Position numbers and translations under genes: made by a program | Notes under the pieces: generated by a model | What the model was told of the DNA's origin: nothing | What the model saw: only the letters and a program-made list of their open reading frames with translations | The model's database searches: none | Shown here: in pieces, positions 1-64,000 of the stretch | Layout of the letters: the number at the start of each line of letters is the position of its first letter | Numbering within the stretch: position 1 is the stretch's first letter | Source: Ginglymostoma cirratum | Lineage: Eukaryota | Direction of reading: 5' to 3' | NCBI GenBank assembly: GCA_024137785.1 | Contig: JAHRHZ010000009.1 | Span: forward strand, 12,885,421-12,949,420 | DNA: 64,000 nt

Positions 1-113
1 CATCAGAAATGGGCCCATTTCTGATGAAGGGTCTAGGCCCGAAACGTCAAGCTTTCCTGCTCCTACGATGCTGCTTGGCCTGCTGTGTTCATCCAGCTCC
101 ACACCTTGTTATC
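1..113 (+). mobile_element. Short Penelope-like element, family A, with a minimal hammerhead motif (18-51); right arm of a palindromic insertion
   Basis: Reads CTGATGA-A-GGGT(CTAG)GCCC-GAA-ACGT-C. Bases 1-26 are a perfect palindrome (CATCAGAAATGGGCCCATTTCTGATG). The body is homologous to 26921-26995 and to 58459-58550 (reverse strand). Confidence 0.75.
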
Positions 114-296
114 ACTGAAGAGATGACCTGGTCATTATCACATGGCTGTTTGGGACAGCATTCTGTGTGTAAATTGGCCGCTGAGTTTCTTCCATTACAT
201 CAGTGACAATATTTTCCATGCGCTTTAGTCGCTAAGATTTTAGGGGCATCCTGTTGAGGGTGGAATATGCTAACTGAATACACATACTTTCTTTGC
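112..296 (+). mobile_element. 3' part of a Deu-domain-type SINE (SacSINE1-like)
   Basis: CTGGTCATTATCACAT..GCTGTTTG..TGTGTGTAAATTGGC..CATTACA.CAGTGAC, homologous to copies at 11.5, 45.6 and 49.8 kb. Family name is from memory. Confidence 0.6.
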
Positions 297-459
297 TTCG
301 GATTCCCTGTAACGCTGCTTCTGACTGCAGAATATCTCTGCTGAGATATTGTCTTTATTCCCGGTGTCTTTATTCTACAAAAAAAGGTGCGAATTAGTAC
401 AACCACCTAAAACCAGTGCGGCTGCTGAGGCGAAGATTCCACGGTCAAACTGAGTGGCA

Positions 460-584
460 AACACCTGAAGAAGGAGCGAGGCTCCGAAAGCTTGTGTTTT
501 CAAATAAACCTGTCGGACGATAACCTGGAGTCGTGTGATTTCTGACCTTGTCGACCCCAATCCAACACCGGCACCTCCACAACA
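460..584 (+). mobile_element. Short Penelope-like element, family B, with an intact minimal hammerhead motif (459-499) and a 13-bp TSD
   Basis: Reads AAACAC-CTGAAGA-A-GGAGC(GAG)GCTCC-GAA-AGCT-T-GTGTTT. Flanked by AAACTGAGTGGCA (447-459) and AAACTGAGAGGCA (585-597). Confidence 0.8.
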
Positions 585-2383
585 AAACTGAGAGGCATTC
601 AGTACTCGACAGTGTTCACTCCAATCGAGGGTCTTAATTAAAACTTAAACTAAATCACAGCAGCTGAGATTTCCATGAGAAGAAACAGATGATTTTAAAC
701 AAAGGAGAAACCGTGCTACAATACTGATACTATTCAAAGCATTAGGAGAGGGCAAGTGTAAGGTGTATTGGAGGGTGAGCGGGTCTGTGTTTAAAATCTT
801 TCACTGTAACAGTGACACGTTGGAAAGAATAGATCAGCGAAGCGGTGTCAATCACAGCTGTGGTGCTGTTAAATGGTACTGTGTACTCCAAAGTGCACAG
901 CTGGAATAGAGGCAGTGTTCCTGGAGAACATATAGTGGATGTGGGACTTTAGGAGGAGATGTCGTCACGAAGTGCTGGATTAAGAGGCCGGGACAATATG
1001 AAACATGTCAGCGTGCACTCGTATGATAAGGCTCTCACGAGGAATTTATTGGCCCAATGCTATTTCTATTTCTTTCTAATCTCGTTCGCCACATTCGTTC
1101 CGTGCAATCTGTCTCCATAATCTCCTGTGTCAGAATCACAGCCAATAGCACACAGTAATTGCGAGAGAACAGAAATATGCAAACACCCGATAAAGTGCTG
1201 CTCGTTACTCGTATTGAGGAGAATGTTGGATACTCGCTGCCTTTAAATAAGAAAACAACCGGTGGAGACACATTTGAGCAGGGAATGCATTGGCGGGGGG
1301 GGGGGGGGGGGGAGAGATAAAGAGCATTCCGTGTAGAATAGAGGATGGTTGCTTTGCTTCGTCCCGCCGATTCCCCATCCCCCTGATGTACCTCCCTAAT
1401 CCAGGGCCCTGCTACGGGGCACCTTCTGTTTCTGGGCAGATGTGAAGAAACGACCGTTGTCTATAGACACCGTATAACATCTGATAACCGAAATAACTTG
1501 GCGAAGGAAATTCGCCCTTAGAGCAAGGATATTCTGAAAGAGATCAAACTGTTACAAAAGAATATTACATTCAACACGTAACCGACTCCAGGAAGCACAT
1601 GGGAAAGCAGAGAGAGTGAGTTCACAGCAGGAGTTAGCGGGTATCGGTTCTGGGATTCTTTCGCGAATTGTCCCAAAAAATATGCTCCAATTTTGTGGAC
1701 GACACTTTGAGAACATCAGTTCTGACCTGTTTAAAACTTTCAGAAAACATTTCCCGTCCCCCTCAGTTTCAATCTAGCGAGACATAGCAGCACAGAATCC
1801 ACTTTCAAATCATTCGCCCCTACAATATTGCGAAGCACGTTGCGGGGGTCGGGGTTGGAAGAGGATGGGGGTGGGGGTGGGGGTGGGTGTGGGGGTTGGA
1901 TGTCCCGTTCATTTCCTTTATGAACTCGCTAATAGAGCGGAGATGGCCTTCCGTTTCACAGAGGCTTCTAGGTATATACAAAAATACGCCAAGCAAAGGG
2001 ACTGAAATCAAACAGCCTGCGGGAAACAAGGACTTTCATGTGTTGCGAGGGAGTGAAACGACTACCTGTTATTCTACGTGATTAGTACTGCTTAACACTC
2101 TTCTAATATTGCTTGAGATGCTGCCTACTTTCTCAGCACGCTAGTCTAATGACTTCGAGAAAACGCCGAGCCAGCTCATGCAAGGTTGACTCTCTCTGTT
2201 TAATGTGGGATTAGGAGCAGTCAGTAGCCCAACATTAGCAAAAATTATTGGGGGCTTCACCAAATAAAGACACGCAACCAGGAGCAGCCTAACTCACGCG
2301 TACTGTGGGGACTGCAACGTCGTGTATGAGCGGAGCCTGTGTCTAGCGACCACCCTGTGCGCTAGCCTCCTTGCCCAGAGGTA

Positions 2384-2506
2384 AAATACTGCAGATGCTC
2401 GAAAAATGCGATACAAAAGCTGGGAATAGCCAGCGGGTCCGGTGCCAACATCTATGAAGAGACACAGAGAGAGAGCGAGAGAGAGAGAGCAACTCTCATC
2501 AGAACT
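2384..2506 (-). mobile_element. Degenerate short Penelope-like element with an internal (GA)n tract
   Basis: AAATACTGCAGATGCT... matches the reverse complement of the tail at 60165-60214. It ends CTCATCAGAACT, which is AGTTCTGATGAG on the minus strand. Confidence 0.45.
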
Positions 2507-3184
2507 TTCCGCGGTCATCTCCGATCCATGTCGATGAGCTGACTAGTTTTAGGTTGAAAGGACAGTTTGAGTTTCTCCCAGAAACAGTCCCTGCTTGCAG
2601 TAGTCGCAGCATAACCCCAGCAATGACACTCCCCTCCAACCCCATTCCCTCCCCAGCGACCCACTGGAGAAAGGGTGAGAGGGCACCGGGGAATTCTTTC
2701 ACAGCCCTAGGGATTGACATACTACCCCATTAAATCCGACTTTTAAAATCGCGATAAGAGCACCAGAAATAGGAACAAGACTTAATAACCGGGCCCCGGA
2801 GCCTGCTCCACCATTCGCTATGATCCTGCCTGTATTTCTGTAGAACTTACACTTTCTCTCCCTGTTCCCATCTTCATCGATTCGTTTAGTGTCCAAAAAT
2901 ATGGATATTAATCTTGCATATACTCATTATTGAACACCCACAGACCTCTGGGTTAGATTATCCCAAACATTCACAATGTTCTGAGTGAAAAAATTCACTT
3001 CAACTTTGTCTTAAATAACAGATCCTACCCTGGTACTGTGACCACTCATCCTAAACTCACCAATCCTGTCCAGCATTTATACCACCGAGTCCTCCCAGGA
3101 ATTTTACACCTTAATGAGATCCCCTTCATCTAGATCATCTTGACCAGGACAACACTTTCATTCCAGACTTCAATCCTGGTGAAT

Positions 3185-3286
3185 CAGTTCCAAAGAAGGG
3201 TCACTGGACCTGAAATCTTAACTCTGTTTTCTCTCTACTGTTGCCAGACCTGCTGAGTTTTACCAGCACTTTCTGTTTTTGTTTTA
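3185..3286 (+). mobile_element. Degenerate short Penelope-like element, family C (hammerhead core mutated)
   Basis: CAGTTCCAAAGAAGGGTCACTGGACCTGAAATCTTAACTCTG...TGCCAGACCTGCTGAG, homologous to 60075-60214. Confidence 0.7.
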
Positions 3287-3327
3287 ATCTGGCTGGATCT
3301 TTATTATGCCCTTTCAAGGCAAATAGA

Positions 3328-3435
3328 CTGTTGTGGTGCAATGTCGCTACTTTTGAACCTGGGAGGTCTAGGTTGAAGTCCCACCTTCTGCAGTATTGTG
3401 TAACAACATCCTTGAACAGGTCAATTAAAATCTAT
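3328..3435 (+). mobile_element. About 110-bp tRNA-derived short SINE
   Basis: B-box-like GGTTGAAGTCC and terminus TGAACAGGTCAATTAAAA; homologous to 11256-11372 and 27255-27345. Confidence 0.55.
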
Positions 3436-6269
3436 CCTTTTTCTGATGAGATGGCTTATAGGTAGATATATCCTCATTGTGATCTTGTGCCTGATCTATA
3501 CAATGGTGGCAAGACATTCCTCGTGTTATGTTCCAACTAATTCAGTTCCAATAAAGGCTGACATGCCACTCACCTTTCTCAGCTTGTTACACTTGCATGT
3601 TAACTTTCTGTGTTTGTGGACAAGAACTCGAAATCCTAGCATACACTAGTCCCTTCTCTTTAAAAGCAAAGTTGTTTTCCATTCTCCCTACTAGTGGCAA
3701 ATTTCACACTTTCCCACATTATACTTCATCTATCATCTTCCTGACCAATCTTGTAAACAGTCTCTATCCCTTTACATTTCCATTACATCCTTTTTGCAGT
3801 TTATTTAGCTAGATATGAATGACTCAATAACAATCATTTTAAAATCTAAAATTATCATAAGCTTTTCAGTTAGCCACTGCTGTTACAATATCCTATGATT
3901 TTTAAAAAAAATTTCCCATGTGAATGCATATTCATGGAGAATTATGAATATTTCTTTAAATGATTGCCAATTTTTATCCTCCATCATACCTTTAAATCTA
4001 ATTCTCAATCTATTTGCCCAACTCACTCCCCTTAACTCCATGGCTGGCTTTCATTTAGTTTATCACCAGAGTTTCACGCTTAACCTTATGACACAGAAAC
4101 TTAATACAACATCCTATCATGTTGGTTCACTGCCTCTCAAAGGGACCTTTACTATAATTGTAAAACTAACCCTGTCTCGGTACAGAATAATAGATCTCAG
4201 ATAACCTAACCTCGAGCTGTTGCTTCAATAATATTCTGGAATAGACAATTTTGGAGTGGATTAAATTGCAACTATCGAGTAGTATTTATGTCAATTACTC
4301 AACAATCCAGAGAAAGTGATTGTGTAATTCCACTATCTAAAAATTTGAATTCAGTTTAAAAATCAAGGTTTCTTTGAAAACAAAAACAATGCTACCATCC
4401 ATAAGCCTGATTAAAAAGCTATCTTACTCTCAGTAAACATCTTTCAAGCAAAGGGCCAGGAACTGACCAGTTGAGCACATTTTAACATTAATTTAGTGAG
4501 ATGTGGATCACATGAGATACTTCAGTTAAGGACTAATGTCATATAGGGGTAAGTCATATACTTCTTGTGCAGTGGAGGAATATTAAATGGACTTATTCAC
4601 AGATGTGCAATACATTTAAGTTTCAGATCAGCAGGGATGTGTCAAAATTTTACCAGATACAGGTTATCACACCAAGCCATTGTGTTGATCATGATTAAAC
4701 AGAGAAGCAGCTGAATCTGTCTCTGTTTGCATAATTCTTAAAGTTCTTGCTTCCCCATGTCTGATCCATTGTTTCTTGCTCATCTCTATTTGGTTTCCAG
4801 TTCCTGATGTTTGAACTTATCACAGCAGTCCAAATTTCTGTTTATTGCCGCAAGAGTGGGGATAAATTAGTTCTTCCTCAAAGACAGCTATTTCCTGTTT
4901 ATAAATATAGTGTATTTAGGAAAAGCTTTCTCAACCCAAATTTAGGAAATCCAGCTTCATGTTACAGCAATTGTTTGCAGCCTCCAGTTTATAAATCATG
5001 GAAAACCCTACCACATTTTCCTATGACATAGTTCATCTATCAACATGCCAATCTCCAGTATTTACCAAGACCTTATTTCCACCCATTTTGTCTGTGCCAT
5101 ATTGATATTTATATCTCCATATGTATTTTCTGTCTTCAAAACCTTACTTTTGTTGTCACACTGTCACAATATAAATATTAAACTCTACATTTATAATGAA
5201 AACTTCTTGTGTGAACTTGTCACCTTGCAATGATACCTTTCATCCACCGGTGACGTTCAATTGCCTCAGTTCCTTAGAATGTATGTTAAAGATCCTCCTT
5301 TGCTTCAACAAACTCTGCTTCTAAAATTGTCATAATTTTTGATTTTTGACTAAATATGAAATCAAAATTATATTAGAAGCTAAGACAAAAAACAGGACTT
5401 TTACATGAGCCCTGTCTACCTGTACAACTTGGTCCCTTATCTCCAGCTTCTCCTCAAGTCTACATTTAGTCTTAACTTCCTCTGTTGGACTCCATAAGCG
5501 ATTAACTAGTGTAAGATGAATGGTGAATAAAATGTCTATCTACTAATGTCTCTTTGTCAATGAGGTTGCCAAGGTTGGTTGAATCTTATGCCTGAATCAA
5601 TTCTGTGCTAGAATCCATAGCCTGGCAGTCCCTTTGGCCAGGGTAACAGTGATATCATCTTGTCCCAAATGTCCCGTGAAATGTAAAGCACCTGTTATTG
5701 AGGGGTTGGCTGCTTGGAGCTTTGGTTATCAGAATTGGCTGATGATTGTCAGCAAAGGAAAGGTTCCAGCCATGGGCTAAATGGAGACAAAACCATTGAG
5801 AGCCCATACATCAGGAATGACACTTCAGCTTTGAGCTTTTCTTCCTGGATGTCTAATTCTTCATTTTAGGTCTGACTGCAGTTTCTACCAATAAGAATAT
5901 TGAGAAATATGCCAACTATTCAAAGCTCCATACAAAGGTGAAAGTTTTAAAATGACATTTAGCTCTGGTGTCACAATTCACGTGAGAAGCTATCTTTCGT
6001 CCTGCACACATAGCATTGTGAGTTCCAATTCATAACAGAAATGCAATTGCAAATGAAAGCTACATCCAGTATCAGACGACAACTTTGTCAATGGAGTAGT
6101 GTGTGGTGAATCTGGAGCCAAGAAACAATAGATGGAGGTAGTGGTTCTGGGCATGGAGTCGGTGAGTAGTGGCATGGGCTGTGAGTAGTGAATGCAGTGT
6201 CAGGTGATAAGTAGGGAGAGGTTACTAATCTAGAGCTGGTCAACAAGTATATAGAGATTTCCAATGATC

Positions 6270-7412
6270 TGTATGGCTTCGTTCATAGGATCCAAGGAAA
6301 CGTGACATGTTGGATACAAAATTGGCTTAGTGTTTGGAAGCAAAGTGTAATGGTTCATAAGTGCTCTAGCAGGCTGTTTCCAGTAGGTTTCTGCAGGGTT
6401 CAATACTGGATCCATTCATCTTTGTGGTATAGATCAATGAAATAGACTTAAATATAGGAAGTGTGTTAAAAAGTTTGCAGATAATACAAAAATTGTCTTT
6501 GTGATTAATAGTGAGAAAGAAAGCTATAGACAGCAAAAAAAATCAATATGCTGGTTGGGTCGAAAAGAAAATGGCAAGTATAGTTTTACCTTAAGTGCAG
6601 GGCAGTGCATTGGTGGAGGAGAAATGAGTCAAAAGAGTAGACAATAAATGGAAGGACTCTGAAAGGTATAGAGGAATAGAGGAATTTTGGGGTGCATATC
6701 CATTGATTTCTGAAGGTAGCAGGGCAGTTATCTGGGGTAATCAAGAAGCATATGGGATACTTCCTTGGGTATGATGTGGAATATAGGAGCAGGTAGGTCA
6801 TGTGAGAATTGTAGAAAATAGGAGTTAGGCCACAGGTAGAACATTATGTAAGATCATGATTACTGTTTTACAGGGGAAGAATATGTTTGCACTGGAGAGT
6901 ACAAAAGTTATTTTCTAACTAAGATGCCAGAAATGGAACAATTTAGCCATGAGGAACAATTGGATAGGTTGGGTCAGTTTTCTAAAGGAGGAGGTTGAGA
7001 AGAGATCTAATTGAGGTGTAAGACATTATGGGAGGCTTAAATAGAAAAGGTCCCAGTGGTGAACTTTGCAGAGCCCCACTAGAAGTAGTCTGCCAATCAC
7101 CAGGACACTTATCAACAACAATACCTTGTTGTTTCCTGCCTCTCAACCAATGTTGGATCCAGCTTGCCTTAACAGAGATTGCAATAACAAATGGGGAAGC
7201 ATCAATTAGAGGACAGTTGAGGGGATACATTTTCAAACATCAGGTAATGAAGTTCTGGAAGGTATCGAAAGAAAAGATGAATTCCTCATCATCATACTTA
7301 GATCTACATGAACAGGCATAACCTATTCAAATTTAGACTAAGAGCTGGAAGATGGGATAACGATTATTTTGCTGGTATAGATGTGATGGGCCAAATTGCT
7401 TTCTTCTGTCCT
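6270..7412 (+). mobile_element. Decayed CR1 LINE ORF2 (RT) through the 3' end
   Basis: TTTGCAGATAATACAAAAATT (FADDTK-like), GAGATCTAATTGAGGTGTAT and 3' tail GATGGGCCAAAT..CTTCTG. Confidence 0.75.
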
Positions 7413-7629
7413 TAAATCATGCAGTGTGTAAATTGAGAGGAGCAATAAACAAATGTAGGGCAGTAGATTTAGGGATGTAAACACTGTTCTCTGCATGAGT
7501 CCCAAAGACAGTTTTGCATGCCCAGTGCTATGGTTGAAGACACTTCAGGGCTGGGTGGAACTGGAGTGGGGAGGGGAATAATCCAATTGCCATGGTTCAT
7601 GTGAATACCAACAATATAGGTTGTGGTGG

Positions 7630-7922
7630 AGGCAAGTGGAGTGGTATTATTGTTAGGCTATTATTCCTGGGTTTGAATCCCACAATGGCAGATGGCGGAA
7701 TTTGAATTCAGTCAAAAAAAAGCTGGAATTAAATGTCTAATGATGAATAGGAAACCATAATCAATTCTCAGGAAAAACACATCCTTCACTAGTCTGGCCT
7801 GTATGTGGCTCCAAATCCACAGTAATGTGGTTGACTCTTAACTGCCCTTTGGGCAATTAAAGATGTGCAATAAATGCTAGCCCAGTCAGTGACACCCACA
7901 TCTATGAATGAATTTTTAAAAA
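7630..7922 (+). mobile_element. tRNA-derived SINE with a LINE-derived tail, inserted in CR1 ORF1
   Basis: GGGTTTGAATCCCAC B box and tail GGGCAATTA..GATG.GCAATAAATGCT..CCAG.CAGTGACACCCACATC. Homologous to 43606-43920 (minus), 24715-24875 and 55600-55760. Confidence 0.75.
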
Positions 7923-7997
7923 ACGTAAAACAAAGGAAAAAGTTTCTATTGAGGGAGTACAGGCAGCTAGCAACTAAATTAAAATTGCAGAATTATA

Positions 7998-8200
7998 AAA
8001 GCAATGTTGCCATAGTCCTGCTCTCTCATTAGCGAGAGAAAATGGGTAGTGAGTTTAACTTGAGGGTCACTGAGCCTCAGGCAGGTGTGAGGTTGAGAAG
8101 GATGGAACCTTCTCAGCCAGCCAGTGCAGGAATTGAATGCGTGATATTGGTGTTATACTACATCACAAATCAGTTGTCTATCCAACTGAGCGACAGACCC
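7998..8200 (-). mobile_element. tRNA-derived SINE (second family), inserted in CR1 ORF1
   Basis: The minus strand starts GGGTCTGTCGCTCAGTTGGATAG (A box) and later has TTCAATTCC (B box). Its 3' half is homologous to 47131-47247. Confidence 0.7.
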
Positions 8201-11081
8201 ATAAAGGTAATAGCCCCTGGATTACTACCTAAATCATGAACAAATAGCATGAGGCAAATAAAACCAAGGAATGTAAAACATGGTTGTGGAGAAATAGGTT
8301 TTTATTTATGGGGCACTGGCACTTGTACTGGCAAGGAAGAAGCTGTGCCATGGGGATGGCCTTCATCTGAACTGGGCTGTGAGTATCAAATTGACATGTC
8401 ATATATCTAGGCCTGAAGAAACGGCTTTAAACTAAATTATTACAAGATTGTGGGGGAGGTTGAGGATGGGAGATTCACATGAGACGTATTTGAAAAGCTG
8501 AAGTAAAAGGACAATATTGCAAGGTGGTGACTATGGGTCATGATAACCAGAGTGTGACAGGAAGGGACAGAAAGTACAAGTAAGGTCAAAGTAAGGAAAA
8601 AATATGAAAAGACAGACTTAAAAGACCTTTATCTGAATGAAGGCAGCATTTATAACAATATACATGAATTGAAAGCATTCCATGGATAAACAGACATGAT
8701 ATATAATAGTCATTATAAAGACATAATTGCAAATTGACCACAGCTAGATCTTGAACATTAGAGAGTACTTGACATTTTGGAACAACAGAAAAAATGGAAA
8801 AGATGTCATGTTAACCAAAGATGGGATCACTACAGTAGTAAAACATTGCCTTAGCTTGGAGAATCAAAGTCTAGAATTGGTTTAGGTGGAGGTAAGGAAC
8901 AACAAAGGAAAGAAGTTACATGGAGGAGTGGTATATAGGCTCTCACACAGCAGCTACATTGTACTACAGAGAACAAATCAACTAATAATGGGGGCTTGTA
9001 AGTACATTGATAATTATATATATAATATAAAAACTATATATATATGAATCAGATTGACAAAGGCAGCTTAGAGAATGGACAAATTTAGATCAGTTTCATG
9101 GAACTATATATTCTGCATGATTTGAGGGAACAAACTATTTTGAACCTGGCCATGTTCACTACAATGGGATTAATAAATGCTTTCACAACAAATTTTATTC
9201 TTGGTAAGAATGTTTATAACATAATAAAATTTCACATTCAGTTTGTGGGTGAGAAATGCAGATCTTAAACTAATATGTTAAACGTAAATTAAAGTGATAA
9301 TAAATCTGTAAAAATTTTGGCTGAAATGATCTGGGAAAATATGTTAAAAGCTAAGACAGTGGAGAAGCAATGGCTGATATTAAAGGAGATAACTCTCAAC
9401 AAACATATATTGCATTGAGAATGAAATATGCAATGCAAAGAATGCACTATGCCTGACTAACTAAGCAAGTTAAGGATACCACAAAAGTGAAAGAAAAGAC
9501 GTACAGTGCTACAAAGATTTGTATTAGGCTGGAAGATAGGAAACAATTTTAGAAGACAGCAAAGAACAACTAAAAATAGTAAAGGTAGAGAAATTGTAGA
9601 ATGACAGAAAGCTAGCAACAAATATGAAAGTAGACCATAAAAGCTACAACATGTATATAAAAAGAAAAGAAAAGACACGAATAGTAAGCAATGGTACTTA
9701 CAGGATGACACTGGAAATTTAGTGACAACAGGGAAATGGCAAAGATTTTGAAGGAGAATTTTGTATCTATCTTCCCAGTAGAAGTTCCAAAAAACTTTGA
9801 GAACAGTAGAAAATCGAGAGGGAAAAGACTAGGGAGAAAAGTAATACAACCATGATCACTAGAAAAGTACAAGGAAAACTAAAGGGATCAAAGTCCAACA
9901 AGTTGTCTGAACCTGATGGTCTACATCCTAGTATCTTTAAAAAAGTGGCTGCACAGATAATAGATCAATTGGTTGAAAACTCTAAAATTCCTATGATCCT
10001 TCAAAGGTCCCAAATGCTGTTAGTTTAACACCTGCCATTGCAAATTGCTTGAATCCATTCTGAGAAGATACTTGCAGAATATTTAGAAAATAAAATTGCA
10101 AACAAAAGTTAAAATGGTTTTGTGAAAGAAAAATCATGTTTGACAAATTTATTAGAACTATTTGAAGATGTAATTTGTAGGGTCGACAAAGGGGAACCAG
10201 CAGATGCAGTGTATTTGAATTTTGAAAAAGCATTAAAGAACACTTAGAATGGAAGATCTTATGGTATTGGGTGTTATATATTATCATGGATAGAAGATTG
10301 GTTAATTAACAATAGAAGTGAGTTGGGATATATGGATCATTTTCAGGTTGGAAAATAATGAATGAAGCACTGCAGGGTTCAGTGCTGGCATTGTTTTTTT
10401 TTTGTGACTTATATGAATTACTTGATTGAAGGGACTGATTTATCATAGCCAGATTTGCAGATGACATAAAGATAGGCAAGAGTACAAGTTGTGGGGAAGA
10501 TACAAAAAACCTGCGAAAGGATATAGTTAGTTAAGTAAGTAGGCAAAACGTTGGCAGATGTTGTATAATGGGCAGAAGTGTGAGGGTGTCCACTTTGGCA
10601 GGAAGAATACAAAAGCCGAATATTATTTAAACGGAGAGAGACTATAGAAAGCTGCAGTACAGATGGACCTGGGTACATGTATCAAAAAAAATTAGCAGGT
10701 ATTTAGGAAAGCAAATGGAAGGTTGGCCTTTGTTGCAAGGTGGGTAGCAGGGAGGTCTTGCTACAACTGTGCAGAGCATTGTTGAGAAGGTACTTGAAAT
10801 GATGCGTACTGATCCGGTCTCCTTACTTCAATAAGTACACATTGAAGCAGTTTAAAGAATGTTCACTTGGTTGATTTCAAGCATTTAAAAGGATATGCTT
10901 ATGAGAAAAGCTTGAAAATATTCATTGGAGTTTAGAAGGAAAAGAGGAGGCCTATTGAAACATGTAACATTCTGAGGAGATTTGACAGGGTTAATGTTAA
11001 CAGGATGAATCTAGAATTAGGGGGCATGGTTTTAAAATACGGAGGTTCCAAGTTATCATTTTACAGGGCAACAGAAGTGTC

Positions 11082-11672
11082 AGCCATGTGGGTAACAATG
11101 GGTCAGAATGTCCACTCCAGGACTTGAACACAAAGGTAAGGCAGCTCCTCCAATGCAATACTAAGGGAACATTAGCAGGTATTCTCTTTGAGTGAAACTT
11201 TAAACAAAGGGATTCCTGTCTTCTCAGGTGGGCAACCCCCGTACAGGCCATCAGGGGCCTCTTGTAGTGTGGAGGCAGAGTCCTTACCCCTGGACAAGGT
11301 GACATGGGTTCAAGACTCACCTGTTCCAGTGATGTGTAATAACACCGGTGAACAAGTTGATTAAGGAAAAATAGGTTAAATGAATAATATAAACCTTACA
11401 GAGATACTTAGGAAAAGGGGATGAAGAGTTACCCCAAGTGCCTGAAAAATAATTATCCCACAGTCAATATCTCAAAAGAATTATCTGATCCTATCTTAAT
11501 GCTAACCCTATATGGTCATTATCACATTTCTGTGAATAGGAGCTGGCTGTGTGCAATCAGCTGCTGTATTTCCTGAATTTCAAAAGTGATTACACTTCAA
11601 AAAATACTTAATTGACTATAAAATACTTTCAAACATTGTGAAAGGTGCTTTATAAATGTAGGTCTTTCTTTC
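11082..11672 (+). mobile_element. Deu-domain-type SINE carrying a nested short SINE (11256-11372)
   Basis: CACTCCAGGACTTGAACAC..TCTCAGGTGG..[insert]..GGTCATTATCACATT..CACTTCAAAA..GTGAAAGGTGCTTTATAAATG. The insert has GGGTTCAAGACTC and TGAACAAGTTGATTA. Confidence 0.7.
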
Positions 11673-11889
11673 AAGGAGAAGTAGGCTCCTAAGCTTATTA
11701 TCAATTATTAATCTTGCTTAAAGATGCTGTCAATTCTGACTATGATCTTACATTATTAACTACAACATCTGAGAGATACAATTGCACACCACACTGGTTT
11801 CACCCGAATGGGAGAGCAGTAGCGATGGACAAGCAATATATGGAAGACACTGCCCACCAACCATAAAACAGCCTGGATATAGCGCAAAG

Positions 11890-13232
11890 CACAGTTTTAA
11901 TTTTCTAAAGTTGCCTAGATTCTAGAAAATAGTCTATTTAAGAAAGGAATCACAGAACAGCAAACTACAAGCCCGTTAGAATAACATTTGCCATAGAGAA
12001 AATGTTGAAATTATTTAGTGTTAATTCAGTTATAGTTGGGTGCTTAGAAAATCTTATTGAATTCAGGCAGAGTCAATATGGTTTTCTAAAAATGAAATGT
12101 TTTAACTAATTCCTTAAAGTTATTTGTGGAAGTATCAAGCAACACGGATAAAGGGAATCTGTGGCTGTTCAGTACTTCAAGGTGCAAGGCAAGGTGCAAC
12201 ACAGCCCATGTATAGAGGTTAACACATTAGCATGGATAGAGGTTTGGTTGTCAAACAGGGAATAGCGCAGGGATAAATAGGTTGTTTTCTGGCAGGGTGG
12301 ATGTAACATATAGACTGCCACATGATTCAAAGCTGAAGCCTCAACTTTGCCGATTATGCAACTATAGGAAGGAAAGTAGGTTTTGAGGAAGACATTAATT
12401 TTTTGTGAAGGAATAGAGATAGGGGAAGCGAGTGGGCAAAACAAATTGACAAATATGTGTAATATGAACTTGTCCACTTTGGCAAGATGAATAAAAATAA
12501 GTTTAAAGAGAGAGAAATAGTAGAATTCTGAGGTATAAATGGATTTGTGTGTCCTGGTATATGATTGACAAAATGTTAGTATGGAGGTACATTTAAGCAA
12601 TTAGAAGGCAAATTGGATGTTGTCACTTATTGCAAGAAAATGTAATAAAGAAGTAAGTAAGTTTTGCTGCAGTTATACGGGGAGTTAGTTGGTGAGACGG
12701 AATTTAGATTATTCTATACTGCCTCGTTTTCCTTGTTCGAGAAAAGACGAAATTTCATCAGAAGTAGATCAGAGATGTATCAGTACACTGAGTCCGAGGA
12801 CAACAACTTATGAGGAAAGGTTGGAGCTTTAGAATTATGTCCATAGGAATTTGGAAAATTGTTACTGAAACATTTAACATTCGGAGGAGAGTTGACGGGA
12901 TGGATACTGAAATGATGTTTCCACTTGTAGGAAAAGCTGGAACTAGAGGACGCAATTTAAAAAATAAAGATCTCAGATTTAAGGTGGAGGCAAGGAGACT
13001 CTTCTTCTCAAAGGGAGGGGCCCTGAGTTTATGGAACTCTCTCCCCCAGACAGCAGTGGGGGGATATGTATAAACCATAAGTAGTTTGATTTCTGACTAA
13101 TAAGGAAGTCAAAGGGTATACGGTATAAGTGGGGAAGTTCAGTTAAACCCACAAACAAATCAGACACACTTCTATCACATGGGGAAGCAGGCTCGGGAGT
13201 AGAATGGCCTAGATCTATTCCTAATTCACATG
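11890..13232 (+). mobile_element. Decayed CR1 LINE ORF2 3' half
   Basis: ORF 12810-13073 (FPLVGKAGTRGRNLK..RRLFFS..LWNSLPQ) is a typical CR1 ORF2 C-terminus; 3' tail GAATGGCCTA..CTATTCCTAATT. Confidence 0.8.
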
Positions 13233-16096
13233 TAGGATAGTACCCTGAAAATGCCTAAATTGAAGGCCACTGACTAGACAATGCACACAGTATAGGCCAC
13301 AGTCGGGACACTGCCATAACAAAGGACACGGTTCATGGTGCAGGAATCGCTCTGGGCACTGCCCACATTACAGCACCCTGCCGGGCTTCTGCTAATCTCT
13401 GGACACGCCCTCTTCAAGAGCATTTCCTCTTCCCGGAGATAACTCGAGATATCCCTTTTGCGCCAATGATGTTTTTCGACAGGGGTACCTGCAGCATAAA
13501 CTCTGGATTCGTTTCTCACTTTCGCGGGGCCAGGAGCCCTGCGTGGAGTACAGAAAGCAGAGAAGCTAACTGGTGTAAAATTACCCTCAAATCATAAATC
13601 AGCAATGGTACTCGATTTCCCGGTTAAAACATAGACTTAAATATTAACATGAGCCACGAGGAATAGAGACTAGTTTTACAGGACGCTGCATCTCACGTGG
13701 CTTCGCAGGGCGAACATAAAGAAAATCCAGAAAATCTACAATAATTTTTTGCCCCTCAGAATGAAGCGGGTAATGGTTGGATATGTTAGCACAAAGTTAT
13801 GACCGTTCCATTTTGATAATCTGTAGTCTGTGCTAATATGGAGGTGATAAAAGGGCTGACTCGGCGCCACTTATGCAGTTTGCGAAGTGAGGCCAGTTTG
13901 AAAGTGGAGGCTAAAAACAAGCTCCCTTTCTGCTCCACTAGCGCATAACCGGCCATTGGCATAGGAGTCAAATCATGCTTATTCACAATTACCACGGATC
14001 CACACACAACTCGACAGGCGTTTCTGGGGACCATTCGTATATTTGTTTAATCTGTCATTAAATTTTGAAGATGTGAATTTAGTAAACGAGTTGTGCCGGA
14101 GTAAGAAGACCGTGACCCAGTCTGTCAGTCAGCAACGGAAGCTGGTCACTTTGGAAGTACTAAAAGGCCCAAATCTTCTATTAAGTGATTCCATTGTTCA
14201 ACATCTTAGGTATAAATGAAACAGTTTCTTCCTTCACCCAAACCGCAATTTCTTTTTAACCTTTTGATAAGTATTATATAATGTATTTTAGCAAAAAGCT
14301 GGCAGGTCAAGTTTCTCACTGACCCTCATGTTTAGGTGGCTGATTTTACTTTTTAACACTAGCAATCATTAAATCTGTTGGACAATTTAGTTGTAAGTGA
14401 ACATAGTCGATGTACTTCTTGTTGATCCTATCTGCTCTGACTAGTTACAGGCCTCATTAACCCAAACAACTGCCCACACCTCTCTGCTCACGCAGGACCC
14501 ACTATGCAAATAATCAAAAGACTGTTTTCGGACACCTGCTGAATGAAAGTGACCGCCAAGTGGGAAATAATTGAATGTCATAACAGTTCATAAATGACTC
14601 GTGTAAATGTATTAATAACACTTTTTAACCGGGAAACCAACGGGTTAAATTTACATATGATTAGGAATATGAACATTTTGTCAACGGATCCATCATCTCC
14701 CTACGGAATGGGACCGGTATAAGTGGAATGTTGGAATTCGTCTCAATGTCTCTGGGTACTTCCAGCATCATAGGGGACGGTGGCTTGTATTCAGCTGCCT
14801 TCTTTGGAAAAGCGCAAGCAGCTCTGGGTGGAATTGTCCGGAACCGCCTTGCAGCGGCCAAAGGAAGCAGATTTGGATCGTGGGCCCTAATGAATGCGTT
14901 GATTTTCTTCAGTGTAAAGAGTTTCTGAGTTTAAAAATGCAATGTTTGGAAATGGAGGCGGAGAAGCGTGACCTCTGGTCCTGTTCTCTAAACAATTCCC
15001 TAGCTCCATCAAAATCCTTTATTTTAACTCACAAAATAAAACTCTCTTACACCCGAATTTTAACTGTCTGCCAACACCGTTCATTGCGTGGCCATGAAGA
15101 AGACCTCCGCCCATAGGATGACAGGTTACCACCACTCTAAATAATCTCCTTCTTCCCGACTCCACGCTTTCAATCTCAGGGCAACAGACTGTATTCTGAA
15201 CAGTCATCTGAAACTCGCTTCACTCTCTACTCACTTCTCTTGGGGATTTAGGACGGAAAATTGTTTACTCTCACGATGTTGCCTGGCCGTCAACACACAA
15301 AGAATTAAGAGTTTACATAACTAAGTCGTCTTTAAAGAGTAATCATAGCTTGCGGTTTCCACCTACGACGCACCCCATTGATATTAAAACCCAGCAGAAA
15401 AGTGGGCCGTGAATAAATTATTTGACAGTCATACTTGACAAAGCAATGCCTGAACAAAAAGCAATAATCGAATTTTTACCGGAACGGTTTCTCTGACCAT
15501 ACCACGCTCTGCAACCACACCAAATAACAAATGACATCCTTCACTAAACCCGCTGGAGTACATCTCAGGGAAAATTGTTTAATGTATCTTATCTACAGGG
15601 CCAACGTTCACGGCATTTGAAAATATTCATTAAATAGTTTCTATATAAGAAAACACTGAAAATGTAAAAAATAAACTTTTTACTTTTCCCGTGTTTCATA
15701 ATTCAAACTAAGTCACCATGCGAGGAAAGAAGAAGAAGAATTGCTCGACCAGAACTAATAATTTAGAATATGGACCATGCATCTGGGATACCTACATCAG
15801 TGATAACCTACAATAACATACAGAATCACAGACATGGAAGCGGGGGAGCACCTTGGCTCAAAAATCAATCTTTAATACGAATCCTATATTTAGCTAACTC
15901 CTTCAATGGAGTAAATTCAATGTGTGAAGGTAAATGTAATTTGAAATCGAAAGGCTTCCTTTCCCAGACACGCACAATACAAGGACTGAATAACAGCTCC
16001 AGGCAGCCCGAATGTATGAGAGACTCTAGTGTCCTTTGAGGCTTGGCCTGTTTCTATTTGAAGAATACGTTCTTAACAATAAGCCTCCAAACACGC

Positions 16097-16102
16097 TTTA
16101 TT
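16097..16102 (-). terminator. Candidate distal polyadenylation signal for SOX1 (3' UTR about 2.2 kb)
   Basis: The minus strand reads TGTGTAAATAAAGCGTGTTTGG: AATAAA preceded by UGUA and followed by GU-rich sequence. Confidence 0.45.
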
Positions 16103-16383
16103 TACACAGTCGTTTCACGATTATCAGTCATTCGAAAAACCCGAAGTTTAAAGATCTGAATGGTGAACGACCGGACACATTTGGTGCAGATTCGCGAGCG
16201 TTAGCTACAAGTGTCGCTGTGTTTGTTGTAAAATTGCTAATTAATCGAAAAGTGACACAGTCAACTGCATGCGAGATGCTCAGGCCTTCGTCACTGAAAG
16301 AGAGATGAGTGGTAGAGAGGCGAAACCGAGCAACAACCGGCCAGAACTTGGAGTTAACACAATCCTTCTTATACCAAACTCGC

Positions 16384-16457
16384 AACGTTAACACTGTTTG
16401 TCACCCCACAGATGCTGCCAGACCTGCTGAGTTTCTGTAGCACTTTCCGAATTTATT
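16384..16457 (+). mobile_element. 5'-truncated short Penelope-like element, family C
   Basis: AACGTTAAC..CACAGATGCTGCCAGACCTGCTGAGTTTCT, a near-exact match to 60126-60150. Confidence 0.75.
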
Positions 16458-17719
16458 AGGATCATTCAATTATCGGGTATTATATGGTTTATAAAAGATC
16501 TCTAAGGTATTTGAGGCTTGGTTGTAATCTTTATTCGATCTACGGTGCGACTGAACTCAACAATCAATTAACTTGCTCTGCGCAGCGTTCGTTACACTAA
16601 TACGAATTTAAGAGTTGAAGACATTTATGTCAGACTTCGTATATTTTAAATGTTAAAGAACATTCAAATATAACCGACTATTTCCTGGTTCTGTTATTGG
16701 AAGTTTAATAAATTGTTCGTGTTGTTAGTTTTTTTTTGGAAACGTGGTTTGAACAATATTTTGATTGCTGACAAGATCCGTGAAATACGAAAGTATTTTC
16801 AAACCACGTGCATTTTGGCTCCGTTGTGATTAGTCAATAGTCAGAAAAGTGATTTCTAAAACTTCCCTCATGGGATTCTTTTTTCTCTCTCCCTCTCTCT
16901 CTGCATCAAGTTCCAGTTGGTGAATTCTGAAAAAGGACAAAACAGGTCGACACGAGTAGAAAACCTCCCCTGTGTCTTCCCTTTTTGGAGAAAATCTGAT
17001 CAACTTGTCCGCATCGCACTCTTTTTTTGTTACCGATATATTACTGTTGCCGAGGAACGTCCCCAGTGAAACATCTGTATATTTCTAACCCACACCCCTT
17101 CGTGAGCCCACTGCAGGTCAAAAACATCCCATCGTAAGTCTCGGTGGTTAACTGAAAAGGGAAAGACATTTCCGCGTTCAGAAAGTCAGAATAATTCTGA
17201 TCTACCTTGTATTCGAGGGAAAGGACGTGTTTGATTCCGAAACTGACTGAGCTCTGAATGGGCTATATTTAAATAACCATTTAAAGTTAAATAAAAGCAT
17301 TACCAAACAAATGGTTCCTGTTAGTAACAAAATATGTGGGAGTGAAATATATGGGGGAAACGAGGCTGCCGTGTATTTAATACAGTCAAAAAGTTTAAAT
17401 TTCATAGTTGTTAAGTATTGAACTCCCCAAGCATAACGGTTCGTAATTATACAAACCCTATAGTGATTCAAACTACGAGTCCTGTCATTTCAATTCTAAT
17501 CATTCACGGGATTAGGACGCTCTGTGCAAACTTTCTCAGCCCAGAGGAGCAGGTTTTGTTGGTTATTGTCCGGGGAATTAAATCCACATTAAATACACCA
17601 CGACGGCTTCCAAATGCTACTTTTCATGAGTAAAGAATATTGCCCCGAAGCAAGTTCATGAATGAAATAAACGGGGGAAAGTATAAATGCAAATTATGTA
17701 CAACGTTTTTTTGTAAAAA

Positions 17720-17725
17720 TTTATT
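17720..17725 (-). terminator. Candidate proximal polyadenylation signal for SOX1
   Basis: Plus-strand TTTATT reads AATAAA on the minus strand, about 615 nt after the stop codon, followed by U-rich sequence. Confidence 0.35.
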
Positions 17726-18339
17726 ATTTTAACGGACTTGTTTTGAGCCACGCAAACAGTCGGTCTGTTCAGAAAAGTATTAGTAAACTATTTACATTGG
17801 CTGCCGGTTAATCCGCGGTTCAATTTTAGAATAAAAATGATCTAATTCTCTCTATGACTGACAGGAAATCTCACAAGCAAAAAAAAATGGGGAAAGTGTT
17901 TCAAATACAGAAACTCACATGAGGCACACACCTGCAACTAAAGGCAGTTCAACCGCCTTAGAAATTAAGTTGGAAATCCTGTCTCTTGCCTTTTCAAAAT
18001 CACAAAGACTTCCCTTGGTGTGTGAGAGGGGAAGGGAGCGGAATTTCTGATTATTCCGTGGGGAGTAATAGTGGAGTGTGTGTAAACAGCGCGAGAGCGC
18101 AATCTGGGTAAATTCCAGCAGGTGACATTTAATATAGCCATTCATCTCAACTGTCTGATAAATACTGTACAAAAAGAAAAGAAACCCTCGGCTAATAAAA
18201 CATTTACATTCTTTTTTTTAAAACGTTATGTGCACTAGCTTCAGAACCAGTAACTTCCGAGAGTTTCCACAACGAACGACTTTACCTCTTTTTTTTACAA
18301 GTACATCAAAAAAAAAGCAAATTGCCGAGGGCTGGAAGT

Positions 18340-18859
18340 TCACATGTGAGTTAATGGGATGGTCCCGTTAACAGCCGTGCTGGGGCTCTGGTAGTGCTGA
18401 GCAAGGGGAAGCAGTCTGTTCTGGGATGGGTCCCCGGCTTCTCCTCCTGTCGGCAAGTACATGCTGATCATCTCTCTCAGGTCCCCGGAACAAGGGGGTC
18501 GGGAATGCGAGCTGACCGGAGGGCTGGGGGACGGTTCCGACTTGACCATCGACCCCAGGGAGAGGTTGGTGGCTCCCTGGTGGCTGTAACCGGACGGGAT
18601 GGGGCTGTAGGAGGGGGAGGCGCTCATGTAGCCCTGTGTGCCGGGGATGGGGCTGTACTGGAGGGACATGTCATAGCGGTGTAATTGCTGCGGGTGGTGG
18701 TGGTGATGGTGATGGTGGTGGTGACCCGCTGTCCCACCGGCGACGTTACCACTGGCGGCACTCCCCCCTCCTCCTCCGCCTCCTGCTCCTCCCGCAGCCG
18801 CTGTTCCTGCCGCCGCCAGCGCCGGGTGCTGGCTGTAAGCCAGTGGGTCCTGCATCATG

Positions 18860-18890
<31 letters not shown>

Positions 18891-19392
18891 AGCCCGGGTA
18901 AGCGCCGTTCGCCCAGCCGTTCATGTGAGCGTAGGCGCCGGCTCCGTCCAGCCGCTGGTTCAAACCTGGAGGCGTGCTCATTGCCCCGGGGCCAGGGGAG
19001 AGCAAGCCGGCGGGCAGCGAGTACTTGTCCTTTTTGAGCAGGGTCTTGGTCTTGCGGCGGGGCCGGTATTTATAATCCGGGTGCTCCTTCATGTGCAGCG
19101 CCCGCAGCCTTTTGGCCTCGTCGATGAACGGGCGCTTCTCGGCCTCGGACATGAGTTTCCACTCAGCCCCCAGGCGCTTGCTGATCTCCGAGTTGTGCAT
19201 CTTCGGGTTCTCCTGAGCCATCTTCCGGCGCTGACCCCGGGACCACACCATGAACGCGTTCATCGGCCGCTTGACCCGCTCGCCGCTCAGTTTGCCGTTA
19301 GTGCCGCCTGTGGGCACCGGGGTTCCGGTACTCGGGGCACTGACTGGGTGTCCCGGGGACTGCAGCTCGCCCTCCATCATCAAGCTATACAT
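18340..19392 (-). CDS. SOX1: SOX1, SoxB1 HMG-box transcription factor, intronless, 350 aa
   Basis: The ORF starts MYSLMME and contains the HMG box [76 protein letters not shown] and the group-B motif KKDKYSL. SOX1-type segments include [11 protein letters not shown]-polyA-MMQ, a His-rich tract, [27 protein letters not shown] and C-terminal NGTIPLTHM. Confidence 0.96.
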
Positions 19393-19700
19393 TCAAGCGG
19401 TACCCGGTTCCCGGGGAGGGGGGGGGGTGTACAGCAGCCTGGCCAGGAAGGAGGTGTTGGGGTGGGTGGGGTGGTGGTGGTGGGGTGGGGGAGGAGTGGG
19501 CGGGGAGGAAGCAGCCGGTGCTGGGGCAACTCCCCGTTCCTTTAGCCCACTCCAATTCCACACCCCCACCCCCTCCCCACCCGCGCCAGCCGTTAGACTC
19601 GGAGAGCGGGCTTCACCGACCAGAGACTGGGCACGGGCACCCGAAGCGCTGCCGTTTACACAGGAGACTGCAGAGTCATTCGGTTTGAAACCAGTTGGAA

Positions 19701-20146
19701 CTCGGTGCAGAGTTGATCGGTTTAGACTCGGTGCAAAGTTGCTCGGTGTAAATTCGGTGCAAAGTTGCACAAGTTTAGAGTCGGTGCAGAGTTGCACAGG
19801 TTTATATTCGATGCGGAGTTGCTCAGGTTTAGAATCGGTGAGGAGTTGCTCAGGTTTAGAATCGGTGCAGACTTGCTCAGGTTTAGATTCGATGCAGACT
19901 TGCTCAGGTTTAGAATCGGTGCAGACTTGCTTAGGTTTAGATTCGATGCAGACTTGCTCAGGTTTAGAATCGGTGCAGACTTGCTCGGGTGTAGATTCGA
20001 TGCAGACTTGCTCAGGTTTAGAATCGGTGCAGACTTTTGCTTAGGTTTAGATTCGATGCAGACTTGCTCAGGTTTAGAATCGGTGCAGACTTGCTCGGGT
20101 GTAGATTCGGTGCAGAGTCGCTCGGTGCAGATTCGCTCAGGTTTGA
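19701..20146. repeat. 27-bp minisatellite (about 16 units) with a 54-bp higher-order alternation, between the promoter cluster and the SOX1 ATG
   Basis: Units GCAGACTTGCTCAGGTTTAGAATCGGT and GCAGACTTGCTCAGGTTTAGATTCGAT alternate in the core. The edges are degenerate and there is a 2-bp insertion near 20035-38. Confidence 0.95.
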
Positions 20147-20239
20147 AGCCGGTTGTGCCCAGAGTTATTTGTCTCTGGCTTCCATGTGGGGTGAAGCTGG
20201 GGAAGAGAAAAGGGCCCGGGGGATGGAGATTGACAGCCG

Positions 20240-20380
20240 TTAAATGAGTTTACAGGAGCCAATAGGCTGGAGCTCTGGGTGAGGTTCTCTTGAACGGCAG
20301 TGACGTCGGCGGGGTGAGCGCGGCATTAATTAGGCAAATAAGGGGGCGGGGCCAATACCAAGGCCTTTTGGATTGGGGGT
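20240..20380 (-). promoter_or_regulatory. Probable SOX1 proximal promoter
   Basis: Tight motif cluster about 0.9 kb upstream of the ATG: AGCCAATAG (CCAAT 20259-63), TGACGTC CRE-like (20301-07), ATTAATTA (20325-32), GGGGCGGGG GC box (20343-51), CCAAT (20352-56) and ATTGG (20372-76). The TSS itself cannot be seen. Confidence 0.65.
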
Positions 20381-23300
20381 TGTGGGGAGGGGTTGCAGTG
20401 TGGATGGAGGGAAGGTGGATCTCTCCCCCCTCCCCCCTTTGCCTGAGAGCCTTTCAGCACCCTGCACGGGTGAGCTTTCAGCCCTTGTGGAAACGGCCAC
20501 TGTGCAGCTCCCAGTTGGTCCTGCCTACAGCAGCAGATGTCCAGTTTTTACTCGTTTGGTCCCTCGCCAAAGCTTGACCCGCGCTTTTGAAAGGCACTCG
20601 GTTGACAATGACGTTGAATTTCAGAACCACAGGCCATAACTCTCTCCTGAACAGGGAATCCGAGACAGAGTTGCCTCCCAAGTTAGTGGACCCTCTGCCC
20701 AATGCACCGTGTTGTTCGCAGCAAGGCCAGTATTAAGTCTGCATGCTGGCACTTTGCTGGAGTCGGTGACGAGCCCCAAGAGACACTCCCACACCACCAC
20801 CCCCCCACGCCCCCCAACCCCTCGCGATGTGTTCGCTCGCCTCCAACAGGTGTCGTTGCCTGGCGGCTGTTTGACTGACAGCTGAGGGTCGGCATCTCCC
20901 GGGCCCGGGACTCTGGGAGCTGCCTGTCAATCATTGGGGGTTTTGGGGAGCGGGGGTGAGGTTTGCAGCCCGGACGGCCACAAACCCGTCCATCTACTTG
21001 GCGGTTCTGAACCAGCCCCGGAGAACCGAGTAAATAATGTACAATCCACAGCAAGTAGCTCGATTCGGCAACACAGAATCCCCGATTTAAATCGGTTTTC
21101 CCGTATCAATGGACCCAAATTATACATGCGAAGGATTAACAAAATTATTAGGTATAGCGTTACATCTCGCCGTCTACAAACCCCGTATAAATCTTGAAAA
21201 AGCTAAATAATACAATAACTGATTACTAGAACTGCGCGTTCTTGATTCTGCATTTATTAAATCAATTTCACAGCTAGAGTTCGTTATAAACTAATAGGAG
21301 AGAATTTAGTACAGACCTTGCGGGGATTAAAATTATGGATGGAAAATGAAGCATATTTCCTGTAAAATGGCCTTAATATTATATTTGATCTGTAATAAGT
21401 CATGTTGATATTAGTAAAAGGTAAATTATTAAAACTGGTTTTGCTCATGACAAGTAATGGTTTTCCAGTGACTGCTTTGTGCTATTGTTAGATCAGAACC
21501 CGGTGATCACGAAGCCAAGAGCAGGACTTTATTTTGCCAGCGTGTGGATAGAGGTCAGGAAGGGCGATAACCATGTGGCGAGGGTTCAGTGTGTTGGCTA
21601 TCTGTTTGAACTTGTTCAGGCCGTTATTCAAAATGTATGAGGGCCTGGAATCGAGGGGGAAAGGGGTTTATATTTTTCTCCCGACTAACCAAAACTGAAC
21701 ACAGTCGGGTAAACGTAGGACTGACTAACAGCAAGGGAAATGATTCAAGCAACTCCATGGTCAACAGTTTATAAATCAGTTATTCTGGGTGGTAGAGGGA
21801 AAGGGCGGGAACAGGAACTCCCACTGTGCCGTTTTATGTCAGTAATTGGGCCCTTTAGAGTCCAGTAAATGGTCTTTAAACAAATTAAGCCGCTTGCAGA
21901 AGTTTTTCAACTTTGAGCGTCTGTGAAGAATTACCATTGAAACGGACTTTGTTTGTGCCACCATACGACCCAGCGCCATCCGAAACGGGTTAAATGAACT
22001 GCCAAGACTTAAGCGAAATCCAATTAGTTAGCAGAATCATATCTAGGCGTTAGCAATTTGCTTGCGCTGGGAGGCTGGTTATTAAAGAGAAGATAAATAA
22101 TTCGATAAGGGAGATTCGAATGGAAGTGGCTTTTGTGAAATTCTACGCTGGAAAGCAGATGTCCATCGCCGTCTGCTGGCGACAGGCACCGGCTGGAGCT
22201 TCCTGGGAGAAAGCTCGAATAAACGGAGATCAGTTCTGATGAGCTTCCTTTATATTTCGCTCAGTTTAACCCCGCACAGCGTCACCACTCTCTCTATGTA
22301 CTATTGCCATTCCCGGCGACGAAGTACAGTTCGTACATTTTAACAGAAACGAATTCGTACAGCACAATATTCTTCCCCCGAAACACTGTTATAAGTGACA
22401 TCAGAAACAGAGCCCACAATGGACAGCGTCATTATGTAAAGACACTTCAGTTAGGGGGATGGGGTGTATTAAAGTGAATTGTGACATTTCTTTTGAACAT
22501 AGGCTTCACATAGAGAAACAAATAATTTCATATTGTTTGAGTAATTGTTTCTTGTATGCTACATCAATAATCTGTGAAACATCTACAACTTTTTCTTGCT
22601 TTCAAATAAAGGTTATACAAATTTTATTGAAAAGCTCTGGGAATAGGAAATGTAGGCATTCTGAACACTAAATCAATTAATTCGGATTCCGAGTCAAAGC
22701 CAGCCTTAGAAAGAAGAGATGGCGCCGTAAGCAAATACTCACGCATATCATTCAAATTTCACAGATGACCTACCCTGAAAACCTCAATCAGCTTCTAATT
22801 GAGGGGAAACAAAATATTGCTTCCTACACTAGGACTAACGATTTAATCATTATATGATACATTATAGCTTTTAATTAGGCTAATGCTGATACTGTATGGG
22901 CAAAGATAATTCAATACAGTTCTTGATGAATTCTGTAATTGGGTTAACAACCGAGCAGTGGGAACACGTCAATATTCAAGCTGCGTAACCACTAGATTCA
23001 ATAAAAGGAAAAGGTTAGTTACAAAGCACAAAAGGAAGGGGGAAACTAGACACACAAACCGTACACGGGTATATGCAGTGATATACACAGCTTGGTGAAC
23101 ACACATATTTGGCAAAGTATTCGACCCAGACGCCAGCATTTTTAAAATCAATATGTGGATATTTTAACTTAGTTTTCAGCCTGTACCGAATTTGGCTCGG
23201 CATCTCAAATGCAGAAACCTAGTAACTTAACCTCCTCTGGTAATTTTCCAAAAATACAGACCATCACTGGACCGAGTGCCAATGTTAAATTAAAGGTAAA

Positions 23301-24714
23301 ACGAAATAACTAATAACGGGCTATAAAACCTTGGAACATCTTTAATGCACACCGTTTAATATTGTTAGCTATCGGAGATATTATAAAACATGGTGTGCCA
23401 GTCTATAACATTTCAAAGGTTCTTTAGTAGAATTATATCTTATTGTCTCTCAATCGATTAACCATCGTTTAAAATAATACAGTGGAACGTGGTTCCCAGT
23501 TCCGAACAATACCTTTGCTTAATTAATTTAAAATGCAGATGTAAATGTGAATGGTTTCGTAAGCACAGAATGTGATTAAAGAACGCTACAGCATAATGAG
23601 AGGGCCTGATGTGTTCCTGAGGGTAAAAGACACAAAGACATCATTCAGACCCAGGTGCCTGGGAACTGACAGCTCCCTTTACGGGATCACAGTGACTGTG
23701 AGATAAAACACAACTTTTAGATAACAGCACTTGGGATTTTCAGTGATTAAAAGCAATTTGATGTCAAAACTGACGTGAATATGTCAGCTGAAATAGGACA
23801 TCCCAATCCACTCTCCAGAATCGGCATCATACAACTCCGGTTTTACAATTAAAGTTCGCGGTGGCTTCATCTGAGCGTTCCATAAAACAAAGCGCAAGAT
23901 CATTTGCAATATCTCAAGATAAAGTGTTAAAACTAATATAGACCGGAACCCGGTGGGGGAATTAGAACCAAATTGGGCTTCACAGGGGTCTGAATCAAGA
24001 AGCTCGCTTACTTAAAACATTGTCTTACCGCAGCTTTGTAAGAATTTCTATCTCAATGCACGGATATTTGAGGTGTTTTAAGTAAAGAGATTGTAATTAT
24101 TCTCAATTCTTTGGTCAAATAATCGCCTCCGTTTCATTAGAATCCACATTCACAGATGTATCTTAATTGATTGGGGTAGACCCGGTGTTAATGATTCAGA
24201 ATATTTGAAGATAATGTCAAGTAGCATTTTAAACCACTTCAAATTCCACCATTCTCGATTCTATAAATAACGAATTAGAGATTACGAAAGGCCATGAATT
24301 ATTGTTTTGGTTTGATTTGATATTGGTGTTAATAGTTCGCAATAGCGGGAAAAAAATGAGCAATTAAAACGAGGGCTCTAAAAAATCATCTCATTGTCCT
24401 ATCGTTTATCTATTTCCTAAATAACACACAACCTTGCTGAACAATTCAGCCGTTAAGTCAGACGCGTTAGCGAGTAAACCATGAAATAACTTCCAAACTT
24501 TGGGAATTATTGATGCGGACAATGGTTTTTTAGAACACGCGCGAGCGTGGCCTTTTAAAACAGACTTGCAGCAAATAAATTGTTACAACAACTGATAATA
24601 TTTTATCTTCATGAAGGTGAAAATAAATTGCTGGCGGCAATTTGGTTTGGTTTATACAAGTGCGATTGGAAGTTTTCACCGATAAATTTTCTCACTTTTT
24701 TTCTGTAAGTAATC

Positions 24715-24875
24715 GGTCAGGGGTTATGGGCATCGCTGGAACTAATTGCTTATTCCCAATTGCCCTTTTTGAGAGCAGTTAAGAGTCAACTGAGTCGCAA
24801 TGTGTCTGGAATCAAATGTAGACCAGACAAGAGTAAGACAGCAGATTTCTTTCTCTAAGTTACATTAGTGAACCT
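24715..24875 (-). mobile_element. Partial tRNA-SINE (same family as 7630-7922)
   Basis: GCAGTTAAGAGTCAAC..TCTGGAATCA.ATGTAG.CCAGAC..CATTAGTGAACC matches 43675-43770. Confidence 0.65.
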
Positions 24876-25740
24876 CACGCGCACACATTGACCTTAAAGA
24901 ACTCTGAGTTTCTTTTGGAGTTAGGCTGACTGTTGATCGTTGCATCTGGAACACCAAAATCGGTGGTCGCACAGGATTAACTCTTGCTGAAGTGAAGTAA
25001 TATCGATGAAGGAGAAATATGACGAGATCGGCAGGGGACGAGATACCTGGTTAATTTATGTGAAATATTAACAGGTATTATTTATAAAATACAAATACAA
25101 TGGCTTTCACTAATAAGGGTCATGGAGCCTTTTTAATTTAATAAAAATGGATTCTTGAGCCTGATTCAGTGCTGGTGCCCGTGTAGTCCCATAGTTAGGG
25201 CAAGTGTCTATCCCAATGCCATAGTCAAAGCCAATGTCTGTCCCACTGCCAGTTCCAGTGCTGATGTCCATCACAATGCTGTGTGTAAGGGCTAGTGGCT
25301 GACCCAGCGCTTACTCTAGTGCTAATGTCGACAACTTTTCAGATAATCCATGACCTACAGATCTCATAGACTTTGAATATTGTGAAACACACCAGCTTGC
25401 CCATATCAATCGGAGGAAAAGATGCCCTACTCATGCACTAAGATTTTTTTGCGGTAACCAGGTTGTGGCTTTGGTTCTGGGCTGTCGTCGATTTTTTTTA
25501 AAGATTGCACAGTATTAAAAGTCACCCTAGTTTAATAAAGATTCCCTTTAACTAGTTCTAAATAGTTTTATGATAAAAGTCGATCAGTGTAATCGTGTGG
25601 ATTTGGTAAAGGATATGCAATCGATCTTTGTGGAAGAAGTAATCAAAATACGGATGTTAGTGACTTTGGCAATAAGTTCACATGGAATCGGATGGTGAGC
25701 ATTTTTAATGTAGACCAATAAAAAATGTACCGCGAAAGGA

Positions 25741-25908
25741 AAATATGGTGAATTCTGGAAATCTGAAATAGAAACAGAAAATACTGGAAATACGCAGCCC
25801 ATGTGCCAGCATCAACAGTGAAACAACAGTTTCGGGTCTTCCACGTGTTAACTGTGTTTCTTTCCGTACAGACAGTGCTTGGTATTTCTGGCGTTCCTGT
25901 TTTATTTA
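25741..25908. mobile_element. Old degenerate head-to-head pair of Penelope-like arms
   Basis: CTGAAATAGAAACAGAAAATACTGGAAAT...GTTTCGGGTC followed by GTTAACTGTGTTTC..CAGA..CTGTTTTATTT. Confidence 0.45.
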
Positions 25909-26861
25909 AGCCAATAGCCAGAGCTGAATAAAGCGCATCGAGCTAATACCGACTAAATGTGATCTTTGCCCTCGTTAATCTGCTCGGTCAGTTAGTTGAG
26001 TTACAAAGCCGTCGCGATCCGACGCTTGATTCTATTGGTTGGAAACATTTCCACAAGCGCTTGCACTTCGATCGGAGCTGCACCGAATTGTTAAACACAA
26101 TTACCGTTAGAAGACGGAAACGTGGGTTTTCAAAGTTCCTTTAATGAACCAAAGTTTTCAAAGAAAAACTCACACAGATAGACAGGAAGGTACAGGCAAA
26201 CAAATCGAGTGGGGAAATCTTGTGGTTGCATTAGAAACCGATTAATATCGACAGAGGCTGGGCGCATGTAAGATATATTTGGCCCAAAATTCTACCCACA
26301 GGTTGCGATTAGCACCCTCCCTAAATACACTGCATCAAGCACCAATTTCAGTGTTCAGCTGACCCCTCATGTGCCCAGTACAGTCACGTACGGGTAAGCT
26401 ACTGGAACGCGTGTATAACCACGCTCATTTTTGTTTTTTTTTTGGGGGGGCGTTCATTTGTTGGCCAGATTTAAACGATTGATCCAGGTTATTTTGATCG
26501 CAATTCAACCCATTCATCTCCACGAATGCAGATTGACTGTGTAACCAATTTTGCACATCATGAGATACAGTTGTATTGGCTCTTCCCAACTCCGTTCTAC
26601 CCCAACCATTCTCTAGCCACCCTCGGTGCGCTTTGGTCGGAATGTAGCCCCAGTTCCTCTTCGGATCACATTTCCTGTATTTTGTTTTAAAATTGATAGT
26701 TCAAATGCGCCGAATCACATACTGAACACCACAGCGACTCTCAGGGAATGTAGGCTCCTTACGTGGTTCCAATGTATTTGCTTTGGGATAGGAATCAATT
26801 TAGTTGGGGGGCGACCGGAAGTACTTATTCACATTTTTTCAACGAGATAGGCAAATAATCA

Positions 26862-26994
26862 GAGATAAAAGGTACTGCAGATGCTGGAGAATCCGAGATA
26901 ACAAGCATGGGGCTGGATGACCGAAACGTCAAGTTTTCCTGCTCCTATGATGCTGCTTGACCTGCTGTGTTCATCCAGCCCCATGCTTGTTATC
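26862..26994. mobile_element. Internally deleted palindromic Penelope-like element, family A, with a 14-bp TSD
   Basis: Perfect 25-bp inverted repeat at 26896-26920 and 26971-26995. Direct repeat TAGGCAAATAATCA at 26848-26861 and 26995-27008. Confidence 0.85.
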
Positions 26995-27254
26995 TAGGCA
27001 AATAATCATTCATGGATACATTTAATGAACCATTCCTCACGGTAGCAACATCCTTAAAATGTCTCTTTTTTTTGGCTCCATTAGGCTATTGTCGGATCAA
27101 GCACTCAATCAACTCGAAGCTTGCGGAGAGATGTCTTAGTATTCAAAATATTAGGAAATCTCTAATGGCAATGAAGACTTGTAACATGCATTTGTCCTTG
27201 TATATGTTTATACTTAATTCGCGCGAAGTCCAAGTGCAAATATACACAAAGGTG

Positions 27255-27345
27255 CCCAGGTTGTAATCCTACCTCGGGGTCAGAAGGTCTGGGTTCAAGT
27301 CCACATGTGTCATAGCATGCCTGAACAGGTTGATTAAAAATATCT
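27255..27345 (+). mobile_element. Short tRNA-derived SINE
   Basis: GGGTTCAAGTCC B box and TGAACAGGTTGATTAAAAATATC end. Confidence 0.55.
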
Positions 27346-27357
27346 ACATAAAGCTGC

Positions 27358-27925
27358 TTGTGTTTATGGATGTGTGTGTATGAAGTGTGTCTGCACCGGG
27401 TTTGCATATGAGTGGGAGGTTATGCGTTTGCGTACAAGTTGTTTGTGTATGTACGCGCATGTGGATCTGTGTGTTGTCTCTGGGGCTGTGTGTAGGTATG
27501 TTTGTTGAATATGAATGCATATAGTGTAAGGGTACGGAGTAGATATGTGCGTTGATGTAGGTGTTTGCGTTAGTATGTATATAGGTGTATGAGTGTTGCA
27601 TGTGGTGTAGGTATGTGTGTCTGTGTGTGCGTTTATGTGTGTTGTAGGAATATGTGTGTAGCTGTTTGTGTGTGGTGTACGTATGTGTGTAGCTGTATGT
27701 GTGTTTGTGTGTGGTGTAGGTACGTGTGTAGCTGTATGCGTGTATGGTGTAGATATGTGTATAGGTATAGCTGTATAAGTGGTGTAGATGCGTATGTATA
27801 TGTACTGTATGACTGTGTGCAGGTGTGTGTAGTGTCAGCGTGTCGTGTTTGCTGCGGAAGTTTATGTACTTAGGTGAGTTGGTGTGAAGTGTGTGTGTCT
27901 ATATGTGCGGGTGTGTATGTTTATG
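27358..27925. repeat. Degenerate (TG)-rich low-complexity tract
   Basis: Repeated GTGTGT, GTGGTGTAGGTATGTGTGT and AGCTGTATG motifs. Confidence 0.9.
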
Positions 27926-30369
27926 ACTTTTTTTTGCCAAATTCTGCTAACAGTACTGAAATCCCCTGCTGCTGAAGACGAAATGTGGGCCATTCAGCTG
28001 TGAAGCTGTTCCCTGTAATAAGTCATTAAGAATCAACTCACAGCCTGTTTGCTGAGAAAATGAATGAACGGACTTGTGGTTACCTGACCGACTATTGCTC
28101 GCACTTGTGACCTGCCAAGTGGCACAGCCTTCTGTTAAAACATTAAATATCTCCCGGACAGACAGCAGACCGGAGGTGATGCAAACCGGCCTCACTAAGT
28201 TATTGAAAAAGAATCGGTGTCAAATAATATTACCTCCAGCACGGAAATTAAGCGAAATATTTGTTAGAAAGCTGATTGACCAGACTGCATGGATCATTGT
28301 TCTGGTTTAAGGTGGTAGTGTGCGTTTGAGGGGGGCACTATCTTATTTATTGGCCATTGTAAACGGACCTTTGTGCCACTGCCATCATTTTCCAGTCTCC
28401 TTCCTTAAACTTGTCGACTTATGAAATAAGTAAATGAGACTTACGACCAAACAGTTTTTTAAAATTTTACAGCAATCTTGATAATGCTGTAAACGTACCA
28501 GTCAGCTGTAGCGCCAGTGGGTGAGCAGTCTGTTTGTCGGGTTGCGCTGTAAATTCTAGGAAGTTGTTTAAAATAAGGGGGGAGGGGGATTTGCCTGCCC
28601 CAGCGCCTAGCTCCTGTTTACTGAACGCCTCAGCTGTCACAGCGACCTGGCGGGTGCCTACAGACGCCTCGTCACTGTATAAAGCTTGCCCCACGAAGGA
28701 ATCGATACAATGAAACGGAGTTTTAATGGGTTAATTGACTGGAACTGCTATCGTGTTAAAACACCTGTTCTGATAAGGAAATTAGCCCAACGTAATAACC
28801 TTTATCAATATTCCACCTTCACCCCCACCATCCATCGGTCTCTTACGATTTACTGAGAGGAAATTTCAGTAACAATTTCTGCATATTGGGGAAGGGGGTG
28901 AAATGCCCCAGAGAGAGGAAAGAAGCCCGTGCGATCTGTTCTCCTCCCCAGTGGAGACTCACTGATGATTAAGTCCTCATTTTGTTCAATTATCTCGTAA
29001 CTGATTTATGGCAGAGTGTCAATATTTTGCTCATATTAAGAAGAGCGACGAATAAAAATCAACAGCAAACGGGCCGCCTAATTGGAAAATTTCGCGGCCG
29101 CTTTCTCGCGCTCGAATCTGGAAAGGTTAGTTTTACCGTTCAGTTCCACTTGCAGTAACCTTTACACTATCCAGTGTCAATAGCCATTCAGGGGGACGGG
29201 ATAGGTCTGGAGACTACCTGAGAGACAGTTCTCCCGCTCCATTTTAGATAAAATGGAAGAGCACATCAACACTTTCAAATTGGTTCAACTCCTTCAGCAC
29301 GCCTAATATCAAGACCAGCCATCGGTCACGATCTACCAAACAGAAACATTTTTTTAATTTTAGATTTGAAATGCGCCCCATGGCACGACCTTATATTCGG
29401 TGGATAGAAAGGCCGAGCGCGCCGTTTGAGTTTAATCGATTCAGCATGATCCCACAGCAAACAAAGATGTTAGAGAGAGGAAAAAATCACTAAAATATGT
29501 CAATACTACCGATTGCAAAAAAAATCTCAGTTTCAAACTCGGTTAATGGTCCGGCCAATGTGATCGTGAGTCTAATTCAATAGATGAGCATTTTTGTCAG
29601 TACAACGCGACACCGTCCTTGAATTAAACAATATATTTGTTAGTTCATTGCCAGCTGCAATCTCATTGATTCCAACCTTATTTTCAATAGGACTGGAGTC
29701 GCAGAATTAGTGCAAGACTGGTGATCAGCAGCGAAATCAGCCCGTACAGTCGTGCTACATTAATTATCAATATTTTAGAAAGAATGATAAACGGGTTCGA
29801 CCCGTGTGAAGTTAGACTTACATTGACTGCCAGCTCTCTGTCTCCATTTACCAGAACCGCGCAGTTTGGGATGACACTTTGTTCCCAAAATCTGCATCGA
29901 GAAATTTGGTTAAAAACCTAAACCGGCGTTGGTGTCACAATAGAACCTTTTTCGTGTTTGCGAACTTATGAGACCTGCGAAAACCACGGGGTACAAATGT
30001 ATATAGCGACGGTGCAGGAGCTAGATCCGACATCTCTCGCTCAATACACACTGAATGGAAGAAAATCAAATTCAATTTATTATTGATAGAAAGATTTTAA
30101 AAGACAATTTCGAGTTATTGTTTCTCTTTGCAAAGGGGACCCTTCTTACATATTGAAAAGCCTTTTGTGTGACAGAGAACAATGCAGAAAAACAAGTATT
30201 CTAATAAATGGCCATTTTTGTTCCCACTCGACGTTGAATGGGGCTGAACAAGTCGGGTTGTGAGCAGCTGCCACGCTTAAAGCGGAGAGGAGGTGGAGTC
30301 AATCATCAGCTCCTCGCCTCCCAAATGTCAATATTCCAACAGCTAAGGGGCACCGCCGCTCAATGGGCC

Positions 30370-30690
30370 CTTGGCCCTTTTCCCCCGTCTCTGCTCCTCA
30401 GCCCCCCTTCTCTCACACCATTCTCCTGCTTAGCTCACCTCCCACTATCTCTCTTTATCTTCTCCGCCTTTATCGCCCCCCCTCTCCATCCCCCCACTTT
30501 TCTGTCCCTCCGTCCCCACTTCACTCTTTCCTTTCTCTCTTCCCCCCATTTCACTTTCCTCTCCATCCCTCCCCACTTCACTCTCCCCTCCTCTGCCCCT
30601 ATTTCATCATATTTCTCCTTTCCTCTCAATTTACTCTCCTCTCCTCAACTTACTGTCCTCTCCTCTCCTTCTCCATTTCTCTACTCTTTG
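30370..30690. repeat. Polypyrimidine (CT-rich) low-complexity tract
   Basis: About 320 bp almost devoid of G, with repeated CCCCACTTCACTCT. Confidence 0.85.
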
Positions 30691-31899
30691 ATTCACATTT
30701 GTTTTGAGTTCTGTAGATGAATACCGATTCTTTCTCTCGCATAAGATTGCATCCGTGATTCACACTGGCATAAAATGAAGCATCGCCGATGTCAGACTTT
30801 TAATTCAGAACTGACCCAGCTCTGGGCGGCGCGTGTAATATTTTAGCCTGTGCAACCGAGTAAGTGTTGTTCGTGTTTACTATCATTTTCATACAAGAAA
30901 GAAAAAGAAAGCTGAGAAAGTGTGTTAGAGTTTAATGCAGGTCATTCAGCCCCAGGATCTTTGAAAGAGTTAACTGTTCAGAATTACTTATTACTATCTT
31001 GTCCGTATCACACACACAAAAAGAGCTAAATCCTATTTGTCAACCGTGCCAGCTCTTCTATCAGAAGGATTTATTTTTATTGTAGCCCGGACAAGCTATG
31101 ATCTCTTTGCTTCAAACAGCTTAACTGCAAAGTTTGTGATTAGGCGTCTGGGGGACTGAGCTTAGACCCCTACCTCTGGGGCTAGCTCCACTTTTTTTGT
31201 CTTTTATTTCCAGCAGATTTGTCGGGATGGCGCGCTTGTTGAACGCCTCTCTGACGGGTCGTGAAACCGAACCCTTTCTGGCTCTAGTTGAGAACAATTC
31301 TAAACAGGCAAAGAAAGAGGATTATGCCAGAAACTGTTAGCGAGGAATTCACTTTTGTACAGCGAGTGTTTGATTGGGGGAACCGATAACCGATACCAGC
31401 ATCCCATTAGCTACACACTTTCCAGCGATGAAATTCACGAAAGGGAATACAGTAACTTTCTCAAGGAACATCAAACTCTTAGCTATCTTTTGGAAATCTC
31501 ACTGACTCTTACTGAGACAAAGCTGCCTCCTGGCCATTACAGTCTCTGCTCGCAAACCGGGAGAGAAAATAAAACCGACTTCAAAGGTGGATGTCAGTCT
31601 TTCGGAGTGCTTCGGCACTGGCTCGATCCCCAGGGTGGCTGGAGGAACCCTCTCAGAGAGCCGCTGCTGAGCCCGGCCAGACATTTCTCAGACAAAACAC
31701 TGCGGGTTTGAAACAAAAATAGAGAATAAAAGCTGGAGGAACTCAGCAGGATGTGGGGAGAATGCGCGTTTTGAGTCTTCCAGTGACTGTTGTTCGGAAC
31801 ATCCTTCGGGAGATTTCTCAGACCAATTCTGAAGCTGGGAACTGGGGACACGCCAGGATATCCATGGCAAAAGCACTGAAAAGAAAAACAAGCTGACAC

Positions 31900-33660
31900 C
31901 AAAAACGTCAATTGTCCCAGCTCCTAAGTGTATCAGATCTGAAATATCACAAAAACCCGTAGCACCAAACATCAAGTCTACTATATTCCAGAAATCAAGT
32001 GTACGCAGGCTTCAAACACCTAGTACATCAGGTTCAAACCCCAAATGTACCAGGTCTCAAAAAGCAAGAGAAGACAACCTCCAAATGCAAAGTGTACCAG
32101 ATCCCAGTCACTAAGTGCACAAGATCAAAAACACCAGTCTATGCAAGCTCCAAACTCCATGGATACCAAATCCTAAACACGAAGTGTAACAGATCCCTAA
32201 CGGCAGCAATCCAGAGCACAAATATGCAGTAACGTAGGTATTGGCTGAAACATACAGAAATTCAGAGCACAGACAGGCAACAATGTTGTGTCCAAATATG
32301 CAACAATTCAGAAAACGCAAACATACAGCAATCAAAGATCCAAACGTGCCAAATATACATACACCCCAACCCAGTCTCGGTACAAATATTCAGCAATCTA
32401 AAACACAAGTATGCAGAAATCTAAGGTTCAAACATGCAACAATGTAAGGAACAAAAATACAACAATTCATGTCCAAAATATACAGCAATCTAAGTCTGAA
32501 ACATGCAGTATTCTAGAATCCGAATATGCAGTCATTTAAGGTACAAACAGGCAGCAATCCAAGACCCAAAAATGCAGAATACTCCGGTCCAAATATGAAA
32601 CAGGAACCAATAAATTACTCAAAATTTTGCATTTACAAGGCCCAAACATGCAGCAATCTAAGGTCCAAATATGGACAAAATTGGACCAAACATGCAGCAA
32701 TCTGGAGTGCAAATGCACAGCAAATTGAGGCCTAAATATGCAGCAACCCAGGGCCCAGTCATGCAGAAACCTAGGGCCTAAACATCCAACATCTGGACAA
32801 AAACATTCAGCAATCTACAGCCTAAACATGCTATAGCCTTGAACACAAACTTGCAACAACATTGCATCCAATCATGTAGTGATCTAGCTCTCAAACATGC
32901 ATCAATCTAAGGAACAAACATACAGCAATCCAGGACTAAGCAGCAATCTAAGTCTCAACAGGCAATATTCTTGGGTATGAAAAGGTAGCAATCCAAGACT
33001 CAAGCATGCAACAAAACATGGAATAAATATGCAACATTATAAGATTCAAAATGTAGCATTTATAGAGCTCAACCATGCAGTGATCTAGGGCTTAAACATG
33101 CAGCAGCCTAGAAAACAAATTTGCAACAATGTGGGGTGCAAACATGCGGTGATCCTGCTCCCAAATATGTATCAATCTCCCAAGCATGCAGCAGTCTAGT
33201 GTAAGAGCATGCAATAATGTAGGGCCAAAATATGCAGTAATCTAAGATAACACATTTGCAGCAATACAGGATCCAAACATTCAGCAATCTAGAGCTGAAA
33301 CTTGTAGCATTCAAGGACCCAAATGTTCCATAATCTAGGGTACAAATAGGCAATGATCAAAGGCCCTGAAATATAACAATCCAGGACCCAAACATGCACC
33401 AAATTGAGCTAAACATGCAGAAATCAGTCCAAACATTCATCAATCAGCCAAAACATTCAGTAACCAAAGCGCAAACATGCAGAAATCCTGTGTTCAAACA
33501 TGGAGCAAATTGAACTAAAAATGCAACAGTTTGGAGCTGAATCACGCAGAAATCTAGGGCCCAAATATACAACAATCTGGGGTCCAAGTACGGAGTAAGT
33601 TGGGCCAAAATGCATCAAATTCTGGTCCAAAAATATAGGTACAAATATGCAGCAATAGGC
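31900..33660 (+). repeat. Diverged tandem array with a unit of about 23 bp (consensus near CAAACATGCAGCAATCTAGGGCC), roughly 70-75 units
   Basis: Successive 21-23-bp units from 32643: CAAACATGCAGCAATCTAAGGTC, CAAATATGGACAAAATTGGAC, CAAACATGCAGCAATCTGGAGTG and so on. The array resumes at 34755-34830. Confidence 0.9.
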
Positions 33661-33739
33661 TTGTGAGGAATATAGGCCATGGAATAGAAGACACAGTAAT
33701 AACACACACAAAATTGAGCAAGTGTTGAGAAACAGAAAG

Positions 33740-34730
33740 TAGTAGCCAATAGATATTTTTCACACTGGAGGAAGGTATGTAATGGGAAGGGGTTGGCATT
33801 GTGTCCCTGGCTTGCCCTGACCTGAATTAAAGACCTTGATCTTGTTGTGTAAGGGACAATTTCAACCATTGCAGATGGCACAAAACTTGGAAGAACTGAA
33901 AACTGTGGGCATGACACTGTAGAACATCAAAAGACACAGGCAAGTCTGCAGAGTGAGTGGATAGGCAGCAGACTGAGTTCAATTGCCTAAAATGGGGCTA
34001 CAATTCTAAAGGGAATGCAGGAACAGAGAGAACTGGATGTATCTCTGCTCAGATCAATGAAAGTGCCAGAACAGTTTGAGAGAGCAATAAACAAAGCATA
34101 CAGTATTCTCGACTTTATTAATAGGGCCATATAGTTAAATAGCAAGGAGGTGACGTCCAACATACATAAGACACATTTTAGATAACAGCTGGAATATAAT
34201 GTAAAGTGCTGTGTGCCACATTATAAGGAGGATGTAAATGCATTGGGAAGAGTGTAGAAAGCGATTAGCAAGAATGGTTCCAGGCACATGAAACTTCCGT
34301 TATGAAGAGAGATTGGTGGAATTTGTACTGTTTCCTGTGGAGAGAAGAAGGTTAAGACGAGATCTGTTTCAGGTTTTCAAAACCGTGAGTAGACTTGATA
34401 AGAACAGGTAGTGAGAAACTGTTGCCCCTCAAGAACCAGGAGGCACAGATTTAAAGTTATTTGCAAAAGGACCCAGTGAAATGCAGAAAAATTACTTATT
34501 TTTCACACAGATCGTAGTTAAGGTTGTTGGAATAAATTACCTGAAAGTGTGGTGGAAGCAGATTCAACTGGAGCTCAGGACGATGATAATTTGGAAGGAA
34601 CGTGCAAGGGTATGGGGGGTGGGGGGGGGGGGAGAAATGGGCAATTAGAAGTATGTAGTGATGTTCATTTACTGGCTTGTGCAGACACGGTGGGCCGAAA
34701 GGCTTCCTTCTGCGCCGTGATATTTCTACG
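33740..34730 (+). mobile_element. Decayed CR1 LINE 3' fragment lying inside the 23-bp array
   Basis: TTGCAGATGGCACAAAACTTGG (FADDTKLG-like) and 3' tail GCAGACACGGTGGGCCGAAAGGCTTCCTTCTGCGCCGTG..TTCTACGATTC. Confidence 0.8.
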
Positions 34731-36279
34731 ATTCAATCGAGCATTGAGAGAATCACAGAATCAAGCAATCCAGCATCCAAACATTCAGCAACCCAGGGAC
34801 CGAAACATGCAGTAATCTCGGACCCAAAAACCAAATGAGCTGGGGTCAATAGCTAAACAAACTGGAACCTAAATGTCTGCTTTTATTCTCAGCAAAATCT
34901 GGTTACCAGAAACGCTTGCAAAAGGAACAATTGTACTCTTAATTGGCCTTTACTATATCAGATATTGTACATATATAAACGGCCTCAACAACATTGAGAG
35001 TCATAGAAATTACCATAGTAACCACATTGAATATATTGCCCCGAAACTGTCCGATGATCAATTTTTAAGGAAATGCAAATACTCGATTCAAGTGCAAATT
35101 CGTGTGTGTGAATGCAATTTCTTTTGCAAAAACACAAGCTCCTCATATCCAGTGCTCCATCTGTCAAAGTCGGTCACCGTCCTGCACATTTAAACTAATA
35201 GAACAGCTGCATTTGTGAATAACTCTCTTTTACCCATGGAGTCAGTAGCTAGGAATATTCGAAGAGTTGTGGAAGAGAAGTTACCATTTGTGGCCAACAG
35301 TCTGTGAAATGCCTTCAAACTGAACCTGAACCAGTGTAGACTTGTTATAATGCCTGACAAAGACAGAACAAAGCGCGGACCATTTCTGCGCAAAGTTTCA
35401 CGTCGACAAGTCCGGAGGTAAATGCGGATATGATTTTGTACTTTCACTTCATTATAAGGCTTCAATGAAGTAATGTGGATTTATAGACCGACGAGAAAGA
35501 AAAAGCAGCAGCAAAGACTCAATAGTTGCATGCGCATTATGCTTGATTTTCAATGTAATTGCAACTTTGAAGTGTGGGGTGCCGAAACCACCTTTTAAAA
35601 GAATTATGTACGACTTGTGCTAATGAATGCTTAGAAAAAAAAGAGTTGAAGAATTGTAATTGGAGTGTGGTTGGGAGCGGCGCTGATCTCAGCTCCGTAC
35701 CCTCGGCTGTGAACACACTATGGGGTTCCATCCATCAGTCAGCGAGTCTGACTCTGACAGTACTGTCACATTCTGCCACTCTGTGTCTCTGTACTCAGCG
35801 AATGTGACAAACAACTGTCAGATCAGCATCGAGAAACAGTCACAGGGAGCTCTACCTGCGCCGTTATCTGCGGTGTGTTGTACATAGTTATATCAGAACT
35901 AAACCTGAACAATTACAGATGTAGTTTAGATAACAATTGCTTGTTATTATCTGGGATTGACTGAGCCGGAACTCTGACGTTTTAGGGATTCATAAAGACA
36001 AAGACTGGCATTCTGATGAGTCGCAAGATTAATATCTTGTTTCTTAGAAAAAAAAGCAAATCTGCACTGTTAGATTTGTTGGACACCAGAGTTAGTTCAC
36101 TTGTGAATATTAGAATTCTATGTTGTTAAAATATTGGCGACGAAAGTGATTAACTTTCAGGTAGGTATCTGGTCCGAGTTACCCAGTGGCACATGAGTCG
36201 GATCAATTCTCAGAAATGGAATGTTTCCTCAACATCCTCCCAAATTTGGTTAGGACAGTTACTGTTTGTATATGTTGGA

Positions 36280-37630
36280 GTGATTAAAAAAGAAATTAGG
36301 AGAGCAAAGAGGAAACGTGAGAAAAAAACACTAACAGGTAGCATTAAGGAAAATCCAGACATGTTTTATAAGTGTATTAGGGGTGAGAGAATAAATGGCA
36401 AAGTGTAGAGACTTTTAGGGATGAAAGTAGGGATCTGTGGCGATCTTTAATGCTGTGTCCTTTGTTGTTGTGTACATTAATGATCTAGATAGGAATGTAG
36501 GAGGTATGATCAGTAAGTTTGCAGATGACATGAAAATTGTTGGTGTCGTAAAAAGTGAGGAGGAGGGCCCCAGACTACACGATGATACAGACAGATTGAT
36601 CAGATGGGCTGCACAGTGGAACATGGAATTTAATCCTGAAAAGTGTGGGATGATGTATTTTTGGAGGGCAAACAAAACAAGGAGTACATCTTGTGTATAG
36701 GATGGATAGGATCCTTGGAAAAGGTTTGGGGGTCCTTGGTGTGCATTGTGGTAGATTATTAAAGGCAGTAAGGACAGGTTAATAATATGGTAAAGAATGC
36801 ATAAGTGATATTTGCATTTATTAGGCAATACATTAAATACAAGACCAAGGAGGTTATGATGGAGCAGTGTATGATGTTAGTTAGGCCACAGCTGGAATCC
36901 TCTGTGCTGGATATGATCACAGTAGAGAGGATGCAATGGAGATTCACCAGGATATTTCCTGGGCTGGTGCAATTCAGCTAAGAAGAGAGACTACGTAGGC
37001 TGAGATTATTTTCTTTAGAGCAGGGAAAGCTGAAGGGGGATCTAACTGAGGTGTACAAAGTCTGAGGAGCATAGATAGGATAATTCTTCAGGATCCATGA
37101 TACTCAGATTAAAGAAGAGAAATTCTTGCAGAAGACTCAGCAATATTAAAAATGTATTAGTTATTTTTAATGGAAAGCTGTTAAAACAATACCCAAATAA
37201 ATATAACAATTTAATGTGGCTCACAATTTTTAGAAAGCGTATTTCTGAAATTTCCTATTATTCTATACAAGACACATTTAACAGGTTTCCACTGTATCTA
37301 CCAAAAAGCTTTGTCATAAACTGCACCTCTGTATAAGGAGAAATGGTTCCCTTTAGTAGCAGGGTAAACAACCACAATTTTAAGGTAGGAAACAGAAGGT
37401 TTCGATGAGATTTGAGGAAAATATTTTTCAGCAAAAAGGTTGTGGGTAATTGAAACTCACTGCCTAAAAGGATCACAGAGACAGGAACACTCAAGACATT
37501 TAAGAACTGTTTATATGAACACTGGAAGTGCCACAGTCTACTGGTAAAGTGTTGGAAAATGAGATTAGAATAGATGAAAGTTTGATGAATAGCATTGACA
37601 CAATGGGCTAAAGAGCCTCCTTCCATATTA
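36280..37630 (+). mobile_element. Decayed CR1 LINE ORF2 fragments
   Basis: ORF 36437-36700 reads YINDLDRNVGGMISKFADDMKIVG..W.MEFNPEKC; 3' tail ATGGGCTAAAGAGCCTCCTTC. Confidence 0.85.
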
Positions 37631-37984
37631 TAAAAACTCTATCACTTCACATAAGGTGATGTTATGCTGAGGATGAGTCAGCATTGGGACAATTCTTGTT
37701 TATAATTTACCAAGAACTGGGTATCAAAAACAAAATGTAAACTTGGCCGATTCACAAAATGAACAATAGAAAGTGAGTAAGATTCCCAGGAATAAAGTAC
37801 AAAAAATGGCAAAAAGAGACAGGATGGGATTTTAAATATTTCTGGATACAGGGTTTTTAGGAAAAATGTAGTCAGAAAGAAAGGAGAAGGGATGACTGTA
37901 TCTTAAGGAGAATAGTAAAGGGTGAGTGAGAGAGGGTGTCCTGGGGAGTCATTGATTAAAGTTGACTTGATTAAAGTTAATCCT

Positions 37985-39835
37985 GTCTCCTTGTAGGCAG
38001 CCCTCAGGATTGAGAATAAATTGCTTCCACTTCAGTTAGGTGGGTACTGAGATGGCTGATAAACCCAGAGTACAATCTTCAGATTCCATTACATGTAGGG
38101 CTAATAGTATTTGGTGGATAAGGTACATGAGCTGTTAAGATCTTTGCATGCTGTCTCCAAACCTTCGACTTCACCTGTGCTCCTGGTGAATTCACTCAAT
38201 GTGATTAGTATTTATCGAAATGATCCTTCTCCATTTTAGTTAGTCAGAAGTCAGGAAATCTCATTAGTGGCATGGATGTTTGACTTATTCAGGGATGTTT
38301 TGGAGATATCCAAAAGCATTTAGACCATCTGTCAGGGTCTCTTATCATGTCTGAGTCCCAAGTTGTGCAGTTGCTTTACGACTTAAGTGTTGGGCTCTTG
38401 AATGACATGTGAAGATTTTTTTAAGTCATGATTTTGATAGCATTTTGATTCTGGGCAGAATACTTAAGACCATAAGACCATAAGACATAGGAGTGGAAGA
38501 AAGGCCATTCGGCCCATCGAGTCCACTCCGCTATTTAATCATGGCTGATGGGCATTTCAACTCCACTTACCCGCACTCTCCCCATAGCCCTTGATTCCGT
38601 GCGAGATCAAGAATTTATCAATCTCTGCCTTGAAGACATTTAACATCCCGGCCTCCACTGCACTCCATGGCAATGAATTCCACAGGTCCACCACTCTCTG
38701 GCTGAAGAAATGTCTCCTCATTTCCGTTCTAAATTGACCCCCTCTAATTCTAAGGCTGTGCCCACGCGTCCTAGTATCCCCACCTAACGGAAACAACTTC
38801 CCAGCGTCCACCCTTTCTAAGCCATGCACTATCTTGTAAGTTTGTATTTGATCTCCCCTCAACCTTCTAAAATCTAATGAATACAATCCCAGGATCCTCA
38901 GCCGTTCATCGTATGTTAGGCCTACCATTCCAGGGATCATCGTGTGAATCTCCGCTGGACACGCTCCAGTGCCAGTATGTCCTTCCTGAGGTTTGGGGCC
39001 CAAAATTGGACACAGTATTCTAAATGGGGCCTAACTAGAGCATTATAAAGTCTCAGAAGCACATCACTGCTTTTATATTCCAACCTTCTTGAGATAAATG
39101 ACAACATTACATTCGTTTTCTTAATCACGGACTCAAACTGCAAGTTAACCTTTAGAGAATCCTGGACCAACACTCCCAGATCCCTTTGTACTTCGGCTTT
39201 ATGAATTTTCTCACCGTTCAGAAAGTAGTCCATGCCTGTATTCTTTTTTCCAAAGTGCAAGACCTCGCATTTGCTCACATTGAATTTCATCAGCTATTTC
39301 CTGAACCACTCTCCTAAACTGTCTAAATCATTCTGCAGCCTCCCCACCTCCTCCATACTACCTGCCTGTCCACCCAACTTCGTATCACCAGCAAACTTTG
39401 CCAGAATGCCCCCAGTCCCTTCATGCAGATCATTAATATATAAAATGAACAGCTGCAGCCCCAACACTGAACCCTGCGGGACACCAATTGTCACTGGTTG
39501 CCATTCTGAAAAAGAGCCTTTTATCCCAACTCTCTGCCTTCTGTCAGACAGCCACTCCTCAATCCATGCCAGTAACTCACCTCGAACACCATGGGCCCTC
39601 ACCTTACTCAGCAGCCTCCCGTGAGGCACCTGATCAAGGGCCTTTTGGAAGTCTAGATAGATAACATCCACTGGGTTTCCCTGGTCTAACCTACTTGTTA
39701 CCTCTTCAAAGAGAAGAAGATTTTTTTGTGAGAGAAGATTGCTGTTGGACTGCCTTTCTATCCGCCAGGTTTGAAGGATCTGCAAAGGCATTACCAGTGG
39801 TATTTCCTCTGTGTTTTTAGATGACTGTAAACTTC
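37985..39835 (-). mobile_element. Old RTE-clade LINE 3' fragment (37985-38460 and 39711-39835) split by a young CR1
   Basis: The minus strand translates in pieces like the RTE C-terminal region (..CL.ILQ..W..R.SN..L / ..HV....T...KQL...LRH..R..G..K.F.D..K.SL.K.NI...W..II). Confidence 0.55.
38465..39710 (-). mobile_element. Young 5'-truncated CR1 LINE (RT domain through the 3' tail), inactivated
   Basis: ORFs 39294-39866, 38937-39290 and 38557-39003 give VDVIYLDFQKA..VPHGRLL..GVPQGSVLG..YINDL..KFAGDTKLGG..LVRPHLEYCVQFW..TRGHSL..FFSQRVV.LWNSLP, broken by one stop and one frameshift. Tandem tail (TAAGACCA)n at 38465-38486. Confidence 0.95.
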
Positions 39836-39844
39836 TGAACAAAG

Positions 39845-40552
39845 AGACTTTGGAGTGCAGGTTCATAGTTCCTTGAAACTGGAGTCACACGTTGATAGGG
39901 TAGTGAAGAAGGCATTTGGTATGCTTGCCCTTATTAGTCCGAATATTGAGTATAGGAGTTGGGAGGTCATGTTGTGGCTGTAAGGGAGATTGGTTCGTTC
40001 ACTTTAGGAGTATTGCGTGCAATTCTGGTTTCCCTCCTATTGGAAGGATATTGTGAAATTAGAAAGAGTGCAGAAAAGATTTATGAGGATGTTGCCAGGG
40101 TTGGAGGGTTTGAGCTATGGTGAGAGGCTGAATAGGCTGGGGCTATTTTCCCTGGAGCACCGGAGTCTTTGGGGTGACCTTATAGAGGTTTATAAAATCA
40201 TGAGGGGCGTGGATAGTGTAAATAGGCAAAGTCTTTTCCCTAGCGTGGGGGAGTCCAAAACTAGAGGGCATAGGTTTAAGATGAGAGGGAAAAGATATGA
40301 AAGGGACCTAAGGTTCAACTTTTTCATGCAGAGGGTGGTGCATGTATGGAATGAACTGCCAGAGGAAGTGGTGGAGGTTGGTACAATTACAATATTTAAA
40401 AGGCATCTGGATGGATATATGAACAGGAAGGATTTAGAGGGATATAGGCCAAATGCTGGCAAGTGAGATTAGATTTATATAGGATGTCTGGTCGGCATGG
40501 ACGAGTTGGGCCAAAGGGTCTGTTTCTGTGTTGTATATCTCTATGACTCTAT
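39845..40552 (+). mobile_element. 5'-truncated CR1 LINE 3' end
   Basis: ORF 40017-40466 (QFW.P..KDIVKLERVQKRF.RMLPGL..TRGHRFK..FFMQRVV.VWNELP) and tail CTCTATGACTCTAT. Confidence 0.93.
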
Positions 40553-40714
40553 AACCGTTCATGTCATGAAACCTTATAGGAACACAGAAATCATTGCAAG
40601 TAGTAAACAATAATTATATCATCAATTTTGAGATGCTGGTCCTCAAGCATTCTTTTCTTCAGTCAGTGAGTTATCAGGACTTGATAGTATATATTCAAAT
40701 ATATTGAGAGAATA

Positions 40715-41545
40715 GGGTGTATTTAGATAAAGGGGTGATGCCAGAAGACAGACAAACTGAAAACATTATAGGCTTGACTATAAAAGGGTCTAGGGATAAA
40801 CCTAGCTTCTACAGGCTAGTCAGTTTATCGCCCATGAAGGAAAAGCTTTTTGAAATGACAAGGAAAACCAATACAGATTTGTTAAAGGCACATCATGTTT
40901 TTCTAACTTGGTTCAGATTTTTGTTGAGGTAACAGAGAAGATTTGATGAGGGTGATGCAGTTGATGGAATGGATATGGACATCCAAAAGGCATTTAAAAA
41001 GTGACACATAACAGACTTGCCAGCAAAGTCAAACCCATGGAGTAAAAGGGACAGTGGTAACATGAATTCAAAGCTGGTTGAGTGGCAGGATACAGAACTT
41101 AGTGATGACAGAAGGATGACACATTTATGATAGTGTAACCAGCATTTGGTACTAGGGCAACAGCTATTCTTGAGGCATAGAGTAATAACTTAGACCTGGA
41201 TGTTCACAGCAGAACTTCTAAATTGAAGATGACACAAAGTATGAAAGCATTGTGAACTATGAGGAAGACAGTGACACATATTAAGATGACACAGATAGGC
41301 TGGTAGAATAGGCTAATATACGGAAGATGAACTTTAATGCAGAGAAGTGTGAAGTGATGCATTTTGGAAGGATGAGTGAGGTGAAGAATTTGAAAAAAAC
41401 AAAAGATACAATTCCAAAGTGGGTTCAGGAACAGAGAGTTCTGGGGATATCTGTGGAAAAATTGTTACAAGCAGCAGGGCTTTTATGCCTTTGTAAATAA
41501 AGTTACAAGAAGCTATGATGAACATTTACAAAACACTGGCCGGGG
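40715..41545 (+). mobile_element. Decayed CR1 RT fragment
   Basis: YRLVSL motif, ATGGACATCCAAAAGGCATTT (DFQKAF-like) and GATGACACAAAG. Confidence 0.75.
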
Positions 41546-41859
41546 CTGGGAATTATTTATCAGCCGACCAAGATCAATATCTGAATAATATGGTGCAGCA
41601 ATGATTAAATTTAGAATGTTGAGGTACGTGTGTCCAACAAGATTGTAGAAGGTTCAAAAACATTCTATGGCCACACTGGCTTCAAACAGAAACACACCAA
41701 CCAGCTTCACTAACTCTCAAAAAAACAATCTTTCTTCACAGTCTCCATCTTTGCTGTGTGTTAACTGCAACTATTTACCAAGTTTGGAGTGTGGGACCAT
41801 TTATTCAGGGAAACATATCAATTTAAAGGCAGAGTGTCAAGAGCATTACATCCAAGCTT

Positions 41860-43095
41860 TGCTGACTGAATTATTGATGTGCTCTGTGTACTTATGAGAA
41901 TGCTTCATTTATCAATCCAGCATCCAAGTCTGTCTGAAGCTGCAATTATTTTTTCACTTATTCCCAGTGAAATGAAAAGTGAGAATCCTGTACAAGGCAC
42001 TGTTGTCAGGAAAAATAACTTCCAATGTCACCTACCAGTTAAGTGAGGGAAAGAGCAGGGCCAAAGAAACTCCCCAAGGCAGTCCTGCATAAGTGTTGTG
42101 ACAGGGAGGTGAAAGGGCATTTACCCTTCTGTCACAACACATATATATATAGGACTGCGTCAGGGAGTTTTCCTGAATGCGCTCGGACGTGATCAACATC
42201 TCAACAGGGCCAGTTTTTCAAGAAAATGACTTTCCCTTTATCACAATGTTAGGAGTGGTTACATTCACTGATGTTTGCACAGTGTTCAATGCAATTTGAA
42301 ATTTCCCAGAAAATGAATGAGTCCATTCCAATATGCAGCAACACCTCGCTAATGTGTTGGCTTGAGGTTTTATGTGGTACCATATTCACATCATATCGGT
42401 GCCAGATAATACCAATCTCCTAGAAGACAGAGGCTAAAACCTTCCCTTGACTTTCAACAGCATTACCATCATTGAACCCCCAACCATCAACATCTTGGGA
42501 GCTTACTATTAATCAGACACTTAAGTGGCCCAGTCACTTACATAGGGTGCCTACAAAAGCAGGTCAGAAACTAAATGTTCTGCAGTAGTGGCTTACCCTT
42601 TCCCTATCTCCAAGGCTAATTTGGGTTTGCAGTGGAATACGCTATTGTTGCCTGAAGGAGAGCAACTCCAACAACAATCAAGAAGGTTGGCACCATCAGG
42701 GATAAAGCAACCCACTTGATTGGCATTTCATCCTAAACACTAACTGCCCCAAGGTCCATGCAATTTATCTTCAGCGTGCAATACATACAAGACAAACTAC
42801 TTGCCAAAGCTTCTTTGACAGCACTGTCTCAACCACCTAGAAGGTTAAAGCCCAGAGGAGGTCGTGGGGAGCACCACCTGCATATTTCTGCCATGTCACA
42901 CATCATCCTGATTTGGAGATATGCTGTCCCTATCATCACTGGGTCAAAATCCTGGAAATTCCTCCCTAACAACATTGCGGTATACCTGCATCAACTATAG
43001 CATTTCAAGAAGGAGGTTCACATCTCCCTCTCAAGTATAATTAGGTTTAACAACTAATGCTGGCCTTGTCATCAAAGTCCTCATTCTGTGAACAG
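41860..43095. mobile_element. Old CR1/L2-group LINE RT-to-3' fragment (plus, about 42125-43095) joined to an inverted RT segment (minus, about 41860-42110)
   Basis: AATGACTTTCCC..TTCACTGATG.TTGCACAGTGTTC (INDLP..FADDCT-like). The 3' tail is shared with the SINE at 7630-7922. Homologous to 61860-63050 (minus). Confidence 0.6.
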
Positions 43096-43605
43096 ATATG
43101 TTAAGATAAAGGTCCCAGACTGGATTCAATATCAGATGAAATATAAAGTAAGACTGATTCATCAGTGTTCTAGACATTCTGAGAATCAGAATATTCTGGG
43201 ACCATCACTTTGAGTAAATTTAGGTTGGAATTTAGATGTTGGTTAGTTTAAATAAGAATAAGTTGAAGCTTCATACTCACTGTGATTTCTGCGAGCAATA
43301 TTCGCATTGGCTGAAGGCAGACATTGAGTTCAGGTGGAACTTATAATTACAAGTCGTTTTGCTGCTTCCGCTCAGATGGCAGAAATCAAAGTTTTATCCA
43401 TAGTGGTAATTGACCTGATAAGAGAACCTGCATGGGCTGTTTAGATCATTTCAGAACCTGTTAAAGCTTTAGAGAGTGACTTGAACCCGGGAATAAGGGC
43501 TGTGATGGTGGTAATTCTGGATCACTGGCTGATTTCCCACTTTTCCTATATCAGTGCTGCCTGAGGCTGCCAGAGGAAATGTGACAATGGGAAAAAAGAA
43601 AGTAG

Positions 43606-43920
43606 TCATTTTTTAAATTCATTCACAGGATAAGGGTGTTGCTGGCTAGGTCAATATTTATTGCCCAGAGGGCACTTAAGAGTCAATGACATTGTTGTGG
43701 GTCTGGAGTCACATGTAGGCCAGACCAGGTAAGGATGGAAGTTTCCTTCTCTAAAGGACACTAGTGAACCAAATGGGGTTTTCCAACAATCAACAATGGT
43801 TTCATGGTCATCATTATACTCTCAATATCAGTTGCATACTGAATTCAAATTCCGTCAGCTGCCATGGCAGGATTCGAAACTGAGTCCCCAAGAAATTACC
43901 TGGGTCTCTGGATTACCAGA
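43606..43920 (-). mobile_element. tRNA-derived SINE (family of 7630-7922)
   Basis: Reverse-complement homology including TTTATTGCCC, TAAGAGTCAA, GTCTGGAGTCACATGTAGGCCAGAC, TGAATTCAAATTCC and GGATTCGAA. Confidence 0.8.
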
Positions 43921-44756
43921 TTCTCTGGATTCATGCCATGAGGCCATTGCTTCCCCAAAGTTGCCATGTGAAAGGAAAAATAGGCTACTGCCCATTCACT
44001 CTCAGCCCCTTCCCACAACTCAGCCCTTTCTGTCCCCTCTCAGCCCATCTCCACTTCATCTTTCCCCTCATTCAGTTCTGTCTCCTATCAGCCCCTCCAC
44101 AGTTCTGCCCCTTTGCTCTGCACATGACCCCTCCTTCTCTTATTATCATCATTCCCACTCGGCCCATTTTTATCCCCTTCATCCCTTCCCTCTCCTTCAG
44201 CTCAGCCTAATTCTACACACAAAAGTCTGTTAGATTGACCTCACTTAACAGTTCTTTTTTTTTAAAAATGAGTGCTTGGCTAAAGCAGTTTTATTTGATG
44301 CTGCATTGATTTTGCTCCAAGGTTATCTCTCCTCATGTCCCACTGGAACTGCACAATAGTCATGCTGCTTGGGTTAAGGTCAGTAAATGAGTGACTGAAT
44401 GTTGCTTTAGGGCAATGGGCAGATCAAGGATATGTAGGACCAAGCCATTAATATCTGTATACAATTTCTGTTGGATATTCTATACAAGTAAATGATCAAC
44501 AGATTCTTATCTCATCTTTCATTATTGACGGCTTCGTCCCAGGAGATTCTGCGTGTACTTCTCATAACTGAAAACAATCTCATCATGAATGCCAACACAA
44601 AAGTCACCCTCTTCTCAATGTGCATGATTCCCTTATTTGTACAGTGTAAAGCCTTGGAAATGCAGGTAGGAATATACTGTTAAATACACTGTTGACTGGC
44701 ATATCCATTAATTATCATCAGGCCCAATTTCCAAACTAAGTGCAAGGGTGAAGAAG

Positions 44757-44847
44757 GAAAAGCTCAGCAAAGCTCAGCAGGTCTGGCAGCATCTGTGAAG
44801 AAAAAAATCAGAATTAATGTTTCAGGTCTGGCAATCCTTCCTCAGAA
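44757..44847 (-). mobile_element. Short Penelope-like element, family C, with a degenerate stem II
   Basis: AAAGCTCAGCAGGTCTGGCAGCATCTGTGAA is identical to 59995-60025. It ends CTTCCTCAGAA, which is TTCTGAGGAAG on the minus strand. Confidence 0.8.
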
Positions 44848-45334
44848 GGTGGTTTAGCATTTCCAGAGCCTTCCTGGGACAGCACAGTACACACAATGTC
44901 TGAGGTAATTGCAGCTTGGCTGGACTATTTACATGGTGTGAAGGAACAGTGTGATCTTCAGTTTCATTTTCCTTTGGAAACACTTGTCAAGCAATCCATG
45001 TCTGGAACACTAAAATCGACTGCCTGAGGTTCCATGGAGTTCTGGAGAAGGACCTGTCACAAATCTTACATTTAAGTTATCCACCTCACACACTAAAAGT
45101 TAAACATATTTGATATCTTCTGATCAATGGTGCCATCACTAGCTCTAAGTGTGGCTGGTCAGAGCTTCCCCTTAATTCTACAACTTTTTCAGTACACTTT
45201 CTGATGGAAAAGAGGCCCTGTGCCCTTGGTCTTTTAAATCCAGGTGATCTGGGCTATGCAGATGCAGTGTACCTTTGATGTGCATGGGAAAGTGAAAGAG
45301 GAAAAGCTACCACACCCAGAAGGTATCTGTTCTG

Positions 45335-45830
45335 TGGGTAGCACATATGATATAGAATGAGTAGGTTTTCAGTTCAAATGCTATGAGAAAGACTTGGTCA
45401 ATGCATTCCAACTTGATACTTCCAAACAGCTCTGCATGTTTGGAGTGTTAGTACTAAGTAAGTGCTGCACTGACACAGATACCATCTTTTGGATGAACTA
45501 TTAAAACCATGCCCAAAAAGCCCTCTCAGATGAAGTAAAAGTTTCCAATATACAATTTGAAGAAAGGCAGGGCTGTCCTACTTGGTGTTTCAACCAATAT
45601 TTATCCCTCAAACAACACCACTAACAATTATCTGGTTATTGCTGTCGTAGGAGCTTAACATGATTCTTTCACTATAATCAATGTAAGTGCTTAATTGATT
45701 ATAAAGTGCCTTGAGATACATAGAAACATAGAAGATAGGAGCAGGAGGAGGCCATTCGGCCCTTCAAGCCTGTTCCGCCACCTGATGCCCTGAGATCACG
45801 GAAAACATCATATAAATGTATGTCTCTGAT
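45335..45830 (+). mobile_element. Deu-domain-type SINE with a short CR1 3'-tail fragment inserted (45719-45785, minus)
   Basis: GTACTAAG..AGTGCTGCACTG..CCCTCTCAGATG..CCAATATTTATCCCTCAA; the insert reads CATAGAAACATAGAAGATAGGAGCAGGAGGAGGCCATTCGGCCC. Confidence 0.7.
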
Positions 45831-47130
45831 TTATTTCAATGCATTAATCTAGTATGAGCTTTAGATTGCTTCAATAATCAACGCCTTGTACCCCATTCTA
45901 CTGATGTTTCATTGTAACAGCTCTTTCTTTGGATTCAACAGCATACCTCTCCAGAGGCATGGTGCTGTGTTCTTCAGATGTCCACCCTTACAGAGTTTTA
46001 TGACCCAAGGGTTTCTATTTACAGTAATTTTCTTAATGGATTAAACATAGGTTCATGATACAATGCCATAGACACTTCAGATTGGCTGATATTCAATACT
46101 GATTACAGTTTTAACAGAACAAAACAACCAATGTATTAAATGTAATTAAACAAAGATATGAATCACCAACATTTATTCTCAAGTATGGAATACAACATGA
46201 ATTTCCAAATGAATAAAACAGCAGAAATTAAAAATAAAACTACTCAATTAATCCAGATTACAGTTTTAGCATAAAACTGGATCACGCTGTGTAATTAGTG
46301 AGTGTGTTTGATCCTACAATGTTTTATAATGACACATGGTGTTATAACATTACCCACCATGTGCAGTTCCATTAACTCACAGAAATCTGGCTATTCCTCA
46401 TTCATCCACCTCTGAACCCAACCTGTTGCATATAAATTATGCCAGGAATGGGGCCAATTATACTACCCCAAATCCTTGCCTTCCACCAATGCCGGTAATT
46501 CTGTAAGAAGCACCAATCAGACTTGTGGTGAGAATGCCTGGAATAGTGTTGGAAGAATGCCCATGTCATGTTTAGAGGAATGAGACCTTGTTATTGCTAA
46601 CCACACCTAGCTGAACAAACCATATCGCATGCTTTTTTGGGAATGGGTGCATTCATGATTTTGCATAGGGGACTTCCAGATAGCCTTAGCAGATTTTCTG
46701 ATGAGCAAAGTATTTTTATTCTCATTCCAAACTTCGGGCACCATAATGGTCCTTCTTGCTACTGGTTCTCAAACAGACTATATTGCTCTCCTATCAAGGG
46801 AGGGGATACAGGGAGTGAAACCCTTGGCATCAATCAGGGTAAAGGATTTTTGGTCATTGGAGAGGTACTGAATCACAGGGCTACAAAAGTACAAACCATG
46901 AAGTTCTTTCCCCTACTTACCTTTATTTCATGCCTCAAATCCTAAATCTGTGCTCCTTTGCTCTTGTACAATGAGAAAATGGGAACATCTTTTCTTGATC
47001 TACCTTATCTAAGACTGTAATAATCTTGTACACCTTTAGAACCTTGAACCAAGCAGGAGGACCCCAAATTTTCTAACATAATCTTGTGGCTATATTCACC
47101 CAATCCTGGAATGATTCTGGTAAGTTTCTG

Positions 47131-47247
47131 CCTTCTCAACCTCCCTCCTTGTCTGAGAAGTGGTGACCCTCAGGTTAAACAACCATTAATTGTTTTTTTC
47201 TAATGAGCGAGCAGCCCCATGGTCTTCTGGGACTTTGGTGACTTTAC
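47131..47247 (+). mobile_element. SINE 3' half (family of 7998-8200), within minus-strand CR1 remnants
   Basis: CCTTCTCAACCTC..GTGACCCTCAGGTTAAAC..CTAATGAG.GAGCAG. Confidence 0.7.
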
Positions 47248-48767
47248 ATAAAGTATGATGAGAAAGACTGAGAAATTCATCTCTGAAAGATCTAGGTGAT
47301 CAAAACTCATCCGGGAGATCAGCCTGACACTAAATGCCTCCAATATTTACCCTTTTGTAGGAACTATCTCTGTCCCAGACAGAAACAGGTCCAGCCCTTG
47401 CTCGAAGGAATTCACAGAATATATGTATGAATATATATCAATGCGGGAAGGCTGTGGTGCAGTTCAAGCTGTCCAGGATATATATTGGAATGATTCACAG
47501 ATGGATAATAAACTTGATTGACTGTATCATGAAGAGAATCACTGCCCACCAGATGAGATGGCAGTCTGTTAGAGAGATTCCCTATTCACTAGAAAGAGAT
47601 CTATCTCTACACATCTGAACTAGATCTGGTTTACATAATTTAACGTTATAACCTGCCCCTTGTCCTTCTTAATATTTTTAATTGAAACAAGCTTTCAGCT
47701 GAAACACAACTTATTCCCCTCAATATGCTTTGAACTTCAAACAGATCAGTCCAAAGGTTTTTTGTTAAAAGTGTCCAGACACTTTAAGTCAATATTTTTC
47801 ATCCAGTTTTTAATCCAGTTCAATGTATTACTTCGAATAGCAAATGCTTCAATCTTGTAAAGAAACATTGGAATTAGAACTCTAACAGCACTATGGGTGT
47901 GACTGCATCAAATGAACTGCAGAATTTCAATAAGATGACTCACAGCCACCTTCTCAGGGGCAGCTGCTGAGTATATCCTCAAAATTCTTTAATAGATTTG
48001 AGAAAAACAATTTTACCTTTGTTGACGCTGCCTAATTGTATTCCGATTCTATAAGTGCCCTGTTGCTGGATCCCTAATAAATGTTTTTAGCATTTTCCCT
48101 ATTAATAGTGTCAGATCAATGGTTTAGAGTTTCCTGTTTTCTGTTTCACTAACAGGGTTACATTAGTTCCTTTCCAATCTGTTGAGACTGTTCCAGAATC
48201 TGAAGAATTCTGGAAGATCAAAATCAACATATTCACAGTCACTTGAAAATTCTAAGATGAAGGGCATCAGTTCCAAAAGATTTATTGCCTTTAAGTCCCA
48301 GTAATTCCTTCAGCATAACGTCAAAAATACAAGTAGTTTTGTAAGACATGATGATGTTTTGTGAAGCCATAATCTAATGTGTCTGCTGATACAAGAAACC
48401 AAACATTGTTCCTTCCTTCTTGGGTGCTGAGCATTTATTTGGCAATGCTGCTGCCTCTGATCTATTTAACAGCTTGATTTACCAACAATAAGGATGATCT
48501 GAGATCATGGGTTGAACAAAGCTGGTAATAGAAATTCTAGACTTGGGTTCCCTTGTCTTTAGGTTTTTTTCATAGCATTGAAATGCAATCATTGACTGCC
48601 AAACTAGCCATTGGAGGATCATGACAATGGCAAGGAATATGACTCCTGGTCCTATTGCAAAAGCTGATGCAGAAAGGATGCTGTAGTTCATTTTAGAGTT
48701 TGCATTTTCTCTAGCACTGATCTCACTACCTGGTTGTGAAATTTGGCCTTTGGTTGGGTGGAAGGGG

Positions 48768-48914
48768 TGAAGTTGGCAGGAAGATCTTACAATATTAAAC
48801 AGCCGCATCATACATCAGGATTGTTGTTTGTCACAGGCTGAAGTTGGCAGGAAGGTTTTACAATATTAAACAGCCACATTATACATCAGGATTGTGCTTT
48901 GCCACGGGCTGAAG
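48768..48914. repeat. Tandem duplication, 2 x 71 bp
   Basis: TGAAGTTGGCAGGAAG..TTACAATATTAAACAGCC.CAT.ATACATCAGGATTGT starts at 48768 and 48839; a third TGAAG lies at 48910. Confidence 0.92.
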
Positions 48915-49527
48915 ACTTCAATAATTTACAAAGGGCTCTTCCTTGAAATCTACACAGTGTCACTCTTGTGTAAGTCTCTATTTTCTGGTTTTGCATGTTA
49001 AGTATGCTTTATAAATGCAAGTTGTTGTTGGTCGTGGCCGTGAGGTGGTGGAAACTCAAATAGCCTGTAGGCTGTAGTTGGAGATTAGGGAGAATCTGAT
49101 TTCAATGAACCATTTCTTGTGTTAAGGCCACAAACTTGATGCAGCAATCTGTCTGATAGAAAGATCACAGATAATGACCATTATGTTGAGCTGGCACCCA
49201 CATGAAAGAGCAGGCATATGAATAGTAAAAGAAAGATAAAATAAATTACCTGCCACAGCACAGCTAGTGTTGCTCTTATTGTTAAACAAACTATCCAATC
49301 GTACTATCTGAATTGAGAGTTGCCACTGTACCTACCGAACAGTGAATATACAAGAGGAAATAAAAGGAAAGGTTCTGATTTTTAAAAACAAAATCATAGA
49401 ACCGTTTGAATGAACAGCAAGCATACTTATTGTCAACTCTTCCTGATTGGGTTTCACAAAATCACATCTTTCTTACCCTGAAGATGTATATGTCTGTGTG
49501 GAACTACATTGTTACCTTGAATGTTAA

Positions 49528-49955
49528 CTGTAGCTCAGTGATATTACTCTTACCCCTGATTCAGAAGATGTGGGTTTGACTTCCATTCAAAGCAATTGAA
49601 CTGATAATGCAGGCTAATGCTCCACAGCGGTGCTGAAGGTTTCTGCGCTGTTGACGATTCCATCTTTTCAATGATAGGTTAACTCAAGACCCTGTCTGAC
49701 CTCTCAGGCTAATATAAAATATCCCCTGGTACAATTTTAAGATGACCAGAGGAGTTCTCTCTAGTGCCAGCAACAATTCTCACTGAACTTCATTAAAACA
49801 CTGGCTGTTATTCTGTTTTTGTTTTAGGATCTTGTCGTGTGAAAATCAGTTACCCTATTTCCTATATTAATACAATGGCTAGACTTGGAAGTAGTTCATT
49901 GCCTTTAAAGTGTTTTAGGGTATCCTATGGTCATGAAACTGTTATAGTTGTCCTT
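49528..49955 (+). mobile_element. Near full-length Deu-domain-type SINE
   Basis: tRNA-like head GTAGCTCAGTG..CAGAAGATGTGGGTTTGA, body CCTCTCAGG..GGAGTTCTC and tail as in the other copies. Confidence 0.7.
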
Positions 49956-50919
49956 TTTGATTTTGATTGCTAAGGAGTGGATGTGGAATATTCATGAGCC
50001 GGTGTCATCACAGCCTTGTCATCATTATTTAAGCCCACTATCCTGTGGGGTTTTATAAGCCATGTTGACTCACTATTGCTGTTATTAGACCATTCATTTC
50101 GAAGGGTCAGGAGACTTGTGAAGAAGTGAAGCTGTAACTCTCAAAGTTACAAGATGTGTGATGTTGTGCCTTTAGTTCCTGGATGGCAGGTATTACATGA
50201 CGTCCTGAGTGCTGATCAAATAAGCAGCTTAAATGAGAAAACAGTTTTATTAAAGATTCTTATATAGACATCACTGCCTGAGTGTAATATTTACTTTCTT
50301 AGTGGAAATATGCATGTCATAAAGTTCATTTAATATTATACTTTCAAACACTCAGCTCTCTGAGTAGGAGGCTGCATTTAAAATCTTCTATTGCTCATTC
50401 ATGTTTTGCTCTTGCGGAGTAAGGTGAAGGTAAAATGTTACAGTTTTTCAGCAAAGGGCAGAGTGAGAGCAATCTGCAAATTAAAATCTGCAATCTGTGG
50501 GATGAACTGTGGGCTAACTCCCAAATATACGTTACACACTAATCATATCCAATCATTGCCTCTATGAAACTCATTGAAGACTGTACCATACATAGTGGAA
50601 CTATCAACAAAGACTTAGTTGCCATAAACATTGTCTTTCAGAAACTGACCAGGTAAACTACTATCTTTGTAGAATACTTTAGAGAATGTGAATTGAAGCA
50701 ACATGTGTAAGACATGTGGAGGACCTTCTGCACATTTACAGAAAGACAAGTGGCCCAGAATATGCAGGAATATAGCTTGTGAGCATCCTGTCTTCTTGTT
50801 GCTGCCAAAATTAAGTCTAGGGAGGAAGTGCTATGCTCAGATCTCCTGTCCCATTGCCAGTTGAGGCCTTATTGTTGGAAATAAATGACCATTTAAGGCC
50901 GCCAACTGCCTCCTCTTGT

Positions 50920-51290
50920 ATTTTGATTTGATTTTGATTGATTTGATTTGATTTATTATTGTTACATATACCGAGGTACAGTGAAAAGCTTTGTTTTGCA
51001 TGGATTACAGTCAGATCATACCATACAAAGTGCACCAGGGTAAAAGAACAGAGAGAGGAATACACTGTTAGTACTGTGCAGAAGGTGCACAAAGAATGAG
51101 ATCAACACTTAAATTTAAAATTTGAGAGGTCCGTTCAGAAGTCTGATACCAGCGGGGAAGAAGCTGTTCTTGAATCTGTTGGTAAATATGTTTAAGGTTT
51201 TGCATCTTCTGCCCAACAGAAGAGGTTGGAAGACATCATAACCTGGCTGGAAAGGGTCTTTGATTATGTTGGCTGCCTTCCAGATGCTAG
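50920..51290 (-). mobile_element. 3' end of a LINE (Rex/Babar-like) with an (AATCA)n tail
   Basis: (TTTGA)n then TTTATT at 50921-50960; GGGAAGAAGCTGTTCTTGAATCT reads RFKNSFFP on the minus strand. Clade assignment is from memory. Confidence 0.6.
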
Positions 51291-52204
51291 CACCAGCAGC
51301 CTTTCTGGGGAAGGTAAGATGTGTCCCTCACTGGCTGCTGAGCTGGTAGGCTAGGCTCCTGATATCTCCACATTATCCCTCACCCCCATCAAGAAGTCAT
51401 TTTCTGTTCCTTGTGTAGAGGTATTCCACAAGGAAGTGCAAAATGCATTTTGGAAATCAGGCTTTAGCACCCATTCTGTTGCATTCACTTTCAAGATTGG
51501 GGACATGGGATTAAGGGAGAGTACAGCACCTTGAAATTTTGGTGCCTGTTTATCCTTCAGTTTATAAAGGATGGCTATTAATCCAGCGATCTTCACTCTA
51601 CCTCACAGAAACAATGAGATGTTGAATGGTGTGGGATGGGGAGATATTTTCTATCTATGCAGAGTTGTCAGTAAGGACAGGATTTAGGGCACTGTGTGGC
51701 GAAAGGTAACTTCAGGGGGGCTGATTATTGCCTGACCCATCAATGGGGAAACTCACCAGATCAAGCACCAGTTCCGTACTTGAGTGCTGTCCAGCAAGCA
51801 TCTCAGCCTCTTCCGTGAGGGACCTGAAGAACATTCTGGAAACCCAAGCTTTGAAGGTATGAAAAGCTGCACTGCAGAACAGGCAAGTATAGCTTTTAGG
51901 GAATCATAAGAGGGTGTTGAGGGGAGAGGGGAATCGGGGGCTTGGAGGCAAGGGCAGGGTAGTGCCTTTCAGTGGTCATGTTCCTGCCCCAGATTCTGTC
52001 CATTCAAGGTCCTCATCAATTTGGCAGGCCTGGTTAGTCACCCTGATCTACCAAATATTAACTATGAGGGAAAATAGGCCATTCAGCTACTTGAGCCTGC
52101 TCTGCCCTTCAACAAGATCATGGCTGATCTGCTTGTGTTTCAAATTCCATATCCCCATTTATCCCAAAAACCTTTAATTCCCTTGCCTATAAAGAATCTT
52201 GAAG

Positions 52205-52490
52205 GATTCATAACCCCCATTAGCAGCTTTTCTTTACCCCCATCTCACCATTATCTATTCCTTCATGTGCACAACTGCTGTTCTGTCTGTCTGAGCTCCG
52301 TCTTCACCTGTCATTTACTCCTCCCACTCTAGCCCAGTCTTCAGCATATATACCAATCTTTTCCTACTTACAATCAGTTCTGAGGAAGGGTCACTGGACC
52401 CGAAATATTGACTCTGCTTTCCATCCACAGATACTGCCAGATACAACCAAACGTGCTGATGTTCTCATGTAATTTCTGTTTTAGTTTCAG
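52205..52490 (+). mobile_element. Longer Penelope-like terminal fragment, family C, with a hammerhead motif at 52376-52413
   Basis: A C/T-rich leader, then AGTT-CTGAGGA-A-GGGTC(ACTG)GACCC-GAA-ATAT-T-GACT and CACAGATACTGCCAGA. Confidence 0.7.
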
Positions 52491-54129
52491 TTGAAACACG
52501 TGCAATCTAACCACGTAAGACAACCCACTCATTCAAGGTATCAATCTCCTCTGAACCGCTGCCGACACATTTATATCCTTCCTTAAATAAAGGAAAGCAG
52601 CCACTTTTCCTGCCTGCAATAAGGCAGATAATTGGGCTGGTGATGGGTTGAAGTCCTTAAGCAGCCATTAATTGACCAGTTAGGACTTTAATTGGTGCTG
52701 GGCTTTGGAAATTGCTTAAAGATTTTTCACCCAGAATTATTTGTCCTACTTGCCACTTTCCTTGTCACTTCTACAGAGGGGAAAAACCATATCCTATGTT
52801 CCTGATGTGGTTCCACATCCCACTAGTTTTAGTTGCCTTGATACAGTAGGTTTGATTCAGACAAAGGAAGGCTGCTACCTCCAGCACCCCAGAGGAGCAG
52901 GAATTTAATTTCGGGGTCAAATTCACATCAGGTCACACGGAACCATTTTAACTGTGGAACCAATTCCAACCCTTGGCAGTGAACTCCAATGCTCAACAAT
53001 TTGGACTTCTGCCCATCATAGGTGAGATTGTTCCCACTTCAGATAGGAATCAGATTTGGGGCATTTAAATGAGCACCGGCAGATAAAATCTCTCCATTCC
53101 TCACAGTCCAGGACACTGGACAGAGGTTAGTGCCTGGGGATGACTCAATGCCCAGGTAGTAAAAGTGAATGGTATTTGGTTGCACTGGTTTTATTGTCTT
53201 TCCCCACACAGTGCTTACCATTCCCAGGGTATCCAGGTGCCTTCCTCTTGGCCCAACAACTCTGTTCAGGTTAGCACTTGATGCCATCAGTGGGAACATT
53301 CCTAACCAATTACAAGACCAATCTATTTATGAGTATGGGTAGTGTGAATGCAGGAAGATCCCTGCAGATCTGCATGCTTGTGAAATTCACTTGTGCTTCC
53401 ACGTTGGAAAAAAATAATATTTCTTTCAATTATTTGAGGACCGAATATCCACCATCATTTTGCATCACGAGGGCATGTTGCTAAATCCATGTGGATTCAC
53501 TGGAATGAAACCAGAACTGAAATGGAAGTATAAATTGAGAGGGGAGGTTGCATAATATTTGGTTTGTATTCCCTTGAGAATGTATCATTGAGGGTTGATC
53601 TAATTGACTTGCTTGAGATGATTAAAGATTTCAATAAAATAGGTCAGGAGGATCCTGTTTCCTCTTGGGGCCTGGGTGGGAGGTGGCTGCTGGTGGTGTT
53701 GGGACAGGTGATGGAGGTGGGAGGAGGTGGGTAAATAGGTTAGGTAGAGGAGGTGGGTGGAAGTGGCTAATCCACCACAAGGAGGAATACCATCCAAATT
53801 AAAGCAAGGTGACTCAGGGGTGATGTCAGGGTGCACTTTTCACACAAAATGTGCCATTCTGGAAATCTCTTCCCAAAGAGCTGTTGAGCTGGCCAATCAA
53901 CTGTAAATATCAAAACTAAAACTGATGGATTTTCATTGGTTAAGGATATTATTAATGATGATGAAACTAAAGTGGGATGGAATTAAGATTCAGACCAGCA
54001 TGATCTAATTCCTCCCATTCCCAATCCTCTGAATATGAATTGCTGCTACCAATTGTTCCACAGTGACAGTGACTGTCGGCTCATCAATGCATTAAAGATT
54101 AGCTCAATTCACCTGTATTCACTGACAGT

Positions 54130-54715
54130 TTAGTTAGTCATCTGCTGCCAAAGTCTTCATCTACCTTTGTTACCTCGAAACCTGACTGTTCATTCCAATT
54201 CACTCCCCTTGAGAGTTCAGGTTTATCCTCCGTGAACCTGAACTTATCCAAAACCGTACTGTCCATGTTCTAACTCACAACAGGTCTCATTTACCCATCA
54301 TCTCTGGTTCTCTGATATTGGCTCCTGGTTAATCAGTGCCTCAATTTTAAGAGTTTCATTCTGATTTACAAACACTCCACAGCCTTGTCCACCACTTTTT
54401 CCATAATTTCCCACAGCCCCACAACTCTCCGAGATATCTGTATTTCTCTAATTCCAGCTTCCTTAAAACCTCAGCTTATAAGTGGTCCTCCATTGGACAC
54501 AATGTTTGTAGTTGTTTGTACCCAAACACTGGAATTGCTTCCACAAACTTCCCTGCCTACCCATTCTCCCTTGTCCTTTAAGGTTACCCTGAATAACTAT
54601 GTCTTTGACATTGCCTTGGCCAGTTGTCCAAATATTGCTTTACATAGTTCAGTGTCAAATTTTGCTTCTTATCACACCTATAAAGCACCTTGAAGCATTT
54701 TAAGAACATTAAAAG
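54130..54715 (+). mobile_element. Decayed L2 LINE 3' fragment
   Basis: CTTCATCTACCTTTGTTACCTCG..TGACTGTT (LIHAFVTSRLDY-like) and ATTGGCTCC..AATTTTAAG..ATTCTGATTTACAAA.ACTCCA (LHWLP..FKIL.L.YK.L-like). Confidence 0.6.
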
Positions 54716-55579
54716 ATCTAAATATATTCAAGCTGTTCAAGCTTTGTTAGGGAGGTATGTATACCATAAGGGCTATATTTCACACAGGGCTGACCAAATA
54801 ATCTGACATTTAGAACACTCCTGAATTTAGTGGTCAAGTCCCTAGCACGATTGCTTACACAGTAACTAACAAAATAAGTCTGTGTGACTCTGAGGTCTCC
54901 AGAACTGAGAATGATATGCGTGCCATTGGATGGAACCCAAACTGTCAGTGACTTATGAGAAATGACGAAGGACAAATGGTAACAATCCCATCCTACCTGG
55001 ACTGAAGGGTTCAGAGATGAAAAAGCCTAATTAGTTTTGGTGTAAATGATACTCTTAATTCAAAACCACTTACATTATTTGATCATTCTATACTTTTTAG
55101 TGCAAAGCACACCTTTGAAGTATCAATAGACTGTAACTCTAACCCATGGATAAAAACGATCCTATTTCTCAGATCTCTAAAATGTATTCACTTGTTTTTA
55201 GAAATCATTAGAAGTATTGATGTCATCAAGCAAAACTTCATTGGATCTTGGCCAAACTTTAATACCTGATCGCAACAGAAGAGTAACAGGCAGGAAACAT
55301 CCAAAACATCTGGTGAAGATTGTTTAATTCAAGTCAACTCTCTTTAGATTATGGAGTGAGCTGTTCAGTCTTCTGTATGGTCCTGAATGTCCTGTTTCTG
55401 ATGTCTTAATTACAATTGGCAACATAAGGTCAGCTGTGTAACCAGAAATGAAGATCTCTCGTTCCTCTTTGGCTGAGGGTTGTTGATTGACTCCTAAGTG
55501 TCACAATTATTTTCTCCAATGTTATCTGTTTATCCCAGTTTCTGCCTGTCAGTCACCTGACAAACTGGTGCTGAACATT

Positions 55580-55760
55580 GCGTAATCACTGACAAAAATC
55601 CTGGACTTCCCTCCCTAAGGAAATTGAAGGTCAACCTACAGCATGTGGACAGCAGCGGTTCAAGAAGGCAGCTCACTATCATCTTCTCAAGCGCAATTAG
55701 GGATGGACAATAAATGCTGGCCAGCAAGTGACACCCACATACCACGAGTGAATAAAAAAA
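55580..55760 (+). mobile_element. LINE 3' tail shared with the SINE family at 7630-7922
   Basis: GCAGCGGTTCAAGAAGGCAGCTCAC..CTTCTCAAG.GCAATTAGGGATGGACAATAAATGCTGGCCAGC. Confidence 0.7.
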
Positions 55761-56419
55761 CCTGCAATAATTTCCTAAAAGGCAGTGAGAACTCCAACTT
55801 GCCAACGCCCAGAATTCCATGCTCCCTGATTGACCTTTGCTGTCACAATCTATCCCAGTCTCAGACCAGAATGTTCAGGAGTCTGAACATCTACAAAAGC
55901 AAAATAAGTATCAGGAAAACAGTGTGAACAGCCAACACTATAATATGGTAAGATAATTGTGCAAATTTTCCCAGATGTGACTCTCTCTTTTGAGACTAAT
56001 TAGACTAGTCTAATTTAATCTAATTAGACTAAATCCCAAAAGCAGTCGAACTAATTTTGTTCCTGGCAAAGATAGTTTTGAAGGACTTTGTGACCAAGAT
56101 TGATGACTTGTATGATGAGTGGACTGCTCAGCCAATTCTTAAGAATTGTCTTAGTAATATCTGCCATTTAATGTGGAATTTATAGTTTATAACCAACCAT
56201 CACCTGCCTGTTCATTTATTTTACCTTAATTCTGGGTTTTAGCATACAAGTGGTTATCCAGGAGAGTATTTAGTTTGCTTTGTTTGATTTTTGTATGACA
56301 AGAATTCTTCTCTTTAAACCAGAATGTATAAAAGATCACATATCAGCTTGCTGGTTATAAAAACACAAGGTATATCTGTCATCTCTGCCAAAGACATGAT
56401 TCCTGCACAGAAATTCTTA

Positions 56420-56558
56420 CGAAGTACCTGAATAAGAAATGGTTGGAGGAATATGGACCAAGGACAGGCAGGTGGGGCTAGTTTAATTTGGGATTGTGGT
56501 CGGCATGGACTGTTGGACCAAAGGGTCTGCTTCCGTGCTGTCTGGCTCTATGACTCTA
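56420..56558 (+). mobile_element. CR1 3' tail fragment
   Basis: GGTCGGCATGGAC.GTTGGACCAAAGGGTCTG.TTCCGTGCTGT..CTCTATGACTCTA, as at 40490-40552. Confidence 0.8.
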
Positions 56559-56899
56559 AGTTTGAATCTCATATGTAAACACCTCACTGAGGAAAGGTTA
56601 GTAACAGGCCCTCAAGAAGGAGAAAATTTACTTTGGACAGGAATAAGGTTGTCAGATCTGTGCTACTTAGTCTTTTTCAGACAGAAGAGTGAACTAGTGT
56701 GTTGGTTAGTTCAACAAAGAAGATAAGAGAATGGGAAGAAGGTTGGTGACAGTGCAGACAAGATACTGCCATCACTGTTGCAGAAATCAGCTTAATCTGT
56801 TGATTCATCCTCTGTGAAAAATAAGCCACCCTCCCTTGTTGTATGCTTTACCTACCTATTTATTGTGTACATCATGGTTGAATAGTTGAAAAAAACTAG

Positions 56900-56998
56900 A
56901 AGTGTCACTGGACCCAGAACACTTACTCTGCATTCACTTCACAAATACTGCCAAATCTCTGGAGTTTCTCCAACAATTTCTGTTCTTGTTTCAGATTT
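56900..56998 (+). mobile_element. Degenerate short Penelope-like element, family C
   Basis: GTCACTGGACCC..ACTCTG..CACAAATACTGCCA..GAGTTTCTCCAACAATTTCTGTT. Confidence 0.6.
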
Positions 56999-58175
56999 GA
57001 ATGGTTCCTTTTTAATAAACTACCAATGAGCTATTTTAAATACACATTTTTGTGTAATCTGTGACTCCCAAACTTAAATTTTACATGAGATTTCTGAAGT
57101 GGGATCACAGTGCTAGACTTGAGACTTGAAAACAACGTTTATAAATCTTAGATGCAAATGAGTAAAACCAGGAGCTACAATGGCATTGAATATTACAAGG
57201 AGCAACCAATAGTAAGTCTGAACTGCTGAATGATTAGGATTAGTTTGTAATTTAAAATAAATGGTTTGATCACCTCCTTCCCCAGCTTGAAATCACTTTC
57301 CCCACGTTAGGTTCCCTCGCTAAACTGTATCGACTCTCCTTAGACAAAGGTTACTCTCCATACTGCAAATACATGCCACATTTGGTCAAATTTAGCATTC
57401 ATGTCAACAATTCTGACTCACCTCTGGAATTCAGGTCTTGAGTCATGGTTGGACCGAGATTGTAAATACCTCTGGAGCCTGCTTACTTTGACTGGAACCC
57501 AAACTGAGCATTAGCAAGCAGATGCTTGGTCAGTGAGGACCACTTGATAGCACTATCAACAACTACTTCTGACAATACGCTATGATTTGAAACAAGCCGA
57601 TAAGTTGGTAATTGGCTTGATTTTTTTTGGGGGACAGGATGTGCTAAGACTATCTGACACTTCCTAAGATAAATGCTAGTGTTGCAGCTCCATCTGAAGC
57701 AGCTCAGCTAATAATGTGGCTCACTCGAAAGCACACATTTTCATCACTGCAACCAGGTGTATCCAGTGCCTTTCACCATTTGTTGATATCACACAAAGTG
57801 AATAAAATACTGAATACTGTTATCCGTGACGGTAAAGACATTAGGAGATAGTCCAAATGGATCATTGCCTCAGCACCTCTGCCTGAAAATGGTTGCCAGT
57901 GCTTCAGTCTTGACTTTTGTACTCAAATGTGGCTTCTACCACCATTAAGCAAAATATTTTATGCTTCTGTTAGTTGCTGGTTGCACACCAGCATTGATAA
58001 CTGAATGTGACAAATCTTGACCTGAAATGAGGCTTGTGGGATTGTTTGATTCTGTCTATAGCTGCTAGATTTCGCCTTTCTACATTCATCCTTTGTTACT
58101 CCTGGCATGCTGTCTTGCACTTCTCAGTGAACTGAGGTTAGTAACTGGACTGAAAGTCATGGGGGAATGATTCGG

Positions 58176-58634
58176 ATGTGAAAATAAGAGATATGGGTAG
58201 TAAATTTGCAGGTGACATCAAAATAGGTTGTGCAGTGGATCGTAAAGAAGGTTATCTCAGCGTACAATGGTATCTTGATAGCATAGGCCAATGGGTCAAG
58301 GATTGCCAGATGGAGTTTAATTTAGATGAATGTGAGGTGCTGCATTTTGGAAAGGCAAATCAAGGCAGAACTTATACACTTGATGGTAGAGTCCTGGGGG
58401 GTGTTGCTGAACGATGAGTCTGAGGGGTGCAGGTGCATAGTTCATTGAAAGTGGAGTCAACACAGTGTGGAGCTGGAGGAACACAGCAGGCCAGGCAGCA
58501 CCAGAGGAACAGGAAAGTCAACGTTTCCAGTTGGGACCCTTCACCAGAGCTGATGATGCCTGGTCGGTGTGGACAAGTTAGACTGAAGGGTCTGTTTCCA
58601 TGCTTTATGACCCCATGACTCTATGATTCTATGT
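58176..58634 (+). mobile_element. Internally deleted CR1 fragment containing a family-A Penelope-like element (58459-58550, minus)
   Basis: ORF 58178-58417 reads SKFAGDIKIG..QMEFNLDECEVLHFG. The insert read on the minus strand is CTGGTGAAGGGTCCC..GAAACGTTGACTTTCCTG..GCCTGCTGTGTTCCTCCAGCTCCACAC. Confidence 0.75.
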
Positions 58635-59151
58635 ATACCAGGTGGAGGGTTTAGAATGTGGCAGAACACAATTTTGCTGAAGCATGTCACAGATGTTCAG
58701 TTTTGATCTGGCAGAACTGTTGTTAGTGTATTACATTTAACATGGTGGTGGCTGGTACACAACAGAATGGAGGGTGGTCTCAGTGTGAACTTGATCTCCA
58801 TGAGGTCTGTGCAGTGGTCACTCCCACTAAAGCTGTCAGGGACGGACACATCTTTAACAGATAGGTTCATGAGTATAAAGTCATGTAGGTTACCTGCTTA
58901 TGTTGTTTTATGCTTGTTCTGTTGTAAGATCAGGTTATTTCCTTCAGAAACTATATAAGTTACCCACCCTAAATATTGAAATAACAGCATCCTGAAATCT
59001 GGAATAGGGTCAATAGGGTTAAACAATCAGTGGTGAGACATTTTACCCTGCCAAACCTTCTGGAGATGGATGGGAACTCAATGGTTTTAGGTGCCAACAC
59101 CATAACTGTATAATCATAGCATTACACAAATTTATGACACAAGAGGCTGCT

Positions 59152-59511
59152 TACAGGTGTACAAAATGATCAGAGGTATAGATAGAGTAGACAGCTAGAG
59201 ACTTTTTCCTAGGGTGGAGGTAGATATTACGAGGGGGCATAGTTTAAAAGTGAGTGGAGGTAGATATAGGGGAGACGTCAGAGGTAGGTTCTTTACTCAG
59301 AGAGTGGTCAGGGCGTAGAATGCATTGCCGGAGAGGGTAGTGGAGTCGACCTTATTAGGGGCATTTAAGCGGCTACTAGATAGGCATATAGATAATAGTA
59401 TAAGGTAGGGGTGGAGGTTAGATAGACCTTAGGATTAGGGTAAAAGTTTGGCGCAACATCGTGAGCCAAAGGGCATGTACTGTGCTGTACTGTTCTATGT
59501 TCTATGTTCTA
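59152..59511 (+). mobile_element. CR1 3' end with a (TTCTATG)n tail
   Basis: ACGAGGGGGCATAGTTTAAAA (TRGHSLK), TTCTTTACTCAGAGAGTGG and tail GTTCTATGTTCTATGTTCTA. Confidence 0.88.
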
Positions 59512-59514
59512 GTA

Positions 59515-61860
59515 TTCTGCCTCTGCGGTCCAGACTAATCTGACGTTCCACTTCTGGTCTGCAGCCTTGCAACTTATGACGCTTCAAGTGTATATCAAAA
59601 AGCTTATTAAATGTACTGGATGTTTCTGCCTCTTCCATCCTTTTAGACAGAGAGTTCTAGATTCACTCGAACCTCTCGGTGAAATAATTTCACTCGAGCT
59701 CCCCTCTATTCCTTTTAATTATTTAAAACTCTGATCCCTGTGGCTGGCTTCACCCATAAGGGAAATAACTTTTTCCTATCTACTCTGTCCAGATCTTCCA
59801 CAACTTAACACATTTCAATTAAATCTCTCCTCATCTTCCTCTGTTCCAATGAAAACAGCCCCAGAGTAGCCAATCTTCCTTCATAGCTAAAATTCTCCAA
59901 TTGAGGCAACATCCTCAAAAATGTCCTCTCTACACTTTCTGGTGTGATCACAGCCTTCCTAAAATAAGATGAACAGACAGTACACAGTTGCTGGAAAGCT
60001 CAGCAGGTCTGGCAGCATCTGTGAAAGGAAAAAACAGAGTTAACGTTTCGGGTCCAGTGACTCTTCCTCAGAACGTTCTGAGGAAGGGTCACCGGACCCG
60101 AAATGTTAACTCTGTGTTTTTCTTTCACAGATGCTGCCAGACCTGCTGAGCTTTTCCAGCAACTTTGTTTTTGTTCCTGATTTACAGCATCTGCAGTTCT
60201 TTCAGTTTTTATTTAGACAGTACACTGTTCTCTAGCTAAGGTTAAAATGGTATTTGCCTAATAAAATAAAGTCGAGCCATATACACTTTGAATCACCTTA
60301 TCTACCTGTCCTGTTATCTTCGGTAATCTGTAGACATATAGTCCAAGACCCGCTGCTCGTCTGCAATTCTCATTATCCTACCAAATTTTGTTTTCTCTTG
60401 CCTCATTTTCTCTCCCCACATGCATTAATTTACACTTTTCCAAAGTGAATTCCATATACCACTTTTCTGCCCATCTGATTATCCATTGATATCTTCATGA
60501 GATCCACGGCCTTATTCCTCATTATGAACAATATGGTCAATTTTTGTATCGTTTGCAAACTCCTTGATTGTAGCCCACAACATTTCAGTCTAAATCTTTG
60601 ATCCATTTAGATTATATACCACTCTCATGGCCCCTCAAAACAGTCAGTCAAATTAGTCAGATGTGATCATCCCGTAACCAATTCACATTGACGGTTCTCA
60701 AATAATGTATTGCTTTGTAAATAATAATGAATATAGTCCATCAGAGCTCAGTCCAAGAATTTGCCCACCACTGAGGTACAGCTGACTGATTTAAAATATC
60801 CATTCTTTCTCTTTGTCCCTTTTACAAACAATGGAATGTTGTCAGCTATTCTCCACATTTGTAGCCAGAAAAAAAAAGTTCTTCATTATTTTCTCCCCTG
60901 CATCTCTCAACAGCTTCAGATACATTTCATCTGGATCTACAATTCTATTTGCTAATTTATCTACTTTCAAAGATGCTGAACACCTTAATTTTTTTCTCTG
61001 TCACTATCTTTACATACCTTCAACATTTCACACTGTTCCTTCACTACTTTGTGAAAAAAGATTCAAAGTATTCATTAAGAACCATTCTCACATCCATTCC
61101 TCCACACATATCATCTTTATAGTCTCTAATAGGTCCCACTTTTTCCTCAGTTATTCTTTAGCTCTATATGCATTTAGAAAACACTGTTGATTTTTCTTTG
61201 GTTTTACTTGTCAATATATTTTGAGTCTCCTTACTTTTCTAACCTTTTTTTATTTAACCCTTGGGTTTTCTGGACTTCTCTAGGCTTTTGTAGCATTGAA
61301 TGCTTGGTATCTGACATAAGCTTTCCTTTTTTTCCTCATCCTACATTGGAGCAAAGGCCATTCAGCCAGCTCTATCATTCTATGATATCATGGATGATCA
61401 GCTACCTCTATGCCAGATTCCTGCACTATTTCTACATCCTTTGATGCTATTAATATTGAGAAATCTAATGATTTTCAGTTTTGGACATGCTCAATGATTG
61501 AGCTCCCAAAGCCTGCAGGTACACAGAATCCCAAGGATTCAGACTCCTCTGATTGAAGAAATCCTCTTCATCTCAGTCTTAAACAGCCTGTCATTTATTC
61601 TGAGACTATGTCCCCTGGTTATAAATTCACCGGCTGCAGAAAACATCCTACCTATATCCATTGTCATGCCCTCTATGGATTATGTATTTTCAATGGGAAC
61701 ACCTTTTGTTCTCCAAGAATTTACAAGCCCAGATTCCTTAATTTCTCTTGATAAAACAATCCTGCCATCCCAGGGATCAGCCTGGTGACCCAAATTGCAT
61801 GCCCTCCGTGGCAAATATATCTTTGTCTACATAAGGAGACAAAAGCTACATACAATGCCT
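59515..61860 (-). mobile_element. Decayed minus-strand CR1 fragments (at least two copies)
   Basis: Similar to the plus-strand appearance of 38.5-39.7 kb, for example TGTATCGTTTGCAAAC (FADDT-like on the minus strand) and GAAGAAATCCTCTTCATCTCAG. Confidence 0.7.
59986..60214. mobile_element. Young palindromic Penelope-like insertion, family C: two head-to-head hammerhead-bearing arms plus a 50-bp tail, with an 11-bp TSD
   Basis: Arms 59986-60074 and 60075-60164 are near-perfect reverse complements with no spacer. AGACAGTACAC occurs at 59975-85 and 60215-25. Confidence 0.9.
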
Positions 61861-63050
61861 TCTTGAACTGGTGTAGTCCATTTTCTGTAAGAACACCATA
61901 TTGCCTTTAGAAAATAAGTTCTAGGACTTTTATCCAGTGACAGTTAAGGAAGACCAATATATTTCCAAGTCAGGATGGTGAATGAAAGTTGTAAATGGTT
62001 CTGTTCTTATGTGTGTGCTGCCCTTGTTCTTCTAGATGGTAATGGTTGTTGGTTTGGAAAGTCTTAGAAGCCTCAATTAATTTCTGCAGTACATCTTGTA
62101 ATTAGTATGTACTACTGCTACTGAATGCTGCTAGTGGAGGGAGTGAGTATTTGTCAATACCTTGGATAGTATCGAGCTTCTTAAATGTTGTTGGAGATGT
62201 ACCCAAGAAAAGTACACAGTACTCCATCACACTCCTGACTTGTGTCTTGTAAAGGGTGATTAGGCTTTTGCGAGTCTGGAGATACATTACTTGCTGCAAG
62301 ATTCCTCACCTCTGACCTGCTTTTGTAGCCACAGTACTTATGGGCTAATTTAGTACAATTTCTGATCAATAGTAATGCCCAGAATGTTGATAGTGGGGGA
62401 TTCAGTGATAGTAATATCAAATTGTGATGGTTAGATTCTCTTTTGTTGGACATGGTTATTGCATGGCAATTGTGTGGCATGAATGCTACTTGTCACTTGT
62501 GAGCCCAAGCCTGGATACTGTCCAGGTCTTGTACCTTTGGACATGGACAAATTCAGTACCTGAGGATCTGAGCTCCCTGAGGAGCTCCTGAAGAGATGTC
62601 CTGGAGCTGAGATGACTGACCTTCAACAACACAACCATCCTCCTATGCACCAGGTATGACATCAACCAACAGAGAGTTTGCCCACTGATTCACATTGATT
62701 CCAGTTTTGCTAAGACTCCTTGGTGCCACACTCGGTTGAATGCAGTCTTGATGTCAAGGGCTGTCACTCTCACTTCACCTCTGGAATTCAGCTGTTTTGT
62801 CCATGTTTGAACCAACGTTCTGATGAAGTCGGGAGCTGCGTGGTCCTGGTGGAACCCAAAGTGACAGTGAGCTAGTTATATCTAAACTGGTGCTGCTTTC
62901 TAGCGCATGATGATACTTTCCATCACTTTACTGATGACCAAGAGTAGATCGATGTGGGTGGTAATTAGCCGGGTTGGTTGATTTTTGAGTAGAGGAAATA
63001 CCTGGCCAATTTTCCACGTTGCAGGATGTATACCAGTGTTGTAGTTCAAT
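61860..63050 (-). mobile_element. Decayed CR1/L2-group LINE ORF2 fragments
   Basis: Minus ORFs read TLYKTQVRSVMEY..SPTTFKKLDTIQ, GIHPATWKIGQV.P and STNPANYHP..L. Related remnants occur at 57300-58150. Confidence 0.7.
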
Positions 63051-63099
63051 CCACTTGACTTTATTTGATGCTTCCTCTGACATATTAGCTGTCTTTGAG

Positions 63100-64000
63100 A
63101 CTGTGATAGATTTTTTAACCAATATTGTGACATCACTTCCTTTATATCCTCTTCTCTATCCTGTACTAAACCTATGACCAGGAATGTTGAGCTGCCATTG
63201 CTGTCCTTCCTTAAGTTATGTTTCAGTAATAGCTATGCTATCATTTTTCCAAGATCTATGTTTGCCTTCAGCTTATCTGCTTTATTCACCAGACTTCAGT
63301 ATAGATCAATCATTTGGCAATGTCAAACTCCTTTGTTATCTATCTTCTATCCTTAGCTCCATCTGCCTTCTTAAATTGCTCACAAATTTTCTGTGTTAAA
63401 TTTCCATCTTTAATTGTTTCCCTTCCAAATAAATGCTCAAGTCATCATCCCCATCAAGTTAGTTTAAACCAATCCCAACATCATCAACAAACCTTTCTGT
63501 GATGATATTGGTACTGGTCCTATTGAGATGTAACCCATGACCTAAAGACCAGATGTTTGTTTAGGTCTAATTTTGCCCAAAACCACTCCCAATGCCAAGG
63601 AATCTAAAGGTCTCCCATCTAGCCACATATTCACATACATTATTTTCCTTTATCAATACACAATAGCCGTGACCTGGAGATTACTGTCTCCGAGGTCCTA
63701 TTTGTCAATTTATTATCTAACTCCTTAAAATGTGCCAATAGGACCTTATCCTTTGTAACTATGTCACTGGTACATTCACTTAGCTGTTCACCACACCATA
63801 CCACCCACCAGCCTCCCTGAAAGTTCTGCAGCTGTTCAGTGATACCAGGGTGGCAACACACTAACTCATGTCTGTTACACTGATGATTCAATTCCCTATC
63901 ATTATTGATTTCTCAATCTTCCCTTGCCCTCCTGTGATGTGACATTGGCTCTATCTGCACTCCTAGAGCTCAAAACCAGTCAGAGAGTTATGTAGGAATG
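63100..64000 (-). mobile_element. Decayed CR1 ORF1/EN remnant
   Basis: Minus ORF 63640-63891 (CCHPG..DIV..DKVLLAHFKEL.NKL.NRTSETVIS) resembles the SGNH ORF1 remnant at 7.5-8.3 kb. Confidence 0.55.

Follow-up and report, generated by a model that had tools for sequence, protein, structure and literature searches.

The window, by which we mean the whole 64,000-nucleotide stretch of Ginglymostoma cirratum DNA that was analysed, carries short repeats of three families (A, B and C), as listed in Table 1. Natural copies of each family were aligned to it, with the maximum of 100 shuffles as the threshold. All 12 regions aligned to one of the families above that maximum, in line with a sequence-only reading that had counted about a dozen such repeats. 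No PLE ORF remnants were found in the window by tblastn.

Table 1. Repeat copies in the window; starts given with a sign are relative to the hammerhead core
Feature	Position	Strand	Remarks
Family A short copy	14..113	+	98% identical to L097 and L100 copies; youngest family; short 3' end; bases 1-26 are a palindrome, the stub of an inverted copy cut off by the window edge
Family B short copy, long 3' end	460..584	+	Relatives run into likely ORF start or follow RT/EN remnant; 13-bp target duplication at 447-459 and 585-597
Old C-related copy	2384..2506	-	Body and tail without ribozyme; score 55 against shuffle maximum of 29
Family C short copy	3183..3286	+	Begins at -7; mutated core, CCAAAGA; short 3' end
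Family C copy	16384..16457	+	Truncated within ribozyme
Old C-related copy	25741..25908	-	Head-to-head partner on plus strand; core lost
Family A head-to-head pair	26861..26998	-/+	Minus 26861-26920 with tail, plus 26921-26998 beginning at +18; core lost; 15-bp target duplication
Family C short copy	44757..44847	-	Begins at about -2; core (44845) present, stem II and palindrome broken
Older family C copy	52205..52490	+	About 180 bp of upstream pLTR included
Old family C copy	56899..56998	+	Begins at +5; core lost
Older family A copy	58459..58548	-	Begins at -1; core mutated (CTGGTGA)
Family C head-to-head pair	59982..60216	-/+	Minus 59982-60074 (short end), plus 60075-60216 (with tail); both halves begin at -3; 13-bp target duplication; 59995-60154 predicted to fold as a single hairpin (-142.5 kcal/mol)

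Hammerheads in the window

Ribozymes were sought in the window with a strict descriptor, and 100 dinucleotide shuffles served as the control. Four complete motifs were found, all on the plus strand, with cores at 21, 465, 52380 and 60078, compared to a shuffle expectation of 0.03 (maximum 1). The closing pair G10.1-C11.1 is G-C in all four. The family A ribozyme at 18-51 consists of TTT, CTGATGA (21-27), the extra A28, GGGT-GCCC, GAA, ACGT, C48 and AAG, with a predicted cut between 48 and 49. The family B ribozyme at 460-498 has its core at 465-471, followed by GGAGC/GCTCC, AGCT and T493, and the family C ribozyme at 52376-52413 is complete with an ATAT palindrome and a 4-bp stem I. The motif at 60078 carries ATGT, which is not a palindrome, and at 60071 an A-C mismatch interrupts stem II of the minus-strand copy. 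At 2384, 16384, 25741, 26862 and 56900 the CUGAnGA was lost through 5' truncation. The shared layout that had been described for the best copies is complete at 4 of the 12 loci; the others are truncated or mutated. An Rfam scan of the window at E<=10 returned no hammerhead family, only chance miRNA-like matches in a G/C-rich stretch. The proposed class, a Penelope-type minimal type-I hammerhead with an extra A and a palindromic stem III, was confirmed by the descriptor and the copy counts.

The stems quoted as pairing in a family-specific way are all present, but they do not amount to independent covariation throughout. A and C are related families and, therefore, their stems II are homologous. 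The sixth stem I pair of the family B copy (A459) is part of its 13-bp target duplication. In a B subfamily (12 of 88 copies), stem II is GGACT/GCTCC, which pairs only with a bulge.

Abundance and parent elements

A systematic sample of the genome outside the window was readable over 421,634 bases (47% of it was unreadable) and yielded 88 insertions; family A copies were taken from the flanks and from this sample. The density is one insertion per 4.8 kb, very close to the 1 per 5 kb estimated earlier, and extrapolates to roughly 0.9 million insertions in the genome if the sample is representative. About 3.7% of the sampled readable bases fall in these repeat matches. The 3' ends are bimodal (+92 to +94 and +128 in A, about +81 and +118 to +122 in B, about +96 and +133 in C), with a spacing of about 35-40 bp in all three families. 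Head-to-head pairs make up 24 of the 88 insertions, and a target duplication of 8-17 bp flanks 22 of 88, compared to 3 of 870 mismatched-flank controls. Two 3' ends, head-to-head inversions and target duplications are known Penelope hallmarks.

A partner encoding RT and GIY-YIG and sharing the terminus, as the sequence-only reading had envisaged, was found elsewhere in the genome for A, B and C. The 100-140 bp repeat occurs both behind the end of the ORF for RT plus GIY-YIG and ahead of its likely start codon, an arrangement pieced together from separate copies, none of them intact and full-length. In family C, ORF remnants ending in EEQHLIFRLGTLQPSGLNIEFNNFRA and a stop stand about 260 bp before the core. 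Pfam recognized GIY-YIG in this family (E=1.3e-5, above the cut-off) and RVT_1 weakly (E=0.007-0.013), and broken natural copies carry RT and then GIY-YIG, in that order. The family C repeat lies directly ahead of the ORF in 25 of 30 loci, which were picked by the DNA of the ORF N-terminus. In family A, L097 shows the GIY-YIG end some 400 bp ahead of the core, and this end was also seen in L038, L024 and L091; the repeat follows the ORF in several loci and precedes it in one (L027), and the parts of the ORF observed were the EN end and the likely start. The family B link is based on tblastn, which placed RT/EN remnants upstream of the repeat with best E values of 8e-28 (L065), 3e-12 (L078) and 5e-16 (L089) and an RT ORF downstream in L079; the relatives L079 and L168 run into the likely ORF start. 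Pfam found neither RT nor GIY-YIG in six short family B ORF pieces, only one unrelated weak match.

The proteins were assigned by motif, using the definition of Neptune/Nematis as a CX2-5CXXC linker with CCHH in the endonuclease (PMC8557442). The linker reads CNRRRCNTC in C, followed by C-S-Q-C, AEH and ACHF, and CHGNLCETC or CHGSLCKTC in B, where CCHH was read in part; one broken family A copy has CNRRKCYT and a stop, with CTRC, AEH and ANHF. Sharks, rays and skates supply the closest named database proteins, with PF26215 in most matches, RVT_1 in many and GIY-YIG in a few. A PDB sequence search with an RT/EN piece gave no matches at E<=1.

These data suggest, with a probability of roughly 0.88, that the short repeats derive from three Penelope-like elements whose zinc fingers are of the Neptune type, and are the pseudo-LTR (pLTR)/5'UTR ends of these elements, with an optional tail and inserted from RNA that was probably uncut. 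Since these repeats take up about 3.7% of the sampled readable bases at one insertion per 4.8 kb, a correct annotation needs to label them Penelope ends, as opposed to a new SINE or working ribozymes.

5' ends and the template RNA

The furthest 5' reach of the 88 sampled insertions was at -10 to +7 relative to the core in 49, at +25 to +34 in 5, at -39 to -11 in 3, and at -40 or further in 19. The mode of the 5' starts was -3 in both family A (20 of 106 copies) and family C (9 of 43), and starts at +25 to +35 were seen in 4 of 106 and 4 of 43 copies, respectively. Fifteen copies at the peak had a target duplication, which ended at -14 to +8. Eight of the 14 ORF-bearing copies with a whole ribozyme had no upstream pLTR match, and several ORF-bearing 5' copies begin at the peak. 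Family B showed no peak: 23 of 94 starts were scattered over -10 to +7. Our own prediction that B ends would track an Inr-like A at -8 failed, with 2 of 94 starts at -8/-7. A 3' splice site at the ribozyme foot (CAG|TT in C) was also rejected as a general cause of the peak because family A has no AG there and the flanks share no exon.

The peak just before the core, together with the few ends at the cleavage site in A and C, suggests that the template RNA was uncleaved. We propose that the parent element itself likely supplied the RT and the GIY-YIG endonuclease that inserted the short copies, and that the RNA used had probably escaped cutting by the hammerhead. By analogy with the anole element (PMC11167929), the protein would bind the 5' region of its own RNA and nick the target, and reverse transcription would begin internally at one of two adjacent sites, which would give the two 3' ends. 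Reverse transcription primed in a downstream read-through repeat would yield long copies with variable truncation. If primed in the first repeat, it would reach an RNA 5' end near -3 after 100-140 nt, run off there and produce the abundant short copies, a step to which we give even odds. This RNA end could be set by transcription starting at an Inr-like A at -4 or by trimming up to a protein-bound ribozyme. Any role of the ribozyme itself would be limited to active master elements, where it would probably be weak and involve a dimer or assistance from protein. We tentatively suggest, at slightly under even odds, that the hammerhead of A and C marks the start of the template RNA rather than a cut, and that the short copies are complete run-off cDNAs that extend from internal RT start sites to a 5' end three bases before the core. 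If this is true, hundreds of thousands of short copies record transposition from uncleaved RNA, and there is a precise place to seek the Penelope transcription start. The peak in any case supplies an exact coordinate for 5'-end mapping.

The run-off step, and only that step, has a competitor in which the repeats are likewise PLE ends, with a peak caused by an RT stop or template switch past the folded, possibly protein-bound ribozyme, or by an endonuclease cut. This could account for the mode at -3, where the 3-bp stem I has its outer base in family A as in family C although its sequence differs (TTT and GTT), and for the lack of a peak in family B, which has a different stem I. Inversions also arise at the same place: among the joints listed for contigs of four public runs, most fall at 1958-1961 of L125, that is -2 to -5, in contig data that carry no start, end or strand and an RNA label that is mostly a guess, three putative RNA runs mirroring the unlabelled fourth. 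In addition, no extra cap G was evident by eye at family A junctions. However, a reverse transcriptase that meets a structure usually stalls as it goes in rather than as it comes out. Stem I is also weak and does not appear in the folds predicted for whole elements, and the ORF-bearing 5' copies that begin at the peak argue against a stop as well. We consider this explanation plausible but somewhat doubtful.

The earlier proposal of a separate non-autonomous ribozyme-bearing system was not supported, the short copies being most probably ends of autonomous elements. When the labels of short and long copies were shuffled, the observed separation was reached in 71 of 200 shuffles for B and in 179 of 200 for C, where the long copies had been selected with one subfamily query. 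No common non-CpG variant was confined to short copies. The short copies of family A resembled one another more than they resembled long copies, to a degree reached in 3 of 200 shuffles, and some variants were skewed between long and short copies (column 70, 1 of 26 and 15 of 62; column 44, 4 of 26 and 32 of 62). There may, therefore, be a short-only sublineage in family A. It is improbable that, at least for part of family A, the short copies are a SINE- or retrozyme-like element that starts at the ribozyme, is transcribed on its own and is mobilized by the PLE protein in trans. A fixed 5' start and 3' ends that are likewise fixed, with target duplications, do resemble a SINE, and pLTR-derived non-autonomous retrozymes have been proposed for vertebrates (bioRxiv 10.64898/2026.07.22.740005), but short and long copies of B and C do not separate. 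The copies are not tandem retrozymes, since a same-strand neighbour within 150 bp was seen for 1 of 88 insertions. The anole RNA needed for activity reaches ORF +172, past the RT start sites at 111-118 (PMC11167929); by this analogy, a short copy ending at an RT start site would lack RNA that it needs.

It is very unlikely that the short copies arose as cDNAs from RNA that the hammerhead had cleaved or that had circularized, as was tentatively proposed in PMC4209133. Such copies should begin at +28/+30, where few ends were found, and in the anole system ribozyme mutants leave in vitro insertion unchanged and no RNA-seq reads end at the cut site (PMC11167929). Across the three families, the master lineages nevertheless keep their cores but differ in N7, in loop II and in the stems, so cleavage likely matters at some stage.

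Ribozyme decay and comparison with known systems

The claim that the stems preserve structure was upheld when families were compared, but copies compared with one another did not bear it out, and their core and palindrome bases decay at CpG; variation inside families is mostly decay. Given just two or three lineages that are independent, a formal covariation test would have no power. Among copies not selected for the core, it was intact in 46 of 75 (A), 11 of 30 (B) and 11 of 32 (C), and core, stem II and palindrome were all intact in 39 of 75, 4 of 30 and 4 of 32, respectively. The extra A departed in 0 of 75 A, 2 of 29 B and 1 of 32 C copies, and the core G at CpG in 13 of 75, 9 of 29 and 14 of 32. 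The commonest stem III palindromes were ACGT in A and C and AGCT in B, ATGT and ACAT being products of CpG decay. Because catalytic bases decay at CpG like neutral DNA, most copies appear to be fossils. Outside CpG, departure in the core compared to the body was 0.031 and 0.080 in A, 0.063 and 0.112 in C, and 0.067 and 0.053 in B; since the body figure mixes in subfamily differences, the lower values in A and C make some constraint possible. By rough estimates, the hammerhead fold is not the minimum-energy dimer in any family (-2.3 and -33.8 kcal/mol in A, -20.5 and -29.9 in B, -8.6 and -24.0 in C).

It is hardly credible that the host has selected individual copies as working ribozymes, such as ones near the SOX gene, despite the four complete layouts in the window and the intactness of about half of the ribozyme-spanning A copies, since intactness follows family age, CpG decay strikes catalytic G12 and the palindrome, the hammerhead is not the predicted minimum-energy dimer, and single minimal hammerheads did not cleave in vitro according to the text of PMC4209133.

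Minimal hammerheads in Penelope-like elements are a kind already published in 2014 (PMC4209133). No description of families A-C or of their 5' peak was found in a literature search to which Repbase, Dfam, subscription journals and some supplements were external, and the portions of text and the two supplement files of PMC4209133 that were covered yielded no mention of shark or skate. The metazoan PLE pLTR motifs described in that text (Cervera and De la Pena 2014) share with ours the type-I core with an extra base between 9 and 10.1, the G10.1-C11.1 pair, the loopless palindromic stem III, multiple families in each genome, motifs that mostly occur singly and stem from truncated PLEs, and close opposite-strand pairs. 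In contrast to that text, stem II is 4-5 bp here, and the portions covered describe no 5' peak. About 4,000 motifs in coelacanth and 9,000 in Xenopus were given there, a different measure from our extrapolated insertions. Animal non-LTR retrozymes, reported in one chondrichthyan genome, have the same pLTR relation, a type-I hammerhead and no coding capacity (bioRxiv 10.64898/2026.07.22.740005), but they are tandem units each with a ribozyme, whereas the shark copies are single or head-to-head.

The EN+ PLEs Neptune and Nematis (Craig et al. 2021, PMC8557442, where the role of the hammerhead in Penelope elements is called unclear) have the same RT with C-terminal GIY-YIG, CX2-5CXXC linker and CCHH. 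They also share partial-tandem pLTRs, heavy 5' truncation, an inverted 5' copy and a 30-40 bp tail. The shark families differ in their clear 8-17 bp target duplications and, for A and C, in truncation that peaks at the ribozyme. PAc, the green anole Poseidon (Frangieh et al. 2024, PMC11167929), likewise has a pair of adjacent 3' ends that are internal RT start sites, apparently cleavage-independent insertion and a ribozyme near the ORF start, and the 5' peak before the core with few cleavage-site ends provides genomic support for the uncleaved template found in vitro. The PAc ORF begins inside the ribozyme, whereas in our families the likely start codon follows the tail in B and stands about 35-40 nt beyond it in A and C, and the zinc-finger linker present in the shark families is absent from Poseidon.

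Coding partners and insertion anatomy

Families A, B and C, the three short-repeat families, are the ends of Penelope-like elements (PLEs), in identity and in anatomy. All 12 short non-coding loci picked out in the window by the sequence-only reading matched natural A, B or C copies, with scores above those of 100 shuffles each. In family C, an ORF end that carries a GIY-YIG domain (Pfam E=1.3e-5) lies upstream, ~260 bp ahead of the core; RT motifs precede this domain and the RVT_1 match is weak (Pfam E 0.007-0.013). A search with the ORF's N-terminal DNA gave 30 loci, and 25 of these had family C sequence immediately ahead of the ORF, whose likely start codon comes ~35 nt past the tail. In L097, a related GIY-YIG end precedes family A by ~400 bp, and such an end was likewise seen in L038, L024 and L091; in one locus (L027), family A continues into a likely ORF start. 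Family B sits behind RT/EN remnants (L065, L078, L089) and directly ahead of a likely start codon, after which RT-homologous sequence follows (L079, L168); its short ORF pieces were not recognised by Pfam. The anticipated RT plus GIY-YIG partner sharing the same terminus is therefore present for C, for A (EN end and ORF start) and for B (RT/EN remnants). The window held no ORF remnants, and the linkage is known from broken copies, with no intact full-length copy among them. Ahead of its ribozyme, the 3' region of family B also contains a (CA)n tract.

Sharks, rays and skates supply the closest named relatives of the element's protein, which makes a cartilaginous fish the likely host. A CX4CXXC linker is present in the ORFs, and CCHH residues were seen in A and C. 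A CX2-5CXXC-type linker and CCHH are Neptune/Nematis-type features in the available text of PMC8557442, and by these motifs the ORF's zinc-finger residues appear to match that type.

Abundance was estimated from 80 fixed-position 10-kb stretches on 20 large contigs, of which 421,634 of 800,000 bases were readable. The 113 matches (A 59, C 49, B 5) merged into 88 insertions, or one per 4.8 kb, which agrees with the density of about 1 per 5 kb proposed from the window and, if the sample is representative, corresponds to ~0.9 million insertions in the 4.36-Gb genome. Head-to-head pairs made up 24 of the 88 insertions, with no tail-to-tail pair and one same-strand pair, and an 8-17 bp target duplication flanked 22/88 compared to 3/870 controls. 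The 3' ends were bimodal in all three families, separated by a 35-40 bp tail. An inverted copy and a tail are described for PLEs in the available part of PMC8557442, and that of PMC11167929 attributes the tail to two adjacent internal RT start sites; the sampled head-to-head pairs and two 3' ends are this inverted copy and tail. Young A copies were seen inside family C ORFs (L055, L099, L100, L049), so A is later than C.

An inverted pair, GATGCTG ... CAGCATC, is common to A and C (window 60127-60190; A copies such as L100:2336-2470), with the short 3' end between the arms and the second arm supplied by the tail. The RT start sites may lie on this stem, which in C comes from a predicted fold. 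The likely start codon in A and C follows ~35-40 nt past the tail. This segment (L102-L130, L027) resembles a 3' splice site with its branch point, TTTAAC...CTCTTC[C/T]A[G/AG], and pyrimidine-CAG signals of a similar kind also occur inside the element. On this resemblance, A and C may have a 5'UTR intron like that of Penelope.

Hammerheads, their decay and their surroundings

A strict descriptor found four complete minimal hammerheads in the window (cores at 21, 465, 52380 and 60078), against a chance mean of 0.03 in 100 dinucleotide shuffles. Stems were broken in the copy at 44845 and in a minus-strand copy at 60071, which shares its locus with 60078; the core was mutated at 2 of the 12 loci and lost through truncation at 5. 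Thus, the dozen hammerhead-headed elements are real as repeats and motif (12/12 above shuffles), but only 4/12 loci keep the complete layout. An Rfam scan gave no matching model at E<=10. Stem pairing was said to be kept between families, and this stood for B, which is set apart from A/C by a stem II with two compensatory pairs and by AGCT versus ACGT. It did not extend to A and C, relatives whose stems II are homologous, and the resulting two or three lineages are too few for a statistical covariation test. In a B subfamily (12/88 copies; e.g. L067, L079, L081-L083), stem II is GGACT/GCTCC and pairs only with a bulged C; this subfamily nonetheless amplified.

Among copies spanning the ribozyme, picked without regard to it, the full set of core, stem II and palindrome was preserved in 39/75 copies of A, 4/30 of B and 4/32 of C. 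The core G within CpG was changed in 17-44% of copies; for the CpG palindrome the share was 15% in A and 37% in C. Non-CpG core bases change less than the body, whose departure includes subfamily differences, in two families, A and C; in B they do not. Most simply, this would reflect neutral decay after insertion and constraint in master lineages. The minimum-energy dimer was predicted to be other than the hammerhead form, and the head-to-head pair at 59995-60154 is predicted to fold as one long hairpin. In the available text of PMC4209133, a single minimal motif shows no cleavage and multimers show low cleavage.

The region at 16.5-25.7 kb, around an intact single-exon SOX gene, is free of all 12 loci. 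Its poly-Ala and poly-His tracts and its C-terminus suggest that this gene may be SOX1. The LINE pieces are presumably CR1-like, and their repeated 3' tails end in CTCTATGACTCTAT-like units.

Other features of the window
Feature	Position (strand)	Remarks
SOX gene	18340-19392 (-)	350 aa; Pfam HMG_box + SOXp
27-bp tandem repeat, ~10-15 units	19700-20130	just upstream of SOX gene; several frames open
TG-rich degenerate repeat, 31-39 bp units	27340-27900	
Degenerate 23-bp tandem array, ~1.4 kb	32190-33610	strongly A-skewed
LINE RT fragments and repeated 3' tails	38557-39884 (-), 40008-40466 (+), 40483-40552, 56490-56559, 58555-58624	

The 5' ends of the copies

Counting from the C of CUGAnGA as position 0, the furthest 5' reach fell at -10..+7 in 49/88 insertions, at -39..-11 in 3, at -40 or further in 19, at +8..+24 in 7, at +25..+34 in 5 and beyond +34 in 5. 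Few insertions were at +28/+30, the start expected for copies of cleaved RNA. With copies chosen on the body only, the modal start was -3 in A (20/106) and C (9/43). Among 203 copies that begin close to the ribozyme, 15 had a detectable duplication, which ended at -14..+8, so those 15 copy ends are real junctions. Among the 15 inversion joints listed from public-run contigs, with 552 further ones beyond the listing, most lay at -2..-5. Among 14 C copies that have both the ORF and an entire ribozyme, 8 gave no upstream pLTR match, and 7 of these 8 visibly start at -2..-5. Family B showed no 5' peak, with 23/94 starts at -10..+7 and 41 long. The prediction that B 5' ends follow an Inr-like site at -8 failed.

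Internal priming with run-off is the most likely scheme for long and short copies. As modelled on PMC11167929, the PLE protein would start reverse transcription at either of two internal sites that lie downstream of the ribozyme. Long truncated copies would come from priming in a read-through downstream repeat, and cDNA primed in the first repeat would run off at an RNA end near -3. We put the probability that the -3 end is the 5' end of the RNA at about 0.5. A less probable alternative is a structure-induced RT stop or an endonuclease cut at -3. That short copies form a separate non-autonomous lineage, as first proposed, is improbable: short-to-long and short-to-short nearest-neighbour distances did not differ beyond label shuffles in B (71/200 shuffles reached the observed difference) or in C (179/200, with long copies enriched by a one-subfamily query), and each common non-CpG variant was found on at least one long copy, although family A was skewed (3/200). 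All fetched copies were used here, with long meaning a start at -60 or further, short -10 or later, and intermediates dropped.

Comparison with known systems

Penelope is listed among whale shark repeats in the available text of PMC8455134. Neither these families nor the 5' peak are described in the literature found, as far as its available text goes. The families differ from a tandem retrozyme, since a same-strand pair occurred in only 1/88 insertions. They work like the PLE minimal hammerheads of PMC4209133, as its available text describes them, and like EN+ PLEs, and show the testable features of both. The kind of element is already known, and the 5' peak is one testable detail.

Follow-up and report, generated by a model that had tools for sequence, protein, structure and literature searches.

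The window, i.e. the whole stretch of 64,000 nucleotides analyzed here, carries at positions 460-584 the pLTR end of a Penelope-like element (PLE), which consists of a hammerhead ribozyme motif, an AATAAA hexamer, a tail and the leader down to a start codon. The features of the locus are as follows:

447..459, + strand: left target-site duplication, 13 bp, AAACTGAGTGGCA; its last A extends stem I by chance
460..584, + strand: short copy of the terminal 125 bp of a Neptune element (pLTR / 5' leader), subfamily A
460..464, + strand: hammerhead stem I, 5' strand, AACAC
465..472, + strand: core CUGAAGA and an unpaired A before stem II, this A being typical of minimal PLE hammerheads as described in PMC4209133
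473..485, + strand: stem II, GGAGC/GCUCC with the 3-nt loop GAG, assigned from sequence and fold
486..493, + strand: GAA (486-488), the palindromic AGCU replacing helix III (489-492) and U17 (493)
after 493, + strand: predicted scissile bond, following a CUU triplet read from the sequence
494..498, + strand: stem I, 3' strand, GUGUU
503..508, + strand: AATAAA, present in most copies, with a putative role in polyadenylation
546..584, + strand: PLE 'tail', the part absent from 33 of 39 inverted partner pieces
585..597, + strand: right target-site duplication, AAACTGAGAGGCA, identical to the left one at 12 of 13 positions

An earlier note on this DNA had described a retrotransposed unit with flanking target-site duplications and a minimal dimer-type hammerhead motif, and our analysis confirms this: all the sequence parts that it named are present at their positions, and the 13-bp direct repeat (447-459 / 585-597, one mismatch) bounds both ends of the element exactly. 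The stem I that it proposed, AAACAC paired with GTGTTT, is right in its letters and one pair too long, since A459 belongs to the target duplication. The copy had also been called the best preserved, which it is not: its motif is intact, but of its 125 positions 7 depart from the subfamily majority, and this number is also the median among 38 other in-register copies, so that its age is average. What had been overlooked is the longer autonomous Neptune element of which the unit forms the end. Taken singly, the window copy is ordinary and belongs to a previously known kind of element.

The unit is the end of a Neptune element

Copies were searched for over the 4.36-Gb genome, which gave 3,820 first-look candidates, 40 of them scored. 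The terminal 29-mer has 635 exact matches in the genome, and its reversed control has 0. Many of 29 other loci share sequence with one another further upstream, and all have the same 3' end. Two copies (L007 and L022) extend beyond this 3' end into an ORF, the ATG of which includes the last base; judged by the colinear long copies, the 3' end of the window copy is thus the A of the ORF start codon. The same family is also present in relatives B and C, as seen in contigs of public runs.

Long copies carry decayed reverse transcriptase (RT) and endonuclease frames, with a match to RVT_1 (E 0.0016) that lies under the cut-off. The proteins closest to these frames are shark ORFs (best P0001, E 4e-64), in which RVT_1 is above the cut-off, and the decayed frames of L124 and L125 share 47-69% identity with them. 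The linker has the form CX4CxxC, reading CHSNLCKAC in L125 and CHSNLCKTC in P0001, which falls within the pattern CX2-5CxxC. An endonuclease core VYLIRC..C..WYIG with two cysteines was recognized by eye in L125 and in the shark ORFs; Pfam left GIY-YIG unmatched in both the long-copy frames and the shark ORFs, and a PDB search with the endonuclease frame returned nothing useful. The arrangement pLTR-ORF-pLTR is seen in L127, and the pLTRs of the family carry the hammerhead, the tail and the tandem or inverted arrangement of a PLE. According to PMC8557442, a CX2-5CxxC linker between RT and endonuclease occurs in Neptune and Nematis and is missing in Penelope/Poseidon, so that by the definitions outlined there the sequence would place the element in Neptune or Nematis. 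Neptune would be preferred because only Neptune and Poseidon are reported for vertebrates in the account given by a preprint (10.64898/2026.07.22.740005).

Three shark predicted proteins, P0003, P0004 and P0007 (NOXP20-like, cytochrome P450 2C31-like and septin 5a), also contain Neptune endonuclease-like sequence, reflecting either a gene-model artefact or exonisation.

The hammerhead motif and related motifs in the window

The motif has the parts of a minimal type I hammerhead, namely the CUGANGA and GAAA core, an NUH triplet, helices I and II, and a palindrome at 15.1-16.1. Segment 455-505 folds into stems I and II with a z of -1.89 (7 of 200 shuffles equally good), and in the full 125-nt unit the two-stem fold is not favoured (z -0.04 vs shuffles). 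Stem I of the family is 5 bp long in subfamily A (460-464 with 494-498) and 4 bp long in subfamily B; the position of the proposed sixth pair is T:T in 61 of 79 subfamily-A copies. Pair 4 of stem I is A-U in 72/79 copies of A and U-A in 49/65 copies of B, a compensatory swap that is one evolutionary event. The fully intact motif was found in 6 of the 24 copies with the core in register (3'-selected set, n=90). Rfam gave no match in the 64-kb window at the gathering score, as may be expected for a motif devoid of helix III. In the self-dimer computed with ViennaRNA, AGCU pairs between the strands and stem II is swapped. Published minimal PLE hammerheads are described as cleaving weakly, either as dimers (PMC4209133) or with the element's own protein (PMC11167929).

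A further PLE-type hammerhead family, D, in which ACGU is combined with a GUC triplet, is represented at positions 1-113 of the window; its motif has 3,664 exact matches in the genome, and its stem I, read from motif copies, has only ~2 bp. A perfect palindrome at 1-26 is the centre of a head-to-head pair and lies 7 nt before the family D core; stretches resembling family D are also found near 26921-26994 and 58459-58548. A head-to-head pair of another family, C (4,715 exact motif matches), occupies 59982-60168 and is centred 3 nt before each core, and stretches resembling it lie at 3182-3283, 16378-16446, 44769-44850, 52377-52441 and 56899-56956. The window also contains a GC-rich tandem repeat with a period of ~54 bp at 19702-20135.

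Target duplications, 3' ends and inverted arms

Flanking repeats of at least 10 matched bases were found in 14 of 66 short copies versus 0.26% of 780 mismatched flank pairs, and repeats of at least 7 matched bases in 22 of 66 versus 2.3% in the controls; the duplications vary in length, as they do in PLEs. The 13-bp repeat of the window copy exceeds chance: a direct repeat as good as this one arose at 528 of 200,000 position pairs drawn at random from the window, whose tandem repeats have probably raised this number. Both flanks of the window copy are single-copy in the genome (1/1 candidate each), and the copy is a single unit with unique flanks, outside any tandem array. Four public runs, of which one is from the same organism and three are from two relatives, were screened for the empty site, and none of their contigs joins the two flanks directly; the left junction of the insertion is present in one contig, which comes from another sample.

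Target duplications are mostly found in copies with an inverted arm (19/39) and seldom in plain short copies (3/27), and the window copy belongs to the rarer plain kind among the copies that have one. In the left flank, the contig from the other sample of the same organism departs from window 200-487 by one deletion and 7 substitutions; these differences, mostly T>C and A>G, represent an allele or an assembly error.

An inverted arm accompanies 39 of the 66 short copies. Most of these arms (33/39) begin 29-47 nt from the 3' end and therefore lack the PLE tail, and 38/39 also stop by 130 nt. In the contigs, the 3' ends form two clusters, near 541-550 and at 581.

Short copies share a 5' cliff

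To locate the 5' ends, we surveyed 90 of the first 100 listed matches to the 29-mer, a selection blind to 5' length, and mapped them against 12 long copies, with positions counted from the 3' end. Internal deletions were present in three copies, which were classed as long, and the 301-325 bin was ignored as an artefact of the alignment limit. The 90 ends were distributed as 18 at 29-94 nt, 15 at 95-112, 33 at 113-134, 0 at 135-156 and 24 beyond, short copies thus outnumbering long ones (66/90). The ribozyme core is reached by 57 copies. Of these, 33 have their end in the 22 nt around the 5' edge of the core, and none of the remaining 24 ends in the next 22 nt upstream. Smooth truncation predicts 6-8 ends at 113-134 nt, against the 33 observed (P 7e-14 under a constant hazard). 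A second cluster, 15 of 72, is found at 95-105 nt, at the foot of stem II, which suggests that structure influences where the RT stops.

Several origins of this cliff were considered and rejected. A hidden subfamily does not account for it, since, in the 15 non-inverted copies ending at the cliff, the DNA further upstream matches no other copy; what lies upstream is either unique or an inverted arm. Self-cleavage cannot set the 5' edge, since the cut would fall at 493/494, at a distance of 91 nt, and a single one of the 90 ends lies within 3 nt of this bond (88-94 nt). A splice acceptor at the ribozyme edge, for which the CACTAAC of subfamily A was a candidate, was also discarded: subfamily B does not have it, and no upstream exon common to the short copies was found within 200 nt. 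The 5' boundary looks like a rule of the family and resembles the end of a template.

Promoter-like motifs stand at the cliff

The region upstream of the hammerhead was compared with the consensus and customary spacing of TATA box and initiator in samples drawn by exact motif, comprising all 68 copies of A, 70 of 74 of B, the first 30 of 4,715 of C and the first 30 of 3,664 of D. Copies with a broken or shifted core or with N were dropped (8, 4, 3 and 9, respectively). In the long copies of A and B, TATAAA stands 30-31 nt before the A of CACT, and this A in turn precedes stem I by 3 nt. At -29 to -31, a TATA-like box is present in 18/33 (A), 4/6 (B), 6/8 (C) and 6/7 (D) long copies versus 0/27, 2/60, 0/19 and 0/14 short ones, the C and D samples being small (19 and 14 short copies) and part of the subfamily-A pool having been picked by likeness to the window copy. 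It is followed by an initiator-like context, TCACTA in A, CCACTT in B, TCAGTT in C and CCATTT in D, whose A sits 4-8 nt ahead of the ribozyme core in all four (sub)families.

The short copies stop at or just inside this A. Their match to the letters of the long copies climbs from 16 to 34 of 60 at +1 in subfamily B, from 9 through 13 to 18 of 19 over +1 to +2 in family C and from 4 to 10 of 14 at +2 in family D; in subfamily A there is also a step, from 17 to 23 of 32, at +4, where stem I begins. The exact ACT before stem I is retained in 8/32 short copies of A and 18/58 of B, where ~0.6 and 1.0 would be expected by chance. Family D shows the same 5' cliff despite its stem I of ~2 bp, and family C cannot discriminate between a start site and a fold edge, since its initiator A and stem I edge coincide.

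An extra G at the 5' junction, as a cap could leave behind, was seen in 6 of 17 non-inverted copies, which is not significant (P 0.13), the inverted copies being unreadable for it. Junction palindromes with a central C or G just before +1 occur in L171, L176, L185, L189, L074 and L173; this central base may be cap-templated or may be the -1 base.

There are precedents for a transcription start inside the pLTR (PMC6765202, PMC2377424), and a rotifer pLTR is described as having a TATA box plus TCACT (PMC3846280). This promoter-leader layout is not universal, since the Penelope of D. virilis is described as having a TATA-less promoter (PMC2377424) and an intron before the ribozyme (PMC4209133).

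Origin of the short copies

The copies have been shown to belong to a Neptune family, to have a 3' end fixed at the ATG, to carry target duplications and to stop at a 5' cliff, and the long ones to have TATA- and initiator-like motifs. We regard 460-584 as probably a short Neptune copy that was reverse-transcribed from a 5' leader that had stayed uncut, beginning at the start codon and ending where transcription starts. Since promoter and ORF are absent, this promoterless copy is dead. According to this model, a TATA box in the upstream pLTR would direct a Pol II start at the A of CACT, at a distance of 3 nt from stem I, and given such a start the hammerhead would be the first thing in the mRNA. 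The RT-GIY-YIG protein of the element would nick the target DNA, and the RT would prime inside the RNA, either near the start codon or ~35-40 nt upstream of it (the 'tail'). When the leader-side copy of the priming site is used, the template would run out after ~128 nt. Joining would often cost a few bases, 3 in the window copy, whose start we infer to be +4 of the transcript. The 3' end of the cDNA could then fold back, which would account for the many head-to-head pairs that have the start site at their centre, and the hammerhead would remain uncut in the leader templates and play no role as a boundary. An internal RT start has been shown in vitro for the Poseidon element PAc (PMC11167929).

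The earlier note had proposed that the ribozyme structure itself delimits the copied unit. A 5' end at the ribozyme edge is indeed a trait of the whole family, as the pile-up shows (33/57 vs 0/24), and the fold could set it if the RT let go, or a 5' exonuclease halted, at a folded or protein-bound hammerhead on an uncut longer RNA. In subfamily A, to which the window copy belongs, the stem I edge fits about as well as the start site: the match rate rises there and the window copy begins exactly at this point. In family C the edge is also the initiator A, and the second cluster of ends lies at the foot of stem II. However, the ACT upstream of stem I is retained far above chance, the cliff persists in family D with hardly any stem I, and the fold leaves the TATA-like box of four (sub)families unexplained and accommodates the empty bin just upstream (0/24) less naturally. 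We hold a fold-set edge to be unlikely, and a transcription start to be the more likely explanation of the cliff.

It is still more doubtful that the 125-130-bp unit is a non-autonomous master of its own, SINE-like or retrozyme-like, copied in trans by the Neptune protein. The excess of short over long copies (66/90) would fit such a master, and non-autonomous pLTR derivatives have been described (10.64898/2026.07.22.740005; PMC8557442), but the short copies have no TATA box, their 5' ends are ragged over ~20 nt, 39 of 66 carry an inverted arm, short and long copies share the A and B types, and the window copy does not stand in a tandem array. Very improbable, finally, is that ordinary random truncation reached stem I by accident, or that self-cleavage released the unit. 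PLE copies are generally 5'-truncated (PMC8557442) and 18/90 copies here end below 95 nt, but chance predicts 6-8 ends where 33 were seen, and release by cleavage would put the ends at 494, where 1/90 lies. Both are disfavoured for the family; for the single window copy, either could still hold.

Returning to copying from the leader, we lean slightly towards a broader proposal, namely that the solitary minimal hammerheads present in very large numbers in shark-like genomes are run-off cDNAs of PLE 5' leaders. They would mark each transcription start to near single-base precision, their template would be uncut sense RNA, head-to-head pairs would arise by fold-back at the cap end with no antisense RNA, and the hammerhead would act mainly on the leader instead of delimiting the unit. 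The copies would then predict, for each family, a start site (TATA at ~-30, initiator 4-8 nt before the core) together with an uncut sense template. If this is true, a hammerhead located at +1 to +4 of the mRNA would either cut off the cap end or serve as a protein-bound fold. Head-to-head inversions have been argued to need an antisense template, a point left open in the discussion of PMC3846280, and cDNA fold-back would offer a sense-template answer to this puzzle. The proposal touches on the replication mode of PLEs, on which RNA is copied and on the role of the hammerhead, and for these questions the family pattern outweighs the single copy. In the literature covered, which did not extend to subscription papers and supplements (the latter may list shark hammerheads), we found no work linking the ends of short copies to a promoter.

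Comparison with known systems

The family resembles the Neptune clade, as characterized in PMC8557442 and PMC3846280, by its RT with a C-terminal GIY-YIG core, two internal cysteines and a CX2-5CxxC linker, by a pLTR that ends at the ORF start and a 30-40-bp tail, and by head-to-head inverted arms and variable-length target duplications. It differs from the elements of these accounts in that most copies are leader-only with a sharp 5' cliff; the window copy, unlike Neptune clade elements, has no ORF, promoter or inverted arm.

As in the minimal type I PLE hammerheads described in PMC4209133, helix I is short, an unpaired base precedes helix II, G10.1-C11.1 is present, a 4-nt palindrome replaces helix III and many copies are solitary. 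The variant found here combines AGCU with a CUU triplet, while families C and D of the window combine ACGU with GUU or GUC. It may already be listed in Lunse 2017 (cited after the review PMC6765202) or in supplements, the former work reportedly dealing with the minimal type I hammerheads of metazoan PLEs.

For the Poseidon element PAc of Anolis, PMC11167929 describes RT starts that are internal, templates that are mainly uncut RNA and a cut site at which reads do not end. The window family is similar in having two classes of 3' ends that define the tail, an apparently uncut template and no pile-up of ends at the cut. In PAc, by contrast, the ORF begins at stem II and the RT starts 111-118 nt into the ORF (PMC11167929).

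The window copy is also short, non-coding, hammerhead-bearing and related to a pLTR, as are the non-LTR retrozymes presented in 10.64898/2026.07.22.740005 and PMC7229834. Retrozymes are defined by tandem units; the window copy, in contrast, does not consist of tandem units each with a hammerhead and is a dispersed monomer colinear with the end of an autonomous element.
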